From: a phage
Strand: one strand, 5' to 3'
DNA length: 64,000 nt
Assembly (NCBI GenBank): GCA_022897995.1
Contig: GCA_022897995.1_4763.1
In this document: positions 1 through 64,000 of the stretch, piece after piece
How the letters are laid out: the number at the start of each line of letters is the position of its first letter
Position numbering within the stretch: position 1 is the stretch's first letter
Made by a program: the position numbers and the translations under genes
The notes under the pieces: generated by a model
What the model was told of the DNA's origin: nothing
Seen by the model: only the letters and a program-made list of their open reading frames with translations
Database searches by the model: none

Positions 1-221
1 TCAAAACTTCCAATATCACTTCCTGCCGTGGTTGCGTCCGGTTTGCGTTCGACTTAGCAGCGAAGCTGGGTATTAAAACCTTTACCGTTGAGAGCGGATC
101 TAACTGGACCACTCTGATTGTTACTGCCGCTTGGATCAATGGCGAGTATGTAGAAAAAGCATACTTTGACATTTTCTATGACTACGAAGAAAAATGCTTT
201 TATGCACTGCAAGACATGTAA
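1..221 (+). CDS. hypothetical protein, 3' end of a gene starting upstream of the window
   Basis: Open frame from window edge to TAA 219-221 (...CRGCVRFAFDLAAKLG...ALQDM); no recognisable motif. Confidence 0.35.
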   Translation, partial: KTSNITSCRGCVRFAFDLAAKLGIKTFTVESGSNWTTLIVTAAWINGEYVEKAYFDIFYDYEEKCFYALQDM

Positions 222-231
222 GGAGGATAAC

Positions 232-540
232 GTGACAACACAAGATATTGTTAATGTTCTTTATATCTGGCCTACTGGTGCAATGATCACCTATCTTATA
301 ATTTGCTTGTATGCCAGATTCGATAAGGACACCAAAGAGGTCGATACTGGAGCATATACCATTTGTTCTATTGTATGGCCTTTAACGTGGGTAGTTGTGA
401 TCATCGCTTACTCATACAAACTTCTTAAATGGCTTGGACTATCGATCTCGGGGAAACCGGAAGCTAAACCGCGCACACATACCGGATTCAGTCCAAAACA
501 GGAAGACGACGGTCGATATAAACCGGAAGAAGATTTTTAA
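232..540 (+). CDS. small membrane protein
   Basis: AGGAGG 221-226 then GTG 232; hydrophobic stretches ITYLIICLY and WPLTWVVVIIAY; start uncertain (track ORF 166-540). Confidence 0.4.
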   Translation: MTTQDIVNVLYIWPTGAMITYLIICLYARFDKDTKEVDTGAYTICSIVWPLTWVVVIIAYSYKLLKWLGLSISGKPEAKPRTHTGFSPKQEDDGRYKPEEDF

Positions 541-546
541 AAACAG

Positions 547-581
547 TTGACATGAAAATGCGGTTATCCTATAATAACCGC
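547..581 (+). promoter_or_regulatory. sigma70-like early promoter with inverted repeat over the -10 (PeSL-type cassette)
   Basis: TTGACA 547-552, 17-nt spacer, TATAAT 570-575; inverted repeat GCGGTTAT/ATAACCGC 560-581. Confidence 0.6.
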
Positions 582-609
582 ATCAAATGAACGATGTGAG
601 GATTATATT

Positions 610-918
610 ATGTTTATCTCTTCTGCTACTCCAGTTAAAGTTTACGGCGAAACTGTGTATCTTCCGGCTGGCTATTGCTATGTTATCGTTGACCGTCACG
701 GTGTAGTGTATGCTTTTAAAGGACGTCCGGTTGAGATTGATTCTGAATATGGTACATGGGGATATAAAGCCGCATACATGGATATTCCTGATTTTGGAGT
801 ACGTTTAGGAAGATTTGATAACTATGTTAAACCATGCTTGATTAAGTATGCATCCTATGGTAAAACTGTTAAACCAAATAGCGTCGGCTGGATTGATGAC
901 GGCGTTAACGTGAAATAA
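610..918 (+). CDS. hypothetical protein
   Basis: ATG 610 after promoter cassette and GAGGATTATATT ribosome-binding context. Confidence 0.5.
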   Translation: MFISSATPVKVYGETVYLPAGYCYVIVDRHGVVYAFKGRPVEIDSEYGTWGYKAAYMDIPDFGVRLGRFDNYVKPCLIKYASYGKTVKPNSVGWIDDGVNVK

Positions 919-932
919 TGTGAGGTGAATTT

Positions 933-1226
933 ATGCTGTCTACTCGTAAAATGGTTGTTGGTGTCGCTGAAAATGCTTTAGAAATTGCTGATGAGGCTTT
1001 GACCGTCGCTTATGTTCGACGTGAAGAACTGCTACTGAAATACGCGGATCTATTGGTTGAACTGAAAGAGATTGCGAAAGCTGGTAAAAGCACGCTAGCA
1101 ACTGCCATTAAACTTTCTGATATTGGAGATGAGATCGTGGAGATCCACACTAAGATTAAAGAAGTAGAAAAATACTCTGAAATGCTGCGACATAATCTTG
1201 ATGAATTTGGGGTAAATCATGGCTAA
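933..1226 (+). CDS. hypothetical protein
   Basis: 97-aa ORF, GAGG upstream, helical composition. Confidence 0.45.
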   Translation: MLSTRKMVVGVAENALEIADEALTVAYVRREELLLKYADLLVELKEIAKAGKSTLATAIKLSDIGDEIVEIHTKIKEVEKYSEMLRHNLDEFGVNHG

Positions 1227-1440
1227 GGGACGATCTGGACGAGTTTTAACGCTGGCTGAACTGAGAGAAAAAGGATTAGATCCCGATTCTGTCGGTATCA
1301 GACCTGTTAATTACATTCTGTTTCTAGAGTGTACACTCTTTACTAATGCTCATCCAGCATTAAATGCACCACACTTTTATAAGTGCAATGACTTTAGCGG
1401 GTATATCGTTCCAGAATATTTCTTAGAATTTGATGATTAG
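1219..1440 (+). CDS. hypothetical protein
   Basis: 73-aa ORF overlapping the stop of the previous ORF. Confidence 0.4.
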   Translation: MAKGRSGRVLTLAELREKGLDPDSVGIRPVNYILFLECTLFTNAHPALNAPHFYKCNDFSGYIVPEYFLEFDD

Positions 1441-1726
1441 TATAAAACACTCACCGACCGGAAAGGGGTCGGTGATCTTTAATGATGATAAACCGTTAAT
1501 CTTGATTCGTAATGGTGACTGGACATTACACGATACCCGTGTTACTATCCATTCACCGCCTAAAGAGATTCAACGGGAATTGGTTAGGATTGCCCTAACC
1601 GACAAGCATAAAGAGGCGGTAGGCTATTCTCTTCTGAAATTGGGTGTTGACTTTCCTTTCGAGTATACGCTAACATTCAGAGAGCAGTCGGTGAAGCTAA
1701 CAGAGATTCTATTCTCTGAGATATGA
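1433..1726 (+). CDS. hypothetical protein
   Basis: ORF in frame of track 1430-1726; start uncertain; an 8-bp perfect hairpin (1452-1474) lies at its 5' end. Confidence 0.35.
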   Translation: MISIKHSPTGKGSVIFNDDKPLILIRNGDWTLHDTRVTIHSPPKEIQRELVRIALTDKHKEAVGYSLLKLGVDFPFEYTLTFREQSVKLTEILFSEI

Positions 1727-1736
1727 GGATTATATA

Positions 1737-2168
1737 ATGGTTTATCCAACTCCTAGTAAGATTTACATTGATGATACCCATTTTATGGTTGATATGATGG
1801 GTATAAAGTTTAGTGGTAATGTTAAAATTGTAGAATGGGAATTACACGGTCAACCTGTAACCGATTATGACCATTATATCCCTTTCGGTGGTGATGATAA
1901 CTTTGTTTCGTTTGACCATGAAGGTTACATGAACTTTGAGCAAGACGATGTACCTTTATATCTGGCAATGATGGATATTCCGACTAAAACAGAATATACA
2001 GAGGGTGATTGCGATTGTTGCGGATACTACAGCGTAACAGATATTAAGCTGCCATCCGGTAAAGAACTTTACAAAGAGGACCATTTCGGAAACTGCAATT
2101 TTCCTTGCGGTTGGCAAGAATTTTTCGAACTGGTAGAGATTGAGCGAACTTATTTGAGGAAGGGATAA
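1737..2168 (+). CDS. hypothetical Cys-rich protein
   Basis: 143-aa ORF with GAGGATTATATA ribosome-binding context; CDCCGY and CNFPCG clusters. Confidence 0.5.
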   Translation: MVYPTPSKIYIDDTHFMVDMMGIKFSGNVKIVEWELHGQPVTDYDHYIPFGGDDNFVSFDHEGYMNFEQDDVPLYLAMMDIPTKTEYTEGDCDCCGYYSVTDIKLPSGKELYKEDHFGNCNFPCGWQEFFELVEIERTYLRKG

Positions 2169-2980
2169 TGAAGAAAGCATTAGGTTTAATTCCCTATACG
2201 GGCAATAAGGAAAAGTTATTGCCTGGTGTTAGTAAGTATTTCCCTAAGCAATATAACCGCTTTGTCGATGCCTTTTGTGGTGGCTTGAGCGTGTCTCTGT
2301 ACGTAGAAGGGGATGTGCTGGCTAATGACTATGATCACCGCTTAATTGATGCTTACAAAGCGATTGACGAGTGTCCTGATCCGGTTTCTACGATCAAGCG
2401 TATTATTGCCGAGAATGGTTTGTCTCGCGAAGATAAAGACGCTTACATGACATTCCGTAAGAAGTATAACGAGAATCCAGATCCGCTATCGCTGTTTGTG
2501 TTGATTCAGCATAGTTTTAGCAACATTAACCGACATAACCGGAAGGGCGAATTTAATGCTAATTTTGGTCGCCGGACTTTTAACGAAAACGCGGTAGAGC
2601 GTGTCCTGAATTTTAAAGAAGAAAACAAAGACGGTCGAATCAATTTTACGTCTGGTCGTTATGACGAGATCGAGATCTTGCCTGGTGATTTCGTTTATTT
2701 GGACCCGCCGTACCTTATCACTTCTGCTGAATATAATAAGTTCTGGAGTGACGAGGAAGAGATTAAATTCTACCAGTGGGTAGAATCTATTATGGCGCGT
2801 GGTTTTCAGTTTGGTATCAGTAATGTCACACATCATAAGGGAAAGGTAAATGATCATCTTCTTGACTTTATCAAGCGGAATGATTTAAACTGCGTCCTGT
2901 TGAATAAGACCTATTGTCTAGATCGTTCAGGTGGCAAGTCTTCTGATACGCAAGAAGTTTATGTAACTAACGTAGATTGA
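2168..2980 (+). CDS. dam: DNA adenine methyltransferase (Dam)
   Basis: FCGGLSV (AdoMet motif I) and DPPY catalytic motif; co-linear with remembered T4 Dam. Confidence 0.85.
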   Translation: MKKALGLIPYTGNKEKLLPGVSKYFPKQYNRFVDAFCGGLSVSLYVEGDVLANDYDHRLIDAYKAIDECPDPVSTIKRIIAENGLSREDKDAYMTFRKKYNENPDPLSLFVLIQHSFSNINRHNRKGEFNANFGRRTFNENAVERVLNFKEENKDGRINFTSGRYDEIEILPGDFVYLDPPYLITSAEYNKFWSDEEEIKFYQWVESIMARGFQFGISNVTHHKGKVNDHLLDFIKRNDLNCVLLNKTYCLDRSGGKSSDTQEVYVTNVD

Positions 2981-2988
2981 GGTATAAC

Positions 2989-3270
2989 ATGGTAGAAATT
3001 TTTGGTTTTGAAGGTTACAACTGTAAGTATTGCCAGAATGCAAAGCGCCTTTGTGAATCGCGTAAGATCCCTTACATCTACATTCCGGTTAATGATGGTG
3101 TTGACGAAAACGGTCGCCCTGTAAAGATTGATTCTATCATTGCCGATATTCAGGATCGCGCAGGGGTAGAAGTTATTGCCACCATGCCGCAGATTTTCTA
3201 TAATGGTGATTATATTGGTGGCTTTGATGAGTTCCGATCCTTTGTAGTCAAAAACAAGATTAATGGTTAA
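2989..3270 (+). CDS. nrdC: phage thioredoxin/glutaredoxin NrdC
   Basis: CKYC redox motif, AKRL, TMPQIF...IGGFD; ATG 2989 after GAGG. Confidence 0.8.
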   Translation: MVEIFGFEGYNCKYCQNAKRLCESRKIPYIYIPVNDGVDENGRPVKIDSIIADIQDRAGVEVIATMPQIFYNGDYIGGFDEFRSFVVKNKING

Positions 3271-3294
3271 ATACCTTCTTTGGAGGGTGAATTT

Positions 3295-3768
3295 ATGTTA
3301 CTGACTGCTAAGAGTGCTAAAGAGTACAAACAAGAACTATTCGAAAAACAGGGGGGCATTTGCCCCCTTTGTCAATTGCCACTTTTTGAGGATATGAGCA
3401 AAAACCATCTTGACCACGACCACGATCTAGATGGGAAAGGGCAAGGCCGCGTAAGGGGATTGCTTCATTCGTGTTGCAACCGCCTAGAAGGATCGTTGAC
3501 CGGAGACTTTAAGCGGTTTGGTGTTGGTGCTTTAGGTGCTGATTTCGTTGTTTGGGCTACAAACTATGTTAATTACATCAAAGGAGACTACACCAACAAT
3601 CATTTACACCCTCAATATGCTGTTGATAAAATAAAACGATTTTCACGCTTGACACGCGCGGAAATGGTCGCTATTATGGACGCAGAAGGTTTCGATTACT
3701 GCGACGCTGATACAAGAGAAGAGATCACGAAGAAGTATAAGAAACAATTTATACAAAGATTAAGATAG
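3295..3768 (+). CDS. 49: recombination endonuclease VII (gp49)
   Basis: 157 aa; CPLC...HLDHDHDL...GLLHSCCN zinc/HNH-like core as in T4 endo VII; GGAGGG upstream. Confidence 0.85.
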   Translation: MLLTAKSAKEYKQELFEKQGGICPLCQLPLFEDMSKNHLDHDHDLDGKGQGRVRGLLHSCCNRLEGSLTGDFKRFGVGALGADFVVWATNYVNYIKGDYTNNHLHPQYAVDKIKRFSRLTRAEMVAIMDAEGFDYCDADTREEITKKYKKQFIQRLR

Positions 3769-3771
3769 TAA

Positions 3772-3807
3772 TTGACAATAAGAAATGGGAGTAGTAAAAT
3801 ACTCCCA
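3772..3807 (+). promoter_or_regulatory. early promoter with GGGAGTA/TACTCCC stem-loop (PeSL)
   Basis: TTGACA 3772-3777, 17-nt spacer, TAAAAT 3795-3800 inside inverted repeat 3787-3807. Confidence 0.6.
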
Positions 3808-3831
3808 TCTAATCAAGAAGGAGAATCAACA

Positions 3832-4104
3832 ATGCGTAAGATGTTTAAAGCTGGTGTTGCCTATGTTTTTAACTCTGAGCAAGCACGTAAAGACTTCTTA
3901 GAGGATGACTACGAAGGATTGAAAGATACCTACGAAGTCATCAAGAATGGATTTACTGTTCTTAAAGTGTCACCTATTGGTTATGTAAGTGAAATCTCGG
4001 TTGATGGGAAAACATATACCGCTAAAGACTTTGATCCGCGTTGGGAATTTATGCTGCTTCCGTGTGACCGCATTCTGTTTCGTGCTGTTCAATTAGTGAA
4101 ATGA
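3832..4104 (+). CDS. paralogue family member (KNGF(K/T)VL domain)
   Basis: Shares VIKNGFTVLKV...DGKTYTAKDF pattern with 4119-5921 ORFs. Confidence 0.5.
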   Translation: MRKMFKAGVAYVFNSEQARKDFLEDDYEGLKDTYEVIKNGFTVLKVSPIGYVSEISVDGKTYTAKDFDPRWEFMLLPCDRILFRAVQLVK

Positions 4105-4118
4105 TAGAGGATTATATT

Positions 4119-4679
4119 ATGGTACAGAAAACGTATAAATTGTATCCGGCTAAGTCTTCAAATGATGCTGTTTTTGAACGAGGTCGTTATTACACTTTCC
4201 GTAATGCTGAGTCCGCAGAGGAATTTGTTAAACGCTATCCACAACATAACAAGTTCCTGTATGGTGTGCTTCACAAGGGCTTTAAAGTTCTGACGGTTAA
4301 TGTTATGGGTAAAGTGTATTTGGTAGAAACTCATGATTATGAGGGCGCGTCAATCATGATTGATGCAAGCGAGCGCAAATACTTTAAACGCATCACTAAA
4401 AAGCAGTTTGAAGAAATGAAACCAGTTAAGAAAGAAGAATCTCTGGAAGATCTGATTAACTTGTTTGGTAAAGTTCGCTCTATCTCCTTTGCGATTGAAG
4501 ATGACATTACCGACAATAAAATCTTTATCAAGAACGCGGAAGACCTGAAAGAGTTCCTTATTGAAAATAGATCTCGGCTGGAAACCTTTCTTGAAAGTGA
4601 AATTATTCGACATGATACCTACGCTAAATTCAGCGCCGAGAAAGTGGAAGAACTGAAAGAGATTAAAAAGTCACTTTAA
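4119..4679 (+). CDS. paralogue family member (GFKVL / ERKYFKRI motifs, helical C-terminus)
   Basis: HKGFKVLTV and SERKYFKRITKKQFEEM match 4743-5921 (KNGFKVLEK, NERKYFKRISKEAYEAM). Confidence 0.55.
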   Translation: MVQKTYKLYPAKSSNDAVFERGRYYTFRNAESAEEFVKRYPQHNKFLYGVLHKGFKVLTVNVMGKVYLVETHDYEGASIMIDASERKYFKRITKKQFEEMKPVKKEESLEDLINLFGKVRSISFAIEDDITDNKIFIKNAEDLKEFLIENRSRLETFLESEIIRHDTYAKFSAEKVEELKEIKKSL

Positions 4680-4682
4680 CGC

Positions 4683-4718
4683 TTGACATGATGAAACGGG
4701 AGTAGTAAGATACTCCCA
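4683..4718 (+). promoter_or_regulatory. early promoter with GGGAGTA/TACTCCC stem-loop (PeSL)
   Basis: TTGACA 4683-4688, 17-nt spacer, TAAGAT 4706-4711; inverted repeat 4698-4718. Confidence 0.6.
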
Positions 4719-4742
4719 TCTAAACAACGAGAGGATTATATT

Positions 4743-5921
4743 ATGGCTAAATTCTTTGAAGGGCATTACTATGCATTCCGTGAAGGCGGTAAAGATGAGT
4801 TTCTAGACTTTTCTCGCTATTCAATTATTCTGACCGATGCTTCGCGCCGTGGTCATATTCGGGTTGCAGAAATTGTCAAAAACGGTTTTAAAGTATTAGA
4901 AAAAGATGACCACGGTCATGTTATTACTATTGAAGCTGGAGATGTAGTTTATTCCGCTAATGATATTGTGGATTATTGGGCTACTATGATTATGCACAAT
5001 GAGCGCAAATACTTTAAACGTATCTCAAAAGAGGCATACGAAGCGATGAACAAGAAAGAGGATGCAATGCCGACTTACTTTGAAAAAGGTAAATGTTATT
5101 CGTTTACCCCGGAAGGTTTGCAAGAATTTAAGCGATTCTGGGGAGATCATGATCCAGAGCACAAAGAAGCCATGAAACTTGTTGATTTTGTCGAATATGG
5201 CTTTTTAGTTGAAGAAGAATTTCACGGATCGGCTACCATGATCACCGCGAAAGGTGAAACTGTTAAGGCGGATCGTTTTTGTGAACAGTGGAATTGCTTG
5301 TTTGACGGTAGCGAATTTGAATACTTCGCAGAAATCACGAATCATCAATTTCGTTCTATGCAAGCAGATGGTCAGCGATTTAAAGTAGGCGAACGCTACA
5401 AGCCAAATCAGCATAATTTGCCTTATTGGTTTAACACTGAAACCGTATCCAGTCATGTTATTGAAATTGTTCAAAAGCTGGAACAGGGATTTAAGGTAAC
5501 TAAAGTAGATTCTTTCGGAAGTGTTGACGCGGTTGAAATTGATGGTGTAGAATATACACCGAAATCTTTCGGGCTTTGCTGGTATCACTTGATCAGCAAT
5601 GATGAACGTTATAACTTTGTTGAACTGCCATCTGAACCGGAAGAAGCACTAGAAGATCATGATCATCTGTCTGAACTGGTTAAACTGTTTGGCGATCTGC
5701 CGGATGGTGTAGGGGTGGCGGTAATGGGTGAAGGTGCTGTTATCCGAAACCTGAAAGACTTTAAAAAGTTCTTGATCGACATGCTGCCTAAACTCGATGA
5801 GAATCTAGATACAGATATTCAGAATCGCAAAGAAATTGTTAAAGAGACTGAAAAAGAGATCGAAGAGATTCGAGCAATTCGCCAGAAGGTGAAAGCAGTA
5901 AAGAAAAAAGTTAGTGCTTGA
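4743..5921 (+). CDS. paralogue family member with internally duplicated domain
   Basis: Two copies of the GFKV..V..DG / ER(K)Y(F) unit (residues ~40-100 and ~240-290) plus coiled-coil tail. Confidence 0.55.
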   Translation: MAKFFEGHYYAFREGGKDEFLDFSRYSIILTDASRRGHIRVAEIVKNGFKVLEKDDHGHVITIEAGDVVYSANDIVDYWATMIMHNERKYFKRISKEAYEAMNKKEDAMPTYFEKGKCYSFTPEGLQEFKRFWGDHDPEHKEAMKLVDFVEYGFLVEEEFHGSATMITAKGETVKADRFCEQWNCLFDGSEFEYFAEITNHQFRSMQADGQRFKVGERYKPNQHNLPYWFNTETVSSHVIEIVQKLEQGFKVTKVDSFGSVDAVEIDGVEYTPKSFGLCWYHLISNDERYNFVELPSEPEEALEDHDHLSELVKLFGDLPDGVGVAVMGEGAVIRNLKDFKKFLIDMLPKLDENLDTDIQNRKEIVKETEKEIEEIRAIRQKVKAVKKKVSA

Positions 5922-5951
5922 CATGCGAAGGGAGTATGCTATAATACTCCC
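5918..5951 (+). promoter_or_regulatory. early promoter with GGGAGTA/TACTCCC stem-loop (PeSL)
   Basis: TTGACA 5918-5923, 16-nt spacer, TATAAT 5940-5945 inside the inverted repeat. Confidence 0.6.
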
Positions 5952-5975
5952 ACTTAACAACGAGAGGATTATATT

Positions 5976-6470
5976 ATGTGGGTACAAGATGTTTGGTATA
6001 CTGTAACTAAAGAAAACCTTGACGCATTCAGCGACCAATCTTGCGCTAATAGCTCAATTGCTGATATTCTTGAAGATGTTTTTGGCGGTGTAGATAAAAT
6101 TCGTTTTAAAGTTGTTGTTAATTCTATGGGGTGTGTAAAAGACCTATATACCGATGATAAAGACCTTGATCTTAAACTTCATCTTCGTATTGAGAATGCA
6201 AGTCTAGGTTATTGGTTTGAAGATAACGAATATGAATACTTCACCCCAGCAATTAAAGTTTTTGCAACTAAACTGGAAGCTGTACTGAATCTACGACCAA
6301 TTAATGTTGACGGTTACATTATCAAAAATATTCAGGAGTGGGATTCATATCTAGATCAGATTATCCGAAATAGTAAGCAGGAAGCCGCTAATAAGAAGCG
6401 ACAAGAGATCAAACAACTGAAAGCTGAACTGGAAGCGGCGGAAAAAGAATTAGCAGAACTGGTAAAATAA
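5976..6470 (+). CDS. hypothetical protein with C-terminal coiled coil (possible family member)
   Basis: 164-aa ORF after promoter cassette; KIRFKVVV...EYEYF resembles the family pattern weakly. Confidence 0.45.
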   Translation: MWVQDVWYTVTKENLDAFSDQSCANSSIADILEDVFGGVDKIRFKVVVNSMGCVKDLYTDDKDLDLKLHLRIENASLGYWFEDNEYEYFTPAIKVFATKLEAVLNLRPINVDGYIIKNIQEWDSYLDQIIRNSKQEAANKKRQEIKQLKAELEAAEKELAELVK

Positions 6471-6480
6471 CTATCAACGA

Positions 6481-6501
6481 GCGGGAGAAATCCCGCTTTT
6501 T
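6481..6501 (+). terminator. stem-loop with U-tract (intrinsic terminator-like)
   Basis: GCGGGA-GAAA-TCCCGC followed by TTTTT. Confidence 0.5.
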
Positions 6502-6514
6502 CATAGGTGATACA

Positions 6515-8377
6515 ATGGAAAAACTAATCAAAGACATTACAGAGATCGCAACGGGTAAAGAAAACGAAGTAAGCAAAGAGAACGCGAACAAAGACGCGCG
6601 AACATTCCCGACACGTCGAGATCTGATTGCTGGTGCTGTGTCTAAACAGATTGCTAAAACCGTGTTACCTGAGCACATCTATAAAGCGCATGTAGACGGT
6701 GACATTCATTATCATGATATGGATTATGCACCCGCTATGCCGTTTACTAACTGCTGTCTTGTTAATCTCAAAGACATGTTAGAGAATGGTTTTAAATTGG
6801 GTAGTGCACAAATCGAAAGTCCGAAATCAATCGGCGTTGCTTGTGCTGTAACCGCTCAAATTATCGCACAGGTGGCAAGTCATCAATATGGCGGGACCAC
6901 AATTGCAAACATCGATCAGGTGTTAGCACCGTATGTTGAGAAAACATATCATAAACACCTTGCCGATGCCGAAACCTACGGAATCAAAGCTGATACTCTC
7001 TATGCACAAGAGAAGACAGAAAAAGAAACGCTAGACGGATATCAGGCGTTGGAATATGAGATCAACACTTTGTTCTCTACCAATGGTCAAACGCCTTTTG
7101 TGACTTTAACATTTGGTATGGGTACTAGCTGGGAAGAAAAACTGATTCAGAAAGCGATCCTGAACGTTCGAACTAAAGGTTTAGGTAAAGATGGTATCAC
7201 TCCGGTGTTTCCTAAGCTGGTGATGTTCTTAGAAGAAGGATTAAACCTTAAACCGGAAGATCCGAACTACGACATTAAGCAACTTGCATTGGAATGTTCT
7301 AGTAAGCGTCTTTACCCTGATTATATCTCTGCGAAGAATAACCGTAGTATCACTGGATCTAGTGTTCCGGTTAGCCCGATGGGTTGTCGTAGCTTCCTGG
7401 GTGTGTGGCATAATGAGAAAGGCGAAGAAGTATTAGACGGACGTAATAACTTGGGTGTTGTGACTCTGAATCTTCCGCGTATTGCTCTTATTGCCGCGCG
7501 TCGTGCTGGTAAAGCGTCTGTAATGCGCAGAATTGAGCTATTCGAACAAGAGCTAGCTAATCGTATGCCTATTTGTTTTGATGCTCTCATGAGTCGCGTA
7601 GACGCTTTAAAAGGAGCTAAAGCCAATGTTGCTCCTGTACTGTATACCGAAGGTGCATTTTTCCGTATTCATCAAAACGATGAAATTTTGGAAGTGCTGA
7701 AAGATGGTCGCGCTAGTATCTCTCTTGGTTATATTGGTTTACATGAGGTATTGAGCGTCCTGTTTGGTGTTCATCCGTTTGATTCGGAAGATGCGCAGCG
7801 ATACGGTAAACATATTCTTAAGATCTTGCGTCATTATACTGAAAAATGGAAGGACGAAACCGGACTTGGGTTTAGTCTTTACGGTACGCCAGCCGAGAGC
7901 CTTTGCTATCGATTTAATCGACTGGACCGAGAGCAATTTGGTATTGTTAAGGGTGCTACCGATAAAGACTGGTACACCAACTCATTTCACCTTGACGTAG
8001 ACCGGAAGGTTACACCGTTTGAGAAAATCGACTTTGAGAAAGATTATCACTGGCTGGCGTCCGGTGGCATGATCTCTTATGTTGAGTTCCCGGACATGAA
8101 AAACAACCTGAAAGGTCTTGAAACTGTAGTAGACTATGCAATGGATAAATTGCACTACTTCGGTGTTAATACCCCTTCTGATGTGTGTCATGTATGCGGA
8201 TCTACTAAGGAAATGAGAGCGACCGAGTTTGGTTTTGTTTGTCCTGATTGCGGCAATGATAATCTGGAAAAAATGAATGTTATCCGTCGCGTTAGTGGAT
8301 ATCTTGGATCTGTTGATCTGCGTCCATTCAACCACGGGAAACATTCCGAGATGGTAAACCGCGTTAAGCACATGTAA
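6515..8377 (+). CDS. nrdD: anaerobic ribonucleoside-triphosphate reductase NrdD
   Basis: 620 aa; class III RNR with C-terminal glycyl-radical RVSGYLG and Cys-rich zinc site; uninterrupted. Confidence 0.95.
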   Translation: MEKLIKDITEIATGKENEVSKENANKDARTFPTRRDLIAGAVSKQIAKTVLPEHIYKAHVDGDIHYHDMDYAPAMPFTNCCLVNLKDMLENGFKLGSAQIESPKSIGVACAVTAQIIAQVASHQYGGTTIANIDQVLAPYVEKTYHKHLADAETYGIKADTLYAQEKTEKETLDGYQALEYEINTLFSTNGQTPFVTLTFGMGTSWEEKLIQKAILNVRTKGLGKDGITPVFPKLVMFLEEGLNLKPEDPNYDIKQLALECSSKRLYPDYISAKNNRSITGSSVPVSPMGCRSFLGVWHNEKGEEVLDGRNNLGVVTLNLPRIALIAARRAGKASVMRRIELFEQELANRMPICFDALMSRVDALKGAKANVAPVLYTEGAFFRIHQNDEILEVLKDGRASISLGYIGLHEVLSVLFGVHPFDSEDAQRYGKHILKILRHYTEKWKDETGLGFSLYGTPAESLCYRFNRLDREQFGIVKGATDKDWYTNSFHLDVDRKVTPFEKIDFEKDYHWLASGGMISYVEFPDMKNNLKGLETVVDYAMDKLHYFGVNTPSDVCHVCGSTKEMRATEFGFVCPDCGNDNLEKMNVIRRVSGYLGSVDLRPFNHGKHSEMVNRVKHM

Positions 8378-8382
8378 TTTTC

Positions 8383-8415
8383 AGCCGATCCGAAAGGGTC
8401 GGCTTTTTCGTTTTT
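8383..8415 (+). terminator. intrinsic terminator
   Basis: AGCCGATCC-GAAAG-GGTCGGCT hairpin followed by TTTTTCGTTTTT. Confidence 0.7.
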
Positions 8416-8420
8416 AGGTG

Positions 8421-8448
8421 TTGACAACCTGATTAGCTCATGTATAAT
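8421..8448 (+). promoter_or_regulatory. sigma70-like early promoter
   Basis: TTGACA 8421-8426, 16-nt spacer with TG, TATAAT 8443-8448. Confidence 0.6.
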
Positions 8449-8479
8449 GCTCACATTGAAACAACGAGAGGATAACATT

Positions 8480-9016
8480 ATGTTTTGTGTATTGAATAAA
8501 GAAATTAAAATTCGTAAACTGGAAATTGGTGATGGTGTCGTTGTTAAAATGCACGCCAGCACACTGGCTAGCTTTGGTACAAAAGAAAGTTTCTTTATTA
8601 TGGGAACGGTTGTTAATATCTGCTGGAGTAAAGGCGAAGGCACACAAATCCGTAGCTTTTGTGTCGTTGACGAAGATAATAACCTGTATGTGATTCGCTA
8701 TCAGAATCAATCTGTGTTGGTTTATACCGACAATTCACGAGAACTGTATACGCTGGACTTTGCTAAACTGTGTGATTGTGATAAAAAGATTCAGGCGTAC
8801 CACACAGAAGGCTGTTTTGGTGTTGGCGTCGAAGAGGAAGAGTACATCCCATTGGAAGTTGGGACAGAAATTAAACATAGTGCCACGGATCGTATTTTTA
8901 CGGTTGTCGCTGTTAATGCAACTCAATTTGTAGCACAAGCGCATAATACGGGATTCGTTATCTATGACATTGGTAATGCAAGTTCTCATTTTGATGGCGT
9001 ACAATTTCGTTTATAA
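8480..9016 (+). CDS. hypothetical protein
   Basis: ATG 8480 after GAGAGGATAACATT ribosome-binding context. Confidence 0.5.
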   Translation: MFCVLNKEIKIRKLEIGDGVVVKMHASTLASFGTKESFFIMGTVVNICWSKGEGTQIRSFCVVDEDNNLYVIRYQNQSVLVYTDNSRELYTLDFAKLCDCDKKIQAYHTEGCFGVGVEEEEYIPLEVGTEIKHSATDRIFTVVAVNATQFVAQAHNTGFVIYDIGNASSHFDGVQFRL

Positions 9017-9028
9017 TGTGAGGTGATT

Positions 9029-9559
9029 ATGTCTAAGTTATTGAATCGTAAGCGTAAAGCACAACGACACAAAGAACGATCTAAAAAGATTGCTATTGAA
9101 CTGGTTGAGCGTGAGGATAGCTATTTGTCTACTGGTCGTTTGTATACATTCCATGCATTAATTGATGACAAGCCAGTATTGCATAATCATGATTGCTTGG
9201 CACTGTTTCACGAGATCGAACCAATCCATCGTGAATGGGATGACAACAAAGCAAAAGGCCAATATTTCCTTACTTGTTCGTGTGGCCATGCTGGATGTGC
9301 TGGATATTGGGAACCTGTTACTATCCGTGAGAAAAATGATACTATTCAATGGGTCGCCCGTGCCCGCGATGGTTATGATAAAGGGGTTGATGGTACTGGT
9401 GATAACGTAGTTTACTTTAATCGTGATTGGTATTATATGGCGCGATGTATGATCCTGTTTTATCTTGACTCGATGCCGTATGAATATTTCAGTTTCCAGA
9501 ATGGGACCGAACTTACTGGCAGAGAATGGTCTGAATACATTCGAAAAAATTTAAAATAA
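9029..9559 (+). CDS. hypothetical protein
   Basis: 177-aa ORF, GTGAGGTGA upstream; basic N-terminus, Cys/His cluster CSCGHAGCAGY. Confidence 0.5.
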   Translation: MSKLLNRKRKAQRHKERSKKIAIELVEREDSYLSTGRLYTFHALIDDKPVLHNHDCLALFHEIEPIHREWDDNKAKGQYFLTCSCGHAGCAGYWEPVTIREKNDTIQWVARARDGYDKGVDGTGDNVVYFNRDWYYMARCMILFYLDSMPYEYFSFQNGTELTGREWSEYIRKNLK

Positions 9560-9563
9560 ACGC

Positions 9564-9592
9564 TTGACGGGGATCGCGAGATCCCCTATACT
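9564..9592 (+). promoter_or_regulatory. early promoter with GGGGATC/GATCCCC stem-loop (PeSL)
   Basis: TTGACG 9564-9569, 17-nt spacer, TATACT 9587-9592. Confidence 0.55.
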
Positions 9593-9634
9593 ATATTCAT
9601 CAAGACGAGATACAACTTTACAGGAGAATCAAAT

Positions 9635-9787
9635 ATGTGGACTTTACTGATTTGGGAAACTGAAAACGCACAAGTAGAAATCCGTGAATACGAATACCTA
9701 AGCCCAGCTTATCTATTGGCATCTCGCGGTGGTTACTATAAAGCGCAGATTGTAAACGAGTTTGGGGTAATTGAATATGAGTTCTGA
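9635..9787 (+). CDS. small hypothetical protein (50 aa)
   Basis: ATG 9635 after AGGAGAATCAAAT; overlaps nrdG start. Confidence 0.3.
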   Translation: MWTLLIWETENAQVEIREYEYLSPAYLLASRGGYYKAQIVNEFGVIEYEF

Positions 9788-10280
9788 TACATACGGCAAA
9801 CTACGCTATGCCGATATTAAAGATTGTGATATGGTTAACGGTGAGGGAGTGAGAGTCTCCCTTTACGTCACCGGATGTTCACACGCATGTGATGGTTGCT
9901 TTAATTCCAGTCTACTCAATCCTAAGAACGGGGAAACATTCACCGATGATACAATGGGATTGATTCTGGATCTGCTTAGACCTGATTTTATTCAGGGGCT
10001 AACATTCTTAGGTGGCGATCCACTGTATAAACGCAATTTAAAGGGTGTACAACGGATCATCGATGAAGTAAAATCATGGATGCCAAATAAAGATATTTGG
10101 CTATGGTCTGGTTATACCCTTGACCAATTGAATGATGAGCAAAGAAAAATTGTAGAATCAGTTGACATGTTCATCGATGGGCGTTATATTAAAGATATGC
10201 CAACGAAGAAGCCGTGGCGGGGGTCTGACAATCAAGTACAATACAAGATTGTTAATAGTATTCCAGTGAAAATTATTTGA
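9777..10280 (+). CDS. nrdG: anaerobic RNR activating enzyme NrdG
   Basis: Radical-SAM CSHACDGC cluster and VNGEG motif; downstream of nrdD. Confidence 0.85.
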   Translation: MSSDTYGKLRYADIKDCDMVNGEGVRVSLYVTGCSHACDGCFNSSLLNPKNGETFTDDTMGLILDLLRPDFIQGLTFLGGDPLYKRNLKGVQRIIDEVKSWMPNKDIWLWSGYTLDQLNDEQRKIVESVDMFIDGRYIKDMPTKKPWRGSDNQVQYKIVNSIPVKII

Positions 10281-10290
10281 GGTGATTATT

Positions 10291-10818
10291 ATGGAATGGG
10301 AAGTAGGTAAAATCTACAATATTAAATGCGAAGTGTCGAAAGCTGAACTGACTAAGTTTTCACCATCCATTAACAATGCGATTCTTGATTTGATTGGTGA
10401 TCGTTCGTTTAAGGTAGAAGCACTTGATGCTGATGGTGATGTTAGTAAAATTACCATTATTGGCGAAGAGACCGAGCCGATGACGTTACGAGAATCCCCT
10501 ATTAATTTTCATGGTGTTTGGTTTTGGTCGGGTGAGCGTCGTTTCTTTACCGAAGTTACTATTGAACCTAAGATTCCAGAATCGGAAGAAAAAGAAGAAG
10601 ACCTAACTTTAGAGCGTCTGGGTCTGCTTATGGAAGCCTACGACATTCAGTTGATCGATAAGATGGGGTTACATAATAGCATTGCCAAAATTACTACCCT
10701 AGAAGGTATTAAGAGCGTACTGGATGGTATGCCTAGCCGGATCGGTGCTATCCGCGAATACAAGCAAACTCGCGACCGTATGATCCAATTAGAATCACGT
10801 ATCAAAAATGAGAGATAA
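10291..10818 (+). CDS. member of tandem paralogue array (MEWEVGKIY... type)
   Basis: WE.GK.Y N-terminus, IGD..FKV, ERRFFTEV, helical C-terminus. Confidence 0.55.
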   Translation: MEWEVGKIYNIKCEVSKAELTKFSPSINNAILDLIGDRSFKVEALDADGDVSKITIIGEETEPMTLRESPINFHGVWFWSGERRFFTEVTIEPKIPESEEKEEDLTLERLGLLMEAYDIQLIDKMGLHNSIAKITTLEGIKSVLDGMPSRIGAIREYKQTRDRMIQLESRIKNER

Positions 10819-10822
10819 TATT

Positions 10823-11287
10823 ATGAAATGGGAAGCTGGTAAGACCTATGCGTGGAAAGATGTAAAAGATGCAAACCAATTTTTTAAATGGTATGATGTT
10901 GATTATTTGAAATATCTGAGATTACCGTTTAAAGTTGCGTCGGTTGATGCGAAAAAAGGATACGTGCGGTCTGTATATCTTCATGATGGAACTTATATGA
11001 GTTCAACCGATGTAGGTCTATCTTGTTGGTTTCTGGATCATGACCGTAGCAGATTTGAAGAAATTATTATTCCAGAAGAATCTAAACTGATGGACCTTCT
11101 CAAGTTGGCGATGGATAATTATAAAATTCGCTTTGAATGCAAATCACATGCGGCTATCGGTGCTAACGCCTTGCGTCATATCTCCAGTTTTGAAGAGTTG
11201 AAAGATTTTCTTGACAAAATGCCGGAAAGGGTGCAAGCTATACAGGAAGCAGAGAAAGCATTAAACGAACTTGATAAAATCGGTTAA
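10823..11287 (+). CDS. member of tandem paralogue array
   Basis: MKWEAGKTYAWKD; same architecture as neighbours. Confidence 0.55.
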   Translation: MKWEAGKTYAWKDVKDANQFFKWYDVDYLKYLRLPFKVASVDAKKGYVRSVYLHDGTYMSSTDVGLSCWFLDHDRSRFEEIIIPEESKLMDLLKLAMDNYKIRFECKSHAAIGANALRHISSFEELKDFLDKMPERVQAIQEAEKALNELDKIG

Positions 11288-11299
11288 GGGGAATATATT

Positions 11300-11848
11300 A
11301 TGAAATGGGAAATTGGTAAAACTTACACTTGGAAAGATGAAAACGCTAAAACTGAGTTTATTACTAACGTAGCAGGTGATCTTTCTCCACTTAACAGCGA
11401 TATTAGTGCAGCTATTGGTGACAAGCCATTTACCATCATCGAGATCGAGGGTAATGGTTGGATTGATGCAATAGAGCTAGACGGTGTTTATCATACGGCG
11501 AAAACGGCTACAGGAAAAGACATTTGGACGTCAACATATTTGTTTAGTCCATTTGATAGAAAATATTTTCGTGAAGTTGAAACAGTGAAAGAACCAGAAG
11601 AAAAGGTGAACGATGATTCTAAGATCGTTGGACAGTTGAAACGTCTGTTTAGTAGTCGTTATGGCCTGACGATGGTTAAATTTGGCGAAGCAAATGAAGG
11701 TAAAACCTTTGAACGTTTCGATGATTTTATTGCAGCACTTGACAAGATGGACGAAATCATGCAAGATCGCCAGAAGATTAAAGATCTTCAAAAAGACATT
11801 AAACGTCGTGAAGTTGAATTTTTGATCGGTAAAGAGCGAGGTTGGTAA
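11300..11848 (+). CDS. member of tandem paralogue array
   Basis: MKWEIGKTYTWKD, IGDKPFTIIEIEG...DGVYH, DRKYFREVE. Confidence 0.55.
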   Translation: MKWEIGKTYTWKDENAKTEFITNVAGDLSPLNSDISAAIGDKPFTIIEIEGNGWIDAIELDGVYHTAKTATGKDIWTSTYLFSPFDRKYFREVETVKEPEEKVNDDSKIVGQLKRLFSSRYGLTMVKFGEANEGKTFERFDDFIAALDKMDEIMQDRQKIKDLQKDIKRREVEFLIGKERGW

Positions 11849-11849
11849 T

Positions 11850-12332
11850 ATGTTTGTTGTTGGTATGACCTATCAGTGGAAAGATTATAAAACAAGAGAA
11901 GATTTTGCAAACTCTAGCGTTGCAAATGATGCAATAGCAGAGTTTATCGGCGACCGTCCATTTAAAGTTATTGCGTTTGATCACCATGAACCAGATATCG
12001 ATTATGTTTCTGTGATTGAAATTGATGGCACGGTATACCCCTGTCGCAATGTTGATGATGTACGGGAATACGCGCACAACTGGTTTTTGCAATCAGAAGA
12101 ACGTTATTTTAAAGTGGTATCGGCAGAACTGACTACTGATGCAATGTTGGAACAATTTTTCAACAACTACGAAGTTTCTGTACGTCGATATGGTGAAGAG
12201 GAAGTATTTAAAATTGATGACTATAATCAGTTTAAACGAGTATTCGCCACTAAGATCCAACGTGATATTGAACGCGAGAAGCGCATCAAGGAACTGGAAG
12301 AAGAACTTGAAAGATTAAAGGCCGAGAAATGA
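11850..12332 (+). CDS. member of tandem paralogue array
   Basis: MTYQWKDYK, IGDRPFKVIAFD, EERYFKVV, coiled-coil C-terminus. Confidence 0.55.
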   Translation: MFVVGMTYQWKDYKTREDFANSSVANDAIAEFIGDRPFKVIAFDHHEPDIDYVSVIEIDGTVYPCRNVDDVREYAHNWFLQSEERYFKVVSAELTTDAMLEQFFNNYEVSVRRYGEEEVFKIDDYNQFKRVFATKIQRDIEREKRIKELEEELERLKAEK

Positions 12333-12598
12333 TCGAGATATACGGCATACCGAAAGAGGCGTATCATTGTTATGGTTGTATTGGTGCAATGAAGCTACTG
12401 GATGATCTGGGTATTCCGTATACACTTAAACCAGTATTCAAGCAGGTCGGGGTTGACATTATTCCCGACCGTGATATGATTGAAGAACTGGCGGGGAGGC
12501 TGAACTCAAAGAGCCTCCGATTTGTATACCCCCAGATATTCATTGACAACGAGCACATTGGAGGCTATAAAGAACTGAGGGCTATTTATGATTATTGA
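12329..12598 (+). CDS. nrdH: glutaredoxin-like protein NrdH
   Basis: CYGC redox motif and VYPQIFIDNEHIGG glutaredoxin signature. Confidence 0.65.
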   Translation: MIEIYGIPKEAYHCYGCIGAMKLLDDLGIPYTLKPVFKQVGVDIIPDRDMIEELAGRLNSKSLRFVYPQIFIDNEHIGGYKELRAIYDY

Positions 12599-12746
12599 GA
12601 ATTTAGTTTCGGTGTTCATTATTGCTTTATTTGCTATAATGGCTTTACCGTTGAAGACGTGTAAACACTGTAACGGAACAGGATTGCGCGGTGATGGGTG
12701 TTGCGCTCATTGTCACGGATCTGGTAAAGTAAGTATCATTAAGTAA
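12588..12746 (+). CDS. 52-aa membrane-anchored DnaJ-type zinc-finger mini-protein
   Basis: Hydrophobic N-terminus then CKHCNGTG and CAHCHGSG (two CxxCxGxG repeats); below the ORF-track size cut-off. Confidence 0.35.
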   Translation: MIIENLVSVFIIALFAIMALPLKTCKHCNGTGLRGDGCCAHCHGSGKVSIIK

Positions 12747-12767
12747 TTCTTGAGTGAGGAATATATT

Positions 12768-13055
12768 ATGTTAGTACACAATGCAATCGCACACATGGTT
12801 TACTCTCGATTTGGGTGCATGGAAGAAATCAATATTACCGACGCGGATTTAGATCTGATGCAAGTCGAAGGCCAGACATATCTGAAAAATAACGGCGTGA
12901 ATATCGGTAAAGCGCGTGTGCGTGAATTGTTGGTTGAATATATTCTCTCTGAATTTGGCATTAGTGCTTTCGGTGTGAAAGAGATTGCACCGAAGCGCGA
13001 AATTTCTGATAAAATGATCAAGAAATGCCAGAAAGCACGACGTAAGGGTTTCTAA
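12768..13055 (+). CDS. hypothetical protein, translationally coupled to downstream NTPase
   Basis: ATG 12768 after GAGGAA; stop overlaps next start (TAATG at 13053-13057). Confidence 0.45.
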   Translation: MLVHNAIAHMVYSRFGCMEEINITDADLDLMQVEGQTYLKNNGVNIGKARVRELLVEYILSEFGISAFGVKEIAPKREISDKMIKKCQKARRKGF

Positions 13056-14524
13056 TGAAGATTGAAACATTAATCGCATTGCCAGCGGCGGGGAAAACTG
13101 ATGCTATACTTTCCCACGTCCTAGAGACAAAAGAAAAAGCGGTTATTGCTTCGCCATCTCGTGTTTTAAGTGAACAATCTTACAATAAGTTTAAAAGAAT
13201 GGGCGGTCGTGCTGTCTTGATTGATAGTACCAGACTAAGAAGCCTTAAGACAGTGCAAGCGTCGATAATGCAATCAGTTAAAGATGGTGCTGATGTGATA
13301 TTCATTACACATACAGCGTTATCTAATATGGAACGTTCAAAAATGTTTGGTGAATATGCTCTTTACATTGATGAAGTTCCTCAACTGGTTGAATTTAATG
13401 AGTATCCGTTTAAGTCTAATCTTGAACTTATCACGAAGCATTGCGAACCAATCGCCGACGAATCGGAATGCCTACAGAACCTAGTTCTAAAAGACTCTGA
13501 GAAGGCCGCTATCAAAGAAAAGATAGAAAGTGCAAAGGATGGTACTGATATGATCGATTCTTCTCTTAGAGGGCTTTATGAGGCGTTATTAGAGAAGAAA
13601 ATCAACGTTATGGTAAAACATAACGAAGGACACCGGAAGAATGGGTCTAAAATTGTTTTCTTGAACGATAACAAACACGGTACGTGGGGAGACTTTAAAA
13701 AGGTTACGATAGCATGTGCAAATCTCTTTGATACATATAGCGGGAAGTATCTACGATACTATGCAAATTGCGATTTTGTTCCGAGTGCGCTAGAATCCAG
13801 ACTATATTTCAAAGAGTATAAAAATACAGATAGAGTTAATATCATCCTTATGACGGACTCTGAACGATGGTCGCGTCACCAGTCAGAAACAAACAATACC
13901 TTTGAACGTCTTGTTGATATGGTTAAAAATGAATGTGGTGATGATTTCATTTATACCGTGAATCGGGACCGTGAAGCGTGCACAAATGGTATTGGTGAGC
14001 GGATACCTTACGGATCTTATGGTCTTAACTCTTACATTCATCATAAAAATGTTGCTGTGATGTTCAGCTTTAACCCTCAACGATGGGAGATTGATATTTT
14101 AAAAGGTCTTGCTAATAGTTGCGATCTCCCAACAAACGAGTTTTTGAAAGCGCGTCATGTGTCTGATTATCTGGAACCAGCATTTCAATTATGTTTGCGT
14201 TGTAACCTGAGAGACAACGAGAGCAAGGAGAATGTTAATCTATATGTTCCTGATTGGGCGTTGGTGGATTATCTAAAAAAGTTTCTGCCTAATGCCAATG
14301 TAATAACAGACCGAATGATTCCGCTAGAATGTGGTGAGCGTAAAGGGCGAAAATCATTTAAAAAGATGTTCGACTTTAACGAGCAAGAGAATGCAAGATT
14401 TAACGGATTTAAGTACCGCATGAAGAAAAAAGGAAAAACTCTTGATCCGTCTGACGGTGAATCTGTAGAGATGGTTAGAGTGTGGATAACTAAGCAAAGA
14501 AAGTATAATGGCAATGGGGAATAG
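13055..14524 (+). CDS. P-loop NTPase, helicase-like
   Basis: Walker A ALPAAGKT (res 8-15), motif Ia-like VIASPSRVLSEQ, Walker B/DExx ALYIDEVPQ (res ~100-108); 489 aa; not placed in a known T4 gene. Confidence 0.55.
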   Translation: MKIETLIALPAAGKTDAILSHVLETKEKAVIASPSRVLSEQSYNKFKRMGGRAVLIDSTRLRSLKTVQASIMQSVKDGADVIFITHTALSNMERSKMFGEYALYIDEVPQLVEFNEYPFKSNLELITKHCEPIADESECLQNLVLKDSEKAAIKEKIESAKDGTDMIDSSLRGLYEALLEKKINVMVKHNEGHRKNGSKIVFLNDNKHGTWGDFKKVTIACANLFDTYSGKYLRYYANCDFVPSALESRLYFKEYKNTDRVNIILMTDSERWSRHQSETNNTFERLVDMVKNECGDDFIYTVNRDREACTNGIGERIPYGSYGLNSYIHHKNVAVMFSFNPQRWEIDILKGLANSCDLPTNEFLKARHVSDYLEPAFQLCLRCNLRDNESKENVNLYVPDWALVDYLKKFLPNANVITDRMIPLECGERKGRKSFKKMFDFNEQENARFNGFKYRMKKKGKTLDPSDGESVEMVRVWITKQRKYNGNGE

Positions 14525-14564
14525 CCCGAAAGGGTTATTTCCTAAATAATAGCGAGGGTGCGAA

Positions 14565-15098
14565 GTGTCTGATTATGTAAACAATAAAGAGCTTTACGAA
14601 GAAATTTGCCGTTGGAAACAACGAATTGCAGCCGAAGGTCGACAAGTGCCAATGAGCAACCAAATCGGCCTAGCAATTATGCAAATCTCTAAAAATCTAT
14701 CACGGCGTTTTAACTTTTCTGGCTATAGTCAAACATGGCGCGAAGAAATGATCGACGATGGAATCGAAGCGGCGGTCAAGGGTTTGATTAATTTTGACGA
14801 GACAAAGTATAAAAATCCTCATGCTTACATCACGCAAGCGTGCTTTAATGCTTTTGTGCAGCGCATTAAAAAAGAAAGAACAGCGACAGCCGCAAAATAC
14901 AAATATTTTGTGCATCATGTATATGACGAACGCGACGCTGATATGTGCCAGATTGCGGATGAGGCATTCATACAGGACATTTACGATAAAATCAACAACT
15001 ACGAGGAATCGGTCAATAAACCGAAAGCGCCAAAGGTTGAAGATGTATTGACCGAGGAATTGCCTAGCCTGGACCAATTTTATGAGATTGAAAATTAA
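14565..15098 (+). CDS. 55: late-transcription sigma factor gp55
   Basis: [47 protein letters not shown] match remembered T4 gp55; GTG start. Confidence 0.85.
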
Positions 15099-15315
15099 CA
15101 TTTCCCGTTTGCTGGAAGAAGCAGAGTTTGAAACTGACCTTGTGCCGTATTTCGCCAAATTATTTTTGAGAGATTGCGGCGTTCCGGTGATTATCGATCC
15201 GTGCAATATCAAATCACCGGATCTTGAGGTCTTGACGGGTACAATCTCACATAGCTATAATGTTTCGGAAGATGAATTTTCTTTAATCATCGACTATATC
15301 CCAGAAGGAAAATAA
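15082..15315 (+). CDS. hypothetical protein
   Basis: 77-aa ORF overlapping gp55 stop. Confidence 0.35.
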
Positions 15316-15316
15316 T

Positions 15317-15604
15317 ATGACTTACGATGAACAACATGACCAGATTGCAGTGAATGAAGTAGACAAAGTACAAGCAGAACTAGAGGCGAAAGCCGCTAAG
15401 AAAGCGGAAAAGATCTTGCGTAAGAACTCGCGAGAGATTGCACGCCTTAAGCGGTGGGCTGAACAAGCTATCATCGATGATAACCGTGATGCGTATATCT
15501 ACGCTATCGGAAAGTTACGTGATATCTACAAACAGCCACACACGCCAGAACTGCTTTCTGCTATGTGGATTAGTACACGGCAAACGGTATTAAGTATGCT
15601 GTAA
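15317..15604 (+). CDS. hypothetical protein
   Basis: 95-aa ORF, helical. Confidence 0.4.
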   Translation: MTYDEQHDQIAVNEVDKVQAELEAKAAKKAEKILRKNSREIARLKRWAEQAIIDDNRDAYIYAIGKLRDIYKQPHTPELLSAMWISTRQTVLSML

Positions 15605-15620
15605 TGGCTTTATAAGGGAG

Positions 15621-15650
15621 ACTCCGAAAGGGGTTTCCCTTTTTATTTTT
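15621..15650 (+). terminator. intrinsic terminator
   Basis: ACUCC-GAAA-GGGGU tetraloop hairpin followed by TTCCCTTTTTATTTTT. Confidence 0.55.
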
Positions 15651-15694
15651 CTATGATATAGTGAGAACATCTAAAACGAAGAGAGGAAGAGACT

Positions 15695-16720
15695 ATGAAA
15701 ATTTTGCTTTTGGGTGATCTGCATACTGGTATCGGTGGCGATGATCCGTGGGTGCATGAGTATATTCTTGATACCATCAAGAAAGCGGTTGAATACTCCA
15801 AAGAGCATAATATTAAGACATGGATTCAAACAGGGGATTGGTTTGATTGCCGCAAGGCGATAACTCATGAAACCATGAAATTTAACCGTACTAAGGTCAT
15901 CCCATTACTGGAAGAGGCTGGTATTACTTGTTATATCACGGTCGGGAATCATGATATGTTTAAACGAAACAAGATCCAGCCTAACGCGCCGCGTGAAGTG
16001 TTAAGCCAGTATGATTGCATTAAGGTTATTGATAAACCGGAAACAGTTACCTTTGATGGTGTATCATTTGATCTGTTCCCGTGGTTTTGTGATGACAATA
16101 AATCAGAGATTTTAGAGTTTATTCAAAACTCATTCAGCGAATATTGTGTAGGCCATTGGGAATTGTCCGGTTACTATTTCTATAAAGGGCTAAAATCCGA
16201 AGGTTATAGCGCGGACTTCCTCAAGAAATACCGTGAAGTGATTTCCGGTCACTTTCATACTATTAGTGATGGGGGTAACGTAACGTATATTGGCACACCA
16301 TACACACTAACGGCGGGTGACGAAAACGACCCGCGTGGGTTTTGGGTATTCGATACCGACACACACAAAAAAGAGTTTATCCAGAATGATAAAACTTATC
16401 ATGTGCGTATCACTTACCCGTCAGATGATAAAATCGACGTAGAACGCTATAAGGGGCTGAGTGTGCGTCTTATTGCAACGGTCGCTGATAATGGGTTGAC
16501 TAAGTTAGAAAGCGCGTTAGAGACCGTTGTACACAAGCTAAAAGTGGTCCATAAGCTGGAGAGTAGCGCATCACAGGAAACAGGTGTTATTGAAGTTAAA
16601 AGCACTATTCAGATGGTCTATGAATATCTGGAAGAACAAAACCTAGAACCGGAAGAACTTGCGGCGGTCAAGCGTATTTCTGATGAACTTTTAGCCGAAG
16701 TAAATAGCGCAAAAAGTTAG
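15695..16720 (+). CDS. 47: recombination nuclease subunit gp47 (SbcD/Mre11-like)
   Basis: 341 aa; phosphoesterase motifs LLGDLHTG, TGDWFD, GNHD, GHFH. Confidence 0.85.
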   Translation: MKILLLGDLHTGIGGDDPWVHEYILDTIKKAVEYSKEHNIKTWIQTGDWFDCRKAITHETMKFNRTKVIPLLEEAGITCYITVGNHDMFKRNKIQPNAPREVLSQYDCIKVIDKPETVTFDGVSFDLFPWFCDDNKSEILEFIQNSFSEYCVGHWELSGYYFYKGLKSEGYSADFLKKYREVISGHFHTISDGGNVTYIGTPYTLTAGDENDPRGFWVFDTDTHKKEFIQNDKTYHVRITYPSDDKIDVERYKGLSVRLIATVADNGLTKLESALETVVHKLKVVHKLESSASQETGVIEVKSTIQMVYEYLEEQNLEPEELAAVKRISDELLAEVNSAKS

Positions 16721-16749
16721 TTGACGCGGGGAGAAATCCCCGTTATACT
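16721..16749 (+). promoter_or_regulatory. early promoter with GCGGGGA/TCCCCG stem-loop (PeSL)
   Basis: TTGACG 16721-16726, 17-nt spacer, TATACT 16744-16749. Confidence 0.55.
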
Positions 16750-16774
16750 CTCTAAAAATTGATTGGAGGTTGTT

Positions 16775-17026
16775 ATGATTGCTAATGCACTGAAAGAAAT
16801 CAACGAAGGTTTATCGAAATTCACTAAGATCCATGTATTTGAGGTTGTGCGAGATGGTCAGTATATGCTATCATTTCGGTCTAACTATGGTTTATGGACT
16901 CATGACGAAATACCATTTGATCGTGAACATATCACCAAAGAGGAGCTAACAAACATCGTATCCCGTAAGGTTGCTGATATTACCCAGAATGTAATTGCCC
17001 GTGGATCTATGGAGTCTGTACGATGA
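16775..17026 (+). CDS. hypothetical protein
   Basis: ATG 16775 after GGAGG. Confidence 0.4.
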   Translation: MIANALKEINEGLSKFTKIHVFEVVRDGQYMLSFRSNYGLWTHDEIPFDREHITKEELTNIVSRKVADITQNVIARGSMESVR

Positions 17027-17340
17027 AAACACTTGCACAAAAAGTAATGGAATTTAATGCAGCGTTGCCTATGTTCGCTCGCCGTAAGGGAATCTCCGTT
17101 GATGTATGGTATTCCAAAGAGCATGAAGAAGTTCGGATGATGGTCGAAAAGCGACTCACCGATACTACTGTTAAGTGTAAGTTTCGCTCTATTCCTCGCG
17201 CGGAAATAGAATTTGATGAAAGCTATTACTTTACGCTGCGGCATGTGCTGAAACAAGCAGTGGATGAACTTTTAGAAGACCTGAAACAATATGAAATTGA
17301 ACGAGGAACATATTATGAATACGACTATGGTCGCGGCTGA
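17023..17340 (+). CDS. hypothetical protein
   Basis: 105-aa ORF overlapping neighbours. Confidence 0.4.
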   Translation: MKTLAQKVMEFNAALPMFARRKGISVDVWYSKEHEEVRMMVEKRLTDTTVKCKFRSIPRAEIEFDESYYFTLRHVLKQAVDELLEDLKQYEIERGTYYEYDYGRG

Positions 17341-17887
17341 TCCTGATTCGATAGCAATGGAATATTTTATTGAATTGGTGCACGCATACACACTAAAACA
17401 ATCATATTACAAGAATCCGATCTATGGTTATCTGAAAGCGCGTATTGCTAAAATGTGGGGTCAGCCAGTGGTTAAGTTGTGGTATGATGACGGCTACCGT
17501 CGTTACCTTAAAGTGATTCACCCACAAGAATTGATGGTGACTATGGGTATTGGCGACTTTGTAAAAGACAAAGTAGAATCCATTATTAAGAGTGTGGTTG
17601 GTGAATATAATCCGATTGTATATGGTGCTTTCGTCCAGTGGAAACAATCCAGCAAATATTATTTTCCGAATACTCCATTGACGCTAACAGGTTGGATCTC
17701 TGTCATGCATAGTGGGGTATTCCTGGAAGCGTCAGAGACAATGTATAAAGGGTATATTCTCCCACATCGACTGGTGAAGTGTGATTACCGCTTGACTGTA
17801 GGTGAATTTCGTGATATTCTGGAACAACAAGCGGAAGACCTGCAAGGTGAAATTGAAGAATTTTTAGAGGAACATAAACTAAAATGA
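17315..17887 (+). CDS. hypothetical protein
   Basis: ATG 17315 after GAGGAA; 190 aa. Confidence 0.45.
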   Translation: MNTTMVAADPDSIAMEYFIELVHAYTLKQSYYKNPIYGYLKARIAKMWGQPVVKLWYDDGYRRYLKVIHPQELMVTMGIGDFVKDKVESIIKSVVGEYNPIVYGAFVQWKQSSKYYFPNTPLTLTGWISVMHSGVFLEASETMYKGYILPHRLVKCDYRLTVGEFRDILEQQAEDLQGEIEEFLEEHKLK

Positions 17888-18147
17888 TTCTATCGATGAC
17901 CTACCTTAGACACAGGGTTATAGAAGGTCTTCGCGAATATCTGGCATTGAATAAAGGGATTTATGTTGATCCCTTTATGACATATGATCCTGCGACACTG
18001 GATTATGTGATCATGTTGCCAGATCGCAGAGACACACTAGTTAAAGTGAAGGCGGCAAGTGTTTACAACATTGATGAAGATGTGTTAGCATTTAATATTA
18101 TGGAATGTGTGATTGCGGAGTGGATTAATGGCAAAGTTAAATTTTAA
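17884..18147 (+). CDS. hypothetical protein
   Basis: 87-aa ORF overlapping neighbours. Confidence 0.4.
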   Translation: MILSMTYLRHRVIEGLREYLALNKGIYVDPFMTYDPATLDYVIMLPDRRDTLVKVKAASVYNIDEDVLAFNIMECVIAEWINGKVKF

Positions 18148-19810
18148 AACCTTGCGCTATCAAAATATAATGAGCGTGGGTGCTGAACCTGTTGAGATTC
18201 AGCTAGACGGATTCAAAAAGACACTAATCACTGGTGTTAACGGTGCTGGTAAATCGACCATGATCGAGGCGCTTTGCTTTGTGTTGTTCGGTAAACCGTT
18301 TCGTAGTATCAAGAAAGGCCAATTGATTAACAGCGTCAACAAAAAGAAACTGTTAGTCGAAGTCTGGTTTGAACTGGACGGGAAAGAGTTTTATATCAAA
18401 CGTGGTCAAAAACCGGAAGTATTCGAAGTGCATCGCGACGGTCAAAAGATCGACGAGAGCGCAAGCACCAAAGACTTTCAGGAATATTTTGAAGGTATCA
18501 TAGGCATGAACCTAGCCAGCTTTAAACAGATCGTTGTTTTAGGCACTGCTGGTTATGTTCCGTTTATGAGTCTTCCGGCAGCGGGTCGCCGTAAACTGGT
18601 TGAGGATTTGCTTGATATTGCTACGCTGGGCGAAATGGATAAACTGAATAAAGCGTATGTGCGCGAGATTACCCAGAATATCCAAATGCAGGAAATGAAA
18701 GCTAATCACGTTCAGCAACAAATCAACACTCATAAAAAGTATATAGAAGACGCTAGCAAGGCGAGTGCCGAGAATCTCCAGCGTTTACAGAATATGTATG
18801 ATAAAGAGGTAGAATCGGCTAAAGCATTTAAAGCCGAAGAAACGCGCTTGACCGATGAGCTATTGGCTGTTGTTATGCCGGAAGATCCTAGTGCGGCATT
18901 GGCTAAAATTAATACGGCTATCGCACAGATTGGTGCGCAGATCCAGAACTTTGACCGTGTTATTCATATGCATGAGAAAGGCGGGGTCTGTCCTACGTGC
19001 ACACAACCGATCATTCAAGGTAATGATCAAGCTGTACGCGAACAAAAAGCACAAGCAGAACATAAACTGTCTCTTATTGACGAGAAACGCGTAGAATACG
19101 CAGAGAAAGCCAATTCTTTCCAGACAGCACAAACTAAGGTCTTGGAAATTAAACGCGCTATAGAGTCACAGAGAGCGAATTTAACGGCATCTGTAGGTCG
19201 TGCTAAACAGATCCAGAAAGCAATTCAGGAATTGCAAAAAGAAAGGGTTGACAATTCCGAAGAACTTGCTAAACTGGAACACGAACTGGTAGAGATTACT
19301 AATGAAAAATCAAAGCTAGTTCTTGAAAAATATCATCGTGGATTTGTAACAGAAATGTTGAAGGATTCCGGTGTTAAGGCGTCTATCGTCAAGAAATATA
19401 TTCCATATTTCAATGATCGGATTGCGTATTATCTTGATATCATGGAAGCGGATTATATCTTTACGCTAGATGAAGAGTTTAACGAAACAATCAAATCACG
19501 GGGGCGTGAATCGTTTTCGTATACATCATTCAGTCAAGGCGAAAAGGCACGTATTGACCTTGCGATGCTCTTTACATGGCGTGATGTTGCTGGTAAAGTA
19601 TCTGGTACTAATATTTCTTTGTTGGTACTCGACGAAATTTATGATGGGGCTACGGACGTTCAAGGCGTCAAAGCACTTGATTCCATCATTGACAAGTTAG
19701 ATGATAACGTGTATATTATCAGCCATCGTGACCATAACCCTGATGATTTTAGCCGTCATCTCAAGATGGTTAAACGTGGGCGATTCACTGAAATGAATGT
19801 TAACATTTGA
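18128..19810 (+). CDS. 46: recombination ATPase gp46 (SbcC/Rad50-like)
   Basis: Walker A GVNGAGKST near N-terminus, long coiled coil, zinc hook CPTC, C-terminal LLVLDE; ~560 aa. Confidence 0.9.
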   Translation: MAKLNFKTLRYQNIMSVGAEPVEIQLDGFKKTLITGVNGAGKSTMIEALCFVLFGKPFRSIKKGQLINSVNKKKLLVEVWFELDGKEFYIKRGQKPEVFEVHRDGQKIDESASTKDFQEYFEGIIGMNLASFKQIVVLGTAGYVPFMSLPAAGRRKLVEDLLDIATLGEMDKLNKAYVREITQNIQMQEMKANHVQQQINTHKKYIEDASKASAENLQRLQNMYDKEVESAKAFKAEETRLTDELLAVVMPEDPSAALAKINTAIAQIGAQIQNFDRVIHMHEKGGVCPTCTQPIIQGNDQAVREQKAQAEHKLSLIDEKRVEYAEKANSFQTAQTKVLEIKRAIESQRANLTASVGRAKQIQKAIQELQKERVDNSEELAKLEHELVEITNEKSKLVLEKYHRGFVTEMLKDSGVKASIVKKYIPYFNDRIAYYLDIMEADYIFTLDEEFNETIKSRGRESFSYTSFSQGEKARIDLAMLFTWRDVAGKVSGTNISLLVLDEIYDGATDVQGVKALDSIIDKLDDNVYIISHRDHNPDDFSRHLKMVKRGRFTEMNVNI

Positions 19811-20027
19811 CAGAGTAACACAGCCGGAGTTAGAATTGTATACCTTAATCAATCTATATTCCGGTGAAGAATATGTAGTTAGTATGGGGGATATGAAAAA
19901 CAGCATATACAGCGATGCAGACATAACAAAAATGTTGTCTTGTCGTCATCATGAGTTTATGCTGGTCCCCAACTTTGATAAACTTGATTACCCTGATGCT
20001 GGGGTTGCAACAAACTTTAGAACGTGA
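19797..20027 (+). CDS. hypothetical protein
   Basis: 76-aa ORF, weak start context. Confidence 0.3.
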   Translation: MLTFDRVTQPELELYTLINLYSGEEYVVSMGDMKNSIYSDADITKMLSCRHHEFMLVPNFDKLDYPDAGVATNFRT

Positions 20028-20057
20028 TATACTGATTTTATTTTGGAGATTAATATT

Positions 20058-20435
20058 ATGACTACTTCCGCAAACCTGGCTAAAATTACTGTAGCAGACA
20101 TTCAGAACAAGAAAACCAGCCTCGAATTTGACCGAGCAATGAACAAGATCCGTAAAGCGTGGGTACTGCAAATGCCGGAAAGCGAGAAAGCTAAAATGAA
20201 GGTTATCCCGCAGCAAGCACGCTTTGAACTGTACGCGCATATTGATGATATGGTGCAAAAAGAATGGATCGCTGCAATGCGCAAGTATTACGATGATTCA
20301 ATTGCTAAAGGCGCTAAAACTATTCGAGGTAAAGATATTCTCGAAAAGGGTTATCAGATTGACACTGATGAACTGCTGATTGAAGCCGCTAGCGTAGTAG
20401 TAACTCGTCTGATCGCAATTGCTGATGGGAAGTGA
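20058..20435 (+). CDS. hypothetical protein; RpbA-like by position and size only
   Basis: 126 aa between genes 46 and 45, where T4 has rpbA (129 aa); no sequence confirmation. Confidence 0.35.
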   Translation: MTTSANLAKITVADIQNKKTSLEFDRAMNKIRKAWVLQMPESEKAKMKVIPQQARFELYAHIDDMVQKEWIAAMRKYYDDSIAKGAKTIRGKDILEKGYQIDTDELLIEAASVVVTRLIAIADGK

Positions 20436-20439
20436 TAGA

Positions 20440-20817
20440 ATGAAACGTATGAGCTTAAAAGAACAAATGCTATTCATCCTACAAAATAGTAAATTATGTC
20501 ATATTCCGTTTGACTATATCAAAGATAATGATGTAATGAACTACCGTCACGGGATAGAGTGTATTGAGTGGTATTTTGTCCTAGATAAATTTGTTGATGA
20601 TGTGATTCGTCGTAAACTTGCGTTTGATGTTCGTGGTGATCTGGTGTATCTAGACGGCAAGAAGACCGCAAAGAATCCTGTGACTGTCTATGCTCTGCAA
20701 CAATACTTGACAGCTTACATTGGATTGAAGTATACTCACTCATCCGACAAGGAAGCCGAGAAAAAATTTATCGAAAGAATGCTAAAGATTCAAAATGAGC
20801 ACGAAGTAAACCCGTAA
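20440..20817 (+). CDS. hypothetical protein
   Basis: ORF between the rpbA-position gene and gene 45. Confidence 0.4.
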   Translation: MKRMSLKEQMLFILQNSKLCHIPFDYIKDNDVMNYRHGIECIEWYFVLDKFVDDVIRRKLAFDVRGDLVYLDGKKTAKNPVTVYALQQYLTAYIGLKYTHSSDKEAEKKFIERMLKIQNEHEVNP

Positions 20818-20847
20818 TTAATTGATTAACATGATAAAGGTGATTTG

Positions 20848-21534
20848 ATGAAACTGACTAAAGAAACCATTGCTACCCTGAAAAACTTTTCCGCTATTAA
20901 CCCAGGTATCATCCTGAAAAAAGGAAACGTCCTGATCACCAAAAACATGACAAACGTTGTATATGGTGAAGCGACTCTGAATCAAGAACTGGAACACGAA
21001 ATCGGGATCTATGATCTTAACTCTTTCCTGGGCATTCTGAATCTGGTAGGCGATGAAGCAGATATTACGGTTGATGACCGCACTGGTAACATTCGTGTGT
21101 CTAACGACCGTCTGAAAATTAATTATCCTGGTGCTAGTGCTGCTGCTATCGTATCACCGAAAGGCCGAGTTACTCCACCTGCAAGCGATGTAGATTACGA
21201 ACTGAGCAACGACGATCTGAAACAGCTTATGAAAATGAGCAATCAGCTTAAAGTGGATCGCCTTGAATTTCTTCCGATTGATGGTCGTCTGATGATCAAA
21301 GGTTGGGAAGAGATTGACAAAAATAATCCTAATGAGATGTTTTGTCTTGATATGGGCGAATATACCGGAACCGCAGACTTCCATTTCTTTATTCGTAAAG
21401 ATAACATGAAACTGGTTGCTACTGACTTCGGCGATTACAAACTTAGCTTCACTCGCCGTAAGGCTGTATGGCTGGCAAGTGAAACCGTATCTTATATGAT
21501 CGCGTGTGACCTTGACTCCAGCTACACCGACTAA
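20848..21534 (+). CDS. 45: sliding clamp gp45
   Basis: 228 aa; MKLTKETIATLKNF N-terminus matches remembered T4 gp45 (MKLSKDT...). Confidence 0.85.
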   Translation: MKLTKETIATLKNFSAINPGIILKKGNVLITKNMTNVVYGEATLNQELEHEIGIYDLNSFLGILNLVGDEADITVDDRTGNIRVSNDRLKINYPGASAAAIVSPKGRVTPPASDVDYELSNDDLKQLMKMSNQLKVDRLEFLPIDGRLMIKGWEEIDKNNPNEMFCLDMGEYTGTADFHFFIRKDNMKLVATDFGDYKLSFTRRKAVWLASETVSYMIACDLDSSYTD

Positions 21535-21566
21535 TATAATGTTTGTGGGGAGTGTAAATACTCCCC
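21512..21566 (+). promoter_or_regulatory. early promoter followed by GGGGAGTG/TACTCCCC stem-loop (PeSL)
   Basis: TTGACT 21512-21517, 17-nt spacer, TATAAT 21535-21540; inverted repeat 21547-21566. Confidence 0.55.
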
Positions 21567-21599
21567 GTTTTAATGATGTAATTTGTGAGAGGTGATTAT

Positions 21600-22574
21600 A
21601 TGCTGAGTGTTAATGAAAATGAGTTTCAGTGGGAACAGAAATACCGTCCGAAATCAATTTCTGAATGTATTCTGCCGGAAGCAGATAAAAAGATCTTCGC
21701 GCAGATTGTTAAACAAGGCCGAATCCCTTCTATGATCCTGCATAGCCCATCGCCTGGTACTGGTAAAACAACCGTTGCTAAGGCGCTTTGCGAAGATGTG
21801 GGTGTTGATTATCTGTTTGTTAACGGCGCAGATTGTAAGATTGATTTTATCCGCGATGAGATTACACGCTTTGCGCAGAGTGTATCACTCGATGAAGAAA
21901 AACGAGAAAAAGGCAAAGTTGTTATTATCGATGAGTATGACCGAGCGGGGCTAGCTGATGCTCAAAGACACTTGCGTAGTTTCTCTGAGGCATACTCAAA
22001 CAACGTGACATTCATTATCACAGCAAACGATCTAGAAGGTATTATCCCAGCGTTACGATCTCGATTTGATCCCATCACGTTTGGATCTCCGACCAAAGAT
22101 GATCAGCTTCGCATGATGAAAGAAATGATCGTCCGGTGTAAAGCAATTCTTGATAAAGAAGGTGTGCCAGTAGAAGAAATGCGCGTATTAGCGGAATTGG
22201 TTAAGCAGAACTTCCCAGACTTCCGGCGCGTAATGAAACTTTTGGACCGCTACGCTAAACATGGTAAAATTGATGCTGGCGTATTGAGCATGGTTATCGA
22301 AAGTAGCAATACCGAAGTAACCGATGTGGTGGAAGCACTTAAAACTAAACAGTTTGCTAATGTGCGTAAACTTGCACCGCGATATACCAATACATACGCT
22401 CAATTTGTCAAGAAACTTTATAATGAGTTGTATACTCAAGTTAAGCCAGCTTCTATTATTCGTCTCACTGAGATTATCGGTGAAAATAATCAGATGTTTG
22501 CGCACGCGGCTGATAAAGAGATTCACATTGTCTTTTTGTTAATGCAATTAATGGTTGAATTGGAGTTCGTATAA
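21600..22574 (+). CDS. 44: clamp loader large subunit gp44 (AAA+)
   Basis: Walker A SPSPGTGKTT, Walker B VVIIDEYD, SRF-type motif LRSRF. Confidence 0.9.
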   Translation: MLSVNENEFQWEQKYRPKSISECILPEADKKIFAQIVKQGRIPSMILHSPSPGTGKTTVAKALCEDVGVDYLFVNGADCKIDFIRDEITRFAQSVSLDEEKREKGKVVIIDEYDRAGLADAQRHLRSFSEAYSNNVTFIITANDLEGIIPALRSRFDPITFGSPTKDDQLRMMKEMIVRCKAILDKEGVPVEEMRVLAELVKQNFPDFRRVMKLLDRYAKHGKIDAGVLSMVIESSNTEVTDVVEALKTKQFANVRKLAPRYTNTYAQFVKKLYNELYTQVKPASIIRLTEIIGENNQMFAHAADKEIHIVFLLMQLMVELEFV

Positions 22575-23152
22575 TGTTAGGTCAATTTTTCGGTGAAGAT
22601 GATACACAATTAAACGAGCATGAAATTGCATGGCGCTCTCGTGATTGGGAAAAGGTGTCTGAATTAGCTGACACATTCACCGAGAAAACCGACAATGCAT
22701 TATTTGCTCTGATGGATCATATCACCTTAGATAAACAGCGCGTTAATGTGGGAAACAATTCTGCATATAACCAGAGATGGATTAACACCGCTCTTTCCCA
22801 GCACGCAGATTGCCTATATAGCGCGTATGTGATGAATTTAATCGGTCATGGCCTCCCAGATCAAATGCATTTTGATTATCTCTTACAGAGTATTTCTAAG
22901 GGGAAACGATACGGTAAATGGGCTAAACTAACAGAAGAATTGGACCAAAAATTGGTTTTAATGGCAGTGGCGAAAGCATATTGTGTAAATATGGATGACG
23001 CCCGGTTTTATCTCGATTTGGCTAATGAAAAGGGATATATGGACAAGTTATTGAAGCACATTAAACCGTATGCGACCGATGAACTTTTGGCGGGTGTTAC
23101 TAAGAATCAGACAGAAAGGAAACGACTTAAAAAGATTATAGAAAGGTGGTAA
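22574..23152 (+). CDS. 62: clamp loader small subunit gp62
   Basis: 192 aa; start overlaps gp44 stop (TAATG); conserved 44-62 order. Confidence 0.7.
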   Translation: MLGQFFGEDDTQLNEHEIAWRSRDWEKVSELADTFTEKTDNALFALMDHITLDKQRVNVGNNSAYNQRWINTALSQHADCLYSAYVMNLIGHGLPDQMHFDYLLQSISKGKRYGKWAKLTEELDQKLVLMAVAKAYCVNMDDARFYLDLANEKGYMDKLLKHIKPYATDELLAGVTKNQTERKRLKKIIERW

Positions 23153-23153
23153 A

Positions 23154-23516
23154 ATGATTGAAATTAATTTGATTAGTCCTGAAAACTTCCTTAAAATTAA
23201 GGAGACTTTAACCCGCTGCGGCATTGCCAACAATCGAGACAAGACACTGTATCAGTCTTGTCATATTCTCCAGAAGAAGGGGCGCTATTACATCGTTCAT
23301 TTCAAGGAGTTGTTGAAATTAGATGGTCGTAGTGTTAAAATGACGTGGGAAGATGAATTACGCCGTAATAACATTGCAAAACTTCTTGCGCAGTGGAATC
23401 TGTGTACCCTGATTGATAGTGATTTTGAAACTACCGAAGTTAATAATTTCCGTGTACTGTCTTTCAAACAGAAAGAAGAGTGGACGCTGATCGAGAAATA
23501 TCAGATCGGACGCTAA
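23154..23516 (+). CDS. regA: translational repressor RegA
   Basis: MIEINLISPENFLKIKETLTRCGIANN...YQSCHILQKKG matches remembered T4 RegA. Confidence 0.85.
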   Translation: MIEINLISPENFLKIKETLTRCGIANNRDKTLYQSCHILQKKGRYYIVHFKELLKLDGRSVKMTWEDELRRNNIAKLLAQWNLCTLIDSDFETTEVNNFRVLSFKQKEEWTLIEKYQIGR

Positions 23517-23536
23517 GATACTGATGGGATAGGGGT

Positions 23537-23566
23537 ATTGACAAACTAGGTCGATTCCCCTATAAT
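23537..23566 (+). promoter_or_regulatory. sigma70-like early promoter for gene 43
   Basis: TTGACA 23537-23542, 18-nt spacer, TATAAT 23561-23566; flanking AGGGGTA/TTCCCCT inverted repeat. Confidence 0.55.
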
Positions 23567-23598
23567 GAGTGTCTTTCGTAAATGAAGGAGTTTATATT

Positions 23599-24800
23599 AT
23601 GTATTTTCTGTCATGTGAGCGAGTGGGTGATAAGATCTACGAGCGTTATATTGATGATGCTGGACAAGAACAAGAGCGTTACGTTGAATATACGCCAACT
23701 TTATTTCATCATGCCGCGCCTGGTATGGTTACGAATTATAAAGATATCTATGGCAAGCCTTGCATTGCTAAAAAATTCCCATCTATGAACGAGGCCAACA
23801 AATGGCGTAAAAAGATGGGAGAAATGGGGCAAGAGGCGCTAGGGATGGATGATTTTATCATCTCCTATCTGTCTGATACGTATAAAGGCGAGATTCGATA
23901 TGACCGAAATAAAATCCGTGTAGCATGGGTTGATATCGAGGTCACTGCCCCAGAATTTCCTAAACCAGAAGAAGCGAAATATCCTATCGATGCAATTACG
24001 CATTATGATTCCGTACATGATCGTTTCTTTGTATTTGACTTGAAAGGAAAAAACGGTGAAATCTGGGAAGTAAGCAAGTCTATTCTTCGACCTGATATTG
24101 TAGAGCGTGTTGTTTATAACGTCTATGACACAGAAGATGAATTGCTGTTAGAATACATCCGATTCTTTGAGGAAAACCGACCCGTTGGTTTCACTGGCTG
24201 GAACACAGAAACATTCGATATTCCATATATCATTAAACGTATCAGTAATAAGTTCGGAAGTAGAACCGCTAACCGTCTAAGCCCGTGCGGTAAGATTAAA
24301 TCCCGAATCTCGCAGGATGATTTTGGCAACGAGCGTGAAGCATTTACGATCATGGGGATCGAAAGCCTTGATTATATTGACCTGTACAAGAAATTTAGCT
24401 TTACGACTCAACCAACATATGCATTAGATTATGTTGCTGAATATGAGACAGGAATCGGTAAGGTTGATTATGATGGTCCGTTAAAGAAATTGCGTGATGA
24501 CAACCATCAACTTTACATCGATTATAACATCGGCGACGTTGATCGTGTGCTGGCGATTGATAAAAAGCGTGGATTTATCGATCTTGTGTATAGTCTATGT
24601 TTCTATGCAAAGATTAAATTTAACCATGTTTATAACCCGATGAAAGTATGGGATGCTATTATCTTCGGATCTCTGAAAGCTGAGGGTAAAGTAGTACCGG
24701 AAAATAAGATACAGCCTAAGCAGACTTATCCGGGCGCATTCGTAAAAGAACCTGTGCCGAATGCTTACCGTTGGATGATGAGCTTTGACCTTACTTCCCT
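23599..24800 (+). CDS. 43: DNA polymerase gp43 (family B), exon 1
   Basis: N-terminal and 3'-5' exonuclease region co-linear with T4/RB69 gp43; ends ...SFDLTSL in motif A; ATG 23599 after AAGGAG. Confidence 0.85.
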
Positions 24801-25914
24801 AAACTGATATGGGGCTTTCACTGGTGACAGTGATCGAATAACCTGCTTAATTGCTGGGAAATCTCTAAGGAGACAATCAGCAGCAGTTGCATTTTGAGCT
24901 AACGTGTCTTATAATGTATATAGATATTGATATACATTGGAGGCGCGAGATGAAAGACATTTTAAGAAAGTACGAAATACATAACGAGGAAGCATTAAAC
25001 GACTACATTAAACTGGTGTCTAATCCGTATCAGGGTGAAGAATATTCCGAGGTGCATCATATATGCCCGAAGTCAATGTTCCCGGAATATCGGTTAGATA
25101 AATGGAATCTTGTTAGGCTTAAGTTTGAAGACCACGTCGAGGCACATCGGTTATTGTGCTTAATATTCAATAACGGTGAATGCAAGAGAGCATATGCTTT
25201 CATCTCTAGAGGATCTTATGACGATAAAGTGAAGGCGTTAACCAAAGATGCATTCGCTGGAGACAATAACCCAGCCAAGCGAGAGGAAGTTAGACTGAAA
25301 ATATCCGAAAACAAGACCGGAAAAGCCAGAACCGATATGAGCGGAAAGAAATATTTCGGGGCTGATGAGGACACTATACGAAAAGGTCTTGATTCTATGG
25401 CAGAAAAGCTAAAGAATACTGTTATCGTTAAGGATAAGGAAGGAAATCGGTTTAGAGTTAGTTGTGATGATCCTAGATATGTTTCCGGTGAGTTGGTATC
25501 ATTTAATACTGGCGAGAAACGCGAAAATTCAGCGTCTAAACGACCGGAAGTTATGAGTAAAATAATGTCAAAACGTAATGAAACTTATGCTAAATTTGCA
25601 AGTTTCACATTTGATGAAATGGTGAATTTTCTTGTTGAAGCACACAATTCAGGAAAAGAGATTTTTGGTAAGAAGAAACCTTTTGCTAAGAATTATAGCG
25701 GATACTGTAAGAGAACACCGTTTGATCAAAATGAGCTTAAAGATGCAGTTGTTCAACGACTATCGAAAGGGTAACGAACCGAGTAGAGTAGAATCAAGCG
25801 ATTCGAAATGGCAGGATTCTCTATGAGAATGTGATATAGTCTGATCTACATGGTGACATGTAGCAGTTCGCAAGAGAACGGGCGCGGGAGTAGCGAACCG
25901 CGCTGAACATAATG
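24801..25914 (+). mobile_element. group I intron with internal HNH endonuclease ORF
   Basis: Exon U 24800 / intron 3' G 25914; P 24849-24861, Q 24875-24884, R 25751-25762, S 25833-25841 core-like blocks; splicing restores DLTSLYPSIIRQ. Confidence 0.7.
24950..25774 (+). CDS. intron-encoded HNH homing endonuclease with NUMOD3-like repeats
   Basis: EVHHICPKS...N...EDHVEAH HNH core; GDNNPAKREEVRLKISE NUMOD3-like; GGAGG 24939-24943 then ATG 24950. Confidence 0.8.
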   Translation: MKDILRKYEIHNEEALNDYIKLVSNPYQGEEYSEVHHICPKSMFPEYRLDKWNLVRLKFEDHVEAHRLLCLIFNNGECKRAYAFISRGSYDDKVKALTKDAFAGDNNPAKREEVRLKISENKTGKARTDMSGKKYFGADEDTIRKGLDSMAEKLKNTVIVKDKEGNRFRVSCDDPRYVSGELVSFNTGEKRENSASKRPEVMSKIMSKRNETYAKFASFTFDEMVNFLVEAHNSGKEIFGKKKPFAKNYSGYCKRTPFDQNELKDAVVQRLSKG

Positions 25915-27391
25915 GTATCCATCAATCATCCGTCAGGTTAACATTTCGCCGGAAACAATCGCCGGATCTTTTGATGCTGCACCGATGCACGAGTATATCA
26001 ATAAAACTGCACCACGTCCGAGTGATGAGTATTCTTGCTCGCCTAACGGATGGATGTATCGAAAAGATATTCATGGTATCGTACCGATTGAGATTAAAAA
26101 GGTATTCGATCAGCGTAAGCAGTACAAAAACATGATGTTGGCGTGTGATCGCAATGCTGAACTCTGTAAAGCGATTCTACACGATGAAAATCATGTTTAC
26201 GGGGGAACCATTAGCTATAGCGTTGAAGTTCGTCACGACTTCGATGAAGCGTTTAAATCTATGCTTTCGGAATTAAGCAAAGATGCCTTAGAGAAATTGC
26301 TGGAAGAATGTAAAGACGAGTCGATCTTGTGCAATACAAACCAGCTTTCTCGAAAAGTTTTGATCAACTCCCTTTATGGTGCGTTGGGGAATCCTAAATT
26401 CCGTTTTTATGATCTCCGTAACGCTAGTGCGATCACCTTGTTTGGTCAGCTTGCAATTCAGTGGATTGAGCGTAAGATTAACGAATACTTAAACGAGCTT
26501 TGCGGAACAACCGATTTTGCATATGTTCGTTATTGTGATACTGACTCCGTTTATGTGCTGGTTAACAATGTTGTTGATAAGGTTGGCGGGGAAGACCGTT
26601 TCGACGATACCGAAAAACTTGTTGACTTCCTTGATAATTTCGGTAAACATCGAATGGAACCTATTATCGACAAGGGATATCGCGAGTTATGCGAGTACAT
26701 GAACAACTATGAGCACTTGATGTTTATGGACCGCGAGGCAATTGCTGGTCCTCCGTTGAAATCTGCGGGTATCGGTGGATTCTGGACGGGTAAAAAACGC
26801 TATGCTCTTAATGTTTGGGATATGGAAGGAACGCGCTTTGCTGAGCCTAAGCTAAAAATCATGGGCTTGGAAACGCAACGTAGCTCCACCCCTAAAGCAT
26901 GTCAGAAATCACTGAAAGAATGTATTCGCCGTATGTTGCAGGAAGGTGAAGAGTCATTGCAGGAATATTACGGTATTTTTGAGCAAGAGTTTAGAAAACT
27001 TGACTATCTTGAGGTTGCTGCGGTATCATCTGCAAACAACCTACAGAAATACAGCGATTCAAACGGGTATCCGATTAAGGGTTGTCCGTATGCGGTTAAG
27101 AGTGTATTGTGCTATAATCGTAATGCTCGAAAATTCGGACTAGATCCGATTCGTGAGGGCGAGAAGGTTATGATTGTACCGCTTAAAGACCGAAATCCGT
27201 TTGGAGAAATCTGTTTTGGTTGGTTGTCCGGTACTCGTATTCCGCCAGAAATTGAATCAGAGGTGTTAAAGTGGTTGGACTGGCCTTTGTTGTTTAATAA
27301 GACTTTCGTCAAACCACTGGAGAACATTACCACGGCTGCAAAGCTGCAATATGAAAAGGTGGCATCGCTTACGGACCTGTTTGACATTTAA
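25915..27391 (+). CDS. 43: DNA polymerase gp43, exon 2 (palm/fingers/thumb)
   Basis: YPSIIRQVNISPET..., KILINSLYGALGN, YCDTDSVYV (motif C) in frame from 25916. Confidence 0.85.
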
Positions 27392-27452
27392 GATAAAGTG
27401 TGTATAATGGCGGGTGTTGGGTGACGATACCCGCCAACGTGAGAAATATACT

Positions 27453-27641
27453 ATGAGAGACATTGAAAAGATTAAACGTGAACGTGAAGAAGGCATAGAG
27501 CATTTCAAGAAAGTTCACGGAAATCACAGCAACGAAGTATTTGTGACGATCGATGTTGGTGCGATGAAAAAGTTAATTCAAGAGCACTACAAAGATCGAA
27601 TAACAATGAAGCAATTAAAGTATTACGGATTAACTGAATAG
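27453..27641 (+). CDS. hypothetical protein
   Basis: 62-aa ORF between gene 43 and uvsX. Confidence 0.35.
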   Translation: MRDIEKIKREREEGIEHFKKVHGNHSNEVFVTIDVGAMKKLIQEHYKDRITMKQLKYYGLTE

Positions 27642-27652
27642 AGGTATTAATA

Positions 27653-28723
27653 ATGTCTGTACTTGAAAAACTGAAAAAGAACTCTACCCTGAAAACTACT
27701 TCGGTACTGTCTAAATCCAGCTTCTTTAACGAAAAAACAAATACTCGCACTAAGATCCCGATGCTGAATATTGCGTTTTCAGGTGATCTTAAAAAAGGAT
27801 TTCAATCTGGTCTGATTTTCTTTGCTGGTCCGTCTAAGCACTTTAAATCAAACATGGGATTAACTTGTGTTAGTGCATACATGAAACAGAATCCTGATGC
27901 GGCGTGTTTGTTCTTTGATTCTGAGTTCGGTATTACACCCGCTTATCTTGAATCTATGGGTGTAGATCCTGATCGCGTGGTGCATGTTCCAATCAAGAAC
28001 ATCGAAGAACTTAAATTTGAAATCATGAACCAGCTTGAGCAAATTACCCGTGAAGATAAAGTGATCATCTTTATTGACTCAATCGGTAACTTAGCAAGTA
28101 AAAAAGAAGTTGAAGACGCGATTAATGAGAAATCCGCACAGGATATGACGCGAGCGAAAGCACTTAAAGGCTTGTTCCGTATGGTTACGCCGTATCTGAC
28201 TATGAATGATATCCCGTGCATCGCTATTAACCACACTTACGAAACGCAAGAAATGTTTAGTAAGACCGTTATGTCCGGCGGTACGGGCGCGATGTATTCA
28301 GCCAATGAAGTTTTCATTATTGGTCGTCGTCAGCAGAAAGAAGGAACCGAAATTACTGGTTATGATTTTATCCTGAATGCGGAAAAATCACGAACCGTTA
28401 AAGAAAAATCGAAGTTCCCGATTAGCGTAACATTTAGCGGTGGCATCGATCCTTATTCCGGCTTGCTGGAATTGGCTGTAGAGTTAGGTTGGGTAGTGAA
28501 ACCGTCAAACGGCTGGTATTCTCGTTCCATCCTGAATACTGAGACCGGAGAGATGGAAACCGAAGAACGCAAGTTCCGTGCTAAAGAAACCAATAGCATT
28601 GAGTTCTGGAAACCACTTCTGACAAACGATAAGTTTAACGAAGCAATCAACGATCATTATAAGCTGGGGCAAGTGATCAGCGACGAAGCAGTTGACAAAG
28701 AAATCGAAGATATGTTAGCATAA
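27653..28723 (+). CDS. uvsX: recombinase UvsX (RecA-like)
   Basis: KIPMLNIAFSGDLKKGFQSGLIFFAGPSKHFKSN, CIAINHTYETQEMFSKTVMSGGTG match remembered T4 UvsX. Confidence 0.95.
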   Translation: MSVLEKLKKNSTLKTTSVLSKSSFFNEKTNTRTKIPMLNIAFSGDLKKGFQSGLIFFAGPSKHFKSNMGLTCVSAYMKQNPDAACLFFDSEFGITPAYLESMGVDPDRVVHVPIKNIEELKFEIMNQLEQITREDKVIIFIDSIGNLASKKEVEDAINEKSAQDMTRAKALKGLFRMVTPYLTMNDIPCIAINHTYETQEMFSKTVMSGGTGAMYSANEVFIIGRRQQKEGTEITGYDFILNAEKSRTVKEKSKFPISVTFSGGIDPYSGLLELAVELGWVVKPSNGWYSRSILNTETGEMETEERKFRAKETNSIEFWKPLLTNDKFNEAINDHYKLGQVISDEAVDKEIEDMLA

Positions 28724-28733
28724 CTATGGTAGT

Positions 28734-28757
28734 AAAGGGGCTACGTGCCCCTTTTTC
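28734..28757 (+). terminator. intrinsic terminator
   Basis: AAAGGGGC-TACGT-GCCCCTTT followed by TTTTC. Confidence 0.6.
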
Positions 28758-28778
28758 ATATCTAGAGAGGATTATATT

Positions 28779-29096
28779 ATGGATAAGAAACCAACAAGTT
28801 TAGAAGAAGCACACAGCTTGATTCAAGAAGCAATGAAGACAGTTATTCAGGAATTGATAATTGTTGATGAAGAGGGAGAACATCATATTGTCTATATTCA
28901 TAATGTTGAATACGATCCAGACACTAAAGGTATTGTGGTCGACTACTCCACGCCGTCAGATCGTGATGTGGTATATCCACACGTCATTAAGGCGTTAACA
29001 GCGCAGATCAAAGAAGCAGAAGAAAAGTTGAAAAAAGAAACTTTCTGGTATAAACTCAAGACCTTTGTTATGCGTGTAGTTGGGGGCTATGTATGA
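28779..29096 (+). CDS. hypothetical protein at the gene-40 position
   Basis: 105 aa between uvsX and gene 41 as T4 gene 40; no sequence confirmation. Confidence 0.35.
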   Translation: MDKKPTSLEEAHSLIQEAMKTVIQELIIVDEEGEHHIVYIHNVEYDPDTKGIVVDYSTPSDRDVVYPHVIKALTAQIKEAEEKLKKETFWYKLKTFVMRVVGGYV

Positions 29097-30505
29097 TTAA
29101 AACTATCTTTTCACAGTTGATTTACAATGGCGCATTCTTTACGAATGTATGGCCTCACCTTAAAGCGGACTACTTCACCGAAGACGAAGAAAAACTGATT
29201 TATAAGCTGATTAAAAAGCACGTAGACGAATATTCCAATATTCCTACGCCAACTGCATTACAGATTGCTTTAGACAAGGAGAGAGGCAATCAGACAACAT
29301 ATGAAGGGGCTAAAACTCTTCTTGATTCGCTTGAGAATACACCGGAAGACCTTGATTGGTTAATGAAGGAAACAGAAAAATTTATCCGTGACCGAGCTAT
29401 GTATAATGCAATGTCACGGGCACTAGAGATTCAGGCGAACGCACAACTACCAAAAGAGAAACAGAATAAGAAATTGCCGAGTGAGGGTGCTATTCCTGAG
29501 ATCATGCAGGAAGCACTATCCATTACGTTTGATTCTGATGTAGGTCATGACTGGTTTAATGACTTTGAAAAACGATTCTTGCTATATCAGACTAAGGCGA
29601 ATAAGATCCCGTTTAAGCTGCCGATGTTGAATAAAATCACGAAAGGAGGGGCGGAAAGAAAAACGCTAAATGTGTTGCTTGCTGGTGTAAACGTTGGTAA
29701 ATCGCTTGGACTGTGTTCTCTTGCTGCGGATTATATGGAATGTGGTTATGATGTATTGTATATCTCAATGGAGATGGCAGAGCATGTAGTAGCAAAACGT
29801 ATCGACGCAAACTTGCTTGACATTACATTAGATGAATTGGATAATGGTAATGTTTCTTTTGCGGAATATTCCGCACGCATGAAGCGTGTTAAGAATAAGA
29901 AGATCGGAGATCGTCCGGTTGGAAAATTGATGATCAAGCAGTATCCGACTGGTGGCGCGAACTCCAATCACTTTGAGGCGTTAATGAATGAATTGCGACT
30001 CAAGAAACAGTTTAAACCTGATGTTGTGATTGTTGACTATCTGGGGATTTGCGCATCGTCTCGCTTGCGTGTATACTCTGAAAATAGTTACACACTAGTT
30101 AAGGCGATTGCGGAAGAACTGCGAGGATTTTTTGTTAAGTGGGATGTTGTTGGTTGGACTGCGGCACAGACTACCCGCGCGGGTTGGGATGCTTCCGACC
30201 TTAACATGAGTGATACCGCTGAATCAGCAGGTCTTCCGGCTACTGCCGACTTTATGTTGGGTGTTATCGAAACCGAAGACCTGGCTAAAATGGGCGTCCA
30301 ACTCATGAAGCAGATCAAGTCTCGTTACGGTGATAAGAACTATTATTCACGGTTTAACGTTGGTGTGAAGAAAGGCAATCAGCGTTGGTATGAAGTACCA
30401 AACCAGATCGCAGATCAGGAGAATGCACAAGTTAAACCACAAAGCGCACAGCAAGCCGAGAAACGAGAAAAACTCGACGAGCTAGCAAATAACATGACTT
30501 TCTAA
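29093..30505 (+). CDS. 41: replicative helicase gp41 (DnaB-like)
   Basis: 470 aa; Walker A LAGVNVGKS, Walker B VVIVDY, C-terminal RecA-like fold motifs. Confidence 0.9.
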   Translation: MIKTIFSQLIYNGAFFTNVWPHLKADYFTEDEEKLIYKLIKKHVDEYSNIPTPTALQIALDKERGNQTTYEGAKTLLDSLENTPEDLDWLMKETEKFIRDRAMYNAMSRALEIQANAQLPKEKQNKKLPSEGAIPEIMQEALSITFDSDVGHDWFNDFEKRFLLYQTKANKIPFKLPMLNKITKGGAERKTLNVLLAGVNVGKSLGLCSLAADYMECGYDVLYISMEMAEHVVAKRIDANLLDITLDELDNGNVSFAEYSARMKRVKNKKIGDRPVGKLMIKQYPTGGANSNHFEALMNELRLKKQFKPDVVIVDYLGICASSRLRVYSENSYTLVKAIAEELRGFFVKWDVVGWTAAQTTRAGWDASDLNMSDTAESAGLPATADFMLGVIETEDLAKMGVQLMKQIKSRYGDKNYYSRFNVGVKKGNQRWYEVPNQIADQENAQVKPQSAQQAEKREKLDELANNMTF

Positions 30506-30511
30506 TAAAAT

Positions 30512-30527
30512 GCGCCCTGCGGGGCGC
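30512..30527 (+). terminator. GC-rich stem-loop (weak terminator candidate)
   Basis: GCGCCC-TGCG-GGGCGC; no clear U-tract. Confidence 0.3.
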
Positions 30528-30555
30528 TGGTGAATGATTTGATAGGAGATATAAC

Positions 30556-31191
30556 ATGATCGCTAATGCTTTACCGCCAAAATGGATCGTAAGTCGCTTT
30601 TATACTCTCAAGGAAGGTAACGCACCTGATGGTCGTCCGATCCGAGATCTGTTTCTGGAGATGACTACAGCCGAAGCACAGTTTTATAATGATCTGACAG
30701 ACGATAAGCCATTTCTCGTAAATTCGGTGGACCTCGATGGCAATGTCACATCAATCATCACACATGGTGGGGGAGTGAAAAATATTACTTCTCTGCGTGA
30801 TCACGGTTGGGAAATTGCTTGTGTATTTCCTGCGGATGTACGCGGATTCTTTGATGAGGTATCTGATATTAAAGTAAATGCACTAGAACCATATAACGAG
30901 AACCCACCCCTGAAAGAAGAAAAAGAGTTGACACCGGAAGATGTAGGTAGTACACTACACCCAGACCTATTTAAGAAGATTAGCGGTTTATGGACTGTTA
31001 CCCTGTATCCAACCGCATTAGGTCTAGAATTGGGTATGCCAACTTATTCTGATATTGATAACTGGAATAAGAGCATTGATAAAGATGTTGAAAAACAGCG
31101 AAATAATGCTAAAATGCAACTTAAAGAGAAACGCAAAGATCTTGAACGACAACTGAAAGAAACAAAACATTTGCTTTCTACATTCGCTTGA
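30556..31191 (+). CDS. hypothetical protein
   Basis: 211-aa ORF; basic coiled-coil C-terminus. Confidence 0.45.
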   Translation: MIANALPPKWIVSRFYTLKEGNAPDGRPIRDLFLEMTTAEAQFYNDLTDDKPFLVNSVDLDGNVTSIITHGGGVKNITSLRDHGWEIACVFPADVRGFFDEVSDIKVNALEPYNENPPLKEEKELTPEDVGSTLHPDLFKKISGLWTVTLYPTALGLELGMPTYSDIDNWNKSIDKDVEKQRNNAKMQLKEKRKDLERQLKETKHLLSTFA

Positions 31192-31221
31192 TCTATAATG
31201 AAACTCTAAGGAGACTATATT

Positions 31222-31599
31222 ATGAAAAATATGATTACGCCGGAAGATGTAGCATTCAAAACCGCATTCAACGGAGATATTCTTATTTTTATCGACGGTA
31301 AACACGCCGGAATGATTGAACCGGAAGGTCGCTGGGGTGTTGCTGAACTATATAACGTGGCGGGTGTAGAAGGTCATAAAACAGCACTTGTTTTCTTGTC
31401 GGATAAAGATCAAATGCGTCGAAAAATTGCTGCGCTCTATAATGAAGCAGTATATTTCTACGAACCGTTTCATCGTATTAAAACGATCTCCCGCGTGACT
31501 CGAAAAGATGTTAATGCTTGTGTTATCAAGATTGTAGAGAATCAGGATAAACTGACGAAAGACCAGATTGTTGACTTACTGAAAGAGATTATTCTATGA
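31222..31599 (+). CDS. hypothetical protein
   Basis: 125-aa ORF after AAGGAGACTATATT. Confidence 0.45.
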   Translation: MKNMITPEDVAFKTAFNGDILIFIDGKHAGMIEPEGRWGVAELYNVAGVEGHKTALVFLSDKDQMRRKIAALYNEAVYFYEPFHRIKTISRVTRKDVNACVIKIVENQDKLTKDQIVDLLKEIIL

Positions 31600-31772
31600 T
31601 TGGCTTTAAACAGTTTGTTGAAGAAAATAAACTCAAAGAAGATATGACCGCTGGCGATGCTGGCGGCAATCCTGAGAAGATCGCAGCAGGGGAAACGAGC
31701 GGATCTATTACCAATCGTGGACCTAGTGTAGCGGGTAAAGAAAAACGCAAAAAGGAGAAAGACGGTGCTTAG
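31596..31772 (+). CDS. small hypothetical protein (58 aa)
   Basis: ATG 31596 overlapping previous stop; Gly/Lys-rich. Confidence 0.3.
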   Translation: MIGFKQFVEENKLKEDMTAGDAGGNPEKIAAGETSGSITNRGPSVAGKEKRKKEKDGA

Positions 31773-31779
31773 TATCATC

Positions 31780-31923
31780 ATGTTTATCGTTGGCTTGCTG
31801 TCCGCTATTATCGGTGTTGTTGTTTTCGGATTATCTGGACACAAAACAAAAACAGAAAAGTTATCCGAGATCACAATGTATGTTGGTGTAGTTCTCATTC
31901 TGTTGTCGGTGGCGCTTAAATGA
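31780..31923 (+). CDS. small single-pass membrane peptide (47 aa)
   Basis: Two hydrophobic helices FIVGLLSAIIGVVVF and MYVGVVLILLSVAL. Confidence 0.3.
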   Translation: MFIVGLLSAIIGVVVFGLSGHKTKTEKLSEITMYVGVVLILLSVALK

Positions 31924-32123
31924 TTACGATGAAATGTCTTAAAAGCACATATGCACTTTTTGAAGCCGGAAAAGAATATGAATTTACAGAAATTGATTCG
32001 GTAGGCCGTTTTCGTGTATTCTCTTACACATCGCCAGATGGTAGTGTCTACAAATTTGGCTTAGATGAGAACGGAGAGAATGAAAATGAAAGTGTGGGAA
32101 CTTTCATGAAATTTGAGTTATAA
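31920..32123 (+). CDS. hypothetical protein
   Basis: 67-aa ORF overlapping previous stop. Confidence 0.35.
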   Translation: MITMKCLKSTYALFEAGKEYEFTEIDSVGRFRVFSYTSPDGSVYKFGLDENGENENESVGTFMKFEL

Positions 32124-32138
32124 GAGGTTAATAACATC

Positions 32139-32693
32139 ATGAAACGGTATTGTGATGAACATCCAGAAGAATGGAAAGACCTTGTTTATATGGGCGTATC
32201 GTATCCAGAATATGAAATTAGTTCTTATGGTAAACTAAGAAATAAAGCCACTGGCAAGGTCAGATCAACTAAAATAACAAAAGGTTATGTCTCTTGTAAT
32301 ATCAGAGATTACGCCAACAGAACAAAGTCAGGCAAGCCAAAGACCGTCGGCGTTTATATTCATAGGGCATTAGCAGAAGCATTTATACCAAATCCAAACA
32401 ACTACCCTGTAGTAAATCACAAATTTGGTGATAAAAAAGATTTTGATCTGTATGGCCTTGAGTGGACAACACAAAGAGAAAATCTTATACACGCTAAAGA
32501 AGAAGGATTGAACAAAAACTATGGAGAAACACACGGAAACGCAAAGTTAACTGACCATCAAGTAGAAGAGATCAGGTCTAAACAGGGTGTTGCGTCTGTA
32601 AAAGAACTTGCTGTAATATACGGAGTGCACACGATAACCATAAGAAGAATATGGAAGAGTCAGACCAGAACATCACGATATAAAGAGAGGTGA
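32139..32693 (+). CDS. free-standing HNH endonuclease (NUMOD4-HNH family)
   Basis: YEISSYGKLRN (NUMOD4-like) then HRALAEAFIPNP...VNHKFGDKKD...LEWTTQREN HNH_3-type core. Confidence 0.75.
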   Translation: MKRYCDEHPEEWKDLVYMGVSYPEYEISSYGKLRNKATGKVRSTKITKGYVSCNIRDYANRTKSGKPKTVGVYIHRALAEAFIPNPNNYPVVNHKFGDKKDFDLYGLEWTTQRENLIHAKEEGLNKNYGETHGNAKLTDHQVEEIRSKQGVASVKELAVIYGVHTITIRRIWKSQTRTSRYKER

Positions 32694-32697
32694 TATT

Positions 32698-33726
32698 ATG
32701 ATATACTACGCAGATTGTGAGATTGCAGAGAAGGCGATATATGGTGAGAGAAACTTTAAACGCCTACACACTCAATCATTTACATTGGTATGCTCATGTC
32801 CGATCTGCGGAGATTCCAAAAAGAATAGCACAATGGCGCGTTTCAGAATCTACACTTATAAAGACTCGTTACGTGCATCGTGTTTCAACTGTAACTATAA
32901 TCAACCGTTAGGTGAATTTCTCAAACAGTATAAGCCGGACCTATTCAGGGAATGGCTTATGGAACGAAGGAAGGAACAAGGCGACCACAAGAACACCACG
33001 TTCAAGCCACTGAAAAAGGTAGAAAAGCCGGAGATTAAGAAAGTGCAAACATTGCCTTTCTGCGAGAGATTAGATACTCTTCCGGCTAATCATCCTATAA
33101 TAAAGTATGTCAGTGATCGCTGTATTCCTCACGATAAATGGGATCTTCTGTATTTCACGAGAGAATGGCAAAAGGTAGCAAATCACATTAAGGCGGATAC
33201 TTTCAAGAATCCACAACCTGAACCGCGTTTAGTGATTCCTATCTTTAACCGCGAGAACAAGATAGAATCCATTCAGGGGCGAGCATTGAGAAAGGATTAC
33301 GGAAAGACCAAATATATGACGATTAAAACTCATGAGTTAGCGAGTAAGGTCTATGGTCTTGAACGCGCCGATCCGAGTAAACCAGTGTATTTCTTAGAAG
33401 GTCCGATCGATTCATTGTTTATTGATAACGGGTGTGCAATTACTGGCGGTACTTTGGGATTAGATGAAATCCCTTTCCCAGACCAGCGAGTGTTTGTACT
33501 TGATGCGGAACCACGGTCTGCCGATACAATGCACCGACTGGAAAAGTTTATCAATGCAGGGGAAAAGATTGTTTTGTGGGACCGTTGCCCGTGGCATTCT
33601 AAAGACGTTAACGCCATGATTCAGGACGAGGGCGCTACACGCGACCAGATCATGGAATATATCAAAGAGAACACCGTACAAGGTCTGATGGCTAAAATGC
33701 GGTTTATGAAATATTGTAAATTTTAA
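32698..33726 (+). CDS. 61: DNA primase gp61
   Basis: 342 aa as T4 gp61; N-terminal zinc ribbon CSCPICGDSKKN...CFNC and TOPRIM-like FLEGPIDSLF. Confidence 0.85.
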   Translation: MIYYADCEIAEKAIYGERNFKRLHTQSFTLVCSCPICGDSKKNSTMARFRIYTYKDSLRASCFNCNYNQPLGEFLKQYKPDLFREWLMERRKEQGDHKNTTFKPLKKVEKPEIKKVQTLPFCERLDTLPANHPIIKYVSDRCIPHDKWDLLYFTREWQKVANHIKADTFKNPQPEPRLVIPIFNRENKIESIQGRALRKDYGKTKYMTIKTHELASKVYGLERADPSKPVYFLEGPIDSLFIDNGCAITGGTLGLDEIPFPDQRVFVLDAEPRSADTMHRLEKFINAGEKIVLWDRCPWHSKDVNAMIQDEGATRDQIMEYIKENTVQGLMAKMRFMKYCKF

Positions 33727-33740
33727 TTAATGAGGTGAAT

Positions 33741-34259
33741 ATGTCAGAATTTAATTCTTGTGCTGGTCTGGTTAACGAAAAAGATATTAACGCGGCTATC
33801 GCCGCATATCATCACGCGATTGCAGAAGGTAAAGATCCGTTTCAGGTGATGCTAGAAATGCAAACTGGTTTGCAGGTTGCACTATCCGAAAAATTTGATT
33901 GGGTCCCAAATCCAACTAAGCTAGAGACTTGCGGTGAAATGCTGGATTGGATGCAACGGATGGATGACGCTATCGCAGACGAAACACGAGAGCTTTACAC
34001 ATCGCTGGGTGGAATGTCCAATGGTAAAGATGCAAGTGCAATCTGGAAAATGTGGAAAAAGAACCACGGGGAAGCGCGAGCGCGTAAATTCTCTGAACTG
34101 TCACCAGAAGATCAGCTTGAAGTGAAATTTGAATTTGTGGACGCGATCCACTTCATTCTGTCAAAGATGATCCCGCTGGGTATTAACGCTCAAGAACTCT
34201 TTATTCTGTACTATCTGAAAAATGCTGAAAACTTCGCCCGTCAAGAACGCGGCTACTAA
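33741..34259 (+). CDS. 56: gp56-like dCTPase/dUTPase (MazG-like all-alpha NTP pyrophosphatase)
   Basis: 172 aa; MSEFNSCAGL...DPFQVMLEMQ...KLETCGEM...ILYYLKNAENFARQERGY resembles remembered T4 gp56; adjacent to gene 61. Confidence 0.55.
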   Translation: MSEFNSCAGLVNEKDINAAIAAYHHAIAEGKDPFQVMLEMQTGLQVALSEKFDWVPNPTKLETCGEMLDWMQRMDDAIADETRELYTSLGGMSNGKDASAIWKMWKKNHGEARARKFSELSPEDQLEVKFEFVDAIHFILSKMIPLGINAQELFILYYLKNAENFARQERGY

Positions 34260-34266
34260 AAATTAG

Positions 34267-34320
34267 TTGACGCTACTCTATAATGGTTTTATTATGCCTC
34301 CCGTCGAAAGATTGGAGGCT
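34267..34320 (+). promoter_or_regulatory. early promoter plus 5'-UTR hairpin that includes the Shine-Dalgarno
   Basis: TTGACG 34267-34272, 17-nt spacer, TATTAT 34290-34295; GCCTCC...GGAGGC hairpin 34296-34320 then TTTTTTATT ATG. Confidence 0.45.
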
Positions 34321-34328
34321 TTTTTATT

Positions 34329-34832
34329 ATGCAATTTACACCAGAAGAACTTAACATCATTGATGAAGTGATGAACTCTAAAGAAAATATCGATATGTCG
34401 ATCCTTAATGGATTGATTGAAAAGACTGAGCGGTTAGTGCATCATGAAGCCTTGTATCGCGGTGTGAGCAAAAGAGAAGGCCGTAAGCTGGATACCTTAA
34501 TTGTAGGTGATTCTTTCGTTGTAGAGCGTCCTATGAGCTTTACGCCACTGCAATCAACAGCAGAGGACTTTGCAACCGATGTTTATGCAACAGGAAAGAT
34601 TATTGCAATAAAACCTACCAAGCCTTGCATGAATTATTACGAACATGCTATTGACCGAGTGGTGTCTAAAGAGTATGACAATCCGACTACTCGACTGTCT
34701 TTGTATGCTATGTTGGCAGATGAGCGCGAGTGCATATACAAGACAGGGACGACCATGATCCTTGATGAGATCGAGGAAGTTTACGCGTGTAACGGCGATC
34801 TGATAGAGATTTACAAATTTTCTTTAATTTAA
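34329..34832 (+). CDS. putative mono-ADP-ribosyltransferase (ModA/ModB-like R-S-ExE pattern)
   Basis: LYRG (Arg ~44), SFT/QST (~70-77), ERE (~132-134) at spacing typical of ART folds; sits where T4 has modA/modB near dda. Confidence 0.4.
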   Translation: MQFTPEELNIIDEVMNSKENIDMSILNGLIEKTERLVHHEALYRGVSKREGRKLDTLIVGDSFVVERPMSFTPLQSTAEDFATDVYATGKIIAIKPTKPCMNYYEHAIDRVVSKEYDNPTTRLSLYAMLADERECIYKTGTTMILDEIEEVYACNGDLIEIYKFSLI

Positions 34833-34835
34833 GTG

Positions 34836-34866
34836 TTGACAGCACAAACCAGATAGACAATAATAC
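34836..34866 (+). promoter_or_regulatory. sigma70-like early promoter
   Basis: TTGACA 34836-34841; A/T-rich -10 region about 17 nt downstream. Confidence 0.45.
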
Positions 34867-34893
34867 ACACATACCAACTAAGGAGAATCAATT

Positions 34894-35649
34894 ATGAAAC
34901 TGTTTGCTTTTAAATCTAACGAAGAATTGGCGCTGGTTGTTTTCCGGCTGAACTCTATCATGGCTGGTGCTTCACGTCGCAACAAAGACTTCTCTATGAG
35001 CTTAGTCACTGTGCGTAACATTTACCGTCAGACTCATTGCGCCTATTCCGGTGAGGCTTTCGGTGAAGGTGATGATGGACTCTCCTTAGAGCGCATTGAT
35101 TGCAATCTAGGATATGTTGATGGCAATGTAATTCCGGTTAAACTGAAATACAATTCTTTCCGTGGCAATCACACTATCGAATCTCTTAAAGAGATCCAGG
35201 AACTAGGAACTAACGGTAAACTTTCTGATGATGAAATTGCCCTACGTGCGAAGTACATCGAGTGGATCGAACTTAACGAGAATCGCATCAAAAATCAGGA
35301 AATAGCAATCGAAGAAAAGAAGTTAGCAATCGAGCGCCACAAAAAGCACAACGAACCGGAGAAAGCAGAGGCAGCCGAGCGAGCGATTAAAAATACTCTC
35401 TTCCGTATGGAAGAACGTTATCAGAAAATTGCAGATCTCAAGCAAGCCCTTAGCGAAATCAACAAGAAAGAAGAAAAACTTAAGGCTATTGCAAACAATA
35501 CCGAAATCGTGCTAAAATATACCAGCGTTTTGATTGAATCTCTTTCTAAGTATGAGAACTTAACGCCAGCACAAAAAGAACGCGTGAAATACGGGCTTCC
35601 GATTGATGCGTCGTGGATTGAATTGATGAAAGCGAAGGTAGGTTTATAA
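34894..35649 (+). CDS. hypothetical coiled-coil protein (at the srd position)
   Basis: 251 aa; N-domain with YSGEAF...LSLERID...GYVDGNV, long coiled coil; function not assigned. Confidence 0.35.
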   Translation: MKLFAFKSNEELALVVFRLNSIMAGASRRNKDFSMSLVTVRNIYRQTHCAYSGEAFGEGDDGLSLERIDCNLGYVDGNVIPVKLKYNSFRGNHTIESLKEIQELGTNGKLSDDEIALRAKYIEWIELNENRIKNQEIAIEEKKLAIERHKKHNEPEKAEAAERAIKNTLFRMEERYQKIADLKQALSEINKKEEKLKAIANNTEIVLKYTSVLIESLSKYENLTPAQKERVKYGLPIDASWIELMKAKVGL

Positions 35650-35963
35650 TGCATGTATTTGCTGTATGTTATCGTGATAAAGACGGATTCTTTCAATACT
35701 CAGTGGACGCGAAAGGTCGCGTCCTAACTTGCGAAACACATGATGCTGCGTTAGCGTCAATGTGTGATCAGATAGATTATTGTGAGAGTCTATTGGCGGG
35801 TGAACCGAAATACAAGGTTGTGCCTAAAAGAAAATTTGGTATAATCCGGTCTTCTGAAATTGTTCGGGATGGTATCGAATATAAAATTCCTGAATATGAA
35901 AAAGAACGGGTACGGCGAGAACTCAATACTATCTGTGTTCGCAAGGTGAGGATTTTAGGATAA
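35649..35963 (+). CDS. hypothetical protein
   Basis: 104-aa ORF overlapping neighbours, directly upstream of dda. Confidence 0.4.
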   Translation: MHVFAVCYRDKDGFFQYSVDAKGRVLTCETHDAALASMCDQIDYCESLLAGEPKYKVVPKRKFGIIRSSEIVRDGIEYKIPEYEKERVRRELNTICVRKVRILG

Positions 35964-37354
35964 TGAGCAGAGTATTAACTTTCGATATGTTAACAGACGG
36001 GCAAAAACATGCTTTTGATGTTCTAATGAAACGCATTGAACAAAAGAAGCATACAACTGTCCGTGGTGCGGCGGGTACTGGTAAAACCGCAATGATGAAA
36101 TTCATTGTTCAGGAAATGGTCCGCCGTGGTGTAACTGGTGTGGTTTTGGCAACGCCTACCCACCAGGCTAAAAAAGTTTTGAGTAAAGCGGTAGGTCGTC
36201 AAGCATTTACTTTACATGCACTACTGCGACTAAACCCGACCAACTATGAAGATACTCAAGTATTTGAGCAAAAAGATACTCCTAAGCTAGATGATGTTCA
36301 GATCATCATTGTTGATGAAGCGAGTATGGTCGATAAGAAACTATTTGATATTCTCATGAAGAGTATCAACGGTCGAATTGTTATTATTGCCGTGGGTGAT
36401 CTGTACCAGTTACGACCAGTTGATCCGAGCGGTGCAACGTCGATCTCTCCTTTCTTCACCGATGAAAGGTTTCAGAATGTAGAACTTACAGAGATTAAAC
36501 GATCTAATGCGCCAATAATTGATGTGGCGACCGCTGTCCGTAATGGTAAATGGGTATTCGAAAAGCAGTGCGGTAACGAGGGTGTATTCCATAGCTCAAC
36601 TCTGCCGGAGTTTATGAAGCATTATTTCGAAACCGTTAAAACGCCGGAAGACCTTCTAGAAAACCGTATTCTGGCCTACACTAACAAGAGCGTCGAAAAA
36701 CTCAATGAAATTGTACGTAAGCGCGTTTATAACACCGATGAACCAGTGATTGTAGATGAAATTCTGGTTACTCAGGAACCATTGATCGAATATCTGCGAG
36801 ATGAACGCGGGAAGAAGATCCCCAATGTTATTTTTAACAATGGTGAGATGATCCGAGTTAAAGAGGTCATCCCGCGTGAATTTACATTACGTTGCACGGG
36901 GGTAGATCCGCAACCAGTTTTAGGCTATACTCTGAAAGTGGAAAGCGTCGATGATGACGAAGACAAAGAAATCCTAAATCAGAAAGTCGGTTTAGATGCG
37001 GTCGGAATCACTACAGATAAACCAGATTTAGTAGAAATCAACATTCTGACAGAACAACGTCAGAAGAACATTTTCTCTATCTATCTGAATACGGTCGCCG
37101 GACAATATCGCGAAATGAAGAAAGAGAATCCAAAATTTAAACCAGATTGGGATTCATTCTGGACGATGAAGCGTATGTTCTTGAATGTAAAAGCATTACC
37201 AGCTTGCACCATTCATAAGTCACAAGGGATCAGCGTAGACCGCGTGTTCCTGTATACTCCTTGCATGTGTACAGACAATGTTGACTTTGAATTGGCAATG
37301 CAGTTATTATATGTGGGTGTTACCCGTGCGAGGTATCGAGTAGACTATATTTGA
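35963..37354 (+). CDS. dda: DNA helicase Dda (SF1B)
   Basis: FDMLTDGQKHAF, Walker A GAAGTGKT, LATPTHQAKKVL, IIVDEASMVD, YVGVTRAR match remembered T4 Dda. Confidence 0.9.
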   Translation: MSRVLTFDMLTDGQKHAFDVLMKRIEQKKHTTVRGAAGTGKTAMMKFIVQEMVRRGVTGVVLATPTHQAKKVLSKAVGRQAFTLHALLRLNPTNYEDTQVFEQKDTPKLDDVQIIIVDEASMVDKKLFDILMKSINGRIVIIAVGDLYQLRPVDPSGATSISPFFTDERFQNVELTEIKRSNAPIIDVATAVRNGKWVFEKQCGNEGVFHSSTLPEFMKHYFETVKTPEDLLENRILAYTNKSVEKLNEIVRKRVYNTDEPVIVDEILVTQEPLIEYLRDERGKKIPNVIFNNGEMIRVKEVIPREFTLRCTGVDPQPVLGYTLKVESVDDDEDKEILNQKVGLDAVGITTDKPDLVEINILTEQRQKNIFSIYLNTVAGQYREMKKENPKFKPDWDSFWTMKRMFLNVKALPACTIHKSQGISVDRVFLYTPCMCTDNVDFELAMQLLYVGVTRARYRVDYI

Positions 37355-37364
37355 GGAAATTATT

Positions 37365-37532
37365 ATGATTATGCGAAGTATCCCAGAATTTAATGATGTG
37401 ACGGTAAGCCGTCACAATGGAACTGTTACCATGTGCTTTAGATGGGGTCTATACGGCTGGAACGTGTCCGGCGATAGTGAAGCTGCATGTATCAATAAAA
37501 TGATCGAGCATTTCACTAAGCGAGGTTTTTGA
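37365..37532 (+). CDS. small hypothetical protein (55 aa)
   Basis: Ends ...ACINKMIEHFTKRGF; 3' end is copy 1 of a ~59-nt direct repeat. Confidence 0.3.
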   Translation: MIMRSIPEFNDVTVSRHNGTVTMCFRWGLYGWNVSGDSEAACINKMIEHFTKRGF

Positions 37533-37537
37533 TATGG
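37479..37537 (+). repeat. direct repeat copy 1 (gene 3' end plus stop/start junction)
   Basis: GAAGCTGCATGTATCAATAAAATG...CATTTCACTAAGCGAGGTTTTTGATATGG; ~85% identical to 37658-37716. Confidence 0.7.
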
Positions 37538-37710
37538 CTAATGAAGCTAGAAGAACGAAGGGTTTAGATACGCGGTGTAAGCCAAAAATGACAAACGAAC
37601 AGTTACAGGATTTTTTGGCTGTAGCTCTTAATTCGTCAAAAAAATCTCGTGACTACCAAGCTGAATGTATCAATAAAATCCCAGAACATTCCACTAAGCG
37701 AGGGTTTTGA
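37534..37710 (+). CDS. small hypothetical protein (58 aa)
   Basis: Ends ...AECINKIPEHSTKRGF; 3' end is copy 2 of the direct repeat. Confidence 0.3.
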   Translation: MANEARRTKGLDTRCKPKMTNEQLQDFLAVALNSSKKSRDYQAECINKIPEHSTKRGF

Positions 37711-37716
37711 TATGGT
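37658..37716 (+). repeat. direct repeat copy 2
   Basis: CAAGCTGAATGTATCAATAAAATC...CATTCCACTAAGCGAGGGTTTTGATATGG. Confidence 0.7.
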
Positions 37717-37954
37717 TGTTATTAATAATGTGGCTAATGTAATACATCTACAATCAATTGTCGCGTGGAACCGTCAAAAGATTCATTGTGACTATGCACA
37801 ACATGTAATGAATTTTAACAACAAAGTACGCGCATACATGGCAACGGAACGACTGTTAACCGATAATTACGGTAACGGGATTATTGATTGTAGCGGTTTC
37901 ATTCTGGATAAAAACGATCTGGAGTTGTTCCGGCATATCGCGGAGGATATTTAA
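37712..37954 (+). CDS. hypothetical protein
   Basis: ATG 37712 immediately after repeat copy 2. Confidence 0.4.
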   Translation: MVVINNVANVIHLQSIVAWNRQKIHCDYAQHVMNFNNKVRAYMATERLLTDNYGNGIIDCSGFILDKNDLELFRHIAEDI

Positions 37955-37955
37955 A

Positions 37956-38624
37956 ATGCTTCCAGTGGATTTAATGATTGACTTTGAAAGTTTAGGTTAT
38001 CCGCCTGATGGGGTGGTGATCAATATGGCGGCAATCGGGTTTAAAGAAGATCCGCACAATCCACCTACATTTAAAGAACTGGTTGACAATTCCTTTCTGG
38101 TAAAATTTGATATTCCTTCCCAGAAAGGTGTAAGGGTGTTTGATCATGGTGTGGTTGAATGGTGGAAGAATACCGCCTCAGAAGGCATGAGAAAGCAATT
38201 AATCACAAATGGTACGGAAGTATCAACTAAAGAAGGTTTAGCGCGTTTTAACGCATTCTGTGAATCTGTAGGAGTAGATCCGGTTAAATCCGTAATGTGG
38301 TCACGCGGTAATGCGTTTGATATTCCGTTACTAGTTGATATGATCCGCCGTGCACACAATACACGAGAGACGTTCAGCCTTGAACCTGTGCGATTCTGGA
38401 ATATCAGAGATGTTCGCACCGCCATTGAGCGTACATTGATGCATCGCGGGATGTGTGAGTGTCCGTTACCAATGGGTACGCTAGATGGTTTTATCGCACA
38501 TGATGCAATTCATGATTGCGCTCGCGATATTCTTATGCTAATCTATGCACAACGTTATGCTATGGGTCTGGAAGACCTACCAGAAAATCCAGATCCAAAT
38601 TCAGTTAAGAAACAAAGGGGATAA
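37956..38624 (+). CDS. dexA: exonuclease A DexA (DnaQ-like 3'-5' exonuclease)
   Basis: DLMIDFESLG (exo I D-x-E), downstream Asp/His motifs; adjacent to dda; GGAGGA upstream. Confidence 0.7.
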   Translation: MLPVDLMIDFESLGYPPDGVVINMAAIGFKEDPHNPPTFKELVDNSFLVKFDIPSQKGVRVFDHGVVEWWKNTASEGMRKQLITNGTEVSTKEGLARFNAFCESVGVDPVKSVMWSRGNAFDIPLLVDMIRRAHNTRETFSLEPVRFWNIRDVRTAIERTLMHRGMCECPLPMGTLDGFIAHDAIHDCARDILMLIYAQRYAMGLEDLPENPDPNSVKKQRG

Positions 38625-38625
38625 T

Positions 38626-38799
38626 ATGCCATTATACGATTATTCTTGTGAAGAACACGGTCAATTTCAGAAAATCCGCAAAATTTCCGAGCGTGAAAAG
38701 GCAGAATGCCCTGAATGTGGTAAAGAATGCAAACAGGGATTAACTGCCCCGCGCGGGATTAATGGCGGGTACTATGATAAAAATGTGCGCGTGTCATGA
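38626..38799 (+). CDS. zinc-ribbon protein (FmdB-like CxxC...CPxCG)
   Basis: MPLYDYSCEEHG...ECPECGKEC. Confidence 0.5.
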   Translation: MPLYDYSCEEHGQFQKIRKISEREKAECPECGKECKQGLTAPRGINGGYYDKNVRVS

Positions 38800-38898
38800 G
38801 TCATATACTTGACAATCACTCAATTTTTAATATGATTGTTGCAGCCGTCTTTGTGGCGGTTGCAGTAAGTTATGGTTATGTTATGAAGAGGTTTAATA

Positions 38899-40722
38899 AT
38901 GAGTGAGTTTCGCATTTTATCTGATCGTGAACATGTCCTTAAGCGTGCAGGAATGTATATAGGATCAACAACTTACGAAGAACATCAACGTTTCCTGTTC
39001 GGTAAATGGACAAAAATTTCATACGTTCCTGGACTGGTTAAAATCATTGATGAGATCATCGACAACTCTGTAGACGAGGCGATCCGCACTAACTTTGAAT
39101 TTGCCAATGTGATTAGCGTCGATATCCAAAACAATATTGTTACGGTAACAGACAATGGTCGCGGTATTCCTCAACATATGGTTACTACCCCAGAGGGCAC
39201 GCAGATTCCGCAACCTGTAGCCGCATGGACACGAACAAAAGCAGGGTCTAACTTTGATGATACCAATCGATTAACGCAAGGGATGAACGGTGTTGGGTCG
39301 TCGTTGTCAAATTTCTTTAGCGATTGGTTTACTGGTGTAACCTGTGACGGCGAAACAGAAATGACCGTTCAATGCACAAACGGTGCTGAAAATATCACAT
39401 GGTCATCAAAACCATCAAAATTGAAGGGAACGAAGGTTACATTTTGTCCAGACTTCGACCACTTCGAAGGTTATATGATGGACAACTCTGTTTTAGATAT
39501 TGTTCATGATCGTCTGCAATCATTGAGCGTAATATTTCCTAAGATCACGTTTAAGTTTAATGGTAAACGTATTGTTAGTAAGTTCAAGGATTATGCTAAA
39601 CTATACAATGATGATCCGTTTGTCATTGAAGATAAAAACTTTTCACTTGCCCTAGTTCCTGCGGTCGAGGGAGAAGGTTTTAAATCAGTATCCTTTGCTA
39701 ATGGTCTGTTTACCAAAAACGGGGGAACACACGTAGACTACGTGACAGATGATCTTTGTGAAGAGATTGTAAAACGAATCAAGAAAGAATATAAGGTTGA
39801 TGTTACTAAAGCTGCGGTTAAGTCTGGATTGACCTGTATTCTTATTGTTCGTGAATTGCCTAACCTTCGTTTTGATTCACAGACAAAAGAACGATTGACT
39901 AACCCGACTGGTGATATCAAGCGTCATATTGATCTTGATTTTAAAAAGCTGGCTAAAGTCATTGCGAAGAAAGAAAACATTATCATGCCTATTATTGCTG
40001 TAGTCCTGGCACGCAAAGAGGCAGCCGATAAAGCGGCAGCGACTAAGGCAGCAAAGGCAGCAAAACGGGCTAAGGTGGCAAAACACGTTAAAGCTAACCT
40101 TATTGGAACTGACGCAGAAACTACCCTGTTTTTGACGGAAGGTGATTCCGCGATCAACTATCTGATCTCTGTACGTGATCAAGATTTACATGGCGGTTTC
40201 CCGTTGCGAGGCAAAACTCTTACAACGTGGGAACAACCGGAGGCAAAGATCGTTAAGAACGCCGAAATTTTTAACATCATGGCGATCACTGGCTTGCAAT
40301 TTGGTGTTGATGCATTGGAAGTTATGCAATACAAAAATATTGCGATTATGACAGACGCTGATACTGACGGGATCGGGTCTATTAAACCTAGTCTGATCTC
40401 TTTCTTTGCACGTTGGCCTGAATTGTTCGAAGATGGACGAATCCGGTTTATCAAAACACCTATTATCATTGCTGAACCAAAGAAAGGTGATGATGTTCGA
40501 TGGTATTATGACCTAGAAGATTTCGAGAACGACCGAGATAATATCAAAGGTTACAACATTCGATATATCAAAGGTTTAGCATCGCTCACAGAATCCGACT
40601 ATCATCGCGTGATCAACGATCCTGTCATGGAGATCATCACGTTACCGGAAAACTATAAAGAGCTATTCGATTTGCTCTATAGTGAAGATGCAGATCAGCG
40701 CAAAATTTGGATGTGTAGCTAA
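38899..40722 (+). CDS. 39: DNA topoisomerase II large subunit (unsplit gene 39, GyrB-like)
   Basis: 607 aa; GHKL ATPase motifs IIDEIIDNSVDE, DNGRGIP, GLHG-type TOPRIM region; no separate gene 60. Confidence 0.9.
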   Translation: MSEFRILSDREHVLKRAGMYIGSTTYEEHQRFLFGKWTKISYVPGLVKIIDEIIDNSVDEAIRTNFEFANVISVDIQNNIVTVTDNGRGIPQHMVTTPEGTQIPQPVAAWTRTKAGSNFDDTNRLTQGMNGVGSSLSNFFSDWFTGVTCDGETEMTVQCTNGAENITWSSKPSKLKGTKVTFCPDFDHFEGYMMDNSVLDIVHDRLQSLSVIFPKITFKFNGKRIVSKFKDYAKLYNDDPFVIEDKNFSLALVPAVEGEGFKSVSFANGLFTKNGGTHVDYVTDDLCEEIVKRIKKEYKVDVTKAAVKSGLTCILIVRELPNLRFDSQTKERLTNPTGDIKRHIDLDFKKLAKVIAKKENIIMPIIAVVLARKEAADKAAATKAAKAAKRAKVAKHVKANLIGTDAETTLFLTEGDSAINYLISVRDQDLHGGFPLRGKTLTTWEQPEAKIVKNAEIFNIMAITGLQFGVDALEVMQYKNIAIMTDADTDGIGSIKPSLISFFARWPELFEDGRIRFIKTPIIIAEPKKGDDVRWYYDLEDFENDRDNIKGYNIRYIKGLASLTESDYHRVINDPVMEIITLPENYKELFDLLYSEDADQRKIWMCS

Positions 40723-40728
40723 AAATAC

Positions 40729-40767
40729 TTGACATAAAAGGGAGATTCTCTATAATGGGAGTCTCCC
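40729..40767 (+). promoter_or_regulatory. early promoter with GGGAGA/TCTCCC stem-loop (PeSL)
   Basis: TTGACA 40729-40734, 16-nt spacer, TATAAT 40751-40756; hairpin followed by TTTTCTTTT. Confidence 0.6.
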
Positions 40768-40790
40768 TTTTCTTTTATGAGGATTAAACA

Positions 40791-41090
40791 ATGAGCAAAA
40801 AGAATAATATGATGATGAGTATGGCAAAGTTTATGGAAGCGGACCTGATCAAAAATACAGTACAACATGAACGCCAGCGAGAAGCCGCAGTGATTGCAGA
40901 ACAAGGTTTTCAGGTTATCCGCAATCCACCTAAAGACACGGTTAAATCGAAATACAGAGACGATCTGAAAGACCATGAAGTACGGGAACTGGTTAATGAT
41001 CTGCGTGACATTGCCATCAAATATCATGGTTATCAGTGCTTACGAGAACTGATTGCATCGCGAGTAATGGATGCCCTGAAAAAAGATTAA
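40791..41090 (+). CDS. hypothetical protein
   Basis: 99-aa ORF after promoter cassette. Confidence 0.45.
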   Translation: MSKKNNMMMSMAKFMEADLIKNTVQHERQREAAVIAEQGFQVIRNPPKDTVKSKYRDDLKDHEVRELVNDLRDIAIKYHGYQCLRELIASRVMDALKKD

Positions 41091-41096
41091 AATCTG

Positions 41097-41131
41097 TTGA
41101 CACCGGATCGGGGATATATCATAATGTCCCC
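41097..41131 (+). promoter_or_regulatory. early promoter with GGGGATAT/ATGTCCCC stem-loop (PeSL)
   Basis: TTGACA 41097-41102, 17-nt spacer, CATAAT 41120-41125. Confidence 0.55.
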
Positions 41132-41155
41132 ATCGAAAACAAAAGGTTGACTTAT

Positions 41156-41350
41156 ATGAAACCGTTTAAGAATGAAGAAACTCAAAAATTTTGTGAAAAA
41201 ATTGCAGAAATCTACTTGACAGGGAATAAGGAAAAAGCTAATATTATGTTCAAAGAGTCAGTTTCCATGATGAAAGTAGCACGCTGGGAACTGATCGCAA
41301 TGCAAGACCAAATTCGTTATCTAGTAACAAAGGAGAATCAAAATGCGTAA
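41156..41350 (+). CDS. hypothetical protein
   Basis: ATG 41156 downstream of promoter; 64 aa. Confidence 0.4.
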   Translation: MKPFKNEETQKFCEKIAEIYLTGNKEKANIMFKESVSMMKVARWELIAMQDQIRYLVTKENQNA

Positions 41351-41537
41351 CCATTACATCGAACTGACAAGCCGTAGAGTTTCCGATCTGAAAGGCGTAA
41401 TTGCTTACTATGAAGAAGTCCTGAAAAACGAAATTGCCGAGTGGGAACGTAAAGAATACAGCAAGTGCTTAGAGAAAAGCCGCGCTGAACTGGTTGACGC
41501 AGAAGCCCATTTGCAATGGGTGATTGAAAATGTATAA
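41343..41537 (+). CDS. hypothetical protein
   Basis: 64-aa ORF, AAGGAGAATCAAA upstream. Confidence 0.4.
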   Translation: MRNHYIELTSRRVSDLKGVIAYYEEVLKNEIAEWERKEYSKCLEKSRAELVDAEAHLQWVIENV

Positions 41538-41547
41538 GGAGTAGAAA

Positions 41548-41805
41548 ATGAATAGAAGTTTTGATTTTATTTTCGCCAAGTGTCATCGAGAAAAGAAATC
41601 GATGGACCTGTTTATGGAGTGTTTGAGGTATGAATATGCGCATCTTCGTAAACACAAAATTGATCCGCAAGTTTCCTACGAAAACATCAAGAAATATGCG
41701 AAAGAAGTGATTGACAACGATTGCACCGTGACATATAATGCGTTTATTGATTTATGGGCGTGGGATGTAATCTACGCAGAGATGGACAAAGAAGATTTTA
41801 ATTAA
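41548..41805 (+). CDS. hypothetical protein
   Basis: 85-aa ORF. Confidence 0.4.
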   Translation: MNRSFDFIFAKCHREKKSMDLFMECLRYEYAHLRKHKIDPQVSYENIKKYAKEVIDNDCTVTYNAFIDLWAWDVIYAEMDKEDFN

Positions 41806-41819
41806 GTGAGGATTATATT

Positions 41820-43928
41820 ATGAAAATGCATATTGATAATGAAGAAGTATTTGGCAGTGACTTGAGCGGTGCGGTTGATTTTTCACTGAAAGCAAGTAGC
41901 AAGGCTTTTATGGTGCTTTCTAAGAACACTTATCAATATTGTGAGCGTGCTTGCGTCCGTGAGTATTCGTGCAATGCTACCGACACTCACAAAGAAGCCG
42001 GAACCTTAGATCGTCCGTTTGATATTCATTTACCGACTGCAATCGAACCGTATTTTTCTGTGCGTGATTATGGTACTGGTATTCCGTCTAAGAAAGAATT
42101 AGAACAACTGTTTACGGTTTACTTTGAATCAACCAAAGACCAGACTAATGATTATATCGGATCTTTTGGTTTGGGTGCGAAGTCTGCTTATAGCTATACC
42201 GACACCTTTACAATCGTAAACTACTACAATGGTCGCGCTTATGGCTTTACTGCATTTGTGCAAAACTCTATGCCGAAAATGGTGCAGATTTTCGACGAAC
42301 CGACCTATGAAGACAATGGTCTGAAAATCACTATTCCGGTGAAAGAAAAAGACATTCAGACATGGCATCGAGAAGCACAATTTGTACTGCGTCATTTTGG
42401 GGAACACAAACCTAATATCAATGCCATCGAAATTAATTATTTCCCTAGCTTTGATAATTATTATGTGTGTAATGGACGTGATAACGATTCCTATGTGGTA
42501 TATGCAATCATGGGTAAGATCCAGTATCCGATCCCGTATGAATATGTTCGCGGAACATGGTTAGAAGCTGTAAACCACCAGCACCAGACCATTTACATTA
42601 ATTTTGAGTTGGGTGATCTGGACCTTATGCCATCGCGTGAAGAAGTTCACTTGTCAATTGAGACTAAAGCGAACATCGAAAAACGCATTGCAGAAATCAA
42701 TGAAATGATGTTGGAAAAGGTTAAAGAGAAGATCGCCAACATTAAAACAGAGCGTAAACTTGCTCAATTTATGAGCGAGTATTCATCGACGCAACGCAAT
42801 ATTATTAGCAAGATGGGTAAGATCGGACAATGGGACGATCCGGTAGCAATCTATAATAAGTTTGTGAATGCGGGTAAATATTCGCCTAATGACGTAGAAG
42901 GTCAGGTGTATACTCTGTATCGTACTCGTCACACAATCAGTAAATTGCGACCTGCTTTCGTTAGCAGTCAATACAACATTACGCATTTTGTATGGATGCA
43001 TAAAGAAGATATTACGTGTCTTATTGATGATACCGATAAACCGAAACTGCGTGCACTGACTCTTAACGGCATGGTCCAGGAATATGGAATCAATAAAAAA
43101 GTACTGGTGTTCCGTCAGAACAACGAAAAACATATGGAGACTTTCGAGTACATCAAACAGTATTATGATGATTCTGAAATGACCGTGATTAAGGTATCAG
43201 AGGCCGATGATCTGCGTGCTAAAGCAGTTAAGCCGGAGAAGACCGAGCGTACACAACGTGAAGCTACTCCCAAGCTGCCTAACGTGTATATCATGGAAAA
43301 GATTGGTGACAGTTGGCATAAAACCAGCCATCACATGAAAGCGGCAGAGATTCGCGAGTTATCAGGCTTGCACATGTTCCGCGTAGGTGATGCATTCGAA
43401 AGCCGTAGCCGTCAATCGATCTATAATGAAAATACATTACATACGGCGCTTGACTACTTCGGGGTAACAAAGTATATTATTACTCGAAACGAGACACAAA
43501 AATATCTCGTTGACGAACAATTGGAATGTGCGCTAGAATTTGTTCGCGGTAAGCTGGCTGGTCTGGCTAAGAAGGTTAAGACCAATCATCTGGGGTATGG
43601 CGAATATCTGGGTGTGATCACTATGTTGTTTCATGACGATGAACTAGAACGCTGTGTTCCAGAATTTATTGACAGACTGTACGGTCGTCATTATAATAAA
43701 GAGGTTTCCAAGTTACTCCTTCATACTCGTTGGATTATGGACGAAGAAACTAAAAAGATTTGTGATGAAAAATTCACGGCAGCAAACGAACGAATTAAAG
43801 CAGTTTGTGCGAAGTTTAAAGAGAATAGCCCGTTACTGTATGATATTGTAGATAACTGGTATCGTATTCTGCATAACGACAAACGCGCACAAGACTTTAT
43901 GAAACTGGTTAAGAATGTTAAATTTTAA
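41820..43928 (+). CDS. rIIA: rIIA protein
   Basis: 702 aa; N-terminal GHKL-like region (DYGTGIP, GSFGLGAKS); position upstream of rIIB. Confidence 0.85.
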   Translation: MKMHIDNEEVFGSDLSGAVDFSLKASSKAFMVLSKNTYQYCERACVREYSCNATDTHKEAGTLDRPFDIHLPTAIEPYFSVRDYGTGIPSKKELEQLFTVYFESTKDQTNDYIGSFGLGAKSAYSYTDTFTIVNYYNGRAYGFTAFVQNSMPKMVQIFDEPTYEDNGLKITIPVKEKDIQTWHREAQFVLRHFGEHKPNINAIEINYFPSFDNYYVCNGRDNDSYVVYAIMGKIQYPIPYEYVRGTWLEAVNHQHQTIYINFELGDLDLMPSREEVHLSIETKANIEKRIAEINEMMLEKVKEKIANIKTERKLAQFMSEYSSTQRNIISKMGKIGQWDDPVAIYNKFVNAGKYSPNDVEGQVYTLYRTRHTISKLRPAFVSSQYNITHFVWMHKEDITCLIDDTDKPKLRALTLNGMVQEYGINKKVLVFRQNNEKHMETFEYIKQYYDDSEMTVIKVSEADDLRAKAVKPEKTERTQREATPKLPNVYIMEKIGDSWHKTSHHMKAAEIRELSGLHMFRVGDAFESRSRQSIYNENTLHTALDYFGVTKYIITRNETQKYLVDEQLECALEFVRGKLAGLAKKVKTNHLGYGEYLGVITMLFHDDELERCVPEFIDRLYGRHYNKEVSKLLLHTRWIMDEETKKICDEKFTAANERIKAVCAKFKENSPLLYDIVDNWYRILHNDKRAQDFMKLVKNVKF

Positions 43929-43939
43929 GAGGTGATATT

Positions 43940-44071
43940 ATGACTAAACTGACCGCTATCCAGAAAGAAACCATCCGTAAACAATACGCTCGCGGCTTGA
44001 CTAAAGGCGAACTGGCACGAATCTATAATGTGTCAGACCGCACAATCCGCAAGGTTGTAGAAGCAAAATAA
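43940..44071 (+). CDS. small helix-turn-helix protein (43 aa)
   Basis: GLTKGELARIYNVSDRTIRK HTH-like; GAGGTGA upstream. Confidence 0.4.
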   Translation: MTKLTAIQKETIRKQYARGLTKGELARIYNVSDRTIRKVVEAK

Positions 44072-44133
44072 TTCTGGTATAATGATGTGAATCGGGCGGC
44101 GATAGTCGCCCAACTAATAGAGGAATGAATACT

Positions 44134-45126
44134 ATGACTAAAGCAAAAATCACCGTCTCTGACCGTAACGTTCAATGCCTGGATTCTGAAAAACAAATCA
44201 AACTGGCTAAACAGTGGGGCGAAGGTAAGTTTACTACCCGCGAAGCACTTGCGGCAGCATTTGGGGTATCTCGTCGTACTGCCTCCCGTGTATTACTGAT
44301 TCAGAAAGACGCAGTAGCGGAAGGTCGCAAGGCACTAGAAAAACGTAAAGCACGCCGTAAAACCAGTAAAGGAAAAGGCGGTGAACGCGCAAAAAAGCCC
44401 GTGACTACTTCCTCAAAAATCGTAGCAATAGCCTCAACTAAGTTTATTACTATTACATGTGGTGACATTGTTTATACTGCTGATCCGTCGCATGTTAACT
44501 TTAATGAAGCACTGGAAGCGATTAAACATAATGATTTCATCAAAGCTATTACGCTGATTGACATTAAGAAAGCGGTTGAAGTATATTATCACGGCGCTTT
44601 CCGTATCGAAAATGGTATTGTGTATTATCATAATATTGTTCTTGATAATAATCTGACTCGTCGAGTTGTGGAGTCGATTAAAGAGAATAAGCCATATACG
44701 CACTATCTGAACTTCTTTGAGAAGTGCAAGAAAAACCCTAGCCGTAAGGCCGTAGATCGTCTATTTGACTTCTTAGAGCACAACGACATTGAGATCGGGG
44801 AAGATGGTTGTTTCTATGCATGGAAACGTGTTGATGTTGATTATAAAGATTTCTTTACGCATACGTTTGATAATAGCCCAGGTCGCACGGTTAAAATGAA
44901 GCGTAAAGACGTGGACCCAGATGATGATCGCACTTGCTCTAATGGCCTCCACGTTGCAGCGAAACACTATATTCCGCACTATGGCGGTGGACGAGGCCGA
45001 ATCATTAAATGTAAAGTTGATCCGCGTCACGTTGTAAGTATCCCGAAAGATTATGCGAATGCCAAAATGCGCTGTCATCGTTACTATGTGGTTGAAGATG
45101 TAACCGAAGGTTTTAGCCATTACTAA
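44134..45126 (+). CDS. rIIB: rIIB protein
   Basis: SRLFDFLEHNDIEIGEDGCFYAWK, DRTCSNGLHV, PKDYANAKMRCHRYYVVEDVTE match remembered T4 rIIB. Confidence 0.8.
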   Translation: MTKAKITVSDRNVQCLDSEKQIKLAKQWGEGKFTTREALAAAFGVSRRTASRVLLIQKDAVAEGRKALEKRKARRKTSKGKGGERAKKPVTTSSKIVAIASTKFITITCGDIVYTADPSHVNFNEALEAIKHNDFIKAITLIDIKKAVEVYYHGAFRIENGIVYYHNIVLDNNLTRRVVESIKENKPYTHYLNFFEKCKKNPSRKAVDRLFDFLEHNDIEIGEDGCFYAWKRVDVDYKDFFTHTFDNSPGRTVKMKRKDVDPDDDRTCSNGLHVAAKHYIPHYGGGRGRIIKCKVDPRHVVSIPKDYANAKMRCHRYYVVEDVTEGFSHY

Positions 45127-45140
45127 CAGAGGAATTAATT

Positions 45141-45467
45141 ATGGTTGATATGAAAGTTACTTGCGAAAGTGCACATGTTGAAGTTGAAAGTAGCCAATAT
45201 TCATTGCGTCCGTCCGGTCGCGTTACTGTGACTATGGATGATGTTGATTTGGTTAATAATGTTAGTGTTGAAGATATCGTTAATGAGTATGATCATAGCG
45301 AACTGCTAGACGCAATTCCTGAACATGTTGTGATCCAGCACGTAGTAAGCAATAATGATCCATCGACTTTCATTAAAGAATACGGCGCTGATGAAATGCT
45401 CGATGAAATTGGCGAAAAGATTGTTATTGCATGGCTTGAAAACAACGGTTATACTGTAGAACAATAA
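45141..45467 (+). CDS. hypothetical acidic protein
   Basis: 108-aa ORF. Confidence 0.4.
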   Translation: MVDMKVTCESAHVEVESSQYSLRPSGRVTVTMDDVDLVNNVSVEDIVNEYDHSELLDAIPEHVVIQHVVSNNDPSTFIKEYGADEMLDEIGEKIVIAWLENNGYTVEQ

Positions 45468-45475
45468 TCAACATA

Positions 45476-45498
45476 GGCCGCTTTGCGCGGCCTTTCTT
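45476..45498 (+). terminator. stem-loop with short U-tract
   Basis: GGCCGC-TTTGC-GCGGCC then TTTCTT. Confidence 0.4.
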
Positions 45499-45512
45499 AG
45501 AGGGAATACATT

Positions 45513-45806
45513 ATGACGGTCACGGTTATTACCAAATACGACGACGAAAATGTGATTTACGGTGACGTGGTTGTTGTTCACGGTCGTAGCATGAAAGTTA
45601 CTGGTAATTGTAAAGATGGTGCTATTATTTGTGGTGAATTTGTGAGAACAGTCAATCCTATCACCGACGAACAAAAGCGAGTCATTATCAGAAAACTTAA
45701 AGACAGTGGATATTGTAACGTCGTGGTGATTCAAGAAAAAATTGAAGTAGGCCACTTATACACAAATCAGAAAACAATTCCGGTATCAATGGTTAAAGGC
45801 GGTTAA
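45513..45806 (+). CDS. hypothetical protein
   Basis: 97-aa ORF. Confidence 0.4.
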   Translation: MTVTVITKYDDENVIYGDVVVVHGRSMKVTGNCKDGAIICGEFVRTVNPITDEQKRVIIRKLKDSGYCNVVVIQEKIEVGHLYTNQKTIPVSMVKGG

Positions 45807-45808
45807 TA

Positions 45809-46171
45809 ATGCTAGGTCATTCTAAAATAGAAGATTGCTCATTCAGAGCAATGAAAGATGATTTTTCGGTCCTGTACGCGTCTATCCGAGAGTTGTTTGT
45901 AGATTTTAAGCAATTCAGAGAATACAAAGGCGTTAAGATGCGGGAGTGGGTATTCTGGCCTTTCTATATCATTACTCTGTTTTCTATGGTATTTTGTTTT
46001 GTCGGGATCTCTATCGCTAGTTTTGTCACTTGCGTTTTCCTGATTATCAGGTGTATCATGTTTGCTTTGATTGCTGCCCCGTTTATTGTGTCAATCCTTC
46101 CGTTAAAATGGCTATTGGATTGGGCTGATAAATCTGATAAAGTAAAGAATGTGATTTGTAAGCGTGTATGA
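45809..46171 (+). CDS. hypothetical membrane protein
   Basis: Hydrophobic helices WVFWPFYIITLFSMVFCFVGISIASFV and IMFALIAAPFIVSIL. Confidence 0.4.
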   Translation: MLGHSKIEDCSFRAMKDDFSVLYASIRELFVDFKQFREYKGVKMREWVFWPFYIITLFSMVFCFVGISIASFVTCVFLIIRCIMFALIAAPFIVSILPLKWLLDWADKSDKVKNVICKRV

Positions 46172-46178
46172 GGTGAAG

Positions 46179-47543
46179 ATGGATAAAATTAGTCAAATTG
46201 TAAACACATTTACTTACCGCAGCCTTGAAAGCATTGTACATAATGAAGCTAAGGAATATGCGATCTATTCTGCCGAGGAACGCGGGATTCCTCAATTAGT
46301 GGATGGGCTTAAACCAGTTCAACGCTTTGTTATGGAGTGCGCACTTCAAAAGAGTAAAGGCGACCGTAAGAAATTCCGTAAGATGGCAGATATTGGATCT
46401 GGTGTTGCTGAGTTGGGTTATCACCACGGGGAAACTAATGCCGTAGAAGCCGGATCACTCATGGCGAATACATGGAGCAATAATACTCCACTGCTTGACG
46501 GTCAAGGTAACTTCGGATCGCGTTTAGTCCAGAAAGCAGGTGCGGCACGTTATATCTTTGCTCGTGTTCATGAAAACTTCTTTAAAATCTATAAAGATAT
46601 GAATTGCGCACCTAAACACGAAGATCTGGAACACATCCCGCCAGTGTTCTACTTGCCAGTTGTGCCAATGGTATTGGCTAATGGTATTAGTGGTATTGCT
46701 ACAGGGTATAAAACTGACATTTTACCGCATTCACTGGAAAGCCTTATTGAATGCACAGAGCTAGCACTTGCCGGAAAACTGGATAAAGAACCTAGTGTTC
46801 AATTCCCGAAATTCACGGGTAAAGTTATCCCTCGTGATGACCGAGATGGTGTCATTCTTGAGGGTACATATGAACTAAACGGCAAGACTAAGCTGACAAT
46901 ATCAGAAGTTCCTTATAAGTTCGACCGTGAAGAATATGTAGCGGTACTGGATGCACTGGAAGAAAAAGATCTGATTGTCTCATATAATGACCGTTGCTCT
47001 AAGGATGGATTCAGATTTGAAGTAACACTGAAACGCGATTATTTCAAAAGCGAAGATGAATCCGCTCGACATGAGCAAATCATGAAGGATTTTAAACTAA
47101 CGCAGTTAGTAGCCCAGAATATCGTAGTAGTTAACGAACGTGGTTTAGTTGAAGTATTCGAGAAAGCTAGCGACCTGATCCGTCGATTCGTCGAAATCCG
47201 ATTAGGGTATGTCGATAAACGCATTGAATTGATGCAAGCGGAAACGCTGGAAGCATACAATTATGCAATGGCTAAAGCCGAATTTATCGATCGCGTAATT
47301 AAGGGCGAAATCGAGCTACAGGGCAAGAAAAAGGCCGAGGTAATGCAATCCATCAATGGACATGAAAAACTGCGTCCATACGCCGATAAGCTAGTTTCTA
47401 TGCCATTGTATAGCGTTACTCAAGAAGAGTATGATCGACTGGTCAAAGATGCCGATAAACATCATAGTGAATATGAGTATTGGACAAAGACGACCGCAAT
47501 GAAGGAATATAAGAAAGATCTTAAAGAACTTAAGAAGGGTTGA
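46179..47543 (+). CDS. 52: DNA topoisomerase II medium subunit gp52 (GyrA-like)
   Basis: GLKPVQRFV, LGYHHGE, ANTWSNNTPLLDGQGNFGSR match remembered T4 gp52. Confidence 0.9.
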   Translation: MDKISQIVNTFTYRSLESIVHNEAKEYAIYSAEERGIPQLVDGLKPVQRFVMECALQKSKGDRKKFRKMADIGSGVAELGYHHGETNAVEAGSLMANTWSNNTPLLDGQGNFGSRLVQKAGAARYIFARVHENFFKIYKDMNCAPKHEDLEHIPPVFYLPVVPMVLANGISGIATGYKTDILPHSLESLIECTELALAGKLDKEPSVQFPKFTGKVIPRDDRDGVILEGTYELNGKTKLTISEVPYKFDREEYVAVLDALEEKDLIVSYNDRCSKDGFRFEVTLKRDYFKSEDESARHEQIMKDFKLTQLVAQNIVVVNERGLVEVFEKASDLIRRFVEIRLGYVDKRIELMQAETLEAYNYAMAKAEFIDRVIKGEIELQGKKKAEVMQSINGHEKLRPYADKLVSMPLYSVTQEEYDRLVKDADKHHSEYEYWTKTTAMKEYKKDLKELKKG

Positions 47544-47743
47544 TTATGAAAGAATATCCAGAAGGCGGTTATATTGCATTTCTGTACAACAATAAAAAGA
47601 TTGTGCCAATTGTCGTTGAAACACTGGAAGAATCCAACCGGATCACCAGTGAATCTCTGAGCAAATTAGCAGAGATGACAAACACGCCAGAACACAGAGC
47701 AAAGATCGACAACTTGATGAAAGAATTATCAGAGAGGAAATAA
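47540..47743 (+). CDS. hypothetical protein
   Basis: 67-aa ORF overlapping gp52 stop. Confidence 0.35.
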   Translation: MIMKEYPEGGYIAFLYNNKKIVPIVVETLEESNRITSESLSKLAEMTNTPEHRAKIDNLMKELSERK

Positions 47744-47746
47744 ATT

Positions 47747-48142
47747 ATGACTGAACGACGCATCACTTCAAATGGTTTGGGTACTCATCATGCATGGATG
47801 GTTGACCCAGACAAAAATCCTTATAAACTTTACGACACAACGATTAAACCGTGGAATAATGGCGTATGGAAAACACCGCCCACAACAGCACCTATTATGA
47901 CAGACCCGAAACCGTTTAGCCCGATGGCGGAACCAGTACAGATTAAGCCGTTACCTTACCAGATAACGACGAATAGCATCGCCAACAAACAAGAAAATGA
48001 TATTGATATGATCTACGAGATGATTAAACTTTGGCGTGATGTTTATCTGGGTGTTCTATGCAACACAGATAAAAGTGCACATGCGGCAGCGGTACTTGCA
48101 TCTCATGCGGTAGACGAAGCCAAAAAGAAATTTAGTAAGTAA
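47747..48142 (+). CDS. hypothetical protein
   Basis: 131-aa ORF. Confidence 0.4.
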   Translation: MTERRITSNGLGTHHAWMVDPDKNPYKLYDTTIKPWNNGVWKTPPTTAPIMTDPKPFSPMAEPVQIKPLPYQITTNSIANKQENDIDMIYEMIKLWRDVYLGVLCNTDKSAHAAAVLASHAVDEAKKKFSK

Positions 48143-48152
48143 CTGATTATTA

Positions 48153-48178
48153 AGCCGATCCGTGTGGTCGGCTTTTTT
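48153..48178 (+). terminator. intrinsic terminator
   Basis: AGCCGATCC-GTGTG-GTCGGCT then TTTTTT; near-identical stem to 8383-8404. Confidence 0.7.
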
Positions 48179-48192
48179 ATTTTAAAAAGTTG

Positions 48193-48221
48193 TTGACTTC
48201 CATAATCCATCATTGCATAAT
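48193..48221 (+). promoter_or_regulatory. sigma70-like early promoter
   Basis: TTGACT 48193-48198, 17-nt spacer, CATAAT 48216-48221. Confidence 0.5.
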
Positions 48222-48254
48222 ACACACCCATACCAAACGAAAGGAGAATCAAAG

Positions 48255-48527
48255 ATGAGCAACGAAAACAGCAAAGTGTTAGCAATTGCCGATAAAGTAG
48301 GTTACTGGAAATGTTGGGATGATATGGAGAAATTAGGCGGTCGATATCTCGATAACTTAGAGTTGCATTATTGCCAAGCGCGTAATGCAGAAGTTGCGGG
48401 AGTAGCAATTGAAGATATTCCGTCTAAGGTCTTCGGATTCTCTAAAGATGATACTTTAGAATATGTTTTCAAGGCTGTTATGGATCAAGCATGGGAAGAC
48501 GCAGAGACACGCGCTCTTGATTGGTGA
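48255..48527 (+). CDS. hypothetical protein
   Basis: ATG 48255 after AAGGAGAATCAAAG. Confidence 0.4.
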   Translation: MSNENSKVLAIADKVGYWKCWDDMEKLGGRYLDNLELHYCQARNAEVAGVAIEDIPSKVFGFSKDDTLEYVFKAVMDQAWEDAETRALDW

Positions 48528-48531
48528 TAAT

Positions 48532-48693
48532 ATGAACTGGTATAAAATTTGGAAAAATCAGGTGGAGGCTTATCTAGGGTATAAGCCCACCGACAAAGAA
48601 TTACTTGATGCAATGTACGAAGACGGCTTAAATCCGAAAGTAGCCGCGCAAGAATACGCGGAATGGGTGAAGGTCGAAAATAATTTAAAATAG
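48532..48693 (+). CDS. small hypothetical protein
   Basis: 53-aa ORF (MNWYKIWKNQ...). Confidence 0.3.
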   Translation: MNWYKIWKNQVEAYLGYKPTDKELLDAMYEDGLNPKVAAQEYAEWVKVENNLK

Positions 48694-48696
48694 TTG

Positions 48697-48731
48697 TTGA
48701 CGTAAAGAAATGGGAGTAGTATTATACTCCC
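48697..48731 (+). promoter_or_regulatory. early promoter with GGGAGTA/TACTCCC stem-loop (PeSL)
   Basis: TTGACG 48697-48702, 17-nt spacer, TATTAT 48720-48725. Confidence 0.6.
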
Positions 48732-48758
48732 ACACCGAAACGAAAGAAGGAGAATCAC

Positions 48759-48971
48759 ATGAAATCTATTGAGCAAGTAGTAACAGAATTTATGAGCTAC
48801 GAAGGAAACCGCATCTTTGGACGTTCTCAAGTTCGCGAGATCGTAGAAGAAGTTGCGGGAGAGTTTGCGGAATCTGGTCACGTTATCACGCAAGAACGTA
48901 AAGAAGAAGCAGTAAGCCAGATCATGGCTATGCAGAAAATGCGTATTAATGCACGAGCGGGTAAAAATTAA
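48759..48971 (+). CDS. hypothetical protein
   Basis: 70-aa ORF after AAGGAGAATCACAT. Confidence 0.4.
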   Translation: MKSIEQVVTEFMSYEGNRIFGRSQVREIVEEVAGEFAESGHVITQERKEEAVSQIMAMQKMRINARAGKN

Positions 48972-48978
48972 AAAGTAG

Positions 48979-49014
48979 TTGACACCGGATTATGGGAGTA
49001 GTAAGATACTCCCA
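48979..49014 (+). promoter_or_regulatory. early promoter with GGGAGTA/TACTCCC stem-loop (PeSL)
   Basis: TTGACA 48979-48984, 17-nt spacer, TAAGAT 49002-49007; hairpin identical to 4698-4718. Confidence 0.6.
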
Positions 49015-49041
49015 TCAAGACAAAACATTGAGGAATATATT

Positions 49042-49842
49042 ATGAAAAACATTATCGCTGCTATCGTTCTTTCTGCTACTGCTTTCGGTGCTAATGCTGC
49101 GTCCTTTGATTGCGCTAAAGCTACTACCAAATCAGAGAAGTTTATTTGTGCTAATGAGTCAATCTCCGCACTGGATTCGAAACTTCATGAAGTATATGTT
49201 AAAGCTGTTAAGATTGATCCGTCTCTGAAACAAGAGCAACGCAACTGGAATAAAACTGTTCGTGATACAATGATCAATATCGGGCAGATTCAGCCACTGG
49301 AGGCTGTATATAACGCTCAAATCCAAAACTTGATGAATGTATTACCTAAAGAAGAAACCTCGTCAGAAAGCGATTCAGAGACTTCTGTGAAGGTTGAAGA
49401 AGAACAACCGAAACAGGAAGAAAAAGTGGTGGAAGAACAGAAGAAAGAAGAAAAAATCTCTGGATCTATCACTTACCAGTGCATTGCAAAATTTACATGG
49501 AAAATCATTGATGGTATTGAAACAGACAGCCGCAAAGATCCATTGTATGGAAACTCTACTTATGGCAACAAGGGCGGAAAGCTGAAAATGACCATGACCG
49601 AAGGTGAATTGTCTTCTTTCGTATATGTTGATGAGCGCGAAGTGTTTAAATCAAATCTGACACGCAGCAAACAATATAAAAATATGGTTGTTGGTATGAG
49701 CAAACCGGATGTAGCAGGATACTTCAACGAGTACAAAATGTGGGTAGGGGAAAACGATGAAATCCGCTTTGAAGTCATCGAGAAAGGTCGCATTAGCTAT
49801 GATTATGGTACTCAATATGTTTGCGAATATAAGAAGGGTTAA
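49042..49842 (+). CDS. secreted protein with N-terminal DUF1311/LprI-like domain
   Basis: Signal peptide MKNIIAAIVLSATAFGANA; FDCAKATTKSEKFICANESISALDSKLHEVY matches the DUF1311 two-Cys signature; Glu/Lys-rich linker; unknown C-domain. Confidence 0.55.
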   Translation: MKNIIAAIVLSATAFGANAASFDCAKATTKSEKFICANESISALDSKLHEVYVKAVKIDPSLKQEQRNWNKTVRDTMINIGQIQPLEAVYNAQIQNLMNVLPKEETSSESDSETSVKVEEEQPKQEEKVVEEQKKEEKISGSITYQCIAKFTWKIIDGIETDSRKDPLYGNSTYGNKGGKLKMTMTEGELSSFVYVDEREVFKSNLTRSKQYKNMVVGMSKPDVAGYFNEYKMWVGENDEIRFEVIEKGRISYDYGTQYVCEYKKG

Positions 49843-50124
49843 ATGATGAAATTTAACAACATGAAGTTTAAAAAAGATTGGTGGGATGCTATGAGAGCTA
49901 ACGACCGAATCGGAATTGGAAAGGCAGAAAAGACAGTTGTTATTGTCAAGTATAAAGCGACGCAAGATCTTTTGATTAAGGAACTCATTCGAGCGGGTAA
50001 CTATCAAACACCGGAAGGTCTTATTGACATGATGGTTGATAACATGTATAGTGACGAACCACCAAACATTAAACAATATTACAAGCAGTATTACCGAAAG
50101 TGGCAGAAGTATAACCGAAAATAG
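49843..50124 (+). CDS. hypothetical protein
   Basis: 93-aa ORF. Confidence 0.35.
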   Translation: MMKFNNMKFKKDWWDAMRANDRIGIGKAEKTVVIVKYKATQDLLIKELIRAGNYQTPEGLIDMMVDNMYSDEPPNIKQYYKQYYRKWQKYNRK

Positions 50125-50147
50125 TTTGTTGACGTGAGGATTATATT

Positions 50148-50339
50148 ATGGTAATTTTTAATCGCGATGGTATCATAGTTCGGCAACACCCATTCCTTGA
50201 ATACTATCAGGTTGAACAATGGGGATACGGGGATTGCTCTCGATCATACGGTCAAAGCTGGGGATACCGTACAGTTTTTGAATCAACTAATATTAACAAA
50301 GTACGACAGAAAGTTTTAGAACTTCTTAACGATAAGTGA
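50148..50339 (+). CDS. hypothetical protein
   Basis: 63-aa ORF after TGAGGATTATATT. Confidence 0.3.
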   Translation: MVIFNRDGIIVRQHPFLEYYQVEQWGYGDCSRSYGQSWGYRTVFESTNINKVRQKVLELLNDK

Positions 50340-50351
50340 GGATATTATATC

Positions 50352-50720
50352 ATGGAAATTCAAAACAATTACGAAAAATGTGTTATTATCAATGATTTGC
50401 AACGTCAATTGCATCATTACGAAACCGATTATAAAACAGCAACCAAAACCGGAAAGTTGAAAGTGTGGGAAGTCTGGTATAACCGAAACTATCTGGGAAG
50501 CATCCACAAACTTGATCGCAGTGATGTTTATACAATGCATGTGGGCGCGTGTGGCGAATCGGATGTAGCATCTAATTTCATGGAAGCACTTGCATTCTAT
50601 GTAGAATATCTGGTAGACTATATCGAGTTGGAAGAGGAAGTTGTAGAATTGCTTCCTCCACCGGAAGAAGCACCGGAAGCAACGATCCTGAAAGCATTAA
50701 AGAAAATCTTTGTTAAGTGA
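50352..50720 (+). CDS. hypothetical protein
   Basis: 122-aa ORF. Confidence 0.4.
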   Translation: MEIQNNYEKCVIINDLQRQLHHYETDYKTATKTGKLKVWEVWYNRNYLGSIHKLDRSDVYTMHVGACGESDVASNFMEALAFYVEYLVDYIELEEEVVELLPPPEEAPEATILKALKKIFVK

Positions 50721-50728
50721 GGTGAACT

Positions 50729-51061
50729 ATGAAAAATGTACTGATTGTGTGGGAACTGATTCCAGAAACTACTGAATTATACATGGTACAGGTTGACAAT
50801 AAAGAATTTGAAATTCTGAAACGCGTCAACTGCAAATATATTAACATTGATGACATGACCCCAGAAATGGACTATGTAAACTATGCTCTCATGCAGCCTA
50901 GTTGGATTATGGATGAAACTAAAGCAGACGCCGAATCGCTGGGTGTACCGGAAGAAGTATTAGCGAAATGGCATCAATTCAAAGTTGAGATAAAAGAGGG
51001 TGAACCTTTTATCCCTAGCGGTATGATCGACGCGGTGATCGTAACAGGTTTTCATCTGTAA
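50729..51061 (+). CDS. hypothetical protein
   Basis: 110-aa ORF. Confidence 0.4.
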   Translation: MKNVLIVWELIPETTELYMVQVDNKEFEILKRVNCKYINIDDMTPEMDYVNYALMQPSWIMDETKADAESLGVPEEVLAKWHQFKVEIKEGEPFIPSGMIDAVIVTGFHL

Positions 51062-51074
51062 GGACATTTATACA

Positions 51075-51407
51075 ATGTTTAATTATGACAAATATGAATC
51101 ATGGAAAGCATCCGAACTGAAAGAGGCAGCGCGGTTAATCACACCGCGTCTTTATCCGGTACTGTTTAGCGCCGATAAAGTAACAAGGGAAGTAAACGAG
51201 GCGCTATCGGTTTTAGGTTATCTAATCGATAAAGTAGAGAAAACATCGGTATTCACAAATAGTATAGAATATACCCGTTATCGAGTGTTTTTAGATTCCT
51301 TGCTCGTTGTTATTAAAGCACTAAATGATCATAACTACACCATGAACATGACGAAAATAATCGACGAAGCAAGAATTATGACAGAGAATATTTTCGGAAG
51401 ATTTTGA
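51075..51407 (+). CDS. hypothetical protein, paralogue of 51522-51836
   Basis: C-terminus ...MTKIIDEARIMTENIFGRF resembles ...MNDIIIDARKLAENVYGKF of the next gene. Confidence 0.4.
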   Translation: MFNYDKYESWKASELKEAARLITPRLYPVLFSADKVTREVNEALSVLGYLIDKVEKTSVFTNSIEYTRYRVFLDSLLVVIKALNDHNYTMNMTKIIDEARIMTENIFGRF

Positions 51408-51521
51408 TTATGAAAGATGATGAATCATTGAAAATTGCACTGGTTATGCTATTACAAGGTATAGAATTAGCAAACCACGAAAAAATGTTGATACAACAGC
51501 GTGAAATTATGAGAGGTGATT

Positions 51522-51836
51522 ATGAGTGATATTAAAACCGATGAAGAAATGCAGGATATTGCAAAGGAATTAACCACCATCATGATCCGTCGCGGATCGT
51601 ATAATGCAAAAACCATTATCGATGAAGTCAATACAGCGGTTAAGGCAATCGAGAAAGTAAAGTCAGACGTTGCATTTGAAAGATACACATGGGAAGATAT
51701 TCGCAATCGAAGCCGCTATAATTTCTTTGTTGATTGTATTATGTCAATGACTGAACACTACGGGCATAGCATGAACGACATTATCATCGATGCGCGTAAA
51801 TTAGCAGAGAATGTTTACGGGAAGTTTCCAGAATGA
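51522..51836 (+). CDS. hypothetical protein, paralogue of 51075-51407
   Basis: ATG 51522; shared C-terminal motif with upstream gene. Confidence 0.4.
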   Translation: MSDIKTDEEMQDIAKELTTIMIRRGSYNAKTIIDEVNTAVKAIEKVKSDVAFERYTWEDIRNRSRYNFFVDCIMSMTEHYGHSMNDIIIDARKLAENVYGKFPE

Positions 51837-52081
51837 GATTAGAGCAAGCGATTGTTTATTTTGAGATGGGTTATGATATTGCTCGTGTAGAATGGGAAGA
51901 TGGTGATTTTGTACGATTGATCGATCTTCCAGAAACAGCTATTGCACTGGTCAAAGTAGAAAACGGCATACAACGCAATTACGCGTTTTCTGACGAAGAC
52001 AAACAAGCCGATGACTGGTACGCTACCTGTTTTCATCATACAGCGTCAAAATGTGATTCAGGGGCTTCTATGCGCCAATAA
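51833..52081 (+). CDS. hypothetical protein
   Basis: 82-aa ORF; last + strand gene before convergent terminator. Confidence 0.35.
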   Translation: MRLEQAIVYFEMGYDIARVEWEDGDFVRLIDLPETAIALVKVENGIQRNYAFSDEDKQADDWYATCFHHTASKCDSGASMRQ

Positions 52082-52086
52082 AAAAG

Positions 52087-52113
52087 AAGGGGAAGCCTTT
52101 CGGCTTCCCCTTT
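52087..52113. terminator. bidirectional intrinsic terminator between convergent early block and holin gene
   Basis: GGGGAAGCC-TTTC-GGCTTCCCC flanked by A-run (52081-52086) and T-run (52111-52113). Confidence 0.7.
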
Positions 52114-52116
52114 AAG

Positions 52117-52773
52117 TTATCTAATCCTTCCGAGGATTCTGGCAGATTGATTGCAAAGAGTATCTAAATTCTCAATGTCAATATCCGGTTTATTCTTCCA
52201 TGCAATGGAGATACTACCAGAATAGACATTATCGAGATTGAATATAGGGCAAGAATACATAAACCCTATATCGATACTCTCTAATTTCTTTTCTCTTGAT
52301 GGAATATACTGGAAATCTTTATCGGTAAAATATGATTTACCTAAAAGATGCCTACGATATTCTTCACTCGTTTTATTGATAGGGAATCCGCCTAAATTTT
52401 TTTCATCGATTGTGTGCGGTAGCTTTCCTTCATACGCCACCAAATCAACAAAATAGTTTAGGTTTTTCGGACGAAAACTAAAAACAGCAGAAAAATCGGC
52501 ATCAGCCGATACATGAACTATCTGTAACTGCTCCTGTGCTGCATTATCAAAATTGCGGTCTTTCTCTACCTGGAGAACGTGAGCATAAGTCTCATAACGA
52601 GTCTCTTTATACAATGCAAATAACTCGTTTTTACTATAAACGACAAATGCTAATATAGACAACACGACGGCAGCAAAAACACGAAGTACGAGCAACTCCG
52701 TGCTTTTAGTTGTGAAAATAGCGCGCAGGACATTTGAGATAGCAAAGTCTTTCCCTTTTTCAGAAACTTGCAT
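52117..52773 (-). CDS. t: holin T
   Basis: 218 aa as T4 T; LEQLQIVHVSADADFSAVFSFRPKNLNYFVDLVAYEGKLP and C-terminal ARILGR match remembered T4 holin. Confidence 0.85.
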   Translation of the reverse strand: MQVSEKGKDFAISNVLRAIFTTKSTELLVLRVFAAVVLSILAFVVYSKNELFALYKETRYETYAHVLQVEKDRNFDNAAQEQLQIVHVSADADFSAVFSFRPKNLNYFVDLVAYEGKLPHTIDEKNLGGFPINKTSEEYRRHLLGKSYFTDKDFQYIPSREKKLESIDIGFMYSCPIFNLDNVYSGSISIAWKNKPDIDIENLDTLCNQSARILGRIR

Positions 52774-52806
52774 ATAATGCCCTAAGATAACTATGACAGT
52801 GTACTC

Positions 52807-53046
52807 TTATTTAGGTAGTTGACTATCACTAGATTTATCTTGCTCGTTACTATCTTCTGACTGATCTTTATTAAACTCCTTATAAAGTTCTTCCACAAAA
52901 CGATCATCAATTGGCGTATTGGTATAAGCCGCAAGACGACGAGCGCAATAGAAGAAAATTTTAGTGAGCATCTTTTCACTAATTAACTTTGATAATAGTT
53001 TCATTCCGAAACTAGACAAAGCACCAATAACGATATTATAGACCAT
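52807..53046 (-). CDS. hypothetical protein
   Basis: 79-aa ORF with AAGGAG 8 nt upstream of ATG; between gene 38 and t. Confidence 0.4.
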   Translation of the reverse strand: MVYNIVIGALSSFGMKLLSKLISEKMLTKIFFYCARRLAAYTNTPIDDRFVEELYKEFNKDQSEDSNEQDKSSDSQLPK

Positions 53047-53109
53047 AGCCGTTTCTCCTTAGTAGTTCCCTTCCGTGGGAGTTTTCCTTAATTCTTTTTA
53101 TAATTACGT

Positions 53110-53889
53110 CTAAACAGCCGGTCCGTAAATAGCTCCGCGATTTATCCACGTTGGAGCAGACCCTATAACAGCATAACCAGCACCGCCGCCGTTATATTCT
53201 GTGCCGGTACCGTGAGTATTACATCTACCTCCTGCGGAGCCAACTTCGCCGCCATTCCCGCCTGTATATGCACTAAGAGACCCCTCACCGACAGATCCTG
53301 CACCCGGAGCGTAAATGGAGCCAGCGGTTGCACCAGAACTCATATGAGAGGAAGACCCGCCACCACCGAATGGGCGACCACCGCCACCACCAAATACTAG
53401 TCTACCCCTGTTACCGCCGCCACCGCCGCCACCGCCGCCAGCGATAGCACCGCCATTATTAATTCTTAGCCTCCCACCAATATCATTTTGAATACAATGA
53501 CCCCCAGATGAGCCAGGACTATTACTACCGCCATTACCGCCACGACCATACATCGTTACGCCGTGTATATTTAACTGAACATATTCATTTGGTGTATCCC
53601 CGTACATGAAGAATAAAGGAACATCTTTAGAATATGATACTAAATCACCTGTAATATTAAACACTATAGGTGTACTACCTGCCTCAAAGCATCTATCACG
53701 GAACCACTGACCATTGAAGTTATGGTCTGCTCCAAGTGTATGAATAATTTCTCGCGAGCGACCTGCAAATTGACTCATCCAGCAAGGAACACCCAATCTT
53801 AGTTGACCAGCCGCTTGACTCATCCACCGTTGTCCTGTTTCATTTGCGGCTGAACTTCCAATCCAACCGGGAACACCAACTACTGCCAT
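53110..53889 (-). CDS. 38: long tail fibre adhesin gp38 (T2-type, glycine-rich motifs)
   Basis: [71 protein letters not shown] and poly-Gly blocks match remembered T2/T6 gp38. Confidence 0.9.
53355..53450 (-). repeat. GGC/GGT-rich low-complexity repeat encoding the gp38 glycine-rich motifs
   Basis: CCACCGCCACCACC / CCGCCGCCACCGCC runs on + strand. Confidence 0.7.
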
Positions 53890-53903
53890 AATTTATACTC
53901 CAA

Positions 53904-53920
53904 AGGGGGCAATGCCCCCT
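53904..53920 (-). promoter_or_regulatory. G5/C5 stem-loop just upstream of gene 38 ribosome-binding site
   Basis: AGGGGGC-AAT-GCCCCCT between gp37 stop and gp38 start. Confidence 0.4.
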
Positions 53921-53925
53921 TGTTG

Positions 53926-56694
53926 TTAGAATTTAAAATATTTACTAATTTTGCGAGCAATTTTAGTAAAGAAAGGAGTTTTCAATTCTTTAATTTCTTC
54001 ACTCATTTCCTGAATAGCCTTAATTAAAAGAGCATTCACTGCCGAGTTAGAAATTGTCAGAACGTCAGATCCATCAACTTCAACTTTCGATACAGCTTCC
54101 GGCAATTCTTTTTCAAGATCCTGAGCAATAATACCAGCTTCACGTTTAATCACACTACGATCTTTAATAGACTTAACTTTATCGTAAGTATAAACTTTCA
54201 GACGGCATACTTTTTCAAGTGCTCCGTTTTCTAACTCTTCTTTATTAATCTTAAGACGGTCATCAGAACGAATATAAACATCGTTAAAGTTACCATTACC
54301 AGGACAGTAAAAAGTACCATCATGATGGAACTCGAATACAGCTTGAGGATGACCAGCCGCTGGCGATGCCTCCGCAGATCCAACACGAATAATTGCTTGT
54401 CCCCAATTGTTAGGAACACGACGCATACCAAAATCGACGGCAGTTGTATATCCTTGATTGGTGATTAAACTTCTGCCTTTAATAATTGGGTAATAACTGT
54501 CTGGTCCAACATAGCCGTGGTCAACAAATATCGGCGCTTCTAATCCCCATTGGTCGTTCCAACTTCCAGATTGGCTAGCAGTCCAACGTTCACCATGAAC
54601 ATAGAATCGAACGTTATTGACATGAGTCATTTCGATGCCTTTTGGACTTAGTGCGATATCCCCCGCGTTTGTAATGTATATGGCAGCATTAGTAGCATAA
54701 CTATAGAACGCTAATCCATTATCAGCACCACCTTTACCGATATACCAGTTGTTATTATCAGCACAAGTACCCAACAAATATACCGACGAATCTCCCGTTT
54801 CAGCATTAATGGTAATAGCGTCAGAACCACGATTAACTTTCAGTTTCCCAAAGAATGTATTTTGAATGGTGTTATCACCTTTACGCTCAAATTCGGCTAA
54901 AAATCCTTTTGAGTCACGAAGACTTAAAACGTTATTTCGACCTATATTGCTTGCCCCCCAATGGACGATTTCCATATAGTCCATAGATTGACGAGAACCA
55001 GCTTTAAAGAAAAGATTGTCCTCAAGACGAGTGCTGCCATCAATTCCAAGATGCAAACAACGAGCGGTTTCAGTACCACCTAAATATAATCCACCGTCCG
55101 CAAAATTATAGCTGAATGGTCTGCGATTATTCCAACTACCAAAAGAATCTTTTAAATTGGTAGTAAGAATATGGAAATTAGAACCATCATTGCGTAACAT
55201 CAAACCATAGTTACCGCCTTTGACAGCCAAACGAGCATTTTCAGACAATGCAACTTCGCCATTCATTACAATTTTCTGGCCTTTACCACCAGAAATCTGT
55301 AATTCACCGTTTTCGAGCAAGTTTATCGAGTTTTGACCGTTATCGTTCCACCAAATAAAATCTTTGGTCTGACCATCACCGAAACCAAACCAGCCATTAC
55401 GAACATCTTGTCCAGTGCGATAATCCATAAAATTAAAATGGCTTGCTTCGTTTGGTCCTCGACGAATGTCAATACCGGCATTACCAACACCACCATCCAA
55501 CGTTAATCTCTTGACATGTAACCCGGTTACAGCCGAAAGCAATAATTCCTGACTTGTATCTTCGTATCCAGTAGCAAGACGATATGAGTTAGCATCAACT
55601 GTCTCATGCCAGATAGTGGCAGGAGCACAACTACGGAAGCGACGCAACATCTTTTTAGCATTTGTCGGTTGTTCGTTCAAATGCTCAATGTCATATTGGC
55701 CTTGAGAATTAGCACCAAAATTTAATGTCCCGTGGTTGCGATGAGTACTAAATGAAGTGATTGTATAAGCATCGAACTTTGTTTCAGCTTCCGGTAATTG
55801 ACCTCCTATAAATTGTGGTTTATCATATAAAGTCAGGTTAACATCAGGGCTAGTCTGGTATTCAGCCAACACAAATCCAGTATGACCGGAATAGCTACCG
55901 TATATATCATAAGAGTCACCACCAGTAGGAATAGCACAAAACTTCTGGTCTATATACCAGATGGTCATATAAGCGTTAAACACAACACCAACCGGATTTC
56001 CATTCCCGCTACGCAGAACCAATTCAATAATATTAGCTTGCCCGGTCTGTCCTACATTATAACCATTACCACCAACCAATCTAATTTTAGCACTACGCCC
56101 ATATTGTTGTGGTAGATATACTGTCGCGATTTTAAACCAACCGAACTCAATTCCAAAATCAAGTGTCTTTTGGAACATCCGATCTACTTCTTGTTTGCTG
56201 TACACATTCAATTCCGACGGACTAGGCTTATCACCTTCGTGATACATGCGATATGAATATGCCAATACACCATCAGCGTTATAACCATAGGTTTTTACAG
56301 TAGGAACAACGTTAGAACCATAAGTAAAATCCAACCCACGAGCATGATTTATACCGCTAGGATGGGGAATATGCAAAGCCAATGCTAGATGACCATCCAT
56401 ATCATTAGTACGAAATGCCCCAAATTTATCAAGATTTCGTGAGGTCGGGTCATCGAAATAGTTTGCGGTATTACTCCACACAAGGTCATCCACAACCACG
56501 CGGCCTCTTACATCAAAGCCTTTGTCATAAACAGGAGGGCAGCTTAAATTAACAATTTGCCCATCATCATTTTTTGTAAGCAGATATTGGTCTGCTAAGT
56601 TAATTGCCAACTCTCCCGGATTCATCGTACCAGCATCCGGTTTACGTCCGGCTGCGCTAGTGCGTTTAAACTGGATTCTGTTTAAATCTGCCAT
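53926..56694 (-). CDS. 37: long tail fibre distal subunit gp37 with C-terminal intramolecular chaperone-like domain
   Basis: N-terminus MADLNRIQFKRTSAAGRKPDAGTMNPGELAINL as T4 gp37; C-terminus ...EAGIIAQDLEKELPEAVSKVEVDGSDVLTISNSAVNALLIKAIQEMSEEIKELK resembles endosialidase-type auto-chaperone. Confidence 0.85.
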   Translation of the reverse strand: MADLNRIQFKRTSAAGRKPDAGTMNPGELAINLADQYLLTKNDDGQIVNLSCPPVYDKGFDVRGRVVVDDLVWSNTANYFDDPTSRNLDKFGAFRTNDMDGHLALALHIPHPSGINHARGLDFTYGSNVVPTVKTYGYNADGVLAYSYRMYHEGDKPSPSELNVYSKQEVDRMFQKTLDFGIEFGWFKIATVYLPQQYGRSAKIRLVGGNGYNVGQTGQANIIELVLRSGNGNPVGVVFNAYMTIWYIDQKFCAIPTGGDSYDIYGSYSGHTGFVLAEYQTSPDVNLTLYDKPQFIGGQLPEAETKFDAYTITSFSTHRNHGTLNFGANSQGQYDIEHLNEQPTNAKKMLRRFRSCAPATIWHETVDANSYRLATGYEDTSQELLLSAVTGLHVKRLTLDGGVGNAGIDIRRGPNEASHFNFMDYRTGQDVRNGWFGFGDGQTKDFIWWNDNGQNSINLLENGELQISGGKGQKIVMNGEVALSENARLAVKGGNYGLMLRNDGSNFHILTTNLKDSFGSWNNRRPFSYNFADGGLYLGGTETARCLHLGIDGSTRLEDNLFFKAGSRQSMDYMEIVHWGASNIGRNNVLSLRDSKGFLAEFERKGDNTIQNTFFGKLKVNRGSDAITINAETGDSSVYLLGTCADNNNWYIGKGGADNGLAFYSYATNAAIYITNAGDIALSPKGIEMTHVNNVRFYVHGERWTASQSGSWNDQWGLEAPIFVDHGYVGPDSYYPIIKGRSLITNQGYTTAVDFGMRRVPNNWGQAIIRVGSAEASPAAGHPQAVFEFHHDGTFYCPGNGNFNDVYIRSDDRLKINKEELENGALEKVCRLKVYTYDKVKSIKDRSVIKREAGIIAQDLEKELPEAVSKVEVDGSDVLTISNSAVNALLIKAIQEMSEEIKELKTPFFTKIARKISKYFKF

Positions 56695-56730
56695 TTTATA
56701 AAATCCTTAAACGGTTATTAGAATAATATT

Positions 56731-56757
56731 ATTTAGAAAAGCGGGGAGAATCCCCGC
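56731..56757 (-). terminator. stem-loop with U-tract between genes 36 and 37 (attenuator or terminator)
   Basis: GCGGGGA-GAA-TCCCCGC, on - strand followed by UUUUCUAAAU; same stem as promoter-associated hairpin at 16726-16742. Confidence 0.45.
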
Positions 56758-56762
56758 TAAAA

Positions 56763-58253
56763 TTAGAAAGTACCAAAATCAATCACCGCATTAAGTGGAA
56801 CCGCGCCAACTTCGGCAGGGGTGGGTTTATGCCCTTCGTGGTAAAGTTCAAAGGTATCGGTGTCCTGAGTATTGTCACGGGATTTAACGAAAATAATTTT
56901 AGAATCATGTGTGATTCCTAGTTTCTCGTGCGCTTTAATATCACTAACACGATGAATCATTGCTGTACCATTTAAGCTATTAAGTCCAGCGTAGCAATTA
57001 TCACCATTATAGTTAGATTCTGTGGTATGAACGCCGTTCGCAGCAGGAACCGTCAAAGCGCCAGTCATGGTATCGCCAGTCACATTAACATAGCGAATAT
57101 CAGCCAATTTACGGTGATCTACATAGTTCCATGCAGTCCATGATTCATTAGAACACGAACGCCAGCACATCGGATGGTCAATAGATTCAGGATAATACAC
57201 CTGAACAATTCGACGAGTACCGACCGCATCTTCTGGGCGATATACCATCAAAACGCCGTTATAATAGCTATCAGACGGTTTATTAGTACCTGACCCAGCA
57301 TTTTCCACACGATAGATACCGCGATTAATAAGAGTGTTCCAATCAACGTTTCCAATGATGGTTGGATTTGCTACCATTGATTTTTTCTCAAAGTAGCTCA
57401 AACGAACCAATTCATTAGGACCAGCCGGATCGTTTGTCGCCAACATTCTAGGCGCTTGCAAGTTACCTTCCATAATATCACCAGCACGTTTAACCTGTGC
57501 ATCATTGGTGACATTGCCTAGTCCAACATCGGCTTTAGTTGGTTTATTGTTGGTGTGATAAAAACGACCTTCTCTGCCATTAACAAAAATGGTAGGCTCA
57601 TCTTTACTTCGGAAGACCAACGTATCAAGAACGTTGCCATAATAGATCTTAGTCGCATCAAAATTAATTAAATCACGCTCCCTTGCAATTAATTTCGAAT
57701 CAACCGATAGTTTAACAGTGACAGTGTTTAAATTATATGTTCCTGTGAGGGTATCACCGCGACGAGACACCAAATCTAAATCATTATTCGTTGGTTTATT
57801 AACAGGGCTATAGACGCGTTGACCTGTGTCTTTAATGGTTGTCCCTTCGATAGTCCCTTTAGTTTTAAAATCACCTGTGGTAGTGTCAATATAAGCCATG
57901 ATAACATCATCACGAGCATTAACAAAACCAATAGATTTCCACGAATGCAAACCCCAACTTACACCATCAAAGTTAGCCGCATCACTATTTCCTTTAAAGA
58001 TCCCGTTCTTTTTGGTTTCTCCACCGGATGCGCTACCTACGCTTAAACCTTCCTCAAAATGGACCAGTTTCTGAAATGTACCTCCTTCGGATGCACTAAC
58101 AGCATCAAAATCGGCAGCCGAAGGTTTATCAAAAGCGGTATAGATTTTATGACCTTTGTAGAAAAGCTGATCCCCCGCTGGCTGGATCGTCAAGTTTCCT
58201 TGCGTCCAAATGGGAGATCCGCCTACAGTAGATCCATGTTTCAAATCTGCCAT
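56763..58253 (-). CDS. 36: long tail fibre hinge/distal connector gp36
   Basis: N-terminus MADLKHGSTVGGSPIWTQGNLTIQPAGD resembles T4 gp36 MADLKVGSTTGGSVIWHQGNF; 496 aa, larger than T4. Confidence 0.75.
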   Translation of the reverse strand: MADLKHGSTVGGSPIWTQGNLTIQPAGDQLFYKGHKIYTAFDKPSAADFDAVSASEGGTFQKLVHFEEGLSVGSASGGETKKNGIFKGNSDAANFDGVSWGLHSWKSIGFVNARDDVIMAYIDTTTGDFKTKGTIEGTTIKDTGQRVYSPVNKPTNNDLDLVSRRGDTLTGTYNLNTVTVKLSVDSKLIARERDLINFDATKIYYGNVLDTLVFRSKDEPTIFVNGREGRFYHTNNKPTKADVGLGNVTNDAQVKRAGDIMEGNLQAPRMLATNDPAGPNELVRLSYFEKKSMVANPTIIGNVDWNTLINRGIYRVENAGSGTNKPSDSYYNGVLMVYRPEDAVGTRRIVQVYYPESIDHPMCWRSCSNESWTAWNYVDHRKLADIRYVNVTGDTMTGALTVPAANGVHTTESNYNGDNCYAGLNSLNGTAMIHRVSDIKAHEKLGITHDSKIIFVKSRDNTQDTDTFELYHEGHKPTPAEVGAVPLNAVIDFGTF

Positions 58254-58286
58254 AAAGTAACCTCAAAAATTAGTTATAGTTCCGAG

Positions 58287-58294
58287 TATTTATA
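58287..58294 (-). promoter_or_regulatory. T4-type late promoter (TATAAATA) for gene 36
   Basis: TATAAATA on - strand 33 nt upstream of gp36 ATG; GAGG ribosome-binding site. Confidence 0.65.
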
Positions 58295-58411
58295 GAATGT
58301 TAACAAAATATCGCTTCGCGACGTGCCGTAGGCACTGACTATTTTTTAGCCGAAACAAATTTTCTATTATTCTAAAGATCTTTCTTCGTTTTGGTTATGT
58401 TTTAACCAACT

Positions 58412-58446
58412 GTATAAAAATAAAGCCGACCACATGGATCGGCTTG
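58412..58446 (-). terminator. intrinsic terminator downstream of gene 35
   Basis: - strand AAGCCGATCC-ATGTG-GTCGGCTT then UUAUUUUUAUAC; inverted copy of the 8383/48153 terminator module. Confidence 0.65.
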
Positions 58447-58455
58447 TTAAAAATG

Positions 58456-59595
58456 TTAATCAACATCGAACTCTTTAAAGTTGTTGGATGTGATGTGTTT
58501 ATTATCTCTAGGCAGTTTAAGAAGACTCATTACAGGGTTAGTAAAATCACCGTTATCCTGAATATGAGTTGTTCTAACACCATTAACACCAAATGAAGTA
58601 GGACCAGTAGTTTTGACGACTCCACTGATCGGCGTTATTAGTATGTTTCTAACCTTAACAACACCTTCATTGGAGTTGGTTGGATATCTGATACAACCAG
58701 TTACTACACTATCAACTCCTTCCGGTACGGTATAGACGGCTTCAAACTTTTCCCATTGATCTTTCTGGCTGGCATTATAACGAACGCCAGTTTGATATTG
58801 TCCATCAGTGAAGTAGTTGTGATAGAAACGCGCTGTTACGTTGGCTGCGGCTGCGGCACTATCACGGAACAATTCAAAGGATATTGATAGTTTGTCACCT
58901 GCCTTTATGTTAAAATATTCAAGTGGTGCGCTGATCTCATCATGAGGCCATTGTATTAGCTCGAAATGTTCGGCATCTTCGCTAACATACTCGACCGGAT
59001 AATCTAAAAATCGTTGTGGTGTTCCTGTGACCGCAAGATCATCTATAGTATCATAGACTTTCTCAATCTGTATAGACGAATCTTGCCCTTCTCCGTGAGT
59101 TGCTTGCATACCTTCACAAACAATTTTACCCATTTTAGTAGAATAAATTGCTGCATACGATACACGAGGCATTTGCTGTAATAGAATATAATTAGGGAAA
59201 GACACAGATCCTAACTTAGCAAATATGCCATCACTTACAACATCTGCAAATAGTTCTCCATGTGATGCCATTGCGATAATATAATCACCTTTCAGTAAAG
59301 AAAGATAATCACGCATTGCCAATACAGCACCACGACCATAGAATACCTTTTCTTCGTGCAATTGTCCAGTTGGAGTAAGAACTTTAAAGTTTAGGCCAGT
59401 CTCATAGCCAGTCCCGACGATCTCCACTCCATTAAATCTAATCCTTGCTGGTTTGGAAGAATCCGCATTAGATCCGCGCACTTCCAGCTTATACATCACA
59501 GAGTTGTTTTCTGAAATGCTTGTAAATGTCGCGGAGTCTTCGTCGAAATGCGCAAACTTAATTCCAGTATTGCGTAATTCTATCTCTTGTGTCAT
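58456..59595 (-). CDS. 35: long tail fibre hinge protein gp35
   Basis: 379 aa (T4 gp35 372 aa); position between 34 and 36. Confidence 0.7.
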   Translation of the reverse strand: MTQEIELRNTGIKFAHFDEDSATFTSISENNSVMYKLEVRGSNADSSKPARIRFNGVEIVGTGYETGLNFKVLTPTGQLHEEKVFYGRGAVLAMRDYLSLLKGDYIIAMASHGELFADVVSDGIFAKLGSVSFPNYILLQQMPRVSYAAIYSTKMGKIVCEGMQATHGEGQDSSIQIEKVYDTIDDLAVTGTPQRFLDYPVEYVSEDAEHFELIQWPHDEISAPLEYFNIKAGDKLSISFELFRDSAAAAANVTARFYHNYFTDGQYQTGVRYNASQKDQWEKFEAVYTVPEGVDSVVTGCIRYPTNSNEGVVKVRNILITPISGVVKTTGPTSFGVNGVRTTHIQDNGDFTNPVMSLLKLPRDNKHITSNNFKEFDVD

Positions 59596-59606
59596 AATAA
59601 CCCCAT

Positions 59607-59623
59607 AGGGGGCTTTCGCCCCC
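59607..59623 (-). promoter_or_regulatory. G5/C5 stem-loop between genes 34 and 35
   Basis: GGGGGC-TTTC-GCCCCC immediately upstream of gp35 start on the mRNA. Confidence 0.4.
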
Positions 59624-59630
59624 CTTTTAA

Positions 59631-62600
59631 TTAGTCTTCCCAGATAAAATCTACGGTACGAGTCAGATTATTGGCAATGATTTTAACATTACCAACCTTG
59701 ATCCAGTCACGAACCGTCATAGAGTTCATTAAACCACCTTCGGCAACAACTGCCCCGATTTCCTGAGCGGTAGGCTTGTTCTGTTTGGTGTAAATTTCGC
59801 CCCATGCGGTCCATTGACCATCTGTACCGGAACGGATATAATGCTTATGAGTACCATCAGGCGACCAGATTTGGGTAAGGCCGTTTTCATCAGTACCCCA
59901 TTGCATCAATGTACCATTTTTCTTTTCTGGGTAGGTTTCTTTGATGTTTTGGGTCGTTACTCGCATGTTCCAGAAGCCAATGTTACCAATTGCTGGTGCA
60001 GTAGTAGCGATCGCTTCATGCTTAACTGATACAATAGACGCGTTATCCATAATCAATTTACCAGTCATTGTATCGCCAGCATTCTTAACAAACTGACGGT
60101 TGAGAACTTCGTCTGCGTTTCCTGCGTGGACGATCTGATATTTCTGTCCTGCGATCTCTGTAGTCAGATTCTGATAACCTGCTTTGATGTTAACACTTCC
60201 ACCGTGACCGATATTCAACATACCATCAGGGGAACGAGTCATTGCCGGATTAGACTGATCAACAATGTATAAACCGCCTTGTTTCGCATACAGGTTACGA
60301 CCTGCAATAAAGTCTCGATATGCTGCCGCGTCGCCATTATGTTCCATAGCAAAGGCGTAATGCTCAACAGATCCAGAATCGTCAATCTTACAGAAAGCGA
60401 TAGCATCACTATTAACTGCTTGCGCCGTTCCAGTACCACCAACGATAAGAGACCATGAGTTTTCCATACCTTCTGACAAGGTTGTGCCATGCAGAGTAAT
60501 TCCGGTGTGACCATCAACTCCACGCTCGCCCAATACCAGATGACCATTACTCGGATCATCAGTTGAGTTCTTAGTCACAAAGAGAGTTTCAAAGGAACCG
60601 GATTTTAAGCACTCTAAATCGCCCTCTACGTTGACGTTTTTCTTAAAGGTGTAATTACTCTCGATGGTCTGGTCAATGTCTCTACGCGCCCATTTAGCGG
60701 CCTCTACGTTGCCCAACTTCAAACTATTCTGAGCGGTTGCCATCTTAGGTAAGAAATTAGCAAGTGTGTAGTTTAATCCTTTCGGAGTTACCGCAATCCC
60801 GTCATGCTGATATTCATCAAGCTCTTGAGTAGAACCTTGCAGATCGTCACCAACAAAACAGTTTTCTTGTGTTGCTACTTTCAGGAATCCGCGACGGGCT
60901 TCCGTTGCTTGCCATGTTTCTTCTGTCTGCGCAACATACTTGAAGTTTTTAGGCGAAATTGCTACGTTGTCCATAGTACCAGCGACGGTTTCGGCTTGAG
61001 TACCGACTCGGATAATACCTTCTTTACCCTCGGTGGCCTTTTTGCCTTGCAGCTTTTTAGGAGTAATGATCGTAGCGTCATCTTCTCCTGCGTCCGTAAG
61101 CTGACTAGTTGCAACTTTCGCGACGCCTTTTGTATCTTCGGTTGCATCAAGACCACTGATCATGATACCCTGCCACAAGTCACCAGTAAGGTTAAGTCCT
61201 TGAGTCGGATCTACTTTCAAACGCTGTGCGTTCTCAAAGAAGGTTTTAATCTTCAATGGGGTAGAAATGCGAGCGTCGTCACGACCTGCGTCGAACTCTT
61301 CTTGAGTTGCAATTTCTGCTAAACCATGTAAAGTTTCCGTAGCACGGCGAGTATGCAGTTTTTTAGGTGTGATAATATGTTTATCACTTTGGCCTAAGTT
61401 AGTTTCTTCCTGCGTAGCAATTTCAGCGATACCAGTACGGGATTCGGTAGCAGTACGCTTGGTTAACGTGCGAGTGGTGATCAGCAATGCATCTTGCGGG
61501 GTTGATTCAGTAGCCCCTTGCACTTCCGCGTCAGTTGCCAGATACCCAACACCACGAGAAGTTTCAGTAGCTTTAACTTCGTTGATGTTTTGCGGAGTAA
61601 CGATTTTAGCGTGGTCGTTGATGTTATAGATCCCCGTGCCAGCTTCACCCCTTCGAGCGGCAGCATTACCGCCTACCTGAACAATTTCAGCGATACCAGC
61701 AAGATCCTCGGACGCGCGACGTTCTTCTAACTTCTTAGGAGTGATTGCGCGAGTATCGTCTAAACCTTCGTTGGTTTCATGTTGAGTTGCAATTTCCATC
61801 ACACCACGACGGTCTTCGGTAGCAACACAGTCATTTAACTTTTTAGGTGTAACGATAACATCATCCAGGAAGTTGGAACCAGTATCTTGATGCGTTTCCG
61901 CTTGAGTTGCAATGCGAGCAATACCGCGTCGAGTTTCGTTGGCTGTTTTATTGGCCAGAACCTTTGGAGTCACCGCAACTTCGTCGCTAGGATCATCTTC
62001 ATGGTTTTTGTTTGTTTCATCCTGGTTAGCCAGTGCAATTACACCAACTCGATCTTTACGGGTAGGATCTACTCGTTCTACAATCGGGTGAGCATGTGCT
62101 ACCAACCAGTGTTTCTTACCGTCATCACCTTCTGAATAAGAGAACTCCAGATAAGGTACATAATCATTTGCAGCGTTGAAAGACAATTCAGACACTTCCG
62201 TCCATGTATCGGTCCCATTGAATGGGTACTCGCTACGCTTAGGAAACTGAACCATGTTTTTCTGCATAAGAATTTTTGTATCTTCTGCGGCGGTAATGAT
62301 TCGGCAGGTCTGGTTTCCGTGCATATACTGCATAGAAACTTGGATACGATCGCCAGGCTCGACGTTAGTCGGTAAGGTCAGAGTAACATCATGATCACCA
62401 AATACAGCAACATAGCTATTAGGAGATAGGCGAGTATCATCAATGATTGGATTCAAGCGAACCGACTGATCACCATCCCACACACGCCATAAGTTTTCCG
62501 GCTTGTCAAAGATGAATACACCATGACCGCTACGCTTACCAACAATTTCTTTTAACCCGAAAGTACCGATTGATTGTTCTTGCGCACCTTCATGCACTTT

Positions 62601-63371
62601 TACCGTAACATGGTTGGTTGCCGTCAATCCGTCAAGATCGGTAGTCTGGATCATATCACCGTTATTAGCAAACTTAGGAAGCATCAAAACGATGTTACCT
62701 AAAGAACTACGACGGAATACCTGATCACCGTTTTGCATCTGAATCGGATCAATAGATGGTTGTGCATATACCCCGCGCGGCTCTGTTCCCGTCTGGTAAA
62801 CGTGCCAGCGATTGCGAACAAAAATGAAGTAGTTCATTGCATAAGGGGTAGTACAATACCATTTGCGGTTGTTTACCACACCGTTATGATAGAACTCATG
62901 ACCAGCCGCAAGGAACGATAACTCATTAACACCGCACTTGCCACCGATATCTTTTACTGTTATAGTGTCGCCCTCTGCCGGATTAGTAGGCATTGAGAAT
63001 GTCAAGTTTGCAAACTGACAGTCCGCTGCGATATAATCACCGGACTTTAAAGGAGTATCGCCGGAAGTTGCTGCAACATAATCCCAACGTGGGTCCGTGC
63101 GCAGTGCTTGCCATTTAGTCGGGTCAAAGTCACCTGCTGGTTTTGCGATATCTTCTTTTGCATAATACGGGCGGTTTTGATATATTGTAGTTCCGTATTG
63201 ATCATAACCGCGAGTTGTGTCATACTGAGTAATACCATTATGGTAATTGAAAAATTCAACGTTGACCGCATCCGTTGATGTGTTTTTATCTGCGTATGCT
63301 ACATTGACGACCTTTTCATTACCAGCGTCAAAGCCAAATGTGGCCTTGAAATGTTGAGAAAAATCTGCCAT
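59631..63371 (-). CDS. 34: long tail fibre proximal subunit gp34
   Basis: 1246 aa; PAGDFDPTKWQALRTDPRW, repeated TETRRG(I/V)A(E/R)IAT motifs, C-terminal IGAVVAEGG...VRDWIKVGNVKII as T4 gp34. Confidence 0.9.
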   Translation of the reverse strand: MADFSQHFKATFGFDAGNEKVVNVAYADKNTSTDAVNVEFFNYHNGITQYDTTRGYDQYGTTIYQNRPYYAKEDIAKPAGDFDPTKWQALRTDPRWDYVAATSGDTPLKSGDYIAADCQFANLTFSMPTNPAEGDTITVKDIGGKCGVNELSFLAAGHEFYHNGVVNNRKWYCTTPYAMNYFIFVRNRWHVYQTGTEPRGVYAQPSIDPIQMQNGDQVFRRSSLGNIVLMLPKFANNGDMIQTTDLDGLTATNHVTVKVHEGAQEQSIGTFGLKEIVGKRSGHGVFIFDKPENLWRVWDGDQSVRLNPIIDDTRLSPNSYVAVFGDHDVTLTLPTNVEPGDRIQVSMQYMHGNQTCRIITAAEDTKILMQKNMVQFPKRSEYPFNGTDTWTEVSELSFNAANDYVPYLEFSYSEGDDGKKHWLVAHAHPIVERVDPTRKDRVGVIALANQDETNKNHEDDPSDEVAVTPKVLANKTANETRRGIARIATQAETHQDTGSNFLDDVIVTPKKLNDCVATEDRRGVMEIATQHETNEGLDDTRAITPKKLEERRASEDLAGIAEIVQVGGNAAARRGEAGTGIYNINDHAKIVTPQNINEVKATETSRGVGYLATDAEVQGATESTPQDALLITTRTLTKRTATESRTGIAEIATQEETNLGQSDKHIITPKKLHTRRATETLHGLAEIATQEEFDAGRDDARISTPLKIKTFFENAQRLKVDPTQGLNLTGDLWQGIMISGLDATEDTKGVAKVATSQLTDAGEDDATIITPKKLQGKKATEGKEGIIRVGTQAETVAGTMDNVAISPKNFKYVAQTEETWQATEARRGFLKVATQENCFVGDDLQGSTQELDEYQHDGIAVTPKGLNYTLANFLPKMATAQNSLKLGNVEAAKWARRDIDQTIESNYTFKKNVNVEGDLECLKSGSFETLFVTKNSTDDPSNGHLVLGERGVDGHTGITLHGTTLSEGMENSWSLIVGGTGTAQAVNSDAIAFCKIDDSGSVEHYAFAMEHNGDAAAYRDFIAGRNLYAKQGGLYIVDQSNPAMTRSPDGMLNIGHGGSVNIKAGYQNLTTEIAGQKYQIVHAGNADEVLNRQFVKNAGDTMTGKLIMDNASIVSVKHEAIATTAPAIGNIGFWNMRVTTQNIKETYPEKKNGTLMQWGTDENGLTQIWSPDGTHKHYIRSGTDGQWTAWGEIYTKQNKPTAQEIGAVVAEGGLMNSMTVRDWIKVGNVKIIANNLTRTVDFIWED

Positions 63372-63399
63372 TATTGGGTCTCCTTTTATAGTATGTTCA

Positions 63400-63407
63400 T
63401 ATTTATA
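63400..63407 (-). promoter_or_regulatory. T4-type late promoter (TATAAATA) for gene 34
   Basis: TATAAATA on - strand 29 nt upstream of gp34 ATG, AAGGAG ribosome-binding site. Confidence 0.65.
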
Positions 63408-63443
63408 AAATAAGGCTTGATAGAAACAAAAGAGGATGATATT

Positions 63444-63629
63444 ATGGTTAAAGTTAATTTGTCAGACGGTGCAAAATGGGTAGTTGACAGAATCCCAGAT
63501 AAGGATTATAATCATTTCCGTGCCGAATTAAACAATGCTATTCTGCGAGTTATGGAGAAATACGGGTATGATCGTGAAGTATCTAGCTCGTTTGATGAGT
63601 CTGTTGTTGTGAGAGTGGAGAGAACTTAA
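63444..63629 (+). CDS. small hypothetical protein
   Basis: 61-aa ORF after AGAGGA. Confidence 0.35.
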   Translation: MVKVNLSDGAKWVVDRIPDKDYNHFRAELNNAILRVMEKYGYDREVSSSFDESVVVRVERT

Positions 63630-63631
63630 TT

Positions 63632-64000
63632 ATGACGTATAACCCGTTTACAAAAACTACCGCTACACTTAATGATTTTTTTGATGACCCAGAAGATAAA
63701 CTGCCGGAAGGTGTGCATTTGATTGATATGTCGCAGCTTATGATTGCTACTATCTCTCATACATTTAAGCCGGAAGATCCGATTAATGAAGGTATGATCC
63801 GTCATCTTATCCTTGACACCATGCGTTATAATATGACAAAATTCAAAGAGCAATACCCGATTACGGTACTTGCCTTTGACTCTAGCAAAGGTTACTGGCG
63901 ACGTGATATCGCACCTTATTACAAGCGTAACCGTAAGGAAAAGCGAGACGCAGATCCGCGTGATTGGGATATGATCTTTGCGGCGATCAATAAGATCACC
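63632..64000 (+). CDS. rnh: RNase H (5'-3' exonuclease/FEN), 5' part; continues beyond window
   Basis: GVHLIDMSQLMIATI..., MIRHLILDT, GYWRRDIAPYYKRNRKEKR match remembered T4 RNase H; divergent from gene 34 as in T4. Confidence 0.8.
   Translation, partial: MTYNPFTKTTATLNDFFDDPEDKLPEGVHLIDMSQLMIATISHTFKPEDPINEGMIRHLILDTMRYNMTKFKEQYPITVLAFDSSKGYWRRDIAPYYKRNRKEKRDADPRDWDMIFAAINKIT

Follow-up and report, generated by a model that had tools for sequence, protein, structure and literature searches.

Does the early region of this phage carry mobile regulatory cassettes, and are they a known element? The window, the whole 64,000-nucleotide stretch analysed here, was originally predicted to contain at least 16 copies of a promoter plus stem-loop unit, of the type proposed to drive modular shuffling in T4-type phages. 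Such units, the PeSLs (promoter-early stem-loops), were described in RB49 (n=51) and phi1 (n=52) by Arbiol et al. 2010 (PMC2839356), who defined them by three features: a sigma-70 consensus, AT-rich sequence upstream of it, and a stem-loop, which can occupy any of five positions. In these phages, PeSL206/205 had a promoter activity of ~13,000 Miller units, the stem-loop of PeSL211/210 gave termination comparable to that of rrnB T1, 10 of 14 differential ORFs adjoined a PeSL, and experiments on both RB49 and phi1 revealed mini-circles with a chimeric PeSL (PMC2839356).

We searched for + strand promoters matching TTGACA-N16-18-TATAAT at 10 or more of the 12 positions, and required that the intergenic region concerned also contain a single hairpin of dG <= -10 kcal/mol. 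This gave exactly 16 intergenic cassettes, from 547 to 49041, all on the + strand and with near-consensus sigma-70 promoters, plus one borderline case at 28692/28734 (Table 1). Hairpin stability ranges from -10 to -22 kcal/mol. The predicted number is thus confirmed, and both copies singled out in the prediction (4683-4718 and 48979-49014) are where it had placed them. It had given spacers of 16-18 nt; we found 16 and 17 nt, and 18 nt only in the borderline case.

The pattern is far beyond chance. Between positions 1 and 52100, promoter matches of at least 11/12 number 24 on the + strand and 0 on the - strand, compared with 0.96 +/- 0.92 in dinucleotide shuffles, and 12/12 matches number 8 and 0, compared with 0.05. 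Although intergenic DNA accounts for 5.2% of the region, it harbors 23 of the 40 strong hairpins, and 12 of the 16 cassette intergenic regions have a folding z <= -2.4. In an unbiased repeat search of the early region, the five highest-ranking families were all parts of the cassettes. A+T content is 70% in the 20 nt preceding the -35, versus 59% window-wide. Nearly all intergenic gaps of at least 40 nt have a hairpin: 16-17 combine it with a promoter, 8 have the hairpin alone, and one has a promoter alone. Genes contain ~13 + strand promoter matches of the same strength without hairpins, and eight intergenic hairpins lack a promoter; the pairing is therefore frequent but not obligatory. Likewise, the hairpin-free promoter before srd shows that an early promoter of this phage can lack a stem-loop.

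Table 1. Cassettes of the early region, assigned as very probable PeSLs, and two related regions. Hairpin energies are in kcal/mol; start sites and driven genes are predicted.
Feature	Coordinates	Strand	-35 start	Promoter	Hairpin	Driven gene and remarks
PeSL	547..609	+	547	TTGACA-17-TATAAT	558-583, ATGCGGTTAT..ATAACCGCAT, -12.1, overlaps -10; z -2.81	ORF 610-918, no T4 homolog; leader ends GAGGATTATATTATG; kept in 5 relatives
PeSL	3772..3831	+	3772	TTGACA-17-TAAAAT	3785-3808, GGGAGTA type, -13.1, overlaps -10, ends at start site	ORF 3832-4104
PeSL	4683..4742	+	4683	TTGACA-17-TAAGAT	4698-4717, -10.4	ORF 4743-5921 (RB49 annotation frd.2/goF-like); leader ends GAGGATTATATTATG
PeSL	5918..5975	+	5918	TTGACA-16-TATAAT, 12/12	5930-5951, GGGAGTAT..ATACTCCC, -11.8	Leader and start context same as 4683 cassette
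PeSL, terminator-upstream class	8383..8479	+	8421	TTGACA-16-TATAAT	8383-8404, -16.0, GAAA loop, then TTTTCGTT; after nrdD, flagged terminator-like	ORF 8480-9016
PeSL	9564..9634	+	9564	TTGACG-17-TATACT	9569-9586, GGGGATC..GATCCCC, -12.5, in -35/-10 spacer	ORF 9635-9787
PeSL	16721..16774	+	16721	TTGACG-17-TATACT	16726-16743, GCGGGGA gaaa TCCCCGT, -12.3, in spacer	ORF 16775-17026; 3' of gene 47
PeSL	21512..21599	+	21512	TTGACT-17-TATAAT, within gene 45 end	21547-21566, GGGGAGTG..TACTCCCC, -12.1, then GTTTTAAT; starts at start site	Gene 44, T4 core gene
PeSL	23529..23598	+	23538	TTGACA-17-TATAAT, 12/12	23529-23563, interrupted, -16.5, -35 to -10; z -3.57	Gene 43 (DNA polymerase)
PeSL	27381..27452	+	27381	TTGACA-16-TATAAT, 12/12, overlaps gene 43 end	27408-27436, -21.4, 2 G-U pairs, directly 3' of -10; z -3.79	ORF 27453-27641
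PeSL	34267..34328	+	34267	TTGACG-17-TATTAT	34296-34319, -13.8, then TTTTTTAT, canonical terminator shape	modB
PeSL	40729..40790	+	40729	TTGACA-16-TATAAT, 12/12	40736-40771, 15 bp, -22.5, then CTTTTATG, encloses -10; z -3.88	ORF 40791-41090
PeSL	41097..41155	+	41097	TTGACA-17-CATAAT	41106-41134, GGGGATAT..GTCCCC, -12.7, overlaps -10	ORF 41156-41350 (ORF004 homolog)
PeSL, terminator-upstream class	48152..48254	+	48193	TTGACT-17-CATAAT	48152-48174, -12.0, then TTTTTATTT	ORF 48255-48527
PeSL	48697..48758	+	48697	TTGACG-17-TATTAT	48711-48732, GGGAGTA type, -12.0, ends at start site	ORF 48759-48971
PeSL, chimeric copy	48979..49041	+	48979	TTGACA-17-TAAGAT	48992-49015, -13.1	ORF 49042-49842; 5' half like 41097 cassette, 3' half like 4683 cassette
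Borderline case	28692..28778	+		TTGACA-18-TAGCAT, weak, 10/12, within uvsX end	28734-28754, terminator, GGGGC..GCCCC TTTTT	GAGGATTATATTATG before gene 40
Promoter-only intergenic region	34836..34893	+		TTGACA-17-AATAAT	None	Before srd

The cassettes occupy gaps of 54-112 nt between the upstream stop codon and the downstream ribosome-binding site. In the predicted layout, the stop codon is followed by 0-7 AT-rich nt, the -35 and -10, a start site ~7 nt further on, the leader with its strong ribosome-binding site, and the start codon; in 12 of the 16 cassettes the leader is 24-28 nt long. A GC-rich inverted repeat lies over or beside the promoter and in most copies terminates at or before the predicted start site, its 3' end falling at -1 to +2 in eight. 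It was expected in or next to the -10, which it does overlap in 9 or 10 copies; elsewhere it lies in the -35/-10 spacer (n=2), 5' of the -35 (n=2), or 3' of the -10 (n=2 or 3). Both anticipated stem families are present, GGGAGTA..TACTCCC at 3787, 4698, 5930, 48712, and 48994, and GGGGA..TCCCC at 9569, 16728, and 41110, and a related stem, GGGGAGT..ACTCCCC, occurs at 21547. The ACTCCC 3' arms fit the preference for C at -3 to -1 of RB49 early promoters, whose consensus is consistent with 5'-end mapping (PMC1524935). The copies at 4683-4718 and 48979-49014, supposed to be nearly identical over about 40 nt, match at 28 of 36 positions: TTGACA and a 23-nt block, GGGAGTAGTAAGATACTCCCATC, are identical, but the 9 nt between them differ. 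Similarly, the common start context GAGGATTATATTATG is a real repeat (14 occurrences with at most 2 mismatches, 0.25 expected), but it stands behind just 4 of the 16 cassettes (547, 4683, 5918, and 48979), and most of its copies lie elsewhere.

The window belongs to a Krischvirus, an RB49-like T4-type coliphage, with 95-97% identity to UPWr_E1, JSE, RB49, and Phi1. Its cassettes are orthologous to the PeSLs of RB49 and Phi1 and are kept position for position in both; across related genomes, they are kept in five relatives. The RefSeq entry of RB49 has a "hypothetical early promoter" at the sites orthologous to the 21512 and 23538 cassettes. We therefore regard the repeated units as very probably the PeSLs of RB49 and phi1, present in another Krischvirus genome. 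The anatomy, the statistics, the orthology with published elements, and the recombination footprints described below are our own observations, while promoter activity, the terminator activity of one stem-loop, and the mini-circles come from the literature.

The comparison of the window with seven relatives revealed 20 indel events, 7 of which have a boundary inside a cassette. In 10,000 permutations the expected number was 0.97 and none reached 7, in agreement with the predicted presence of cassettes at gene-content breakpoints. Cassettes are found at only 16 of ~92 gene junctions, but they are touched by 5 of the 7 complete-gene indels once homing endonucleases are left out. Homing-endonuclease insertions, paralog recombination, and mosaics within genes make up the 13 indels away from cassettes. 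We found two clean footprints of cassette-by-cassette recombination, with chimeric cassettes at the junctions. KFS-EC has a single chimeric cassette where the window has the 3772 cassette (left partner), two genes, and the 4683 cassette (right partner). At 48961-48990, all seven relatives carry an extra ORF and cassette, giving cassette-ORF263-cassette versus the single 48979 cassette of the window, whose junction falls in a shared AAAAGTAG-TTGACA stretch. In JSE, a homing-endonuclease replacement has its right boundary at 34275, within the 34267 cassette, a 586-bp insertion ends at the -35 of the 40729 cassette, and the ORF downstream of the 41097 cassette is missing, with the breakpoint directly after the hairpin. 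UPWr_E1 and SSG23 have an extra ORF and cassette at the site of the 48152 cassette, and kaaroe and SSG23 have ~500 bp more at 48675-48689, by the 48697 cassette, which in kaaroe correspond to two cassette-led ORFs. In KFS-EC, the borderline region contains a homing-endonuclease insertion at 28761-28765. Finally, the 48697-type cassette has a variant in UPWr_E1 and kaaroe whose left arm is replaced, with loss of the hairpin.

These observations suggest how the cassettes may work. Host RNA polymerase would use their near-consensus -35 and -10 immediately after infection. Since the hairpin in most copies ends at or before the predicted start, it should there be absent from the RNA of that promoter and present in read-through RNA from upstream, where it may end or attenuate the upstream transcript, protect its 3' end, or both. 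The cassette promoter would then restart transcription, insulating each gene block. The copies have 20-50 nt of near-identical sequence in common, so that the phage's own homologous recombination can cross over between them, and the genes they lead could in this way be deleted, inserted, or swapped, the cassette providing the expression signals at the new position.

What the hairpin does is the part of this scheme most exposed to alternatives. A T-run follows it in only 4 of the 16 cassettes (8383, 34296, 40736, and 48152); judged by sequence, termination is convincing only for these, and hairpins of the main GGGAGTA class do not resemble intrinsic terminators. Hence, a terminator role is unproven for the main class. 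The hairpins without T-run, for which we infer a role at the RNA level, might rather be 3'-end protection or processing signals that, in processed or read-through RNA, block 3'-to-5' exonucleases and stabilise the upstream mRNA. We consider this rather unlikely, although it accounts for the T-run being absent in 12 of 16 hairpins and for their position 15-40 nt past the upstream stop codon, outside the downstream transcript. G-U pairs in 13 of 24 intergenic hairpins and GAAA tetraloops in several point to selection on RNA. So does a comparison in which each strand was optimised on its own: the sense strand gave the stronger best hairpin in 16 regions, the antisense strand in 7 (p=0.017). However, this asymmetry is not significant among the 16 cassettes alone (11 vs 5, p=0.09), and no sense-strand folding advantage was seen in the GGGAGTA class. 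The sole published termination test concerns one stem-loop, PeSL211/210, and that one lowered downstream lacZ as strongly as rrnB T1 (PMC2839356).

It could also be argued that the cassettes merely punctuate transcription in the ordinary way and play no special part in gene shuffling: early promoters and terminator or stabiliser hairpins, as independent signals, would overlap through genome compactness, their likeness would reflect convergent selection towards the consensus, and indels would coincide with them only because whole-gene indels must end intergenically. The near-ubiquity of hairpins in the longer gaps, with or without promoter, the strong hairpin-free promoters within genes, and the 13 indels unrelated to cassettes all fit this reading. 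So does the gene content behind the cassettes, which were claimed to flank precisely those genes for which T4 has no counterpart. This claim fails: such genes follow 13 of the 16 cassettes, but of the 57 on the early strand 44 are not immediately preceded by one, three cassettes precede the T4 core genes 44, 43, and modB, and cassettes are only weakly enriched before non-T4 genes (odds ratio 3.25, Fisher p=0.09). Yet we find mere punctuation improbable, as the copies have more sequence in common than function requires: two of them, 44 kb apart, share the identical 23-nt block, and families of 48 nt show 73-83% identity, spacer and leader bases included. Moreover, the junctions in relatives are chimeric cassettes with the crossover inside shared sequence, complete-gene indels touch cassettes well beyond their share of junctions, and mini-circles with a chimeric PeSL occur in RB49 and phi1 (PMC2839356). 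Still less probable is a role at the DNA level, in which the inverted repeats form cruciforms or bind a phage protein (an endonuclease VII-like nuclease, a recombinase, or a repressor) that directs recombination to cassettes or shuts off early promoters. A specific DNA-binding protein was speculated on by Arbiol et al. (PMC2839356), the GGGAGTA-N6-TACTCCC arms are perfectly symmetrical and conserved among paralogs, the motif occurs in promoter context only in Krischvirus-like contigs of IMG/VR (3 contigs), and every clean cassette-by-cassette event involves this class. But the stems of the other cassettes show no sequence relationship (ATGCGGTTAT, GGGGATC, AAAAGGGAGATTCTC, and others), so that one sequence-specific protein could not recognise all of them, and many have G-T pairs, which would be A-C mismatches on the other strand. 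Crossovers lie in the AT-rich/-35 stretch or at any point of the block that the copies share, which plain homology predicts, the recombination of the GGGAGTA class is explained by its having the longest shared identity rather than a particular site, and these genomes have no known recombinase gene.

Since PeSLs are published for RB49-like phages and the window is of the same lineage, the cassettes are an already known element, correctly rediscovered in a new isolate, and not a new one. The original prediction, which likened them to PeSL-type mobile regulatory cassettes, holds more literally than a reader of the sequence alone could know, as the window belongs to the very RB49/phi1 lineage in which PeSLs were defined (PMC2839356).

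We identified 16 intergenic cassettes in the window, each combining a promoter on the + strand that matches TTGACA-N16-18-TATAAT at 10 or more of 12 positions with a single hairpin of -10 kcal/mol or lower in the same intergenic region. This agrees with the original prediction of at least 16 copies between 547 and 49014. The two copies that it singled out, at 4683 and 48979, are where it placed them, but they match at 28/36 positions (TTGACA and an identical block of 23 nt) instead of being nearly identical over about 40 nt. All 16 promoters have spacers of 16-17 nt and six are perfect. Between 1 and 52100, promoters of at least 11/12 number 24 on the + strand and none on the - strand, compared with 0.96 +/- 0.92 in dinucleotide-preserving shuffles; for perfect matches the numbers are 8, 0, and 0.05. 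The excess of promoters over chance is large and strand-specific. The intergenic DNA amounts to 2716 nt (5.2%) and contains 23 of the 40 uninterrupted hairpins of -10 kcal/mol or lower, and in 12/16 of the cassette intergenic regions the fold has a z-score of -2.4 or lower relative to its own shuffles. A repeat search blind to promoters returned cassette parts as its five largest families, which comprise the start context, a block of -10, 3' arm, and leader, and a block of AT-rich stretch, -35, and hairpin.

Megablast of 3000-9000 and 1-25000 places the genome among some 60 Escherichia and Shigella Krischvirus phages that are 94-97% identical to it over the full length. RB49, Phi1, and JSE are among them and UPWr_E1 is the best match. 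From 1 to ~52100, the + strand carries early and replication genes of T4 type, interspersed with small ORFs of unknown function. Around 14 additional sigma-70 matches of 11-12/12 lie within coding sequence, only on the + strand. These are mostly free of hairpins (one is present at 12453 and at 38809), and a few of their orthologs are marked as hypothetical early promoters in the RefSeq entry of RB49. They suggest the existence of many internal early promoters.

Coordinates of the cassettes (named by the start of the -35) and of other features in the window
Feature	Position	Strand	Detail
T4-type early and replication genes	1 to ~52100	+	dam, nrdC, 49, nrdD, nrdG, 55, 47, 46, 45, 44, 62, regA, 43, uvsX, 41, 61, 56, modB, srd, dda, dexA, 39, rIIA, rIIB, 52
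Holin and tail-fibre genes	52117-63371	-	
Cassette	547	+	
Cassette	3772	+	GGGAGTA class
Cassette	4683	+	GGGAGTA class
Cassette	5918	+	GGGAGTA class
Cassette	8421	+	
Cassette	9564	+	
Cassette	16721	+	
Cassette	21512	+	
Cassette	23538	+	
Cassette	27381	+	
Cassette	34267	+	
Cassette	40729	+	
Cassette	41097	+	
Cassette	48193	+	
Cassette	48697	+	GGGAGTA class
Cassette	48979	+	GGGAGTA class
In-gene promoter match	3176	+	
In-gene promoter match	3649	+	
In-gene promoter match	10162	+	
In-gene promoter match	12453	+	
In-gene promoter match	15232	+	
In-gene promoter match	19689	+	
In-gene promoter match	19807	+	
In-gene promoter match	20707	+	
In-gene promoter match	29817	+	
In-gene promoter match	38809	+	
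In-gene promoter match	41711	+	
In-gene promoter match	43669	+	
In-gene promoter match	44558	+	
In-gene promoter match	50024	+	
Start context GAGGATTATATTATG	598-612		
Start context GAGGATTATATTATG	1725		
Start context GAGGATTATATTATG	4107		
Start context GAGGATTATATTATG	4731		
Start context GAGGATTATATTATG	5964		
Start context GAGGATTATATTATG	8468		
Start context GAGGATTATATTATG	11288		
Start context GAGGATTATATTATG	12756		
Start context GAGGATTATATTATG	17303		
Start context GAGGATTATATTATG	28767		
Start context GAGGATTATATTATG	41808		
Start context GAGGATTATATTATG	49030		
Start context GAGGATTATATTATG	50136		
Start context GAGGATTATATTATG	63432		
Promoterless hairpin	1451-1475		
Promoterless hairpin	6479-6498		
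Promoterless hairpin	14515-14544		
Promoterless hairpin	15614-15641		
Promoterless hairpin	28734-28754		
Promoterless hairpin	30512-30527		
Promoterless hairpin	44094-44111		
Promoterless hairpin	45475-45493		
Promoterless hairpin	52087-52112		

The -35 starts 0-7 nt past the upstream stop codon in 10 of the 16 cassettes. The 20 nt preceding it average 70% A+T (59% in the window) and reach at least 65% in 12/16, while there is no such AT-rich stretch at 21512, 23538, and 27381. With the predicted start site set 7 nt past the -10, leaders to the start codon measure 19-53 nt (24-28 nt in 12/16), and each has GAGG, GGAG, or AGGA before the start codon. Cassette stem-loops range from -10.4 to -22.5 kcal/mol. 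The inverted repeat lies over the -10 in nine or ten copies, fills the spacer between -35 and -10 in two (9564, 16721), is upstream of the -35 in two (8421, 48193), and downstream of the -10 in two or three (21512, 34267, 27381); one hairpin also spans the -35 (23529-23563). Eight copies have a hairpin whose 3' end is at -1 to +2 from the predicted start site, hence the 3' arm (e.g., TACTCCC) would be the discriminator region of the promoter. The complete hairpin is excluded from RNA begun at the cassette's own promoter in 13/16, where it could form only in RNA coming from upstream.

Many cassettes had been thought to be followed by the same translation-start context, GAGGATTATATTATG. This is a true repeated start signal, with 14 copies at up to two mismatches against 0.25 expected, but only four of these copies are preceded by a cassette. 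We therefore rejected it as a cassette part; its copies are largely independent of the promoter cassettes. A second family of start contexts, AGGAGAATCA(A/C)NNATG, occurs four times, behind other cassettes.

The cassettes have all the sequence-level features that define the promoter-early stem-loops (PeSLs) of RB49 and phi1 (Arbiol, Comeau, Kutateladze, Adamia, Krisch 2010, Genome Biol Evol 2:140; PMC2839356) and their loci are orthologous. The identification as PeSL-type cassettes is correct, and the element is already known in the same lineage. Both sets come from the same phage genus and share a near-perfect TTGACA-N17-TATAAT, an AT-rich upstream stretch, G-run/C-run stem-loops in the same range of positions around the promoter, a location between stop codon and Shine-Dalgarno sequence, and an association with ORFan indels (PMC2839356). 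In the published definition, the AT-rich stretch includes the stop codon of the preceding gene or comes after it, and the stem-loops take one of five positions relative to the promoter. PeSLs are mainly found in hyperplastic regions, directly upstream of ORFans, and accompany segments inserted, deleted, or replaced between close relatives, with chimeric PeSLs where these segments join (PMC2839356). There is no difference of kind; only the set of cassette-led ORFs differs, since the window lacks ORF263 and its cassette and retains the ORF059/060 pair absent from KFS-EC. In the five relatives examined, which include RB49 and Phi1, 15/16 cassettes align with very few substitutions, and the one at 48979 has a breakpoint immediately upstream and therefore aligns only from its -35. 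The RB49 RefSeq entry gives a "hypothetical early promoter" at the orthologs of 21512, 23538, and 27381. Within the stems, these five relatives vary only in the 547 hairpin, where two A-to-G changes, each one-sided, leave a G-U pair, and in one closing pair in Phi1; covariation analysis of the stems was dropped, as the orthologs differ too little to allow statistics.

To place the cassettes relative to gene-content changes, we compared the early region with the syntenic regions of UPWr_E1, RB49, Phi1, JSE, kaaroe, KFS-EC, and SSG23 using chained blastn. This revealed 20 distinct indel or replacement events, and in seven of them one boundary or both lie within a cassette. Random placement predicts 0.97, and none of 10,000 permutations reached seven. 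Hence, cassettes do occur at gene-content breakpoints in relatives, as had been proposed. An apparent 5-kb insertion at the window start in kaaroe, PTE-Eco09, and others is absent from the chained alignment; kaaroe is collinear from base 1, which identifies the insertion as an artefact of the search tool joining match pieces.

Two of the events are textbook footprints of clean cassette-by-cassette recombination. KFS-EC lacks two genes (window 3816-4683) and has in their place a chimeric cassette, with the upstream part from 3772 and the hairpin, leader, and start context from 4683. At 48979, all seven relatives have a cassette, a small ORF (RB49 ORF263), and another cassette, whereas the window has a single cassette with its junction inside the shared AAAAGTAG-TTGACA stretch. 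Elsewhere, an additional ORF and a cassette are present at 48218-48258 in UPWr_E1 and SSG23. At 48675-48689, there are two further cassette-led ORFs in kaaroe and ~500 bp of additional sequence in SSG23. JSE has no counterpart of the ORF that comes immediately after the 41097 cassette, and two of its insertions, of homing-endonuclease type, stop at the -35 elements of cassettes 40729 and 34267. The repeat families indicate that the cassettes are mosaics themselves: the 48979 copy resembles 41097 in its 5' half and 4683 in its 3' half. A composite sequence of kaaroe (~52880-52960) and the UPWr_E1 ortholog of 48697 are 48697-type variants with the left hairpin arm replaced (TTGACGCCAAAGGTCATCGGTAGTATTATACTCCC); they have lost the stem-loop and kept the promoter. 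This variant is evidence that crossovers can fall within a cassette and that some sites can do without the hairpin.

The remaining 13 events have non-cassette causes. These include homing endonucleases (JSE in nrdD, RB49 ORF040, KFS-EC gp182, and two in the window), exchange between paralogous genes (10316-10819, 37537-37658), and in-gene mosaics (9070-9236, 11554-11614, 49443-49842). The DNA polymerase gene 43 (23599-27391) is split into ORFs 23599-24807 and ~25985/26054-27391 by a 1.1-kb insertion (24790-25914) with an intact HNH homing endonuclease (24950-25774; PHROG 12434, E=1e-130) weakly similar to T4 mobC. The gene is unbroken in UPWr_E1, RB49, Phi1, kaaroe, KFS-EC, and SSG23; JSE has the same split and lacks window 25043-25688, most of the endonuclease ORF. 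A 552-bp insertion at 32134-32685, between a small ORF and the primase gene 61, is absent from the seven relatives; ORF 32139-32693 encodes a 184-aa HNH/NUMOD4 homing endonuclease (Pfam NUMOD4, E=3e-7; PHROG 59, E=1.5e-31). An Rfam scan of the whole window gave no match at the gathering score, so that neither a curated RNA family nor, in the interrupted polymerase gene, a group I intron was recognised.

Paralogous early genes form runs at 10291-11848 and 4119-5921. ORFs 10823 and 11300 match at 75% over 69 nt at their starts, and KFS-EC lacks window 10316-10819 (~ORF 10291-10818), with ~30 nt of overlap at the junction, from which we infer recombination between similar gene starts. ORF 11300-11848 is 260-308 bp longer inside in all seven relatives. 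ORFs 4119-4679 and 4743-5921, both annotated as goF-like in RB49, have a common 50-nt block with 78% identity (4371-4420, 5001-5050). A 58-bp direct repeat of 86% identity (37480-37537, 37658-37715) flanks the small ORF 37534-37710, a homolog of phi1 ORF009.1 present in the window and Phi1 and absent from the other six relatives. This ORF looks like a tandem partial duplication of its neighbour and not a cassette-mediated gain. On the - strand, the tail-fibre tip module (52807-56694) is unlike its counterpart in the relatives. It has a 922-aa gp37 and, after it, a gp38-type adhesin at 53110-53889 (Pfam GP38, E=5e-68); no such adhesin is annotated after the distal tail-fibre gene in RB49, Phi1, JSE, kaaroe, UPWr_E1, and KFS-EC; five relatives aligned at 53100-56174 gave only short matches of 69-75% identity. 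This difference is likely a host-range swap.

The claim that cassettes flank exactly the genes with no T4 counterpart fails. A tblastn search of the 93 early-strand gene products against the T4 genome found a counterpart for 36 and none for 57. Thirteen of the 16 cassettes lead non-T4 genes, the other three leading 44, 43, and modB, and cassettes cluster at 0.5-9.6 kb, 40.7-41.2 kb, and 48.2-49.0 kb. Yet 44 non-T4 genes, among them every gene of the ORFan block at 49.8-52.1 kb, are not immediately preceded by a cassette, and the association has an odds ratio of 3.25 (Fisher's p=0.09).

The promoter half of the cassette is straightforwardly interpreted as a host sigma-70 promoter, expected to be active at the start of infection. 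The early-promoter consensus of RB49, which fits the 5'-end mapping of its transcripts, prefers C at -3 to -1 (PMC1524935), and so do the window cassettes. Searching the literature for mapped transcript ends in Krischvirus gave no usable data. One PeSL reporter gave ~13,000 Miller units, and the stem-loop of PeSL211/210 blocked read-through as well as rrnB T1; promoter, terminator/attenuator, and mini-circle properties are experimental for only a few RB49/phi1 elements (PMC2839356).

The function of the hairpin is less simple, since an intrinsic terminator is a GC-rich hairpin with an immediate T-run and 12/16 cassettes lack the latter. T-runs follow only the hairpins at 8383, 34296, 40736, and 48152, while the GGGAGTA class, with its GGGAGTA..TACTCCC arms, continues with ATC, CAC, or ACT. 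Most hairpins are thus unlike canonical terminators. G-U pairs occur in 13 of the 24 intergenic hairpins and several of these have GAAA tetraloops; as a G-U pair becomes an A-C mismatch on the other strand, this gives some support to a role at the RNA level in the sense orientation. When each strand is optimised separately, the sense fold is stronger in 16 of these 24 hairpins and the antisense in 7 (p=0.017). Among the 16 cassettes alone the asymmetry is 11 vs 5 and not significant (p=0.09), and the sense advantage is absent in the GGGAGTA class. An initial asymmetry of 21 vs 2 (p=0.0003) was discarded as biased, the hairpins having been picked on the + strand. The GGGAGTA-N6-TACTCCC hairpins could instead be no terminators at all and act as a DNA-level recognition structure, a cruciform or a protein-bound repeat: the class lacks T-runs, has a 3' arm that forms the discriminator of the promoter and stops at the start site, is perfectly symmetrical, keeps its sequence among paralogs, and is found only in this phage genus. 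We regard this as very improbable. If true, such a structure would steer recombination to cassettes or switch early promoters off, and the former variant would be an integron-like system without a known integrase. Given the sense-strand evidence, the G-U pairs, and the GAAA loops, we adopted the reading that the hairpin most likely works in read-through RNA, where it would terminate, attenuate, or protect the 3' end, while the promoter re-initiates transcription. Host sigma-70 RNA polymerase would start at the cassette promoter early in infection; RNA reading through from upstream would form the hairpin and be ended, attenuated, or protected at its 3' end, and the cassette promoter would restart transcription after it. 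Full termination is likely only at hairpins with a T-run. Strong hairpins also occur in intergenic regions with no promoter next to them; GAAA loops and T-runs make several of these plausible plain terminators. The one at 52087-52112, located where the early and late gene blocks converge, has T-runs on each strand, which makes it a likely bidirectional terminator.

For the exchange of cassettes, we favour a reading in which the phage's own homologous recombination would suffice. The crossovers map inside sequence common to both cassettes, and all clean cassette-by-cassette events involve the GGGAGTA class, which has the longest shared identity (23-48 nt). Integrons mobilise small promoter-dependent gene cassettes with imperfect inverted repeats, using an integrase and structured single-stranded attC sites. 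We know of no integrase for cassettes of the type found in the window. Integron cassettes and PeSLs are alike in being small, bounded by inverted repeats, and associated with circular intermediates, yet the window stems are heterogeneous, with no uniform structured site, and the crossovers resemble plain homologous exchange. The morons of lambdoid phages, reportedly described by Hendrix et al. in 2000, are said to be single extra genes with their own promoter and terminator, whereas in the window the repeated regulatory sequence would itself supply the homology for exchange. Compared with intrinsic terminators of E. coli, the cassettes share GC-rich hairpins after a gene, with a T-run in 4/16 and in several promoterless hairpins, but most overlie the -10 and discriminator of a promoter. 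Circular intermediates have been reported for PeSLs (PMC2839356). The PeSLs of T4/PST and KVP40/nt-1 are also composites of promoter and stem-loop between early genes, in hyperplastic regions and tied to differential ORFs (Comeau, Arbiol, Krisch 2014; PMC4122927). Their promoters (TTTACW-N17-TAYWAT or TTGYVH-N17-TAWWAT) differ from the RB49-type sigma-70 consensus of the window, and their stems (AGNA..TCNT or A3-4G3..C3T3-4) from its G(n)..C(n) stems (PMC4122927). A scan of IMG/VR for the promoter with a GGGAGTA hairpin returned three contigs, all of this phage type, so the motif was not seen outside the genus. We found no follow-up on PeSLs since 2014 in the searchable literature.

These results add no new concept. 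What is new is a larger number of examples, their statistics, and the majority of hairpins without T-run. The two clean footprints and the significant excess of breakpoints across seven further genomes provide independent support for PeSLs, which are among the few concrete mechanisms proposed for the gain, loss, and shuffling of accessory genes in large lytic phages. The mechanism, as proposed, would keep the shuffled small accessory genes expressed and insulated.

Follow-up and report, generated by a model that had tools for sequence, protein, structure and literature searches.

Tandem arrays of GoF/Frd.2-type genes around nrdD in a Krischvirus genome: family membership, barrel gain and loss, and a possible role in mRNA fate

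Introduction

Four consecutive open reading frames of a T4-like phage, here called genes A, B, C and D, lie between gene 49 and nrdD. Are they related to one another, do they belong to a known family of T4 proteins, and what may they do for the phage? A preliminary description of the window (the whole 64,000-nucleotide stretch of DNA that was analysed, assigned to Krischvirus as RB49/JSE-like with 96.6% identity) had regarded them as paralogues, one of them with an internal duplication, and had connected them with no named T4 protein.

Results

Gene content, selection and promoters

All four genes are on the plus strand, with the limits first proposed for them, and their counterparts are the annotated RB49 genes RB49p060 to p057. 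Gene A (3832-4104), supported by its open reading frame and by a match to phrog_16115 (3.6e-62), encodes 90 aa with one predicted GoF/Frd.2-type barrel and no tail. The predicted product of gene B (4119-4679; 186 aa) consists of a barrel (residues ~19-100), a linker and a helical tail, that of gene C (4743-5921; 392 aa) of three barrels that an acidic linker joins to a long helical tail, and that of gene D (5976-6470; 164 aa) of a divergent barrel and a coiled-coil tail. Gene C has phrog_8944 as its top PHROG (1.5e-209), and its orthologues form only 8 clusters, each of 391-392 aa and with at least 83% identity. Gene D matches phrog_15067 (7e-109) and phrog_3710 (6e-5), and the latter matches T4 GoF at 8e-12.

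The dN/dS ratios against RB49, measured for three of the four genes, are 0.15 for A, 0.175 for C and 0.25 for D. They range from 0.05 to 0.30 in the six family genes that align without gaps, and from 0 to 0.03 in genes 49, nrdD and 41. Genes A to D are real genes, held by purifying selection.

Each gene had been proposed to carry its own promoter cassette, and the promoter scan, the repeats and the hairpin folds bear this out for A, C and D but not for B. The cassettes are of the PeSL type defined by Arbiol et al. 2010 (PMC2839356), in which promoter activity was demonstrated for other PeSLs. The cassette that serves A (and B) occupies 3772-3831 (plus strand, as are the others), with the -35 box TTGACA at 3772-3777, the -10 box TAAAAT at 3795-3800, and a hairpin at 3785-3808 that overlaps the -10 box (fold -13.8 kcal/mol, z -3.4) and is followed by a ribosome-binding site; it scores 11/12 in the promoter scan and contains the repeat families D1 and D4. 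The cassette of C (4683-4742) has its -35 box at 4683-4688, the hairpin at 4698-4717 and the -10 box TAAGAT at 4706-4711. In that of D (5918-5975) the -35 box overlaps the stop codon of C, the hairpin is at 5930-5951 and the -10 box TATAAT at 5940-5945; its promoter score is 12/12, with the upstream TG present. The three cassettes share one layout, TTGACA followed by a GGGAGTA...TACTCCC hairpin, and a search for this motif gave 3 matches against 0 expected. Judged by these sequence features, A, C and D carry early-type sigma-70 promoters. Gene B is separated from A by 14 nt and is preceded only by the shared ribosome-binding site GAGGATTATATTATG; a second in-frame start is possible at the ATG at 4101, which overlaps the stop codon of A (ATGA). 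Before nrdD, the array is closed by a terminator-like hairpin with a U-run at 6479-6501 on the plus strand (fold -17.0 kcal/mol, z -5.0).

The place of these genes bears on one reading, in which A to D would be the positional equivalents of T4 pin, the Lon protease inhibitor gene that neighbours gene 49 in T4. This is very unlikely, since in T4 gene 49 adjoins nrdD and has pin on its opposite flank. A relationship to PinA was also rejected at the level of sequence: A to D have no match to Pfam Inhibitor_I24 (PF10465), PinA belongs to a different and unrelated PHROG, and the family profile misses PinA at E<1.

Relationship among the units

The motifs quoted for the shared N-terminal unit were found as KNGFTVLKV in A, HKGFKVLTV and SERKYFKRITKKQFEEM in B, and KNGFKVLEK and NERKYFKRISKEAYEAM in C. 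Pairwise identities among the units are only 16-34%, which is what could be said for a chance or compositional similarity among unrelated ORFans. We therefore rely on a leave-one-out comparison, in which a profile was built from the remaining units and the real unit was scored against the best of 2000 shuffles. The scores were 48.5 bits for A (best shuffle 9.0), 50.0 for B (13.2), 41.2 for the first unit of C (11.8), 25.3 for the second (9.1), 33.6 for the third (7.7) and 17.4 for D (9.7; E 4.5e-4). The similarity is thus well past chance, since every unit beats all 2000 shuffles, and the score of D indicates that this gene, previously included as a possible member, belongs to the family. Independent PHROG profiles repeat the same links and the predicted fold recurs across units. 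Together with the leave-one-out scores these observations refute the chance reading, to which we leave practically no probability, and they confirm A to D as true paralogues.

A helical tail after the unit had been claimed as a common feature; B, C and D have one, and A has none. Homology between tails is clear for B and C (z 8.5) and weaker in other pairs; a leave-one-out comparison of a common tail reached significance with C, E, F and H alone (genes E to H are described below), and pairwise comparison only for B-C and E-F.

Membership in the GoF/Frd.2 family

The absence of a named T4 relative did not stand. All four proteins match phrog_622, the home of T4 GoF and Frd.2, with scores of 3e-17 for C (in three matched stretches), 2e-6 for A, 9e-6 for B and 9e-3 for D, and the same PHROG matches the T4 proteins GoF and Frd.2 at 4.6e-38 and 4.1e-46. 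A profile built from the window units only retrieves T4 GoF (3.7e-11), Frd.2 (1e-4) and MotB.1 (0.03), the last improving to 4e-3 when GoF and Frd.2 are added. Existing annotation agrees: the RefSeq name of B and C is "goF mRNA metabolism modulator", and the 392-aa gene of RB49 is labelled frd.2 in GenBank AY343333, after T4 Frd.2. By these profile matches, A to D can be placed in GoF/Frd.2(/MotB.1), a family of early proteins from T4-like phages. A clear match to a well-characterised family was thus obtained in part: the family has a name and a published description (PMC12152347), though not an established function. The family itself is already known, and what is new is this set of members with some architectural variation.

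Other searches returned little. Against PF03197 (FRD2; gathering threshold 29 bits, T4 Frd.2 scoring 133 bits) A to D gave no match even at E<=1, a Pfam scan of all nine family proteins of the window gave nothing significant, and weak Pfam matches to RecT, LYR and DUF families were ignored as below threshold. No relative was found in a sequence search of the PDB with the family profile (best E 0.11), and no homology was detected between the tails of the window proteins and the C-terminal regions of T4 GoF and Frd.2. A search of 1.84 billion proteins gave only 14 matches at E<=1e-3, two of them large: an 846-aa protein was disregarded as visibly repetitive, and a 2502-aa protein had 11 matched stretches. 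Word-indexed homologue searches chiefly returned close orthologues of GoF or B.

Predicted fold

AlphaFold2 models B with pLDDT >90 at residues 20-100, where the barrel strands are 24-27, 55-60, 66-70, 77-81 and 89-92, and places tail helices at 109-119 and 140-185. The bent five-stranded antiparallel beta-sheet domain of the GoF/Frd.2/MotB.1 family is present in the prediction. The input alignments had little depth (19-28 rows), and pTM values of just 0.40-0.52 were reached. A low-pLDDT linker and then a helical tail are predicted in B, C and D, and A has no tail. In BFVD, 48 structural matches were found at E<=1e-3, almost all of them T4-like phage proteins, GoF and Dc2 included.

The unit, of ~95 residues, is thereby modelled as an SH3/FeoA-like beta-barrel of five strands, in which strand 1 is followed by an insertion of two helices; in B, C and D the barrel leads through a flexible, acidic linker into a helical tail. 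The tail is probably a dimerising coiled coil. Kim et al. [quoted passage not shown] The window barrels do not show the Sm/LSm combination of an N-terminal helix, then five strands, with Sm1/Sm2 motifs.

Three barrels in gene C

The internal duplication described for the 392-aa protein exists, but the unit is present three times and not twice. The borders are residues 1-108, 109-210 and 211-307; B aligns with C at three places by blastp, hmmsearch reports three domains, and AlphaFold2 predicts one strand/helix pattern three times, followed by a helix at 337-391. Barrel 1 (4743-5066, plus strand like the whole gene) is nearest to B, with 34-40% identity, and shares with it a 20-nt run of identity (5001-5020 in C, 4371-4390 in B). 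Barrel 2 (5067-5372) has predicted strands from 118-121 to 195-198, and B aligns to residues 113-207 of C. In barrel 3 (5373-5663) the strands run from 218-221 to 292-295; A aligns to residues 223-298 of C and B to 246-359. The tail (5664-5921) is predicted as a helix, a beta-hairpin and a 55-residue helix, which is probably a coiled coil.

The three barrels are 19-28% identical to each other and no nearer each other than to other paralogues, so that internal duplication and gene fusion are not separable on this evidence. A comparison of the C barrels with the three single-barrel genes of a metagenomic relative did not resolve a one-to-one orthology either.

Further members and change of the arrays

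A second array was detected at 10291-12332 (plus strand) between nrdG and nrdH. It comprises genes E (10291-10818), F (10823-11287), G (11300-11848) and H (11850-12332), all on the plus strand. A profile that contains no more than the first array's six units finds them at E 5e-9 to 3e-5, all four match phrog_5347 and phrog_622, and their leave-one-out scores are 43-56 bits. Gene I (30556-31191, plus strand; 211 aa), called "Dc2" in RB49, lies directly downstream of the gene 41 helicase and reaches 26.1 bits against 7.7. In the window the family thus comprises at least nine genes with 11 barrels, in two tandem arrays that flank nrdD-nrdG and in one gene after gene 41, and so reaches past the coordinates first given for the cluster. 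Two further candidates were not accepted, the segment at 37625-37951 of the window (E 0.03, in a single profile) and RB49p125 (E 0.04).

Gene G of the window does not have a 308-nt barrel that RB49 has, and the flanks are 96.7% identical. The edges of this indel are direct repeats of 47 nt (91%) and 28 nt (89%), and the missing barrel is present in 57 of 59 Krischvirus records. The divergent metagenomic relative has its three single-barrel genes in the slot between gene 49 and nrdD. The comparison of gene G demonstrates change of barrel content by recombination, and for gene C we infer the same. Tandem duplication, together with unequal recombination, would create and reshape the arrays and the multi-barrel proteins, the recombination taking place between conserved motifs at the start and end of the barrels, with the PeSL cassettes as putative portable promoters.

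Discussion

Possible function

We propose that the family proteins may be abundant, individually dispensable early modulators that act post-transcriptionally on mRNA fate. They would do so through the barrels, by binding RNA directly or, more likely, by binding proteins of host RNA metabolism; the preference for a protein partner comes from the acidic barrel surfaces. In the window 7 of 11 barrels are acidic (pI 4.4-4.8), which argues against direct RNA binding. Each paralogue may have a different target owing to its variable barrel surfaces, and the tail, as well as the triple barrel of C, could add avidity. GoF(D25Y) makes gene 41 mRNA more stable at a post-transcriptional level, GoF and MotB.1 migrate as dimers, and an effect on mRNA stability has been shown in the family only for GoF D25Y (PMC12152347). 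Taken together, the identity, the expansion, the recombination and the function in mRNA fate make up a reading that we hold to be somewhat better than even.

Alternatively, the barrels may be protein-binding modules, as SH3 and Tudor domains usually are, and the arrays would be diversifying early decoys or inhibitors of host proteins without a direct role in mRNA; possible targets would be defence systems or nucleic-acid-binding factors. The genes are housed in hyperplastic, PeSL-rich regions (PMC2839356), copy number changes fast and whole barrels come and go, dN/dS is above that of core genes, and conservation is limited to core residues while surfaces vary. Moreover, the majority of barrels are acidic, the structural neighbours include peptide- and protein-binding Tudor, SH3 and Mib domains, and wild-type GoF had no effect on RNA (PMC12152347). 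However, a GoF pull-down from uninfected E. coli yielded essentially GoF alone (PMC12152347), and the sole phenotype known in the family concerns mRNA level. We regard this explanation as possible, though not as one to be expected. If the barrels bound RNA polymerase or Rho, much as CarD, Mfd-RID, UvrD-Tudor or NusG-KOW domains do, the proteins would act on transcription elongation or termination; this corresponds to the original "antiterminator" idea for goF/comC-alpha, and we consider it quite unlikely.

For a role in mRNA fate, the suppressor residues of goF are of interest. Position 25 is occupied by an aromatic residue in C1, C2, E and F (C1 and C2 being barrels 1 and 2 of C), and position 84 by Lys or Arg in B, C1, E, G and H. 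The suppressor changes D25Y and G84R turn out, in the alignment, to shift GoF toward residues that are normal in the window family. In a speculative extension, which we think unlikely, the Krischvirus paralogues would be natively active forms of an activity that T4 GoF acquires only through D25Y or G84R. On this view mRNA would be protected by phage-encoded barrels in which the two residues occur together, namely C1, E and barrel 2 of gene G in RB49. The three barrels of C, six per dimer when its coiled coil pairs, might form a multivalent early RNA chaperone or sponge resembling the Hfq hexamer.

Significance

GoF-type proteins are abundant and conserved throughout T4-like phages. GoF reaches ~20,000 copies per cell (PMC12152347), and Frd.2, alone among the genes without a known function, was rated important for fitness in a CRISPRi-ART screen of T4 (PMC11879866). 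In this Krischvirus, 11-12 diverged barrels, in proteins of one, two or three barrels, make up a natural panel, and this panel, together with the pattern of suppressor residues, leads to concrete and cheap experiments on what the family does. The locus also reveals, at nucleotide resolution, the gain and loss of whole domains in phage accessory proteins through recombination at short conserved motifs.

Comparison with known systems

T4 GoF (ComC-alpha; 141 aa) has a homologous N-terminal barrel and has in common with the window proteins the layout of barrel, acidic linker and C-terminal region; it is an early and dispensable gene, as is proposed for the window genes. It differs in having one barrel and a short C-terminal region without detectable kinship to the window tails, in Asp25 and Gly/Glu84 where the window family usually has aromatic and basic residues, and in its locus near gene 39, where RB49 has no goF. 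T4 Frd.2 (PF03197, FRD2; 128 aa) likewise has a homologous barrel (E 1e-4; phrog_622), but it is a single one, encoded beside frd and gene 32, where RB49 has no family member. T4 MotB.1, which Kim et al. 2025 (PMC12152347) assign to the same structural family, branches off furthest away, and its link to the window proteins by sequence is marginal (E 0.004-0.03).

In layout, the cassettes at 3772, 4683 and 5918 correspond to the PeSLs of RB49 and phi1, with a sigma-70 promoter, a hairpin over the -10 box and a Shine-Dalgarno sequence directly before the ORF; we find no difference, and they are ordinary PeSLs of the kind already described (PMC2839356). With Hfq and the Sm/LSm proteins the window barrels have a small, bent five-stranded sheet in common, and a link of the family to RNA was put forward by Kim et al. 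2025 (PMC12152347). Among the nearest known systems are also the FeoA and SH3-like barrels, such as the C-terminal domains of DtxR and IdeR, Tudor and KOW.

Organization of the array between gene 49 and nrdD

A total of 59 phage records matched positions 3280–6520 in a megablast search, all of them RB49-like coliphages of the genus Krischvirus, and the closest were JSE and RB49 (96.1–96.6% identity). The gene order in this region is dam (2168–2980), nrdC, gene 49 coding for endonuclease VII (3280–3768), four ORFs and nrdD (6515–8377). The four ORFs, here called A (3832–4104, 90 aa), B (4119–4679, 186 aa), C (4743–5921, 392 aa) and D (5976–6470, 164 aa), lie where the preliminary description had placed them and have RB49p060 to p057 as counterparts. 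Since gene 49 directly adjoins nrdD in T4, they represent an insertion specific to the RB49-like lineage. Two further ORFs between nrdD and nrdG (8447–9016 and 9023–9559) matched only PHROGs 14838 and 8242, of unknown function; they showed no Pfam match and are not members of the family described below.

Each gene had been proposed to carry its own promoter cassette, which holds for A, C and D and fails for B, which begins 14 nt beyond A with a shared ribosome-binding site only. The cassettes are formed by TTGACA, a 7–9 bp GGGAGTA...TACTCCC hairpin across the -10 box and a Shine-Dalgarno sequence, and are PeSL (promoter-early stem-loop) elements as described for RB49 and phi1 (PMC2839356). The GGGAGTA...TACTCC hairpin found upstream of A and C recurs in an additional PeSL cassette at 48979–49012. 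Within 4101–4121, an alternative ATG for B, in frame and upstream, shares the sequence ATGA with the stop codon that ends A. In some database records B is annotated from this ATG (192 aa); position 4119 is the likelier start, judging by the shared GAGGATTATATTATG context. The array is closed by a strong hairpin followed by a U-run (6479–6501, -17 kcal/mol) between D and nrdD, so that nrdD would need read-through or another promoter.

Sequence relationships and domain architecture

All-against-all blastp connected A, B and C at 26–41 bits. The proteins were then cut into units of ~95 residues, and each unit was compared with a profile of the remaining ones and with 2000 shuffles of itself. The motifs said to be shared by these proteins proved significant, every unit scoring well beyond its shuffled versions: 48.5 against 9.0 bits for A, 50.0 against 13.2 for B, and 41.2 against 11.8, 25.3 against 9.1 and 33.6 against 7.7 for the three units of C (C1, C2 and C3). 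The unit of D is the weakest member, yet significant (17.4 against 9.7 bits, E 4.5e-4). The dN/dS values relative to RB49 were 0.15–0.25 for A, C and D, the first-array genes that could be aligned without gaps, 0.05–0.30 for the family genes F, G and I (see below), and 0.00–0.03 for genes 49, nrdD and 41, indicating that the family members are genuine coding genes with a faster rate of evolution than core genes. The cluster of paralogues is therefore real, and its first interpretation was sound and incomplete.

An internal duplication had been noticed in C, with two copies of the unit; the repeat is confirmed and the count is three, at residues 1–108, 109–210 and 211–307. B aligned with C at 2–124, 113–207 and 246–359 in blastp, hmmsearch found three domains, and the AlphaFold2 model shows the same strand/helix pattern three times ahead of the tail. 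For B (28-row alignment), residues 20–100 were predicted with pLDDT >90 as a barrel with strands at 24–27, 55–60, 66–70, 77–81 and 89–92 and two helices inserted after strand 1, followed by a poorly ordered linker and by helices up to the C-terminus. The model of C (19 rows) contains three barrels with linkers of low confidence between them, and its tail consists of a helix, a hairpin and a second helix of 55 residues; the pTM of 0.40 leaves the relative positions of the domains undefined. The predicted fold is best described as SH3/FeoA-like, "LSm-like" being a loose label. Foldseek retrieved 48 matches at E<=1e-3 among predicted viral structures, nearly all from T4-like phages of Escherichia, Aeromonas, Acinetobacter, Serratia, Edwardsiella, Pectobacterium and Proteus, and the named ones are all uncharacterised apart from one GoF and the RB49-type Dc2. 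A search of PDB sequences with the family profile found no solved structure of a relative.

Additional members in the window and in RB49

The six-unit profile of 3832–6470 also detected, in the interval from nrdG to nrdH, four tandem genes (E 5e-9 to 3e-5), here called E (10291–10818), F (10823–11287), G (11300–11848) and H (11850–12332), which code for proteins of 154–182 aa; two arrays thus flank the anaerobic ribonucleotide reductase module. A ninth gene, I (30556–31191, 211 aa, "Dc2" in RB49), showed a weaker match. Leave-one-out scores were 43–56 bits for E–H and 26 bits for I. Each of E–H matched phrog_5347 and phrog_622, and I belongs to a separate group, phrog_16187, with a weak match to phrog_5347. 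The same nine genes, and no further convincing member, were found in the ~85% of the RB49 genome that was scanned (up to 90 kb and from 115 kb onward); RB49 has no goF beside gene 39 and no family member adjoining frd.

Gene I lies directly downstream of the gene 41 helicase, whose mRNA responds to T4 GoF(D25Y), an adjacency that may be a coincidence.

Gain and loss of barrels

Identity between units is 16–34%. The barrels of C are 19–28% identical to each other, no closer than to the other paralogues, indicating that C is old or a fusion; it is confined to eight 90%-identity clusters, all of 391–392 aa and at least 83% identical. Gene G codes for 274 aa with two barrels in RB49 (L006, 30775–31599) and for 182 aa with one barrel here, within flanks sharing 96.7% identity. 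The two versions differ by 308 nt, delimited by direct repeats of 47 nt (91%) and 28 nt (89%), which encode the start and end motifs of the barrel, respectively. The second barrel is present in 57 of the 59 Krischvirus records, which makes its loss from the phage studied here the likeliest history. Only phage ELT4 aligned across G in one piece, as the window does. Positions 4371–4390 of B and 5001–5020 of C1 share an identical 20-nt run (78% over 50 nt), despite a protein identity of only ~34–40%, and this run may be a gene-conversion patch. In a divergent metagenomic T4-like phage (L009; ERZ27235521 k119_34593), the space from endonuclease VII to nrdD is likewise occupied by family genes, three of them, each with a single barrel (6001–8047; 196, 204 and 189 aa). 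Tandem duplication, unequal recombination at conserved motifs and PeSL-mediated shuffling can together account for the anatomy of the arrays.

[quoted passage not shown]

The preliminary description could not connect these genes to any named T4 protein, a view that the profiles and the RB49 annotation overturn. B and C fall in phrog_8944, "goF mRNA metabolism modulator", and A, B, C and D all matched phrog_622, which contains T4 GoF (4.6e-38) and T4 Frd.2 (4.1e-46); D also matched phrog_3710, which like phrog_622 is matched by T4 GoF. A profile built from the window only retrieved T4 GoF (E 3.7e-11), Frd.2 (1e-4) and MotB.1 (0.03, improving to 0.004 once GoF and Frd.2 joined the profile). A–D did not reach Pfam FRD2 in a Pfam scan, and C is already called "frd.2" in the RB49 GenBank record. 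These genes thus belong to a named, recently published family of unsolved function, and are in part already annotated as such. All three T4 genes are dispensable in the laboratory (PMC12152347).

The classical goF suppressor changes are D25Y and G84R (PMC12152347). Alignment of all units with hmmalign placed GoF Asp25 three residues past the invariant Phe, where Phe is found in C1, C2 and E, Trp in F and Tyr in the second barrel of RB49 G. Gly84 corresponds to the x of the E-R-x-Y-F motif, occupied by Lys in B, C1 and G, by Arg in E and H, and by Lys or Arg in 31 of 37 other family matches, many being close B orthologues. Both changes therefore shift GoF toward the family consensus.

The laboratory alleles also occur naturally: in a set made up of T4 GoF and 111 clusters of its orthologues, position 25 is Asp in 99, Tyr in five and Asn in five, and position 84 is Glu in 65, Gly in 41 and Arg in two.

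The phenotypes of the family concern mRNA level only (PMC12152347), and a protein-binding role of the barrels is a serious alternative to a direct role on RNA. Two observations weigh against the latter. One is the acidic surfaces of the barrels, seven of 11 having a pI of 4.4–4.8 and B, at pI 9.3, being basic. The other is that GoF(D25Y) increased the half-life of a reporter RNA with the gene 41 leader and the wild-type protein had no such effect (PMC12152347). The aligned residues suggest that some Krischvirus barrels may natively hold the activity that GoF gains through mutation.

Kim et al. (PMC12152347) do not mention RB49 or multi-barrel forms. As new findings, our analysis adds A, D, E–H and I to the family, counts three barrels in C, describes in G a polymorphism of barrel gain and loss, and relates the goF suppressor changes of T4 to the family consensus.

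Follow-up and report, generated by a model that had tools for sequence, protein, structure and literature searches.

The four tandem genes (A, B, C and D) found between nrdG and nrdH in a window of 64,000 nucleotides of phage DNA (the whole stretch analyzed here) belong to the GoF/Frd.2/MotB.1 family of phage T4. The N-terminal barrels of A and D are hypervariable between near-identical phages and their helical C-terminal part is conserved; furthermore, one barrel of C was lost in the window by recombination inside a repeat of about 25 nt. Judging from alignments, the basic residue found in most copies is brought back in T4 GoF by the suppressor mutation G84R. The family itself was already named in 2025; the pattern of barrel and tail variation, the barrel loss in C and the G84 correspondence are new.

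The window comes from a Krischvirus (RB49-like), a T4-like (Straboviridae) phage. The array was found in 59 phage records; it is not special to this window but conserved in every Krischvirus genome. Here, as in most of these 59 genomes, none of the four ORFs is interrupted.

Organization and expression signals of the array

The four genes follow each other on the + strand at 10,291–12,332, with nrdG and nrdH on either side (ORF calls; Table 1). An earlier note, made from the sequence alone, had proposed a tight, operon-like packing, and the data agree with it: the intergenic gaps are 10 nt (nrdG-A), 4 nt (A-B), 12 nt (B-C) and 1 nt (C-D), i.e., 1–12 nt within the array, a Shine-Dalgarno-like sequence lies 6–9 nt 5′ of each of the four ORFs, and the stop codon of D overlaps the start of nrdH by 4 nt (ATGA). 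A scan revealed no terminator-like site on the + strand between 8410 and 13,000 and no late-promoter motif (TATAAATA) in the array region. The sizes given in that note (160–182 aa) are right for the upper bound but not for the lower one, the actual range being 154–182 aa.

The array falls in the + strand early block of the window. The predicted sigma-70-like promoter sits roughly 100 nt before A, within the terminal (3′) portion of nrdG; its conservation in relatives is uninformative, since the coding sequence of nrdG that contains it is itself highly conserved. Transcription of A–D is probably shared with nrdG and nrdH and driven by early promoters of the sigma-70 type, the genes belonging to one long early unit of the + strand.

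Table 1. Members of the family and associated features in the window
Feature	Position	Strand	Size, evidence and remarks
Upstream member	3832..4104	+	90 aa, barrel only; phrog_16115, phrog_5347 at 1e-7; leave-one-out 47 bits
Upstream member	4119..4679	+	186 aa; phrog_8944 at 1.6e-100
Upstream member	4743..5921	+	392 aa, three tandem barrels; three domain matches, 79–88 bits
Upstream member	5976..6470	+	164 aa; weaker match: leave-one-out 22.4 bits, E 4e-6
Sigma-70-like promoter match (predicted)	10162..10190	+	Consensus scan; TTGACA, 17 nt, TATATT
Paralogue A	10291..10818	+	175 aa; ORF and RBS; phrog_5347 at 4.6e-58; GoF-like barrel (about aa 1–96), then acidic linker, then helical C-terminal part
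Paralogue B	10823..11287	+	154 aa; phrog_5347 at 3.1e-59
Paralogue C	11300..11848	+	182 aa; single-barrel allele
Recombination junction in C	11555..11584	+	Nucleotide comparison of both JK32/RB49 repeat copies with the window and ELT4
Paralogue D	11850..12332	+	160 aa; phrog_5347 at 2e-54
Distant member	30556..31191	+	211 aa; profile E 2.8e-6; leave-one-out 27.8 bits

Homology between the copies and family assignment

The proposal that the four copies represent one domain family was confirmed. Their pairwise identities are 26–31% across most of their length, all four match phrog_5347 (E 1e-49 to 1e-59), with three 'goF' PHROGs as secondary matches, and each copy was recovered in leave-one-out profile tests (E 5e-12 to 3e-18). 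Searches of Pfam, NCBIfam, PDB (by sequence) and Rfam found nothing above threshold. The relationship to T4 proteins was revealed by profiles: the four-copy profile detects T4 GoF at 25.7 bits, and the leave-one-out domain profile gives 43 bits for GoF, 25 for Frd.2 and 16 for MotB.1. Comparison of the family alignment with a GoF alignment (hhalign) gave a probability of 96.9% (E 1.6e-10, 87 columns); this homology is limited to the N-terminal ~95 aa, the C-terminal part being unaligned. Since these genes are copies of the known GoF/Frd.2 family, the array is a lineage-specific expansion and not a new kind of system.

A link to the cluster at 3832–5921 had also been suspected, and it not only holds but extends further, since the genes at 3832–4104, 4119–4679, 4743–5921 and also 5976–6470 are members of the same family. 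The latter, which was missing from the first family list, shares phrog_3710 and phrog_622 matches with A, C and D. The helical C-terminal part of the three-barrel protein (4743–5921) is related to the tails of A–D (profile E 0.0019); the RB49 counterpart of this protein, RB49p058, is annotated frd.2/goF, and RB49p059, the orthologue of 4119–4679, bears the RefSeq label 'goF mRNA metabolism modulator'. PeSL-like cassettes precede upstream paralogues at 3772, 4683 and 5918, and an unrelated ORF at 8421.

The estimate of at least eight copies near the anaerobic ribonucleotide reductase genes proved correct, with eight genes (10 domains) around nrdD/nrdG, to which a ninth gene, at 30,556–31,191, is added. 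This distant member lies directly downstream of the helicase gene 41 and is probably the Dc2 orthologue, judging from synteny and from the dc2 annotation in RB49 rather than from an alignment. Eight of the nine genes flank nrdC, nrdD, nrdG and nrdH, and the family genes are located in the early, accessory, hyperplastic region. No further copy was found in the rest of the window or in the whole RB49 genome. RB49 carries nine family genes and 12 domains, compared to three genes reported in T4; at the level of Krischvirus, the nine genes encode 11–12 domains, including two- and three-barrel proteins. The T4 goF locus (39.2, goF, cef, motB) is absent from RB49.

Conserved motifs and the GoF G84 position

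The motifs initially described for the array are only partly confirmed. Copies B and C match MKWExGKTYxWKD exactly, and variants are seen in A (MEWEVGKIYNIKC) and D (MFVVGMTYQWKD); IGD(R/K)xF(K/T)(V/I) is found in A, C and D but is absent from B; and the four copies read ERRFF, DRSRF, DRKYF and EERYF at the place of ER(K/R)(Y/F)F. In the alignments, GoF G84 falls on the basic residue of this E/D-R-[RK]-[YF]-F motif, which is R in A and D and K in C and in two upstream copies, the family consensus at this position being R or K. Concerning the other suppressor position, D25, the GoF column is a gapped loop where the MAFFT and hhalign positions disagree, and therefore the F and W residues set there by MAFFT were given no weight.

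The columns conserved over the paralogues are mostly aromatic residues or glycine (Y9, F20, F44, V46, G53, F90), and the paralogues have no conserved His or Cys in common. These columns are fold-forming, and a catalytic role is not obvious from them.

Predicted structure

Structure prediction, which had been recommended as a check, gave a five-stranded N-terminal barrel followed by a helical C-terminal part. The barrel is SH3-like and nearest to FeoA (AF2 model, pLDDT ~90). In the AF2 model of C, its strands span residues 8–11, 44–49, 55–60, 63–66 and 90–92 (pLDDT 85–93 over residues 1–70), and two helices are inserted between strands 1 and 2; residues 96–104 form a linker of pLDDT <50, after which the helical C-terminal part begins. 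The latter comprises a helix, a small hairpin and a helix of about 40 residues and was predicted with modest confidence (pLDDT 52–85, or 69 when modelled alone). The coiled-coil ending that had been proposed agrees with this predicted ~40-residue helix; it is plausible but unproven, because the sole structural neighbours are generic coiled coils. The long helix in the model hints at dimerization of A–D and is the only pointer to it. Net charges between -6 and -9 make the A, C and D barrels acidic, whereas the barrel of 4119–4679 is basic (+5.8, pI 9.5); B has a pI of 6.1 and a charge near neutral.

The nearest solved structures of the barrel are FeoA and the SH3-like domains of the iron-dependent repressors DtxR/IdeR. 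In BFVD, 65 structural matches were found, nearly all from T4-like phages; among them are the ECD7 protein Dc2 (211 aa) and a protein of VR7 that bears the annotation GoF. Arrays may also occur in other T4-like genera, as suggested by the BFVD matches. Three proteins of Pectobacterium PM2 are among these matches, and two matches from the Aeromonas phage phiAS5 bear consecutive accessions (E1A2G9/E1A2H0) that look like adjacent entries.

Variation between phages, selection and recombination

Following a suggestion of the earlier note, dN/dS was computed against six related phages. Purifying selection was found in all four genes (omega 0.0–0.41), which argues that the ORFs are translated, and omega is below 1 in every comparison. 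Gene B is the most conserved copy (97–100% identity over six Krischviruses, omega 0–0.12), and the flanking nrdG and nrdH are 99–100% identical between phages. The two domains of A and D have very different patterns. The N-terminal domain of A is only 68–73% identical between phages (omega 0.41–0.51), compared to 97–100% for its C-terminal part (omega <=0.06); for D, whose barrel is the most divergent of the array, the corresponding values are 59–88% (omega 0.31–0.38) and 88–100% (omega <=0.08).

The divergence of the A and D barrels is accompanied by a raised dS (0.36–1.0). Therefore, it partly reflects old alleles imported by recombination and not faster evolution in place. The A, C2 and D barrels are discrete alleles, with 41–72% identity in genomes that are otherwise 92–99% identical; D has at least three allele classes, and that of phiS is a mosaic. 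A shuffling of barrels between gene positions was considered and rejected, since in seven genomes each barrel is closest to the barrel of the same position; instead, these genomes show same-position allelic replacement and intragenic mosaics.

In most relatives, gene C encodes two barrels (274–277 aa). The junction found in the window lies in the ~25-nt repeat formed by the codons for (D)RKYFREVE; its upstream side matches barrel 1 of JK32-type alleles and its downstream side the end of barrel 2. The deletion is precisely in frame, and recombination changed the domain number in the window and, as a separate event, in ELT4. In GenBank records, B is split in FL15 and D is split in ELT4.

Possible functions of the array

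In T4, the goF gene has resisted explanation since the 1970s. Under laboratory conditions T4 can do without the members of the family; among the T4 fitness genes scored by CRISPRi-ART, frd.2 is the sole one whose function is unknown, and GoF and MotB.1 are dimeric on gels. Kim et al. described GoF together with Frd.2 and MotB.1 in 2025 as a family with an 'LSm-like fold', for which AF3 gave no confident GoF homomultimers (PMC12152347). T4 GoF (comC-alpha) is an abundant early protein of 141 aa whose D25Y and G84R mutants permit growth on rho (nusD) hosts; D25Y stabilizes gene 41 mRNA and prolongs the half-life of a reporter whose RNA has the gene 41 5′ UTR (PMC12152347). In the RNA reporter assay, the wild-type forms of GoF and MotB.1 produced no clear effect (PMC12152347); no activity has been demonstrated for wild-type family members, and RNA stability is the only functional datum for the phage GoF family.

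The reading that we put forward, with about an even chance of being right, is that A–D are duplicated, non-structural early proteins of the GoF family that combine a barrel acting as specificity module with a dimerizing or effector tail and that act on host RNA metabolism or termination. By analogy with GoF, their role would most likely be that of dimeric early adaptors for host partners tied to RNA metabolism. The barrel would bind the partner; in A, C and D, the net charge of the barrels makes a protein partner more likely than RNA. The conserved C-terminal part would be a common dimerizing or effector scaffold, its helices most likely mediating dimerization. The rho suppression by GoF mutants and the mRNA stabilization by D25Y designate, by analogy, host RNA metabolism or transcription termination as the pathway most likely hit, and separate copies could tune the takeover in different hosts or conditions.

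The same T4 data could also indicate RNA chaperones or protectors, i.e., Hfq/LSm-like barrels that shield phage transcripts from RNases or Rho-dependent termination, with a set of transcripts for each copy. The prolonged half-life of the gene 41 5′ UTR reporter with GoF(D25Y) and the fold called LSm-like (PMC12152347), the basic barrel of the upstream gene 4119–4679 and the R/K consensus at the position where G84R suppresses are all consistent with this explanation, which nevertheless seems to us rather unlikely. We attribute a similarly low probability to an arms race, in which variable barrels would neutralize or evade polymorphic host defence or restriction proteins, with alleles and copy number turning over under diversifying selection. 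It would account for the discrete A, C2 and D alleles carried on constant C-terminal parts, for the independent changes of domain number in the window and ELT4, for the 12 domains of RB49 compared to three genes in T4 and for the location in the early, accessory, hyperplastic region. However, omega is below 1 throughout, B is nearly invariant, the N-terminal domains are not exchanged between gene positions and the literature searched ties no family member to a defence system.

Two other explanations concern the location and the maintenance of the genes. Accessory subunits of nucleotide or iron metabolism, aiding the anaerobic reductase by Fe supply or by assembly of a dNTP-synthesis complex for example, would fit the eight of nine genes that flank nrdC, nrdD, nrdH and nrdG (encoding a radical-SAM Fe-S activase), the presence of T4 frd.2 near frd, td and nrdA, and the FeoA and iron-dependent repressors found as top structural neighbours; overall, such a role is very improbable. 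It is even harder to believe that A–D are decaying duplicates devoid of function and retained through linkage alone. The split B and D genes of FL15 and ELT4 and the dispensability of the T4 members are in line with decay, but the window and most of the 59 genomes have intact ORFs, omega is 0–0.41 overall and <=0.08 in the C-terminal parts, the domain deletion of C is precisely in frame and T4 frd.2 was scored as a fitness gene by CRISPRi-ART.

A broader reading, also doubtful, considers the array as a diversifying panel of dimeric binders, with hypervariable barrels directed against polymorphic host factors, a constant tail and coding repeats used as recombination joints. The targets of the barrels would be defence proteins or the RNA-metabolism/termination machinery, the tail would have a common effector or oligomerization function, and the repeats at the boundaries (KWExGKTY..., ...DRKFFREVE) would serve as in-frame joints to add, delete or swap barrels. 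If this were true, the GoF family would be a modular host-range or counter-defence toolkit of T4-like phages.

Paralogue expansion in hyperplastic regions is common in T4-like phages and, taken alone, the array is a lineage-specific example of it. Krischviruses nonetheless offer a natural experiment on the GoF family, with a fourfold expansion of the domain, proteins with one, two or three barrels, discrete barrel alleles on constant tails and a native basic residue that matches the GoF suppressor G84R. These features point to residues and modules that are worth testing in the family.

Comparison with known systems

Accessory paralogues of T4-type hyperplastic regions are shuffled through cassettes of the PeSL (promoter/stem-loop) type (Arbiol et al. 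2010, PMC2839356). The array belongs to the same phage group and to the same kind of variable early region, but it has no cassette between its genes and its variation comes from recombination in coding repeats. Membership of FeoA (PF04023) was rejected (8–11% identity, no Pfam FeoA match). The array is also devoid of feoB, of a metal-regulator context and of conserved metal ligands, and the likeness to FeoA and DtxR/IdeR is therefore a fold resemblance and not a family membership. With Hfq and Sm/LSm proteins, A–D share a small five-stranded antiparallel barrel. However, the Sm fold has an N-terminal alpha-helix ahead of five strands with a strong bend and carries Sm1/Sm2 motifs, whereas the model of C begins with a strand, no Pfam LSM or Hfq match was obtained for A–D even at E up to 1, and Hfq or Sm proteins are not among the nearest structural neighbours of the barrel.

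The closest system is T4 GoF, with which A–D share a homologous N-terminal barrel with its FeoA/IdeR neighbourhood, an acidic linker after the barrel, the status of early-region gene of a T4-like phage and the lack of any Pfam or NCBIfam model. They differ from it by an identity of just ~25–30%, by a C-terminal part that is unrelated in sequence, longer and ended by a helix of about 40 residues, by the R or K found in A, C and D where GoF has G84, and by their organization as a four-gene tandem array adjoining nrdG/nrdH. Frd.2 and MotB.1 have the domain profile in common with A–D, as well as a layout in which a variable C-terminal part comes after the barrel; the T4 genes are dispersed and single-copy, whereas Krischvirus has a multi-copy, multi-barrel set.

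Array of GoF-like genes between nrdG and nrdH

The four tandem genes A, B, C and D encode products with 26–31% pairwise identity that all match phrog_5347 (function unknown; 1e-49 to 1e-59), and are therefore the back-to-back homologues described in an earlier note. The operon-like spacing reported there is also found, with intergenic gaps of 4, 12 and 1 nt, a GAGG-like ribosome-binding site (RBS) ahead of each gene and an overlap of D with nrdH (ATGA). The motifs proposed in that note are fully present in B and C but only partly in A and D. A dN/dS (omega) comparison with six related phages revealed purifying selection in all four genes (omega 0–0.41), showing that they are real coding genes. 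In GenBank records, gene B of FL15 (L004 1109-1589) and gene D of ELT4 (L003 2139-2635) are each split into two ORFs, reflecting either a frameshift/pseudogene or a sequencing error.

A profile built on the ~95 N-terminal residues (an SH3-like, FeoA-like barrel), with membership assessed by leave-one-out tests, linked A–D to the 3832-5921 cluster, as previously proposed. The claim of at least eight copies around the anaerobic ribonucleotide reductase (RNR) genes also holds. The window carries nine genes and eleven domains of this family. Overall, the observation and interpretation of the earlier note are correct. The whole RB49 genome has nine such genes and twelve domains, all within 12–39 kb. 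The family is small: when 1.84 billion cluster representatives were scanned exhaustively with HMMER, no more than 113 clusters reached E ≤1e-3. Most of these span 120–280 aa and contain one to three domains, and nearly all structural relatives of the family come from T4-like phages.

Coordinates of the GoF-like genes, regulatory cassettes and other ORFs in the window
Feature	Position	Strand	Product	Remark
Gene A	10291-10818	+	175 aa	
Gene B	10823-11287	+	154 aa	
Gene C	11300-11848	+	182 aa	
Gene D	11850-12332	+	160 aa	
Family member	3832-4104			same N-terminal domain (leave-one-out profile)
Family member	4119-4679			same N-terminal domain (leave-one-out profile)
Family member	4743-5921			three tandem domains (leave-one-out profile)
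Family member	5976-6470			same N-terminal domain (leave-one-out profile)
Family member, putative Dc2 orthologue	30556-31191	+	211 aa	same N-terminal domain (leave-one-out profile)
PeSL-like cassette	3772-3834			before 3832; promoter, clear stem-loop, RBS
PeSL-like cassette	4683-4745			before 4743; promoter, clear stem-loop, RBS
PeSL-like cassette	5918-5978			before 5976; ~41-nt RBS-proximal repeat and promoter match only
PeSL-like cassette	8421-8482			before 8447; ~41-nt RBS-proximal repeat and promoter match only
ORF with helicase-like match	13055-14524	+	489 aa	
ORF with NUMOD4 motif	32139-32693	+	184 aa	

T4 GoF is matched by the four-copy profile (25.7 bits), and the leave-one-out domain profile detects GoF, as well as Frd.2 and MotB.1, with 43, 25 and 16 bits, respectively. 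Hhalign comparison of the 45-sequence family alignment with that of GoF gave a probability of 96.9% (E 1.6e-10, 87 columns), limited to the N-terminal domain. In RefSeq, the upstream paralogues RB49p058 and RB49p059 are annotated "goF mRNA metabolism modulator" and RB49p048-051 "hypothetical". In RB49 (L009 5128-5971), goF, cef, motB and motB.1 are absent at the T4 position, where a 39.2-like gene is directly followed by dexA; the GoF-family genes of Krischvirus are all found at other positions, near the nrd genes and gene 41. Immediately downstream of helicase gene 41 is the putative Dc2 orthologue; in T4, the mRNA of gene 41 is acted on by GoF(D25Y), and this adjacency may be a coincidence.

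Genomic setting and expression

The 2.6 kb around the array matched 59 phage records (90–95% nucleotide identity; at least 80% covered in 54 of them), all from RB49-like coliphages of the genus Krischvirus (Straboviridae). Gene order is that of RB49: dam, nrdC, 49, four small ORFs, nrdD, three ORFs, nrdG, A–D, nrdH, 55, 47, 46. GC skew is uniformly positive over the + strand block (1 to ~52 kb), which is devoid of the T4-type late promoter motif TATAAATA and is therefore early or middle territory. The skew becomes negative near 52000, which fits a change in transcription direction where this early block gives way to late genes encoded on the opposite strand.

Cassettes of ~60–80 nt, comprising a near-consensus TTGACA/TATAAT promoter, a stem-loop GGGAGTAGTAA.ATACTCCC (GGGAGT...ACTCCC) and a conserved RBS (GAGAGGATTATATTATG), precede three upstream GoF-like genes and one unrelated ORF. 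These four cassettes resemble the PeSLs, mobile regulatory elements that have been described in RB49 and phi1, in agreement with the RB49 literature (Arbiol et al. 2010, PMC2839356). None lies inside the four-gene array, no terminator-like site was found on the + strand between 8410 and 13000, and the sole nearby promoter-like match (10162-10190) is within nrdG. A–D are therefore likely co-transcribed with nrdG and nrdH.

A borderline DEAD/DEAH helicase N-terminal match, at 27.4 bits for a cut-off of 26, was obtained for the 489-aa ORF, which also contains a Walker-A-like PAAGKT close to its N-terminus; the RB49 counterpart (RB49p044) is annotated hypothetical. The 184-aa ORF between dc1 and primase gene 61 carries a NUMOD4 motif, which is typical of homing endonucleases; at this location, the RB49 annotation includes no endonuclease-sized gene, only three short hypothetical ORFs. 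Conversely, the RB49 HNH endonuclease located between a-gt.4 and gene 47 is absent at 15604-15695 of the window. The two phages (regions considered: window 32139-32693 and L001 14966-15520) therefore carry mobile endonucleases at different places.

Variable barrels and conserved C-terminal parts

Comparison of A–D with six Krischviruses revealed two modules with different evolution. The barrel of A is 68–73% identical (omega 0.41–0.51) compared to 97–100% for its C-terminal part (omega ≤0.06), and that of D 59–88% (omega 0.31–0.38) compared to 88–100% (omega ≤0.08). B is 97–100% identical over its entire length, and the flanking nrdG and nrdH are 99–100% identical. Barrels fall into discrete allele classes (two for A, at least three for D, the D of phiS being a mosaic), and the second barrel of C shows 41% identity between JK32 and RB49. 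Since dS is also elevated in the barrels, part of this divergence comes from recombinational import of old alleles. Barrels at different gene positions are not exchanged, since, across the seven genomes compared, the nearest relative of every barrel is the one at the same position.

In most relatives, the third gene encodes 274–277 aa with two barrels, compared to 182 aa in the window. Up to ...SPFD, C corresponds to the first barrel of the JK32-type allele and, from RKYFREVE on, to the sequence following the second; in the DNA, the crossover is inside a ~25-nt direct repeat encoding the conserved motif D/E-R-K-[YF]-F-R-E-V-E. This comparison indicates that one barrel was lost in frame at the motif-coding repeat. 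A separate deletion of the same type, from an RB49-type allele, occurred in ELT4 within a 29-nt perfect repeat.

In the AlphaFold2 model of C (mean pLDDT 76.8, ~90 in the barrel), predicted strands 8-11, 44-49, 55-60, 63-66 and 90-92, with two helices between the first two, are followed by a disordered acidic linker (96-104); beyond it come one helix and a small hairpin, and a helix of ~40 residues forms the end.

Proposed function and comparison with known systems

Since no wild-type member of the family has a demonstrated activity, the mechanism that we favour is one that we infer: A–D would be early adaptors that act as dimers, binding a partner through the variable barrel and dimerising through the conserved helical tail. 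For A, C and D, the net charge of the barrels (-6 to -9) points to a protein as the most likely partner. On the model of GoF genetics, the pathway would probably be host RNA metabolism or termination. Other explanations are direct RNA chaperoning by A–D, or a counter-defence panel shaped by an arms race. The lack of conserved metal ligands and the different genomic contexts in T4 speak against a helper function in the anaerobic reductase or in iron supply, and the selection pattern counts against functionless duplicates.

In GoF-family proteins, the N-terminal part forms a five-stranded barrel whose structural neighbours include FeoA/IdeR and Hfq, and the C-terminal domain behind it is variable (Kim et al. 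2025, PMC12152347). According to the same study, which mentions neither RB49 nor paralogue arrays, GoF is an abundant, dimeric and dispensable early protein; a reporter RNA is stabilised by GoF(D25Y) but not by wild-type GoF or MotB.1, and G84R suppresses restriction by a rho allele. The D25 column falls in a gapped loop of our alignment, and no inference was taken from it. G84 aligns, by both MAFFT and hhalign, with the third residue of the D/E-R-K-[YF]-F-R-E-V-E motif, which is R in A and D and K in C and two upstream copies; the G84R suppressor therefore restores the family consensus. Taken as a whole, the array does not represent a new type of system: through a tandem expansion specific to this lineage, A–D are new members of a family that was recognised in 2025, and their variable barrel and constant tail, in-frame domain loss and match to G84R provide useful leads on the old GoF question.
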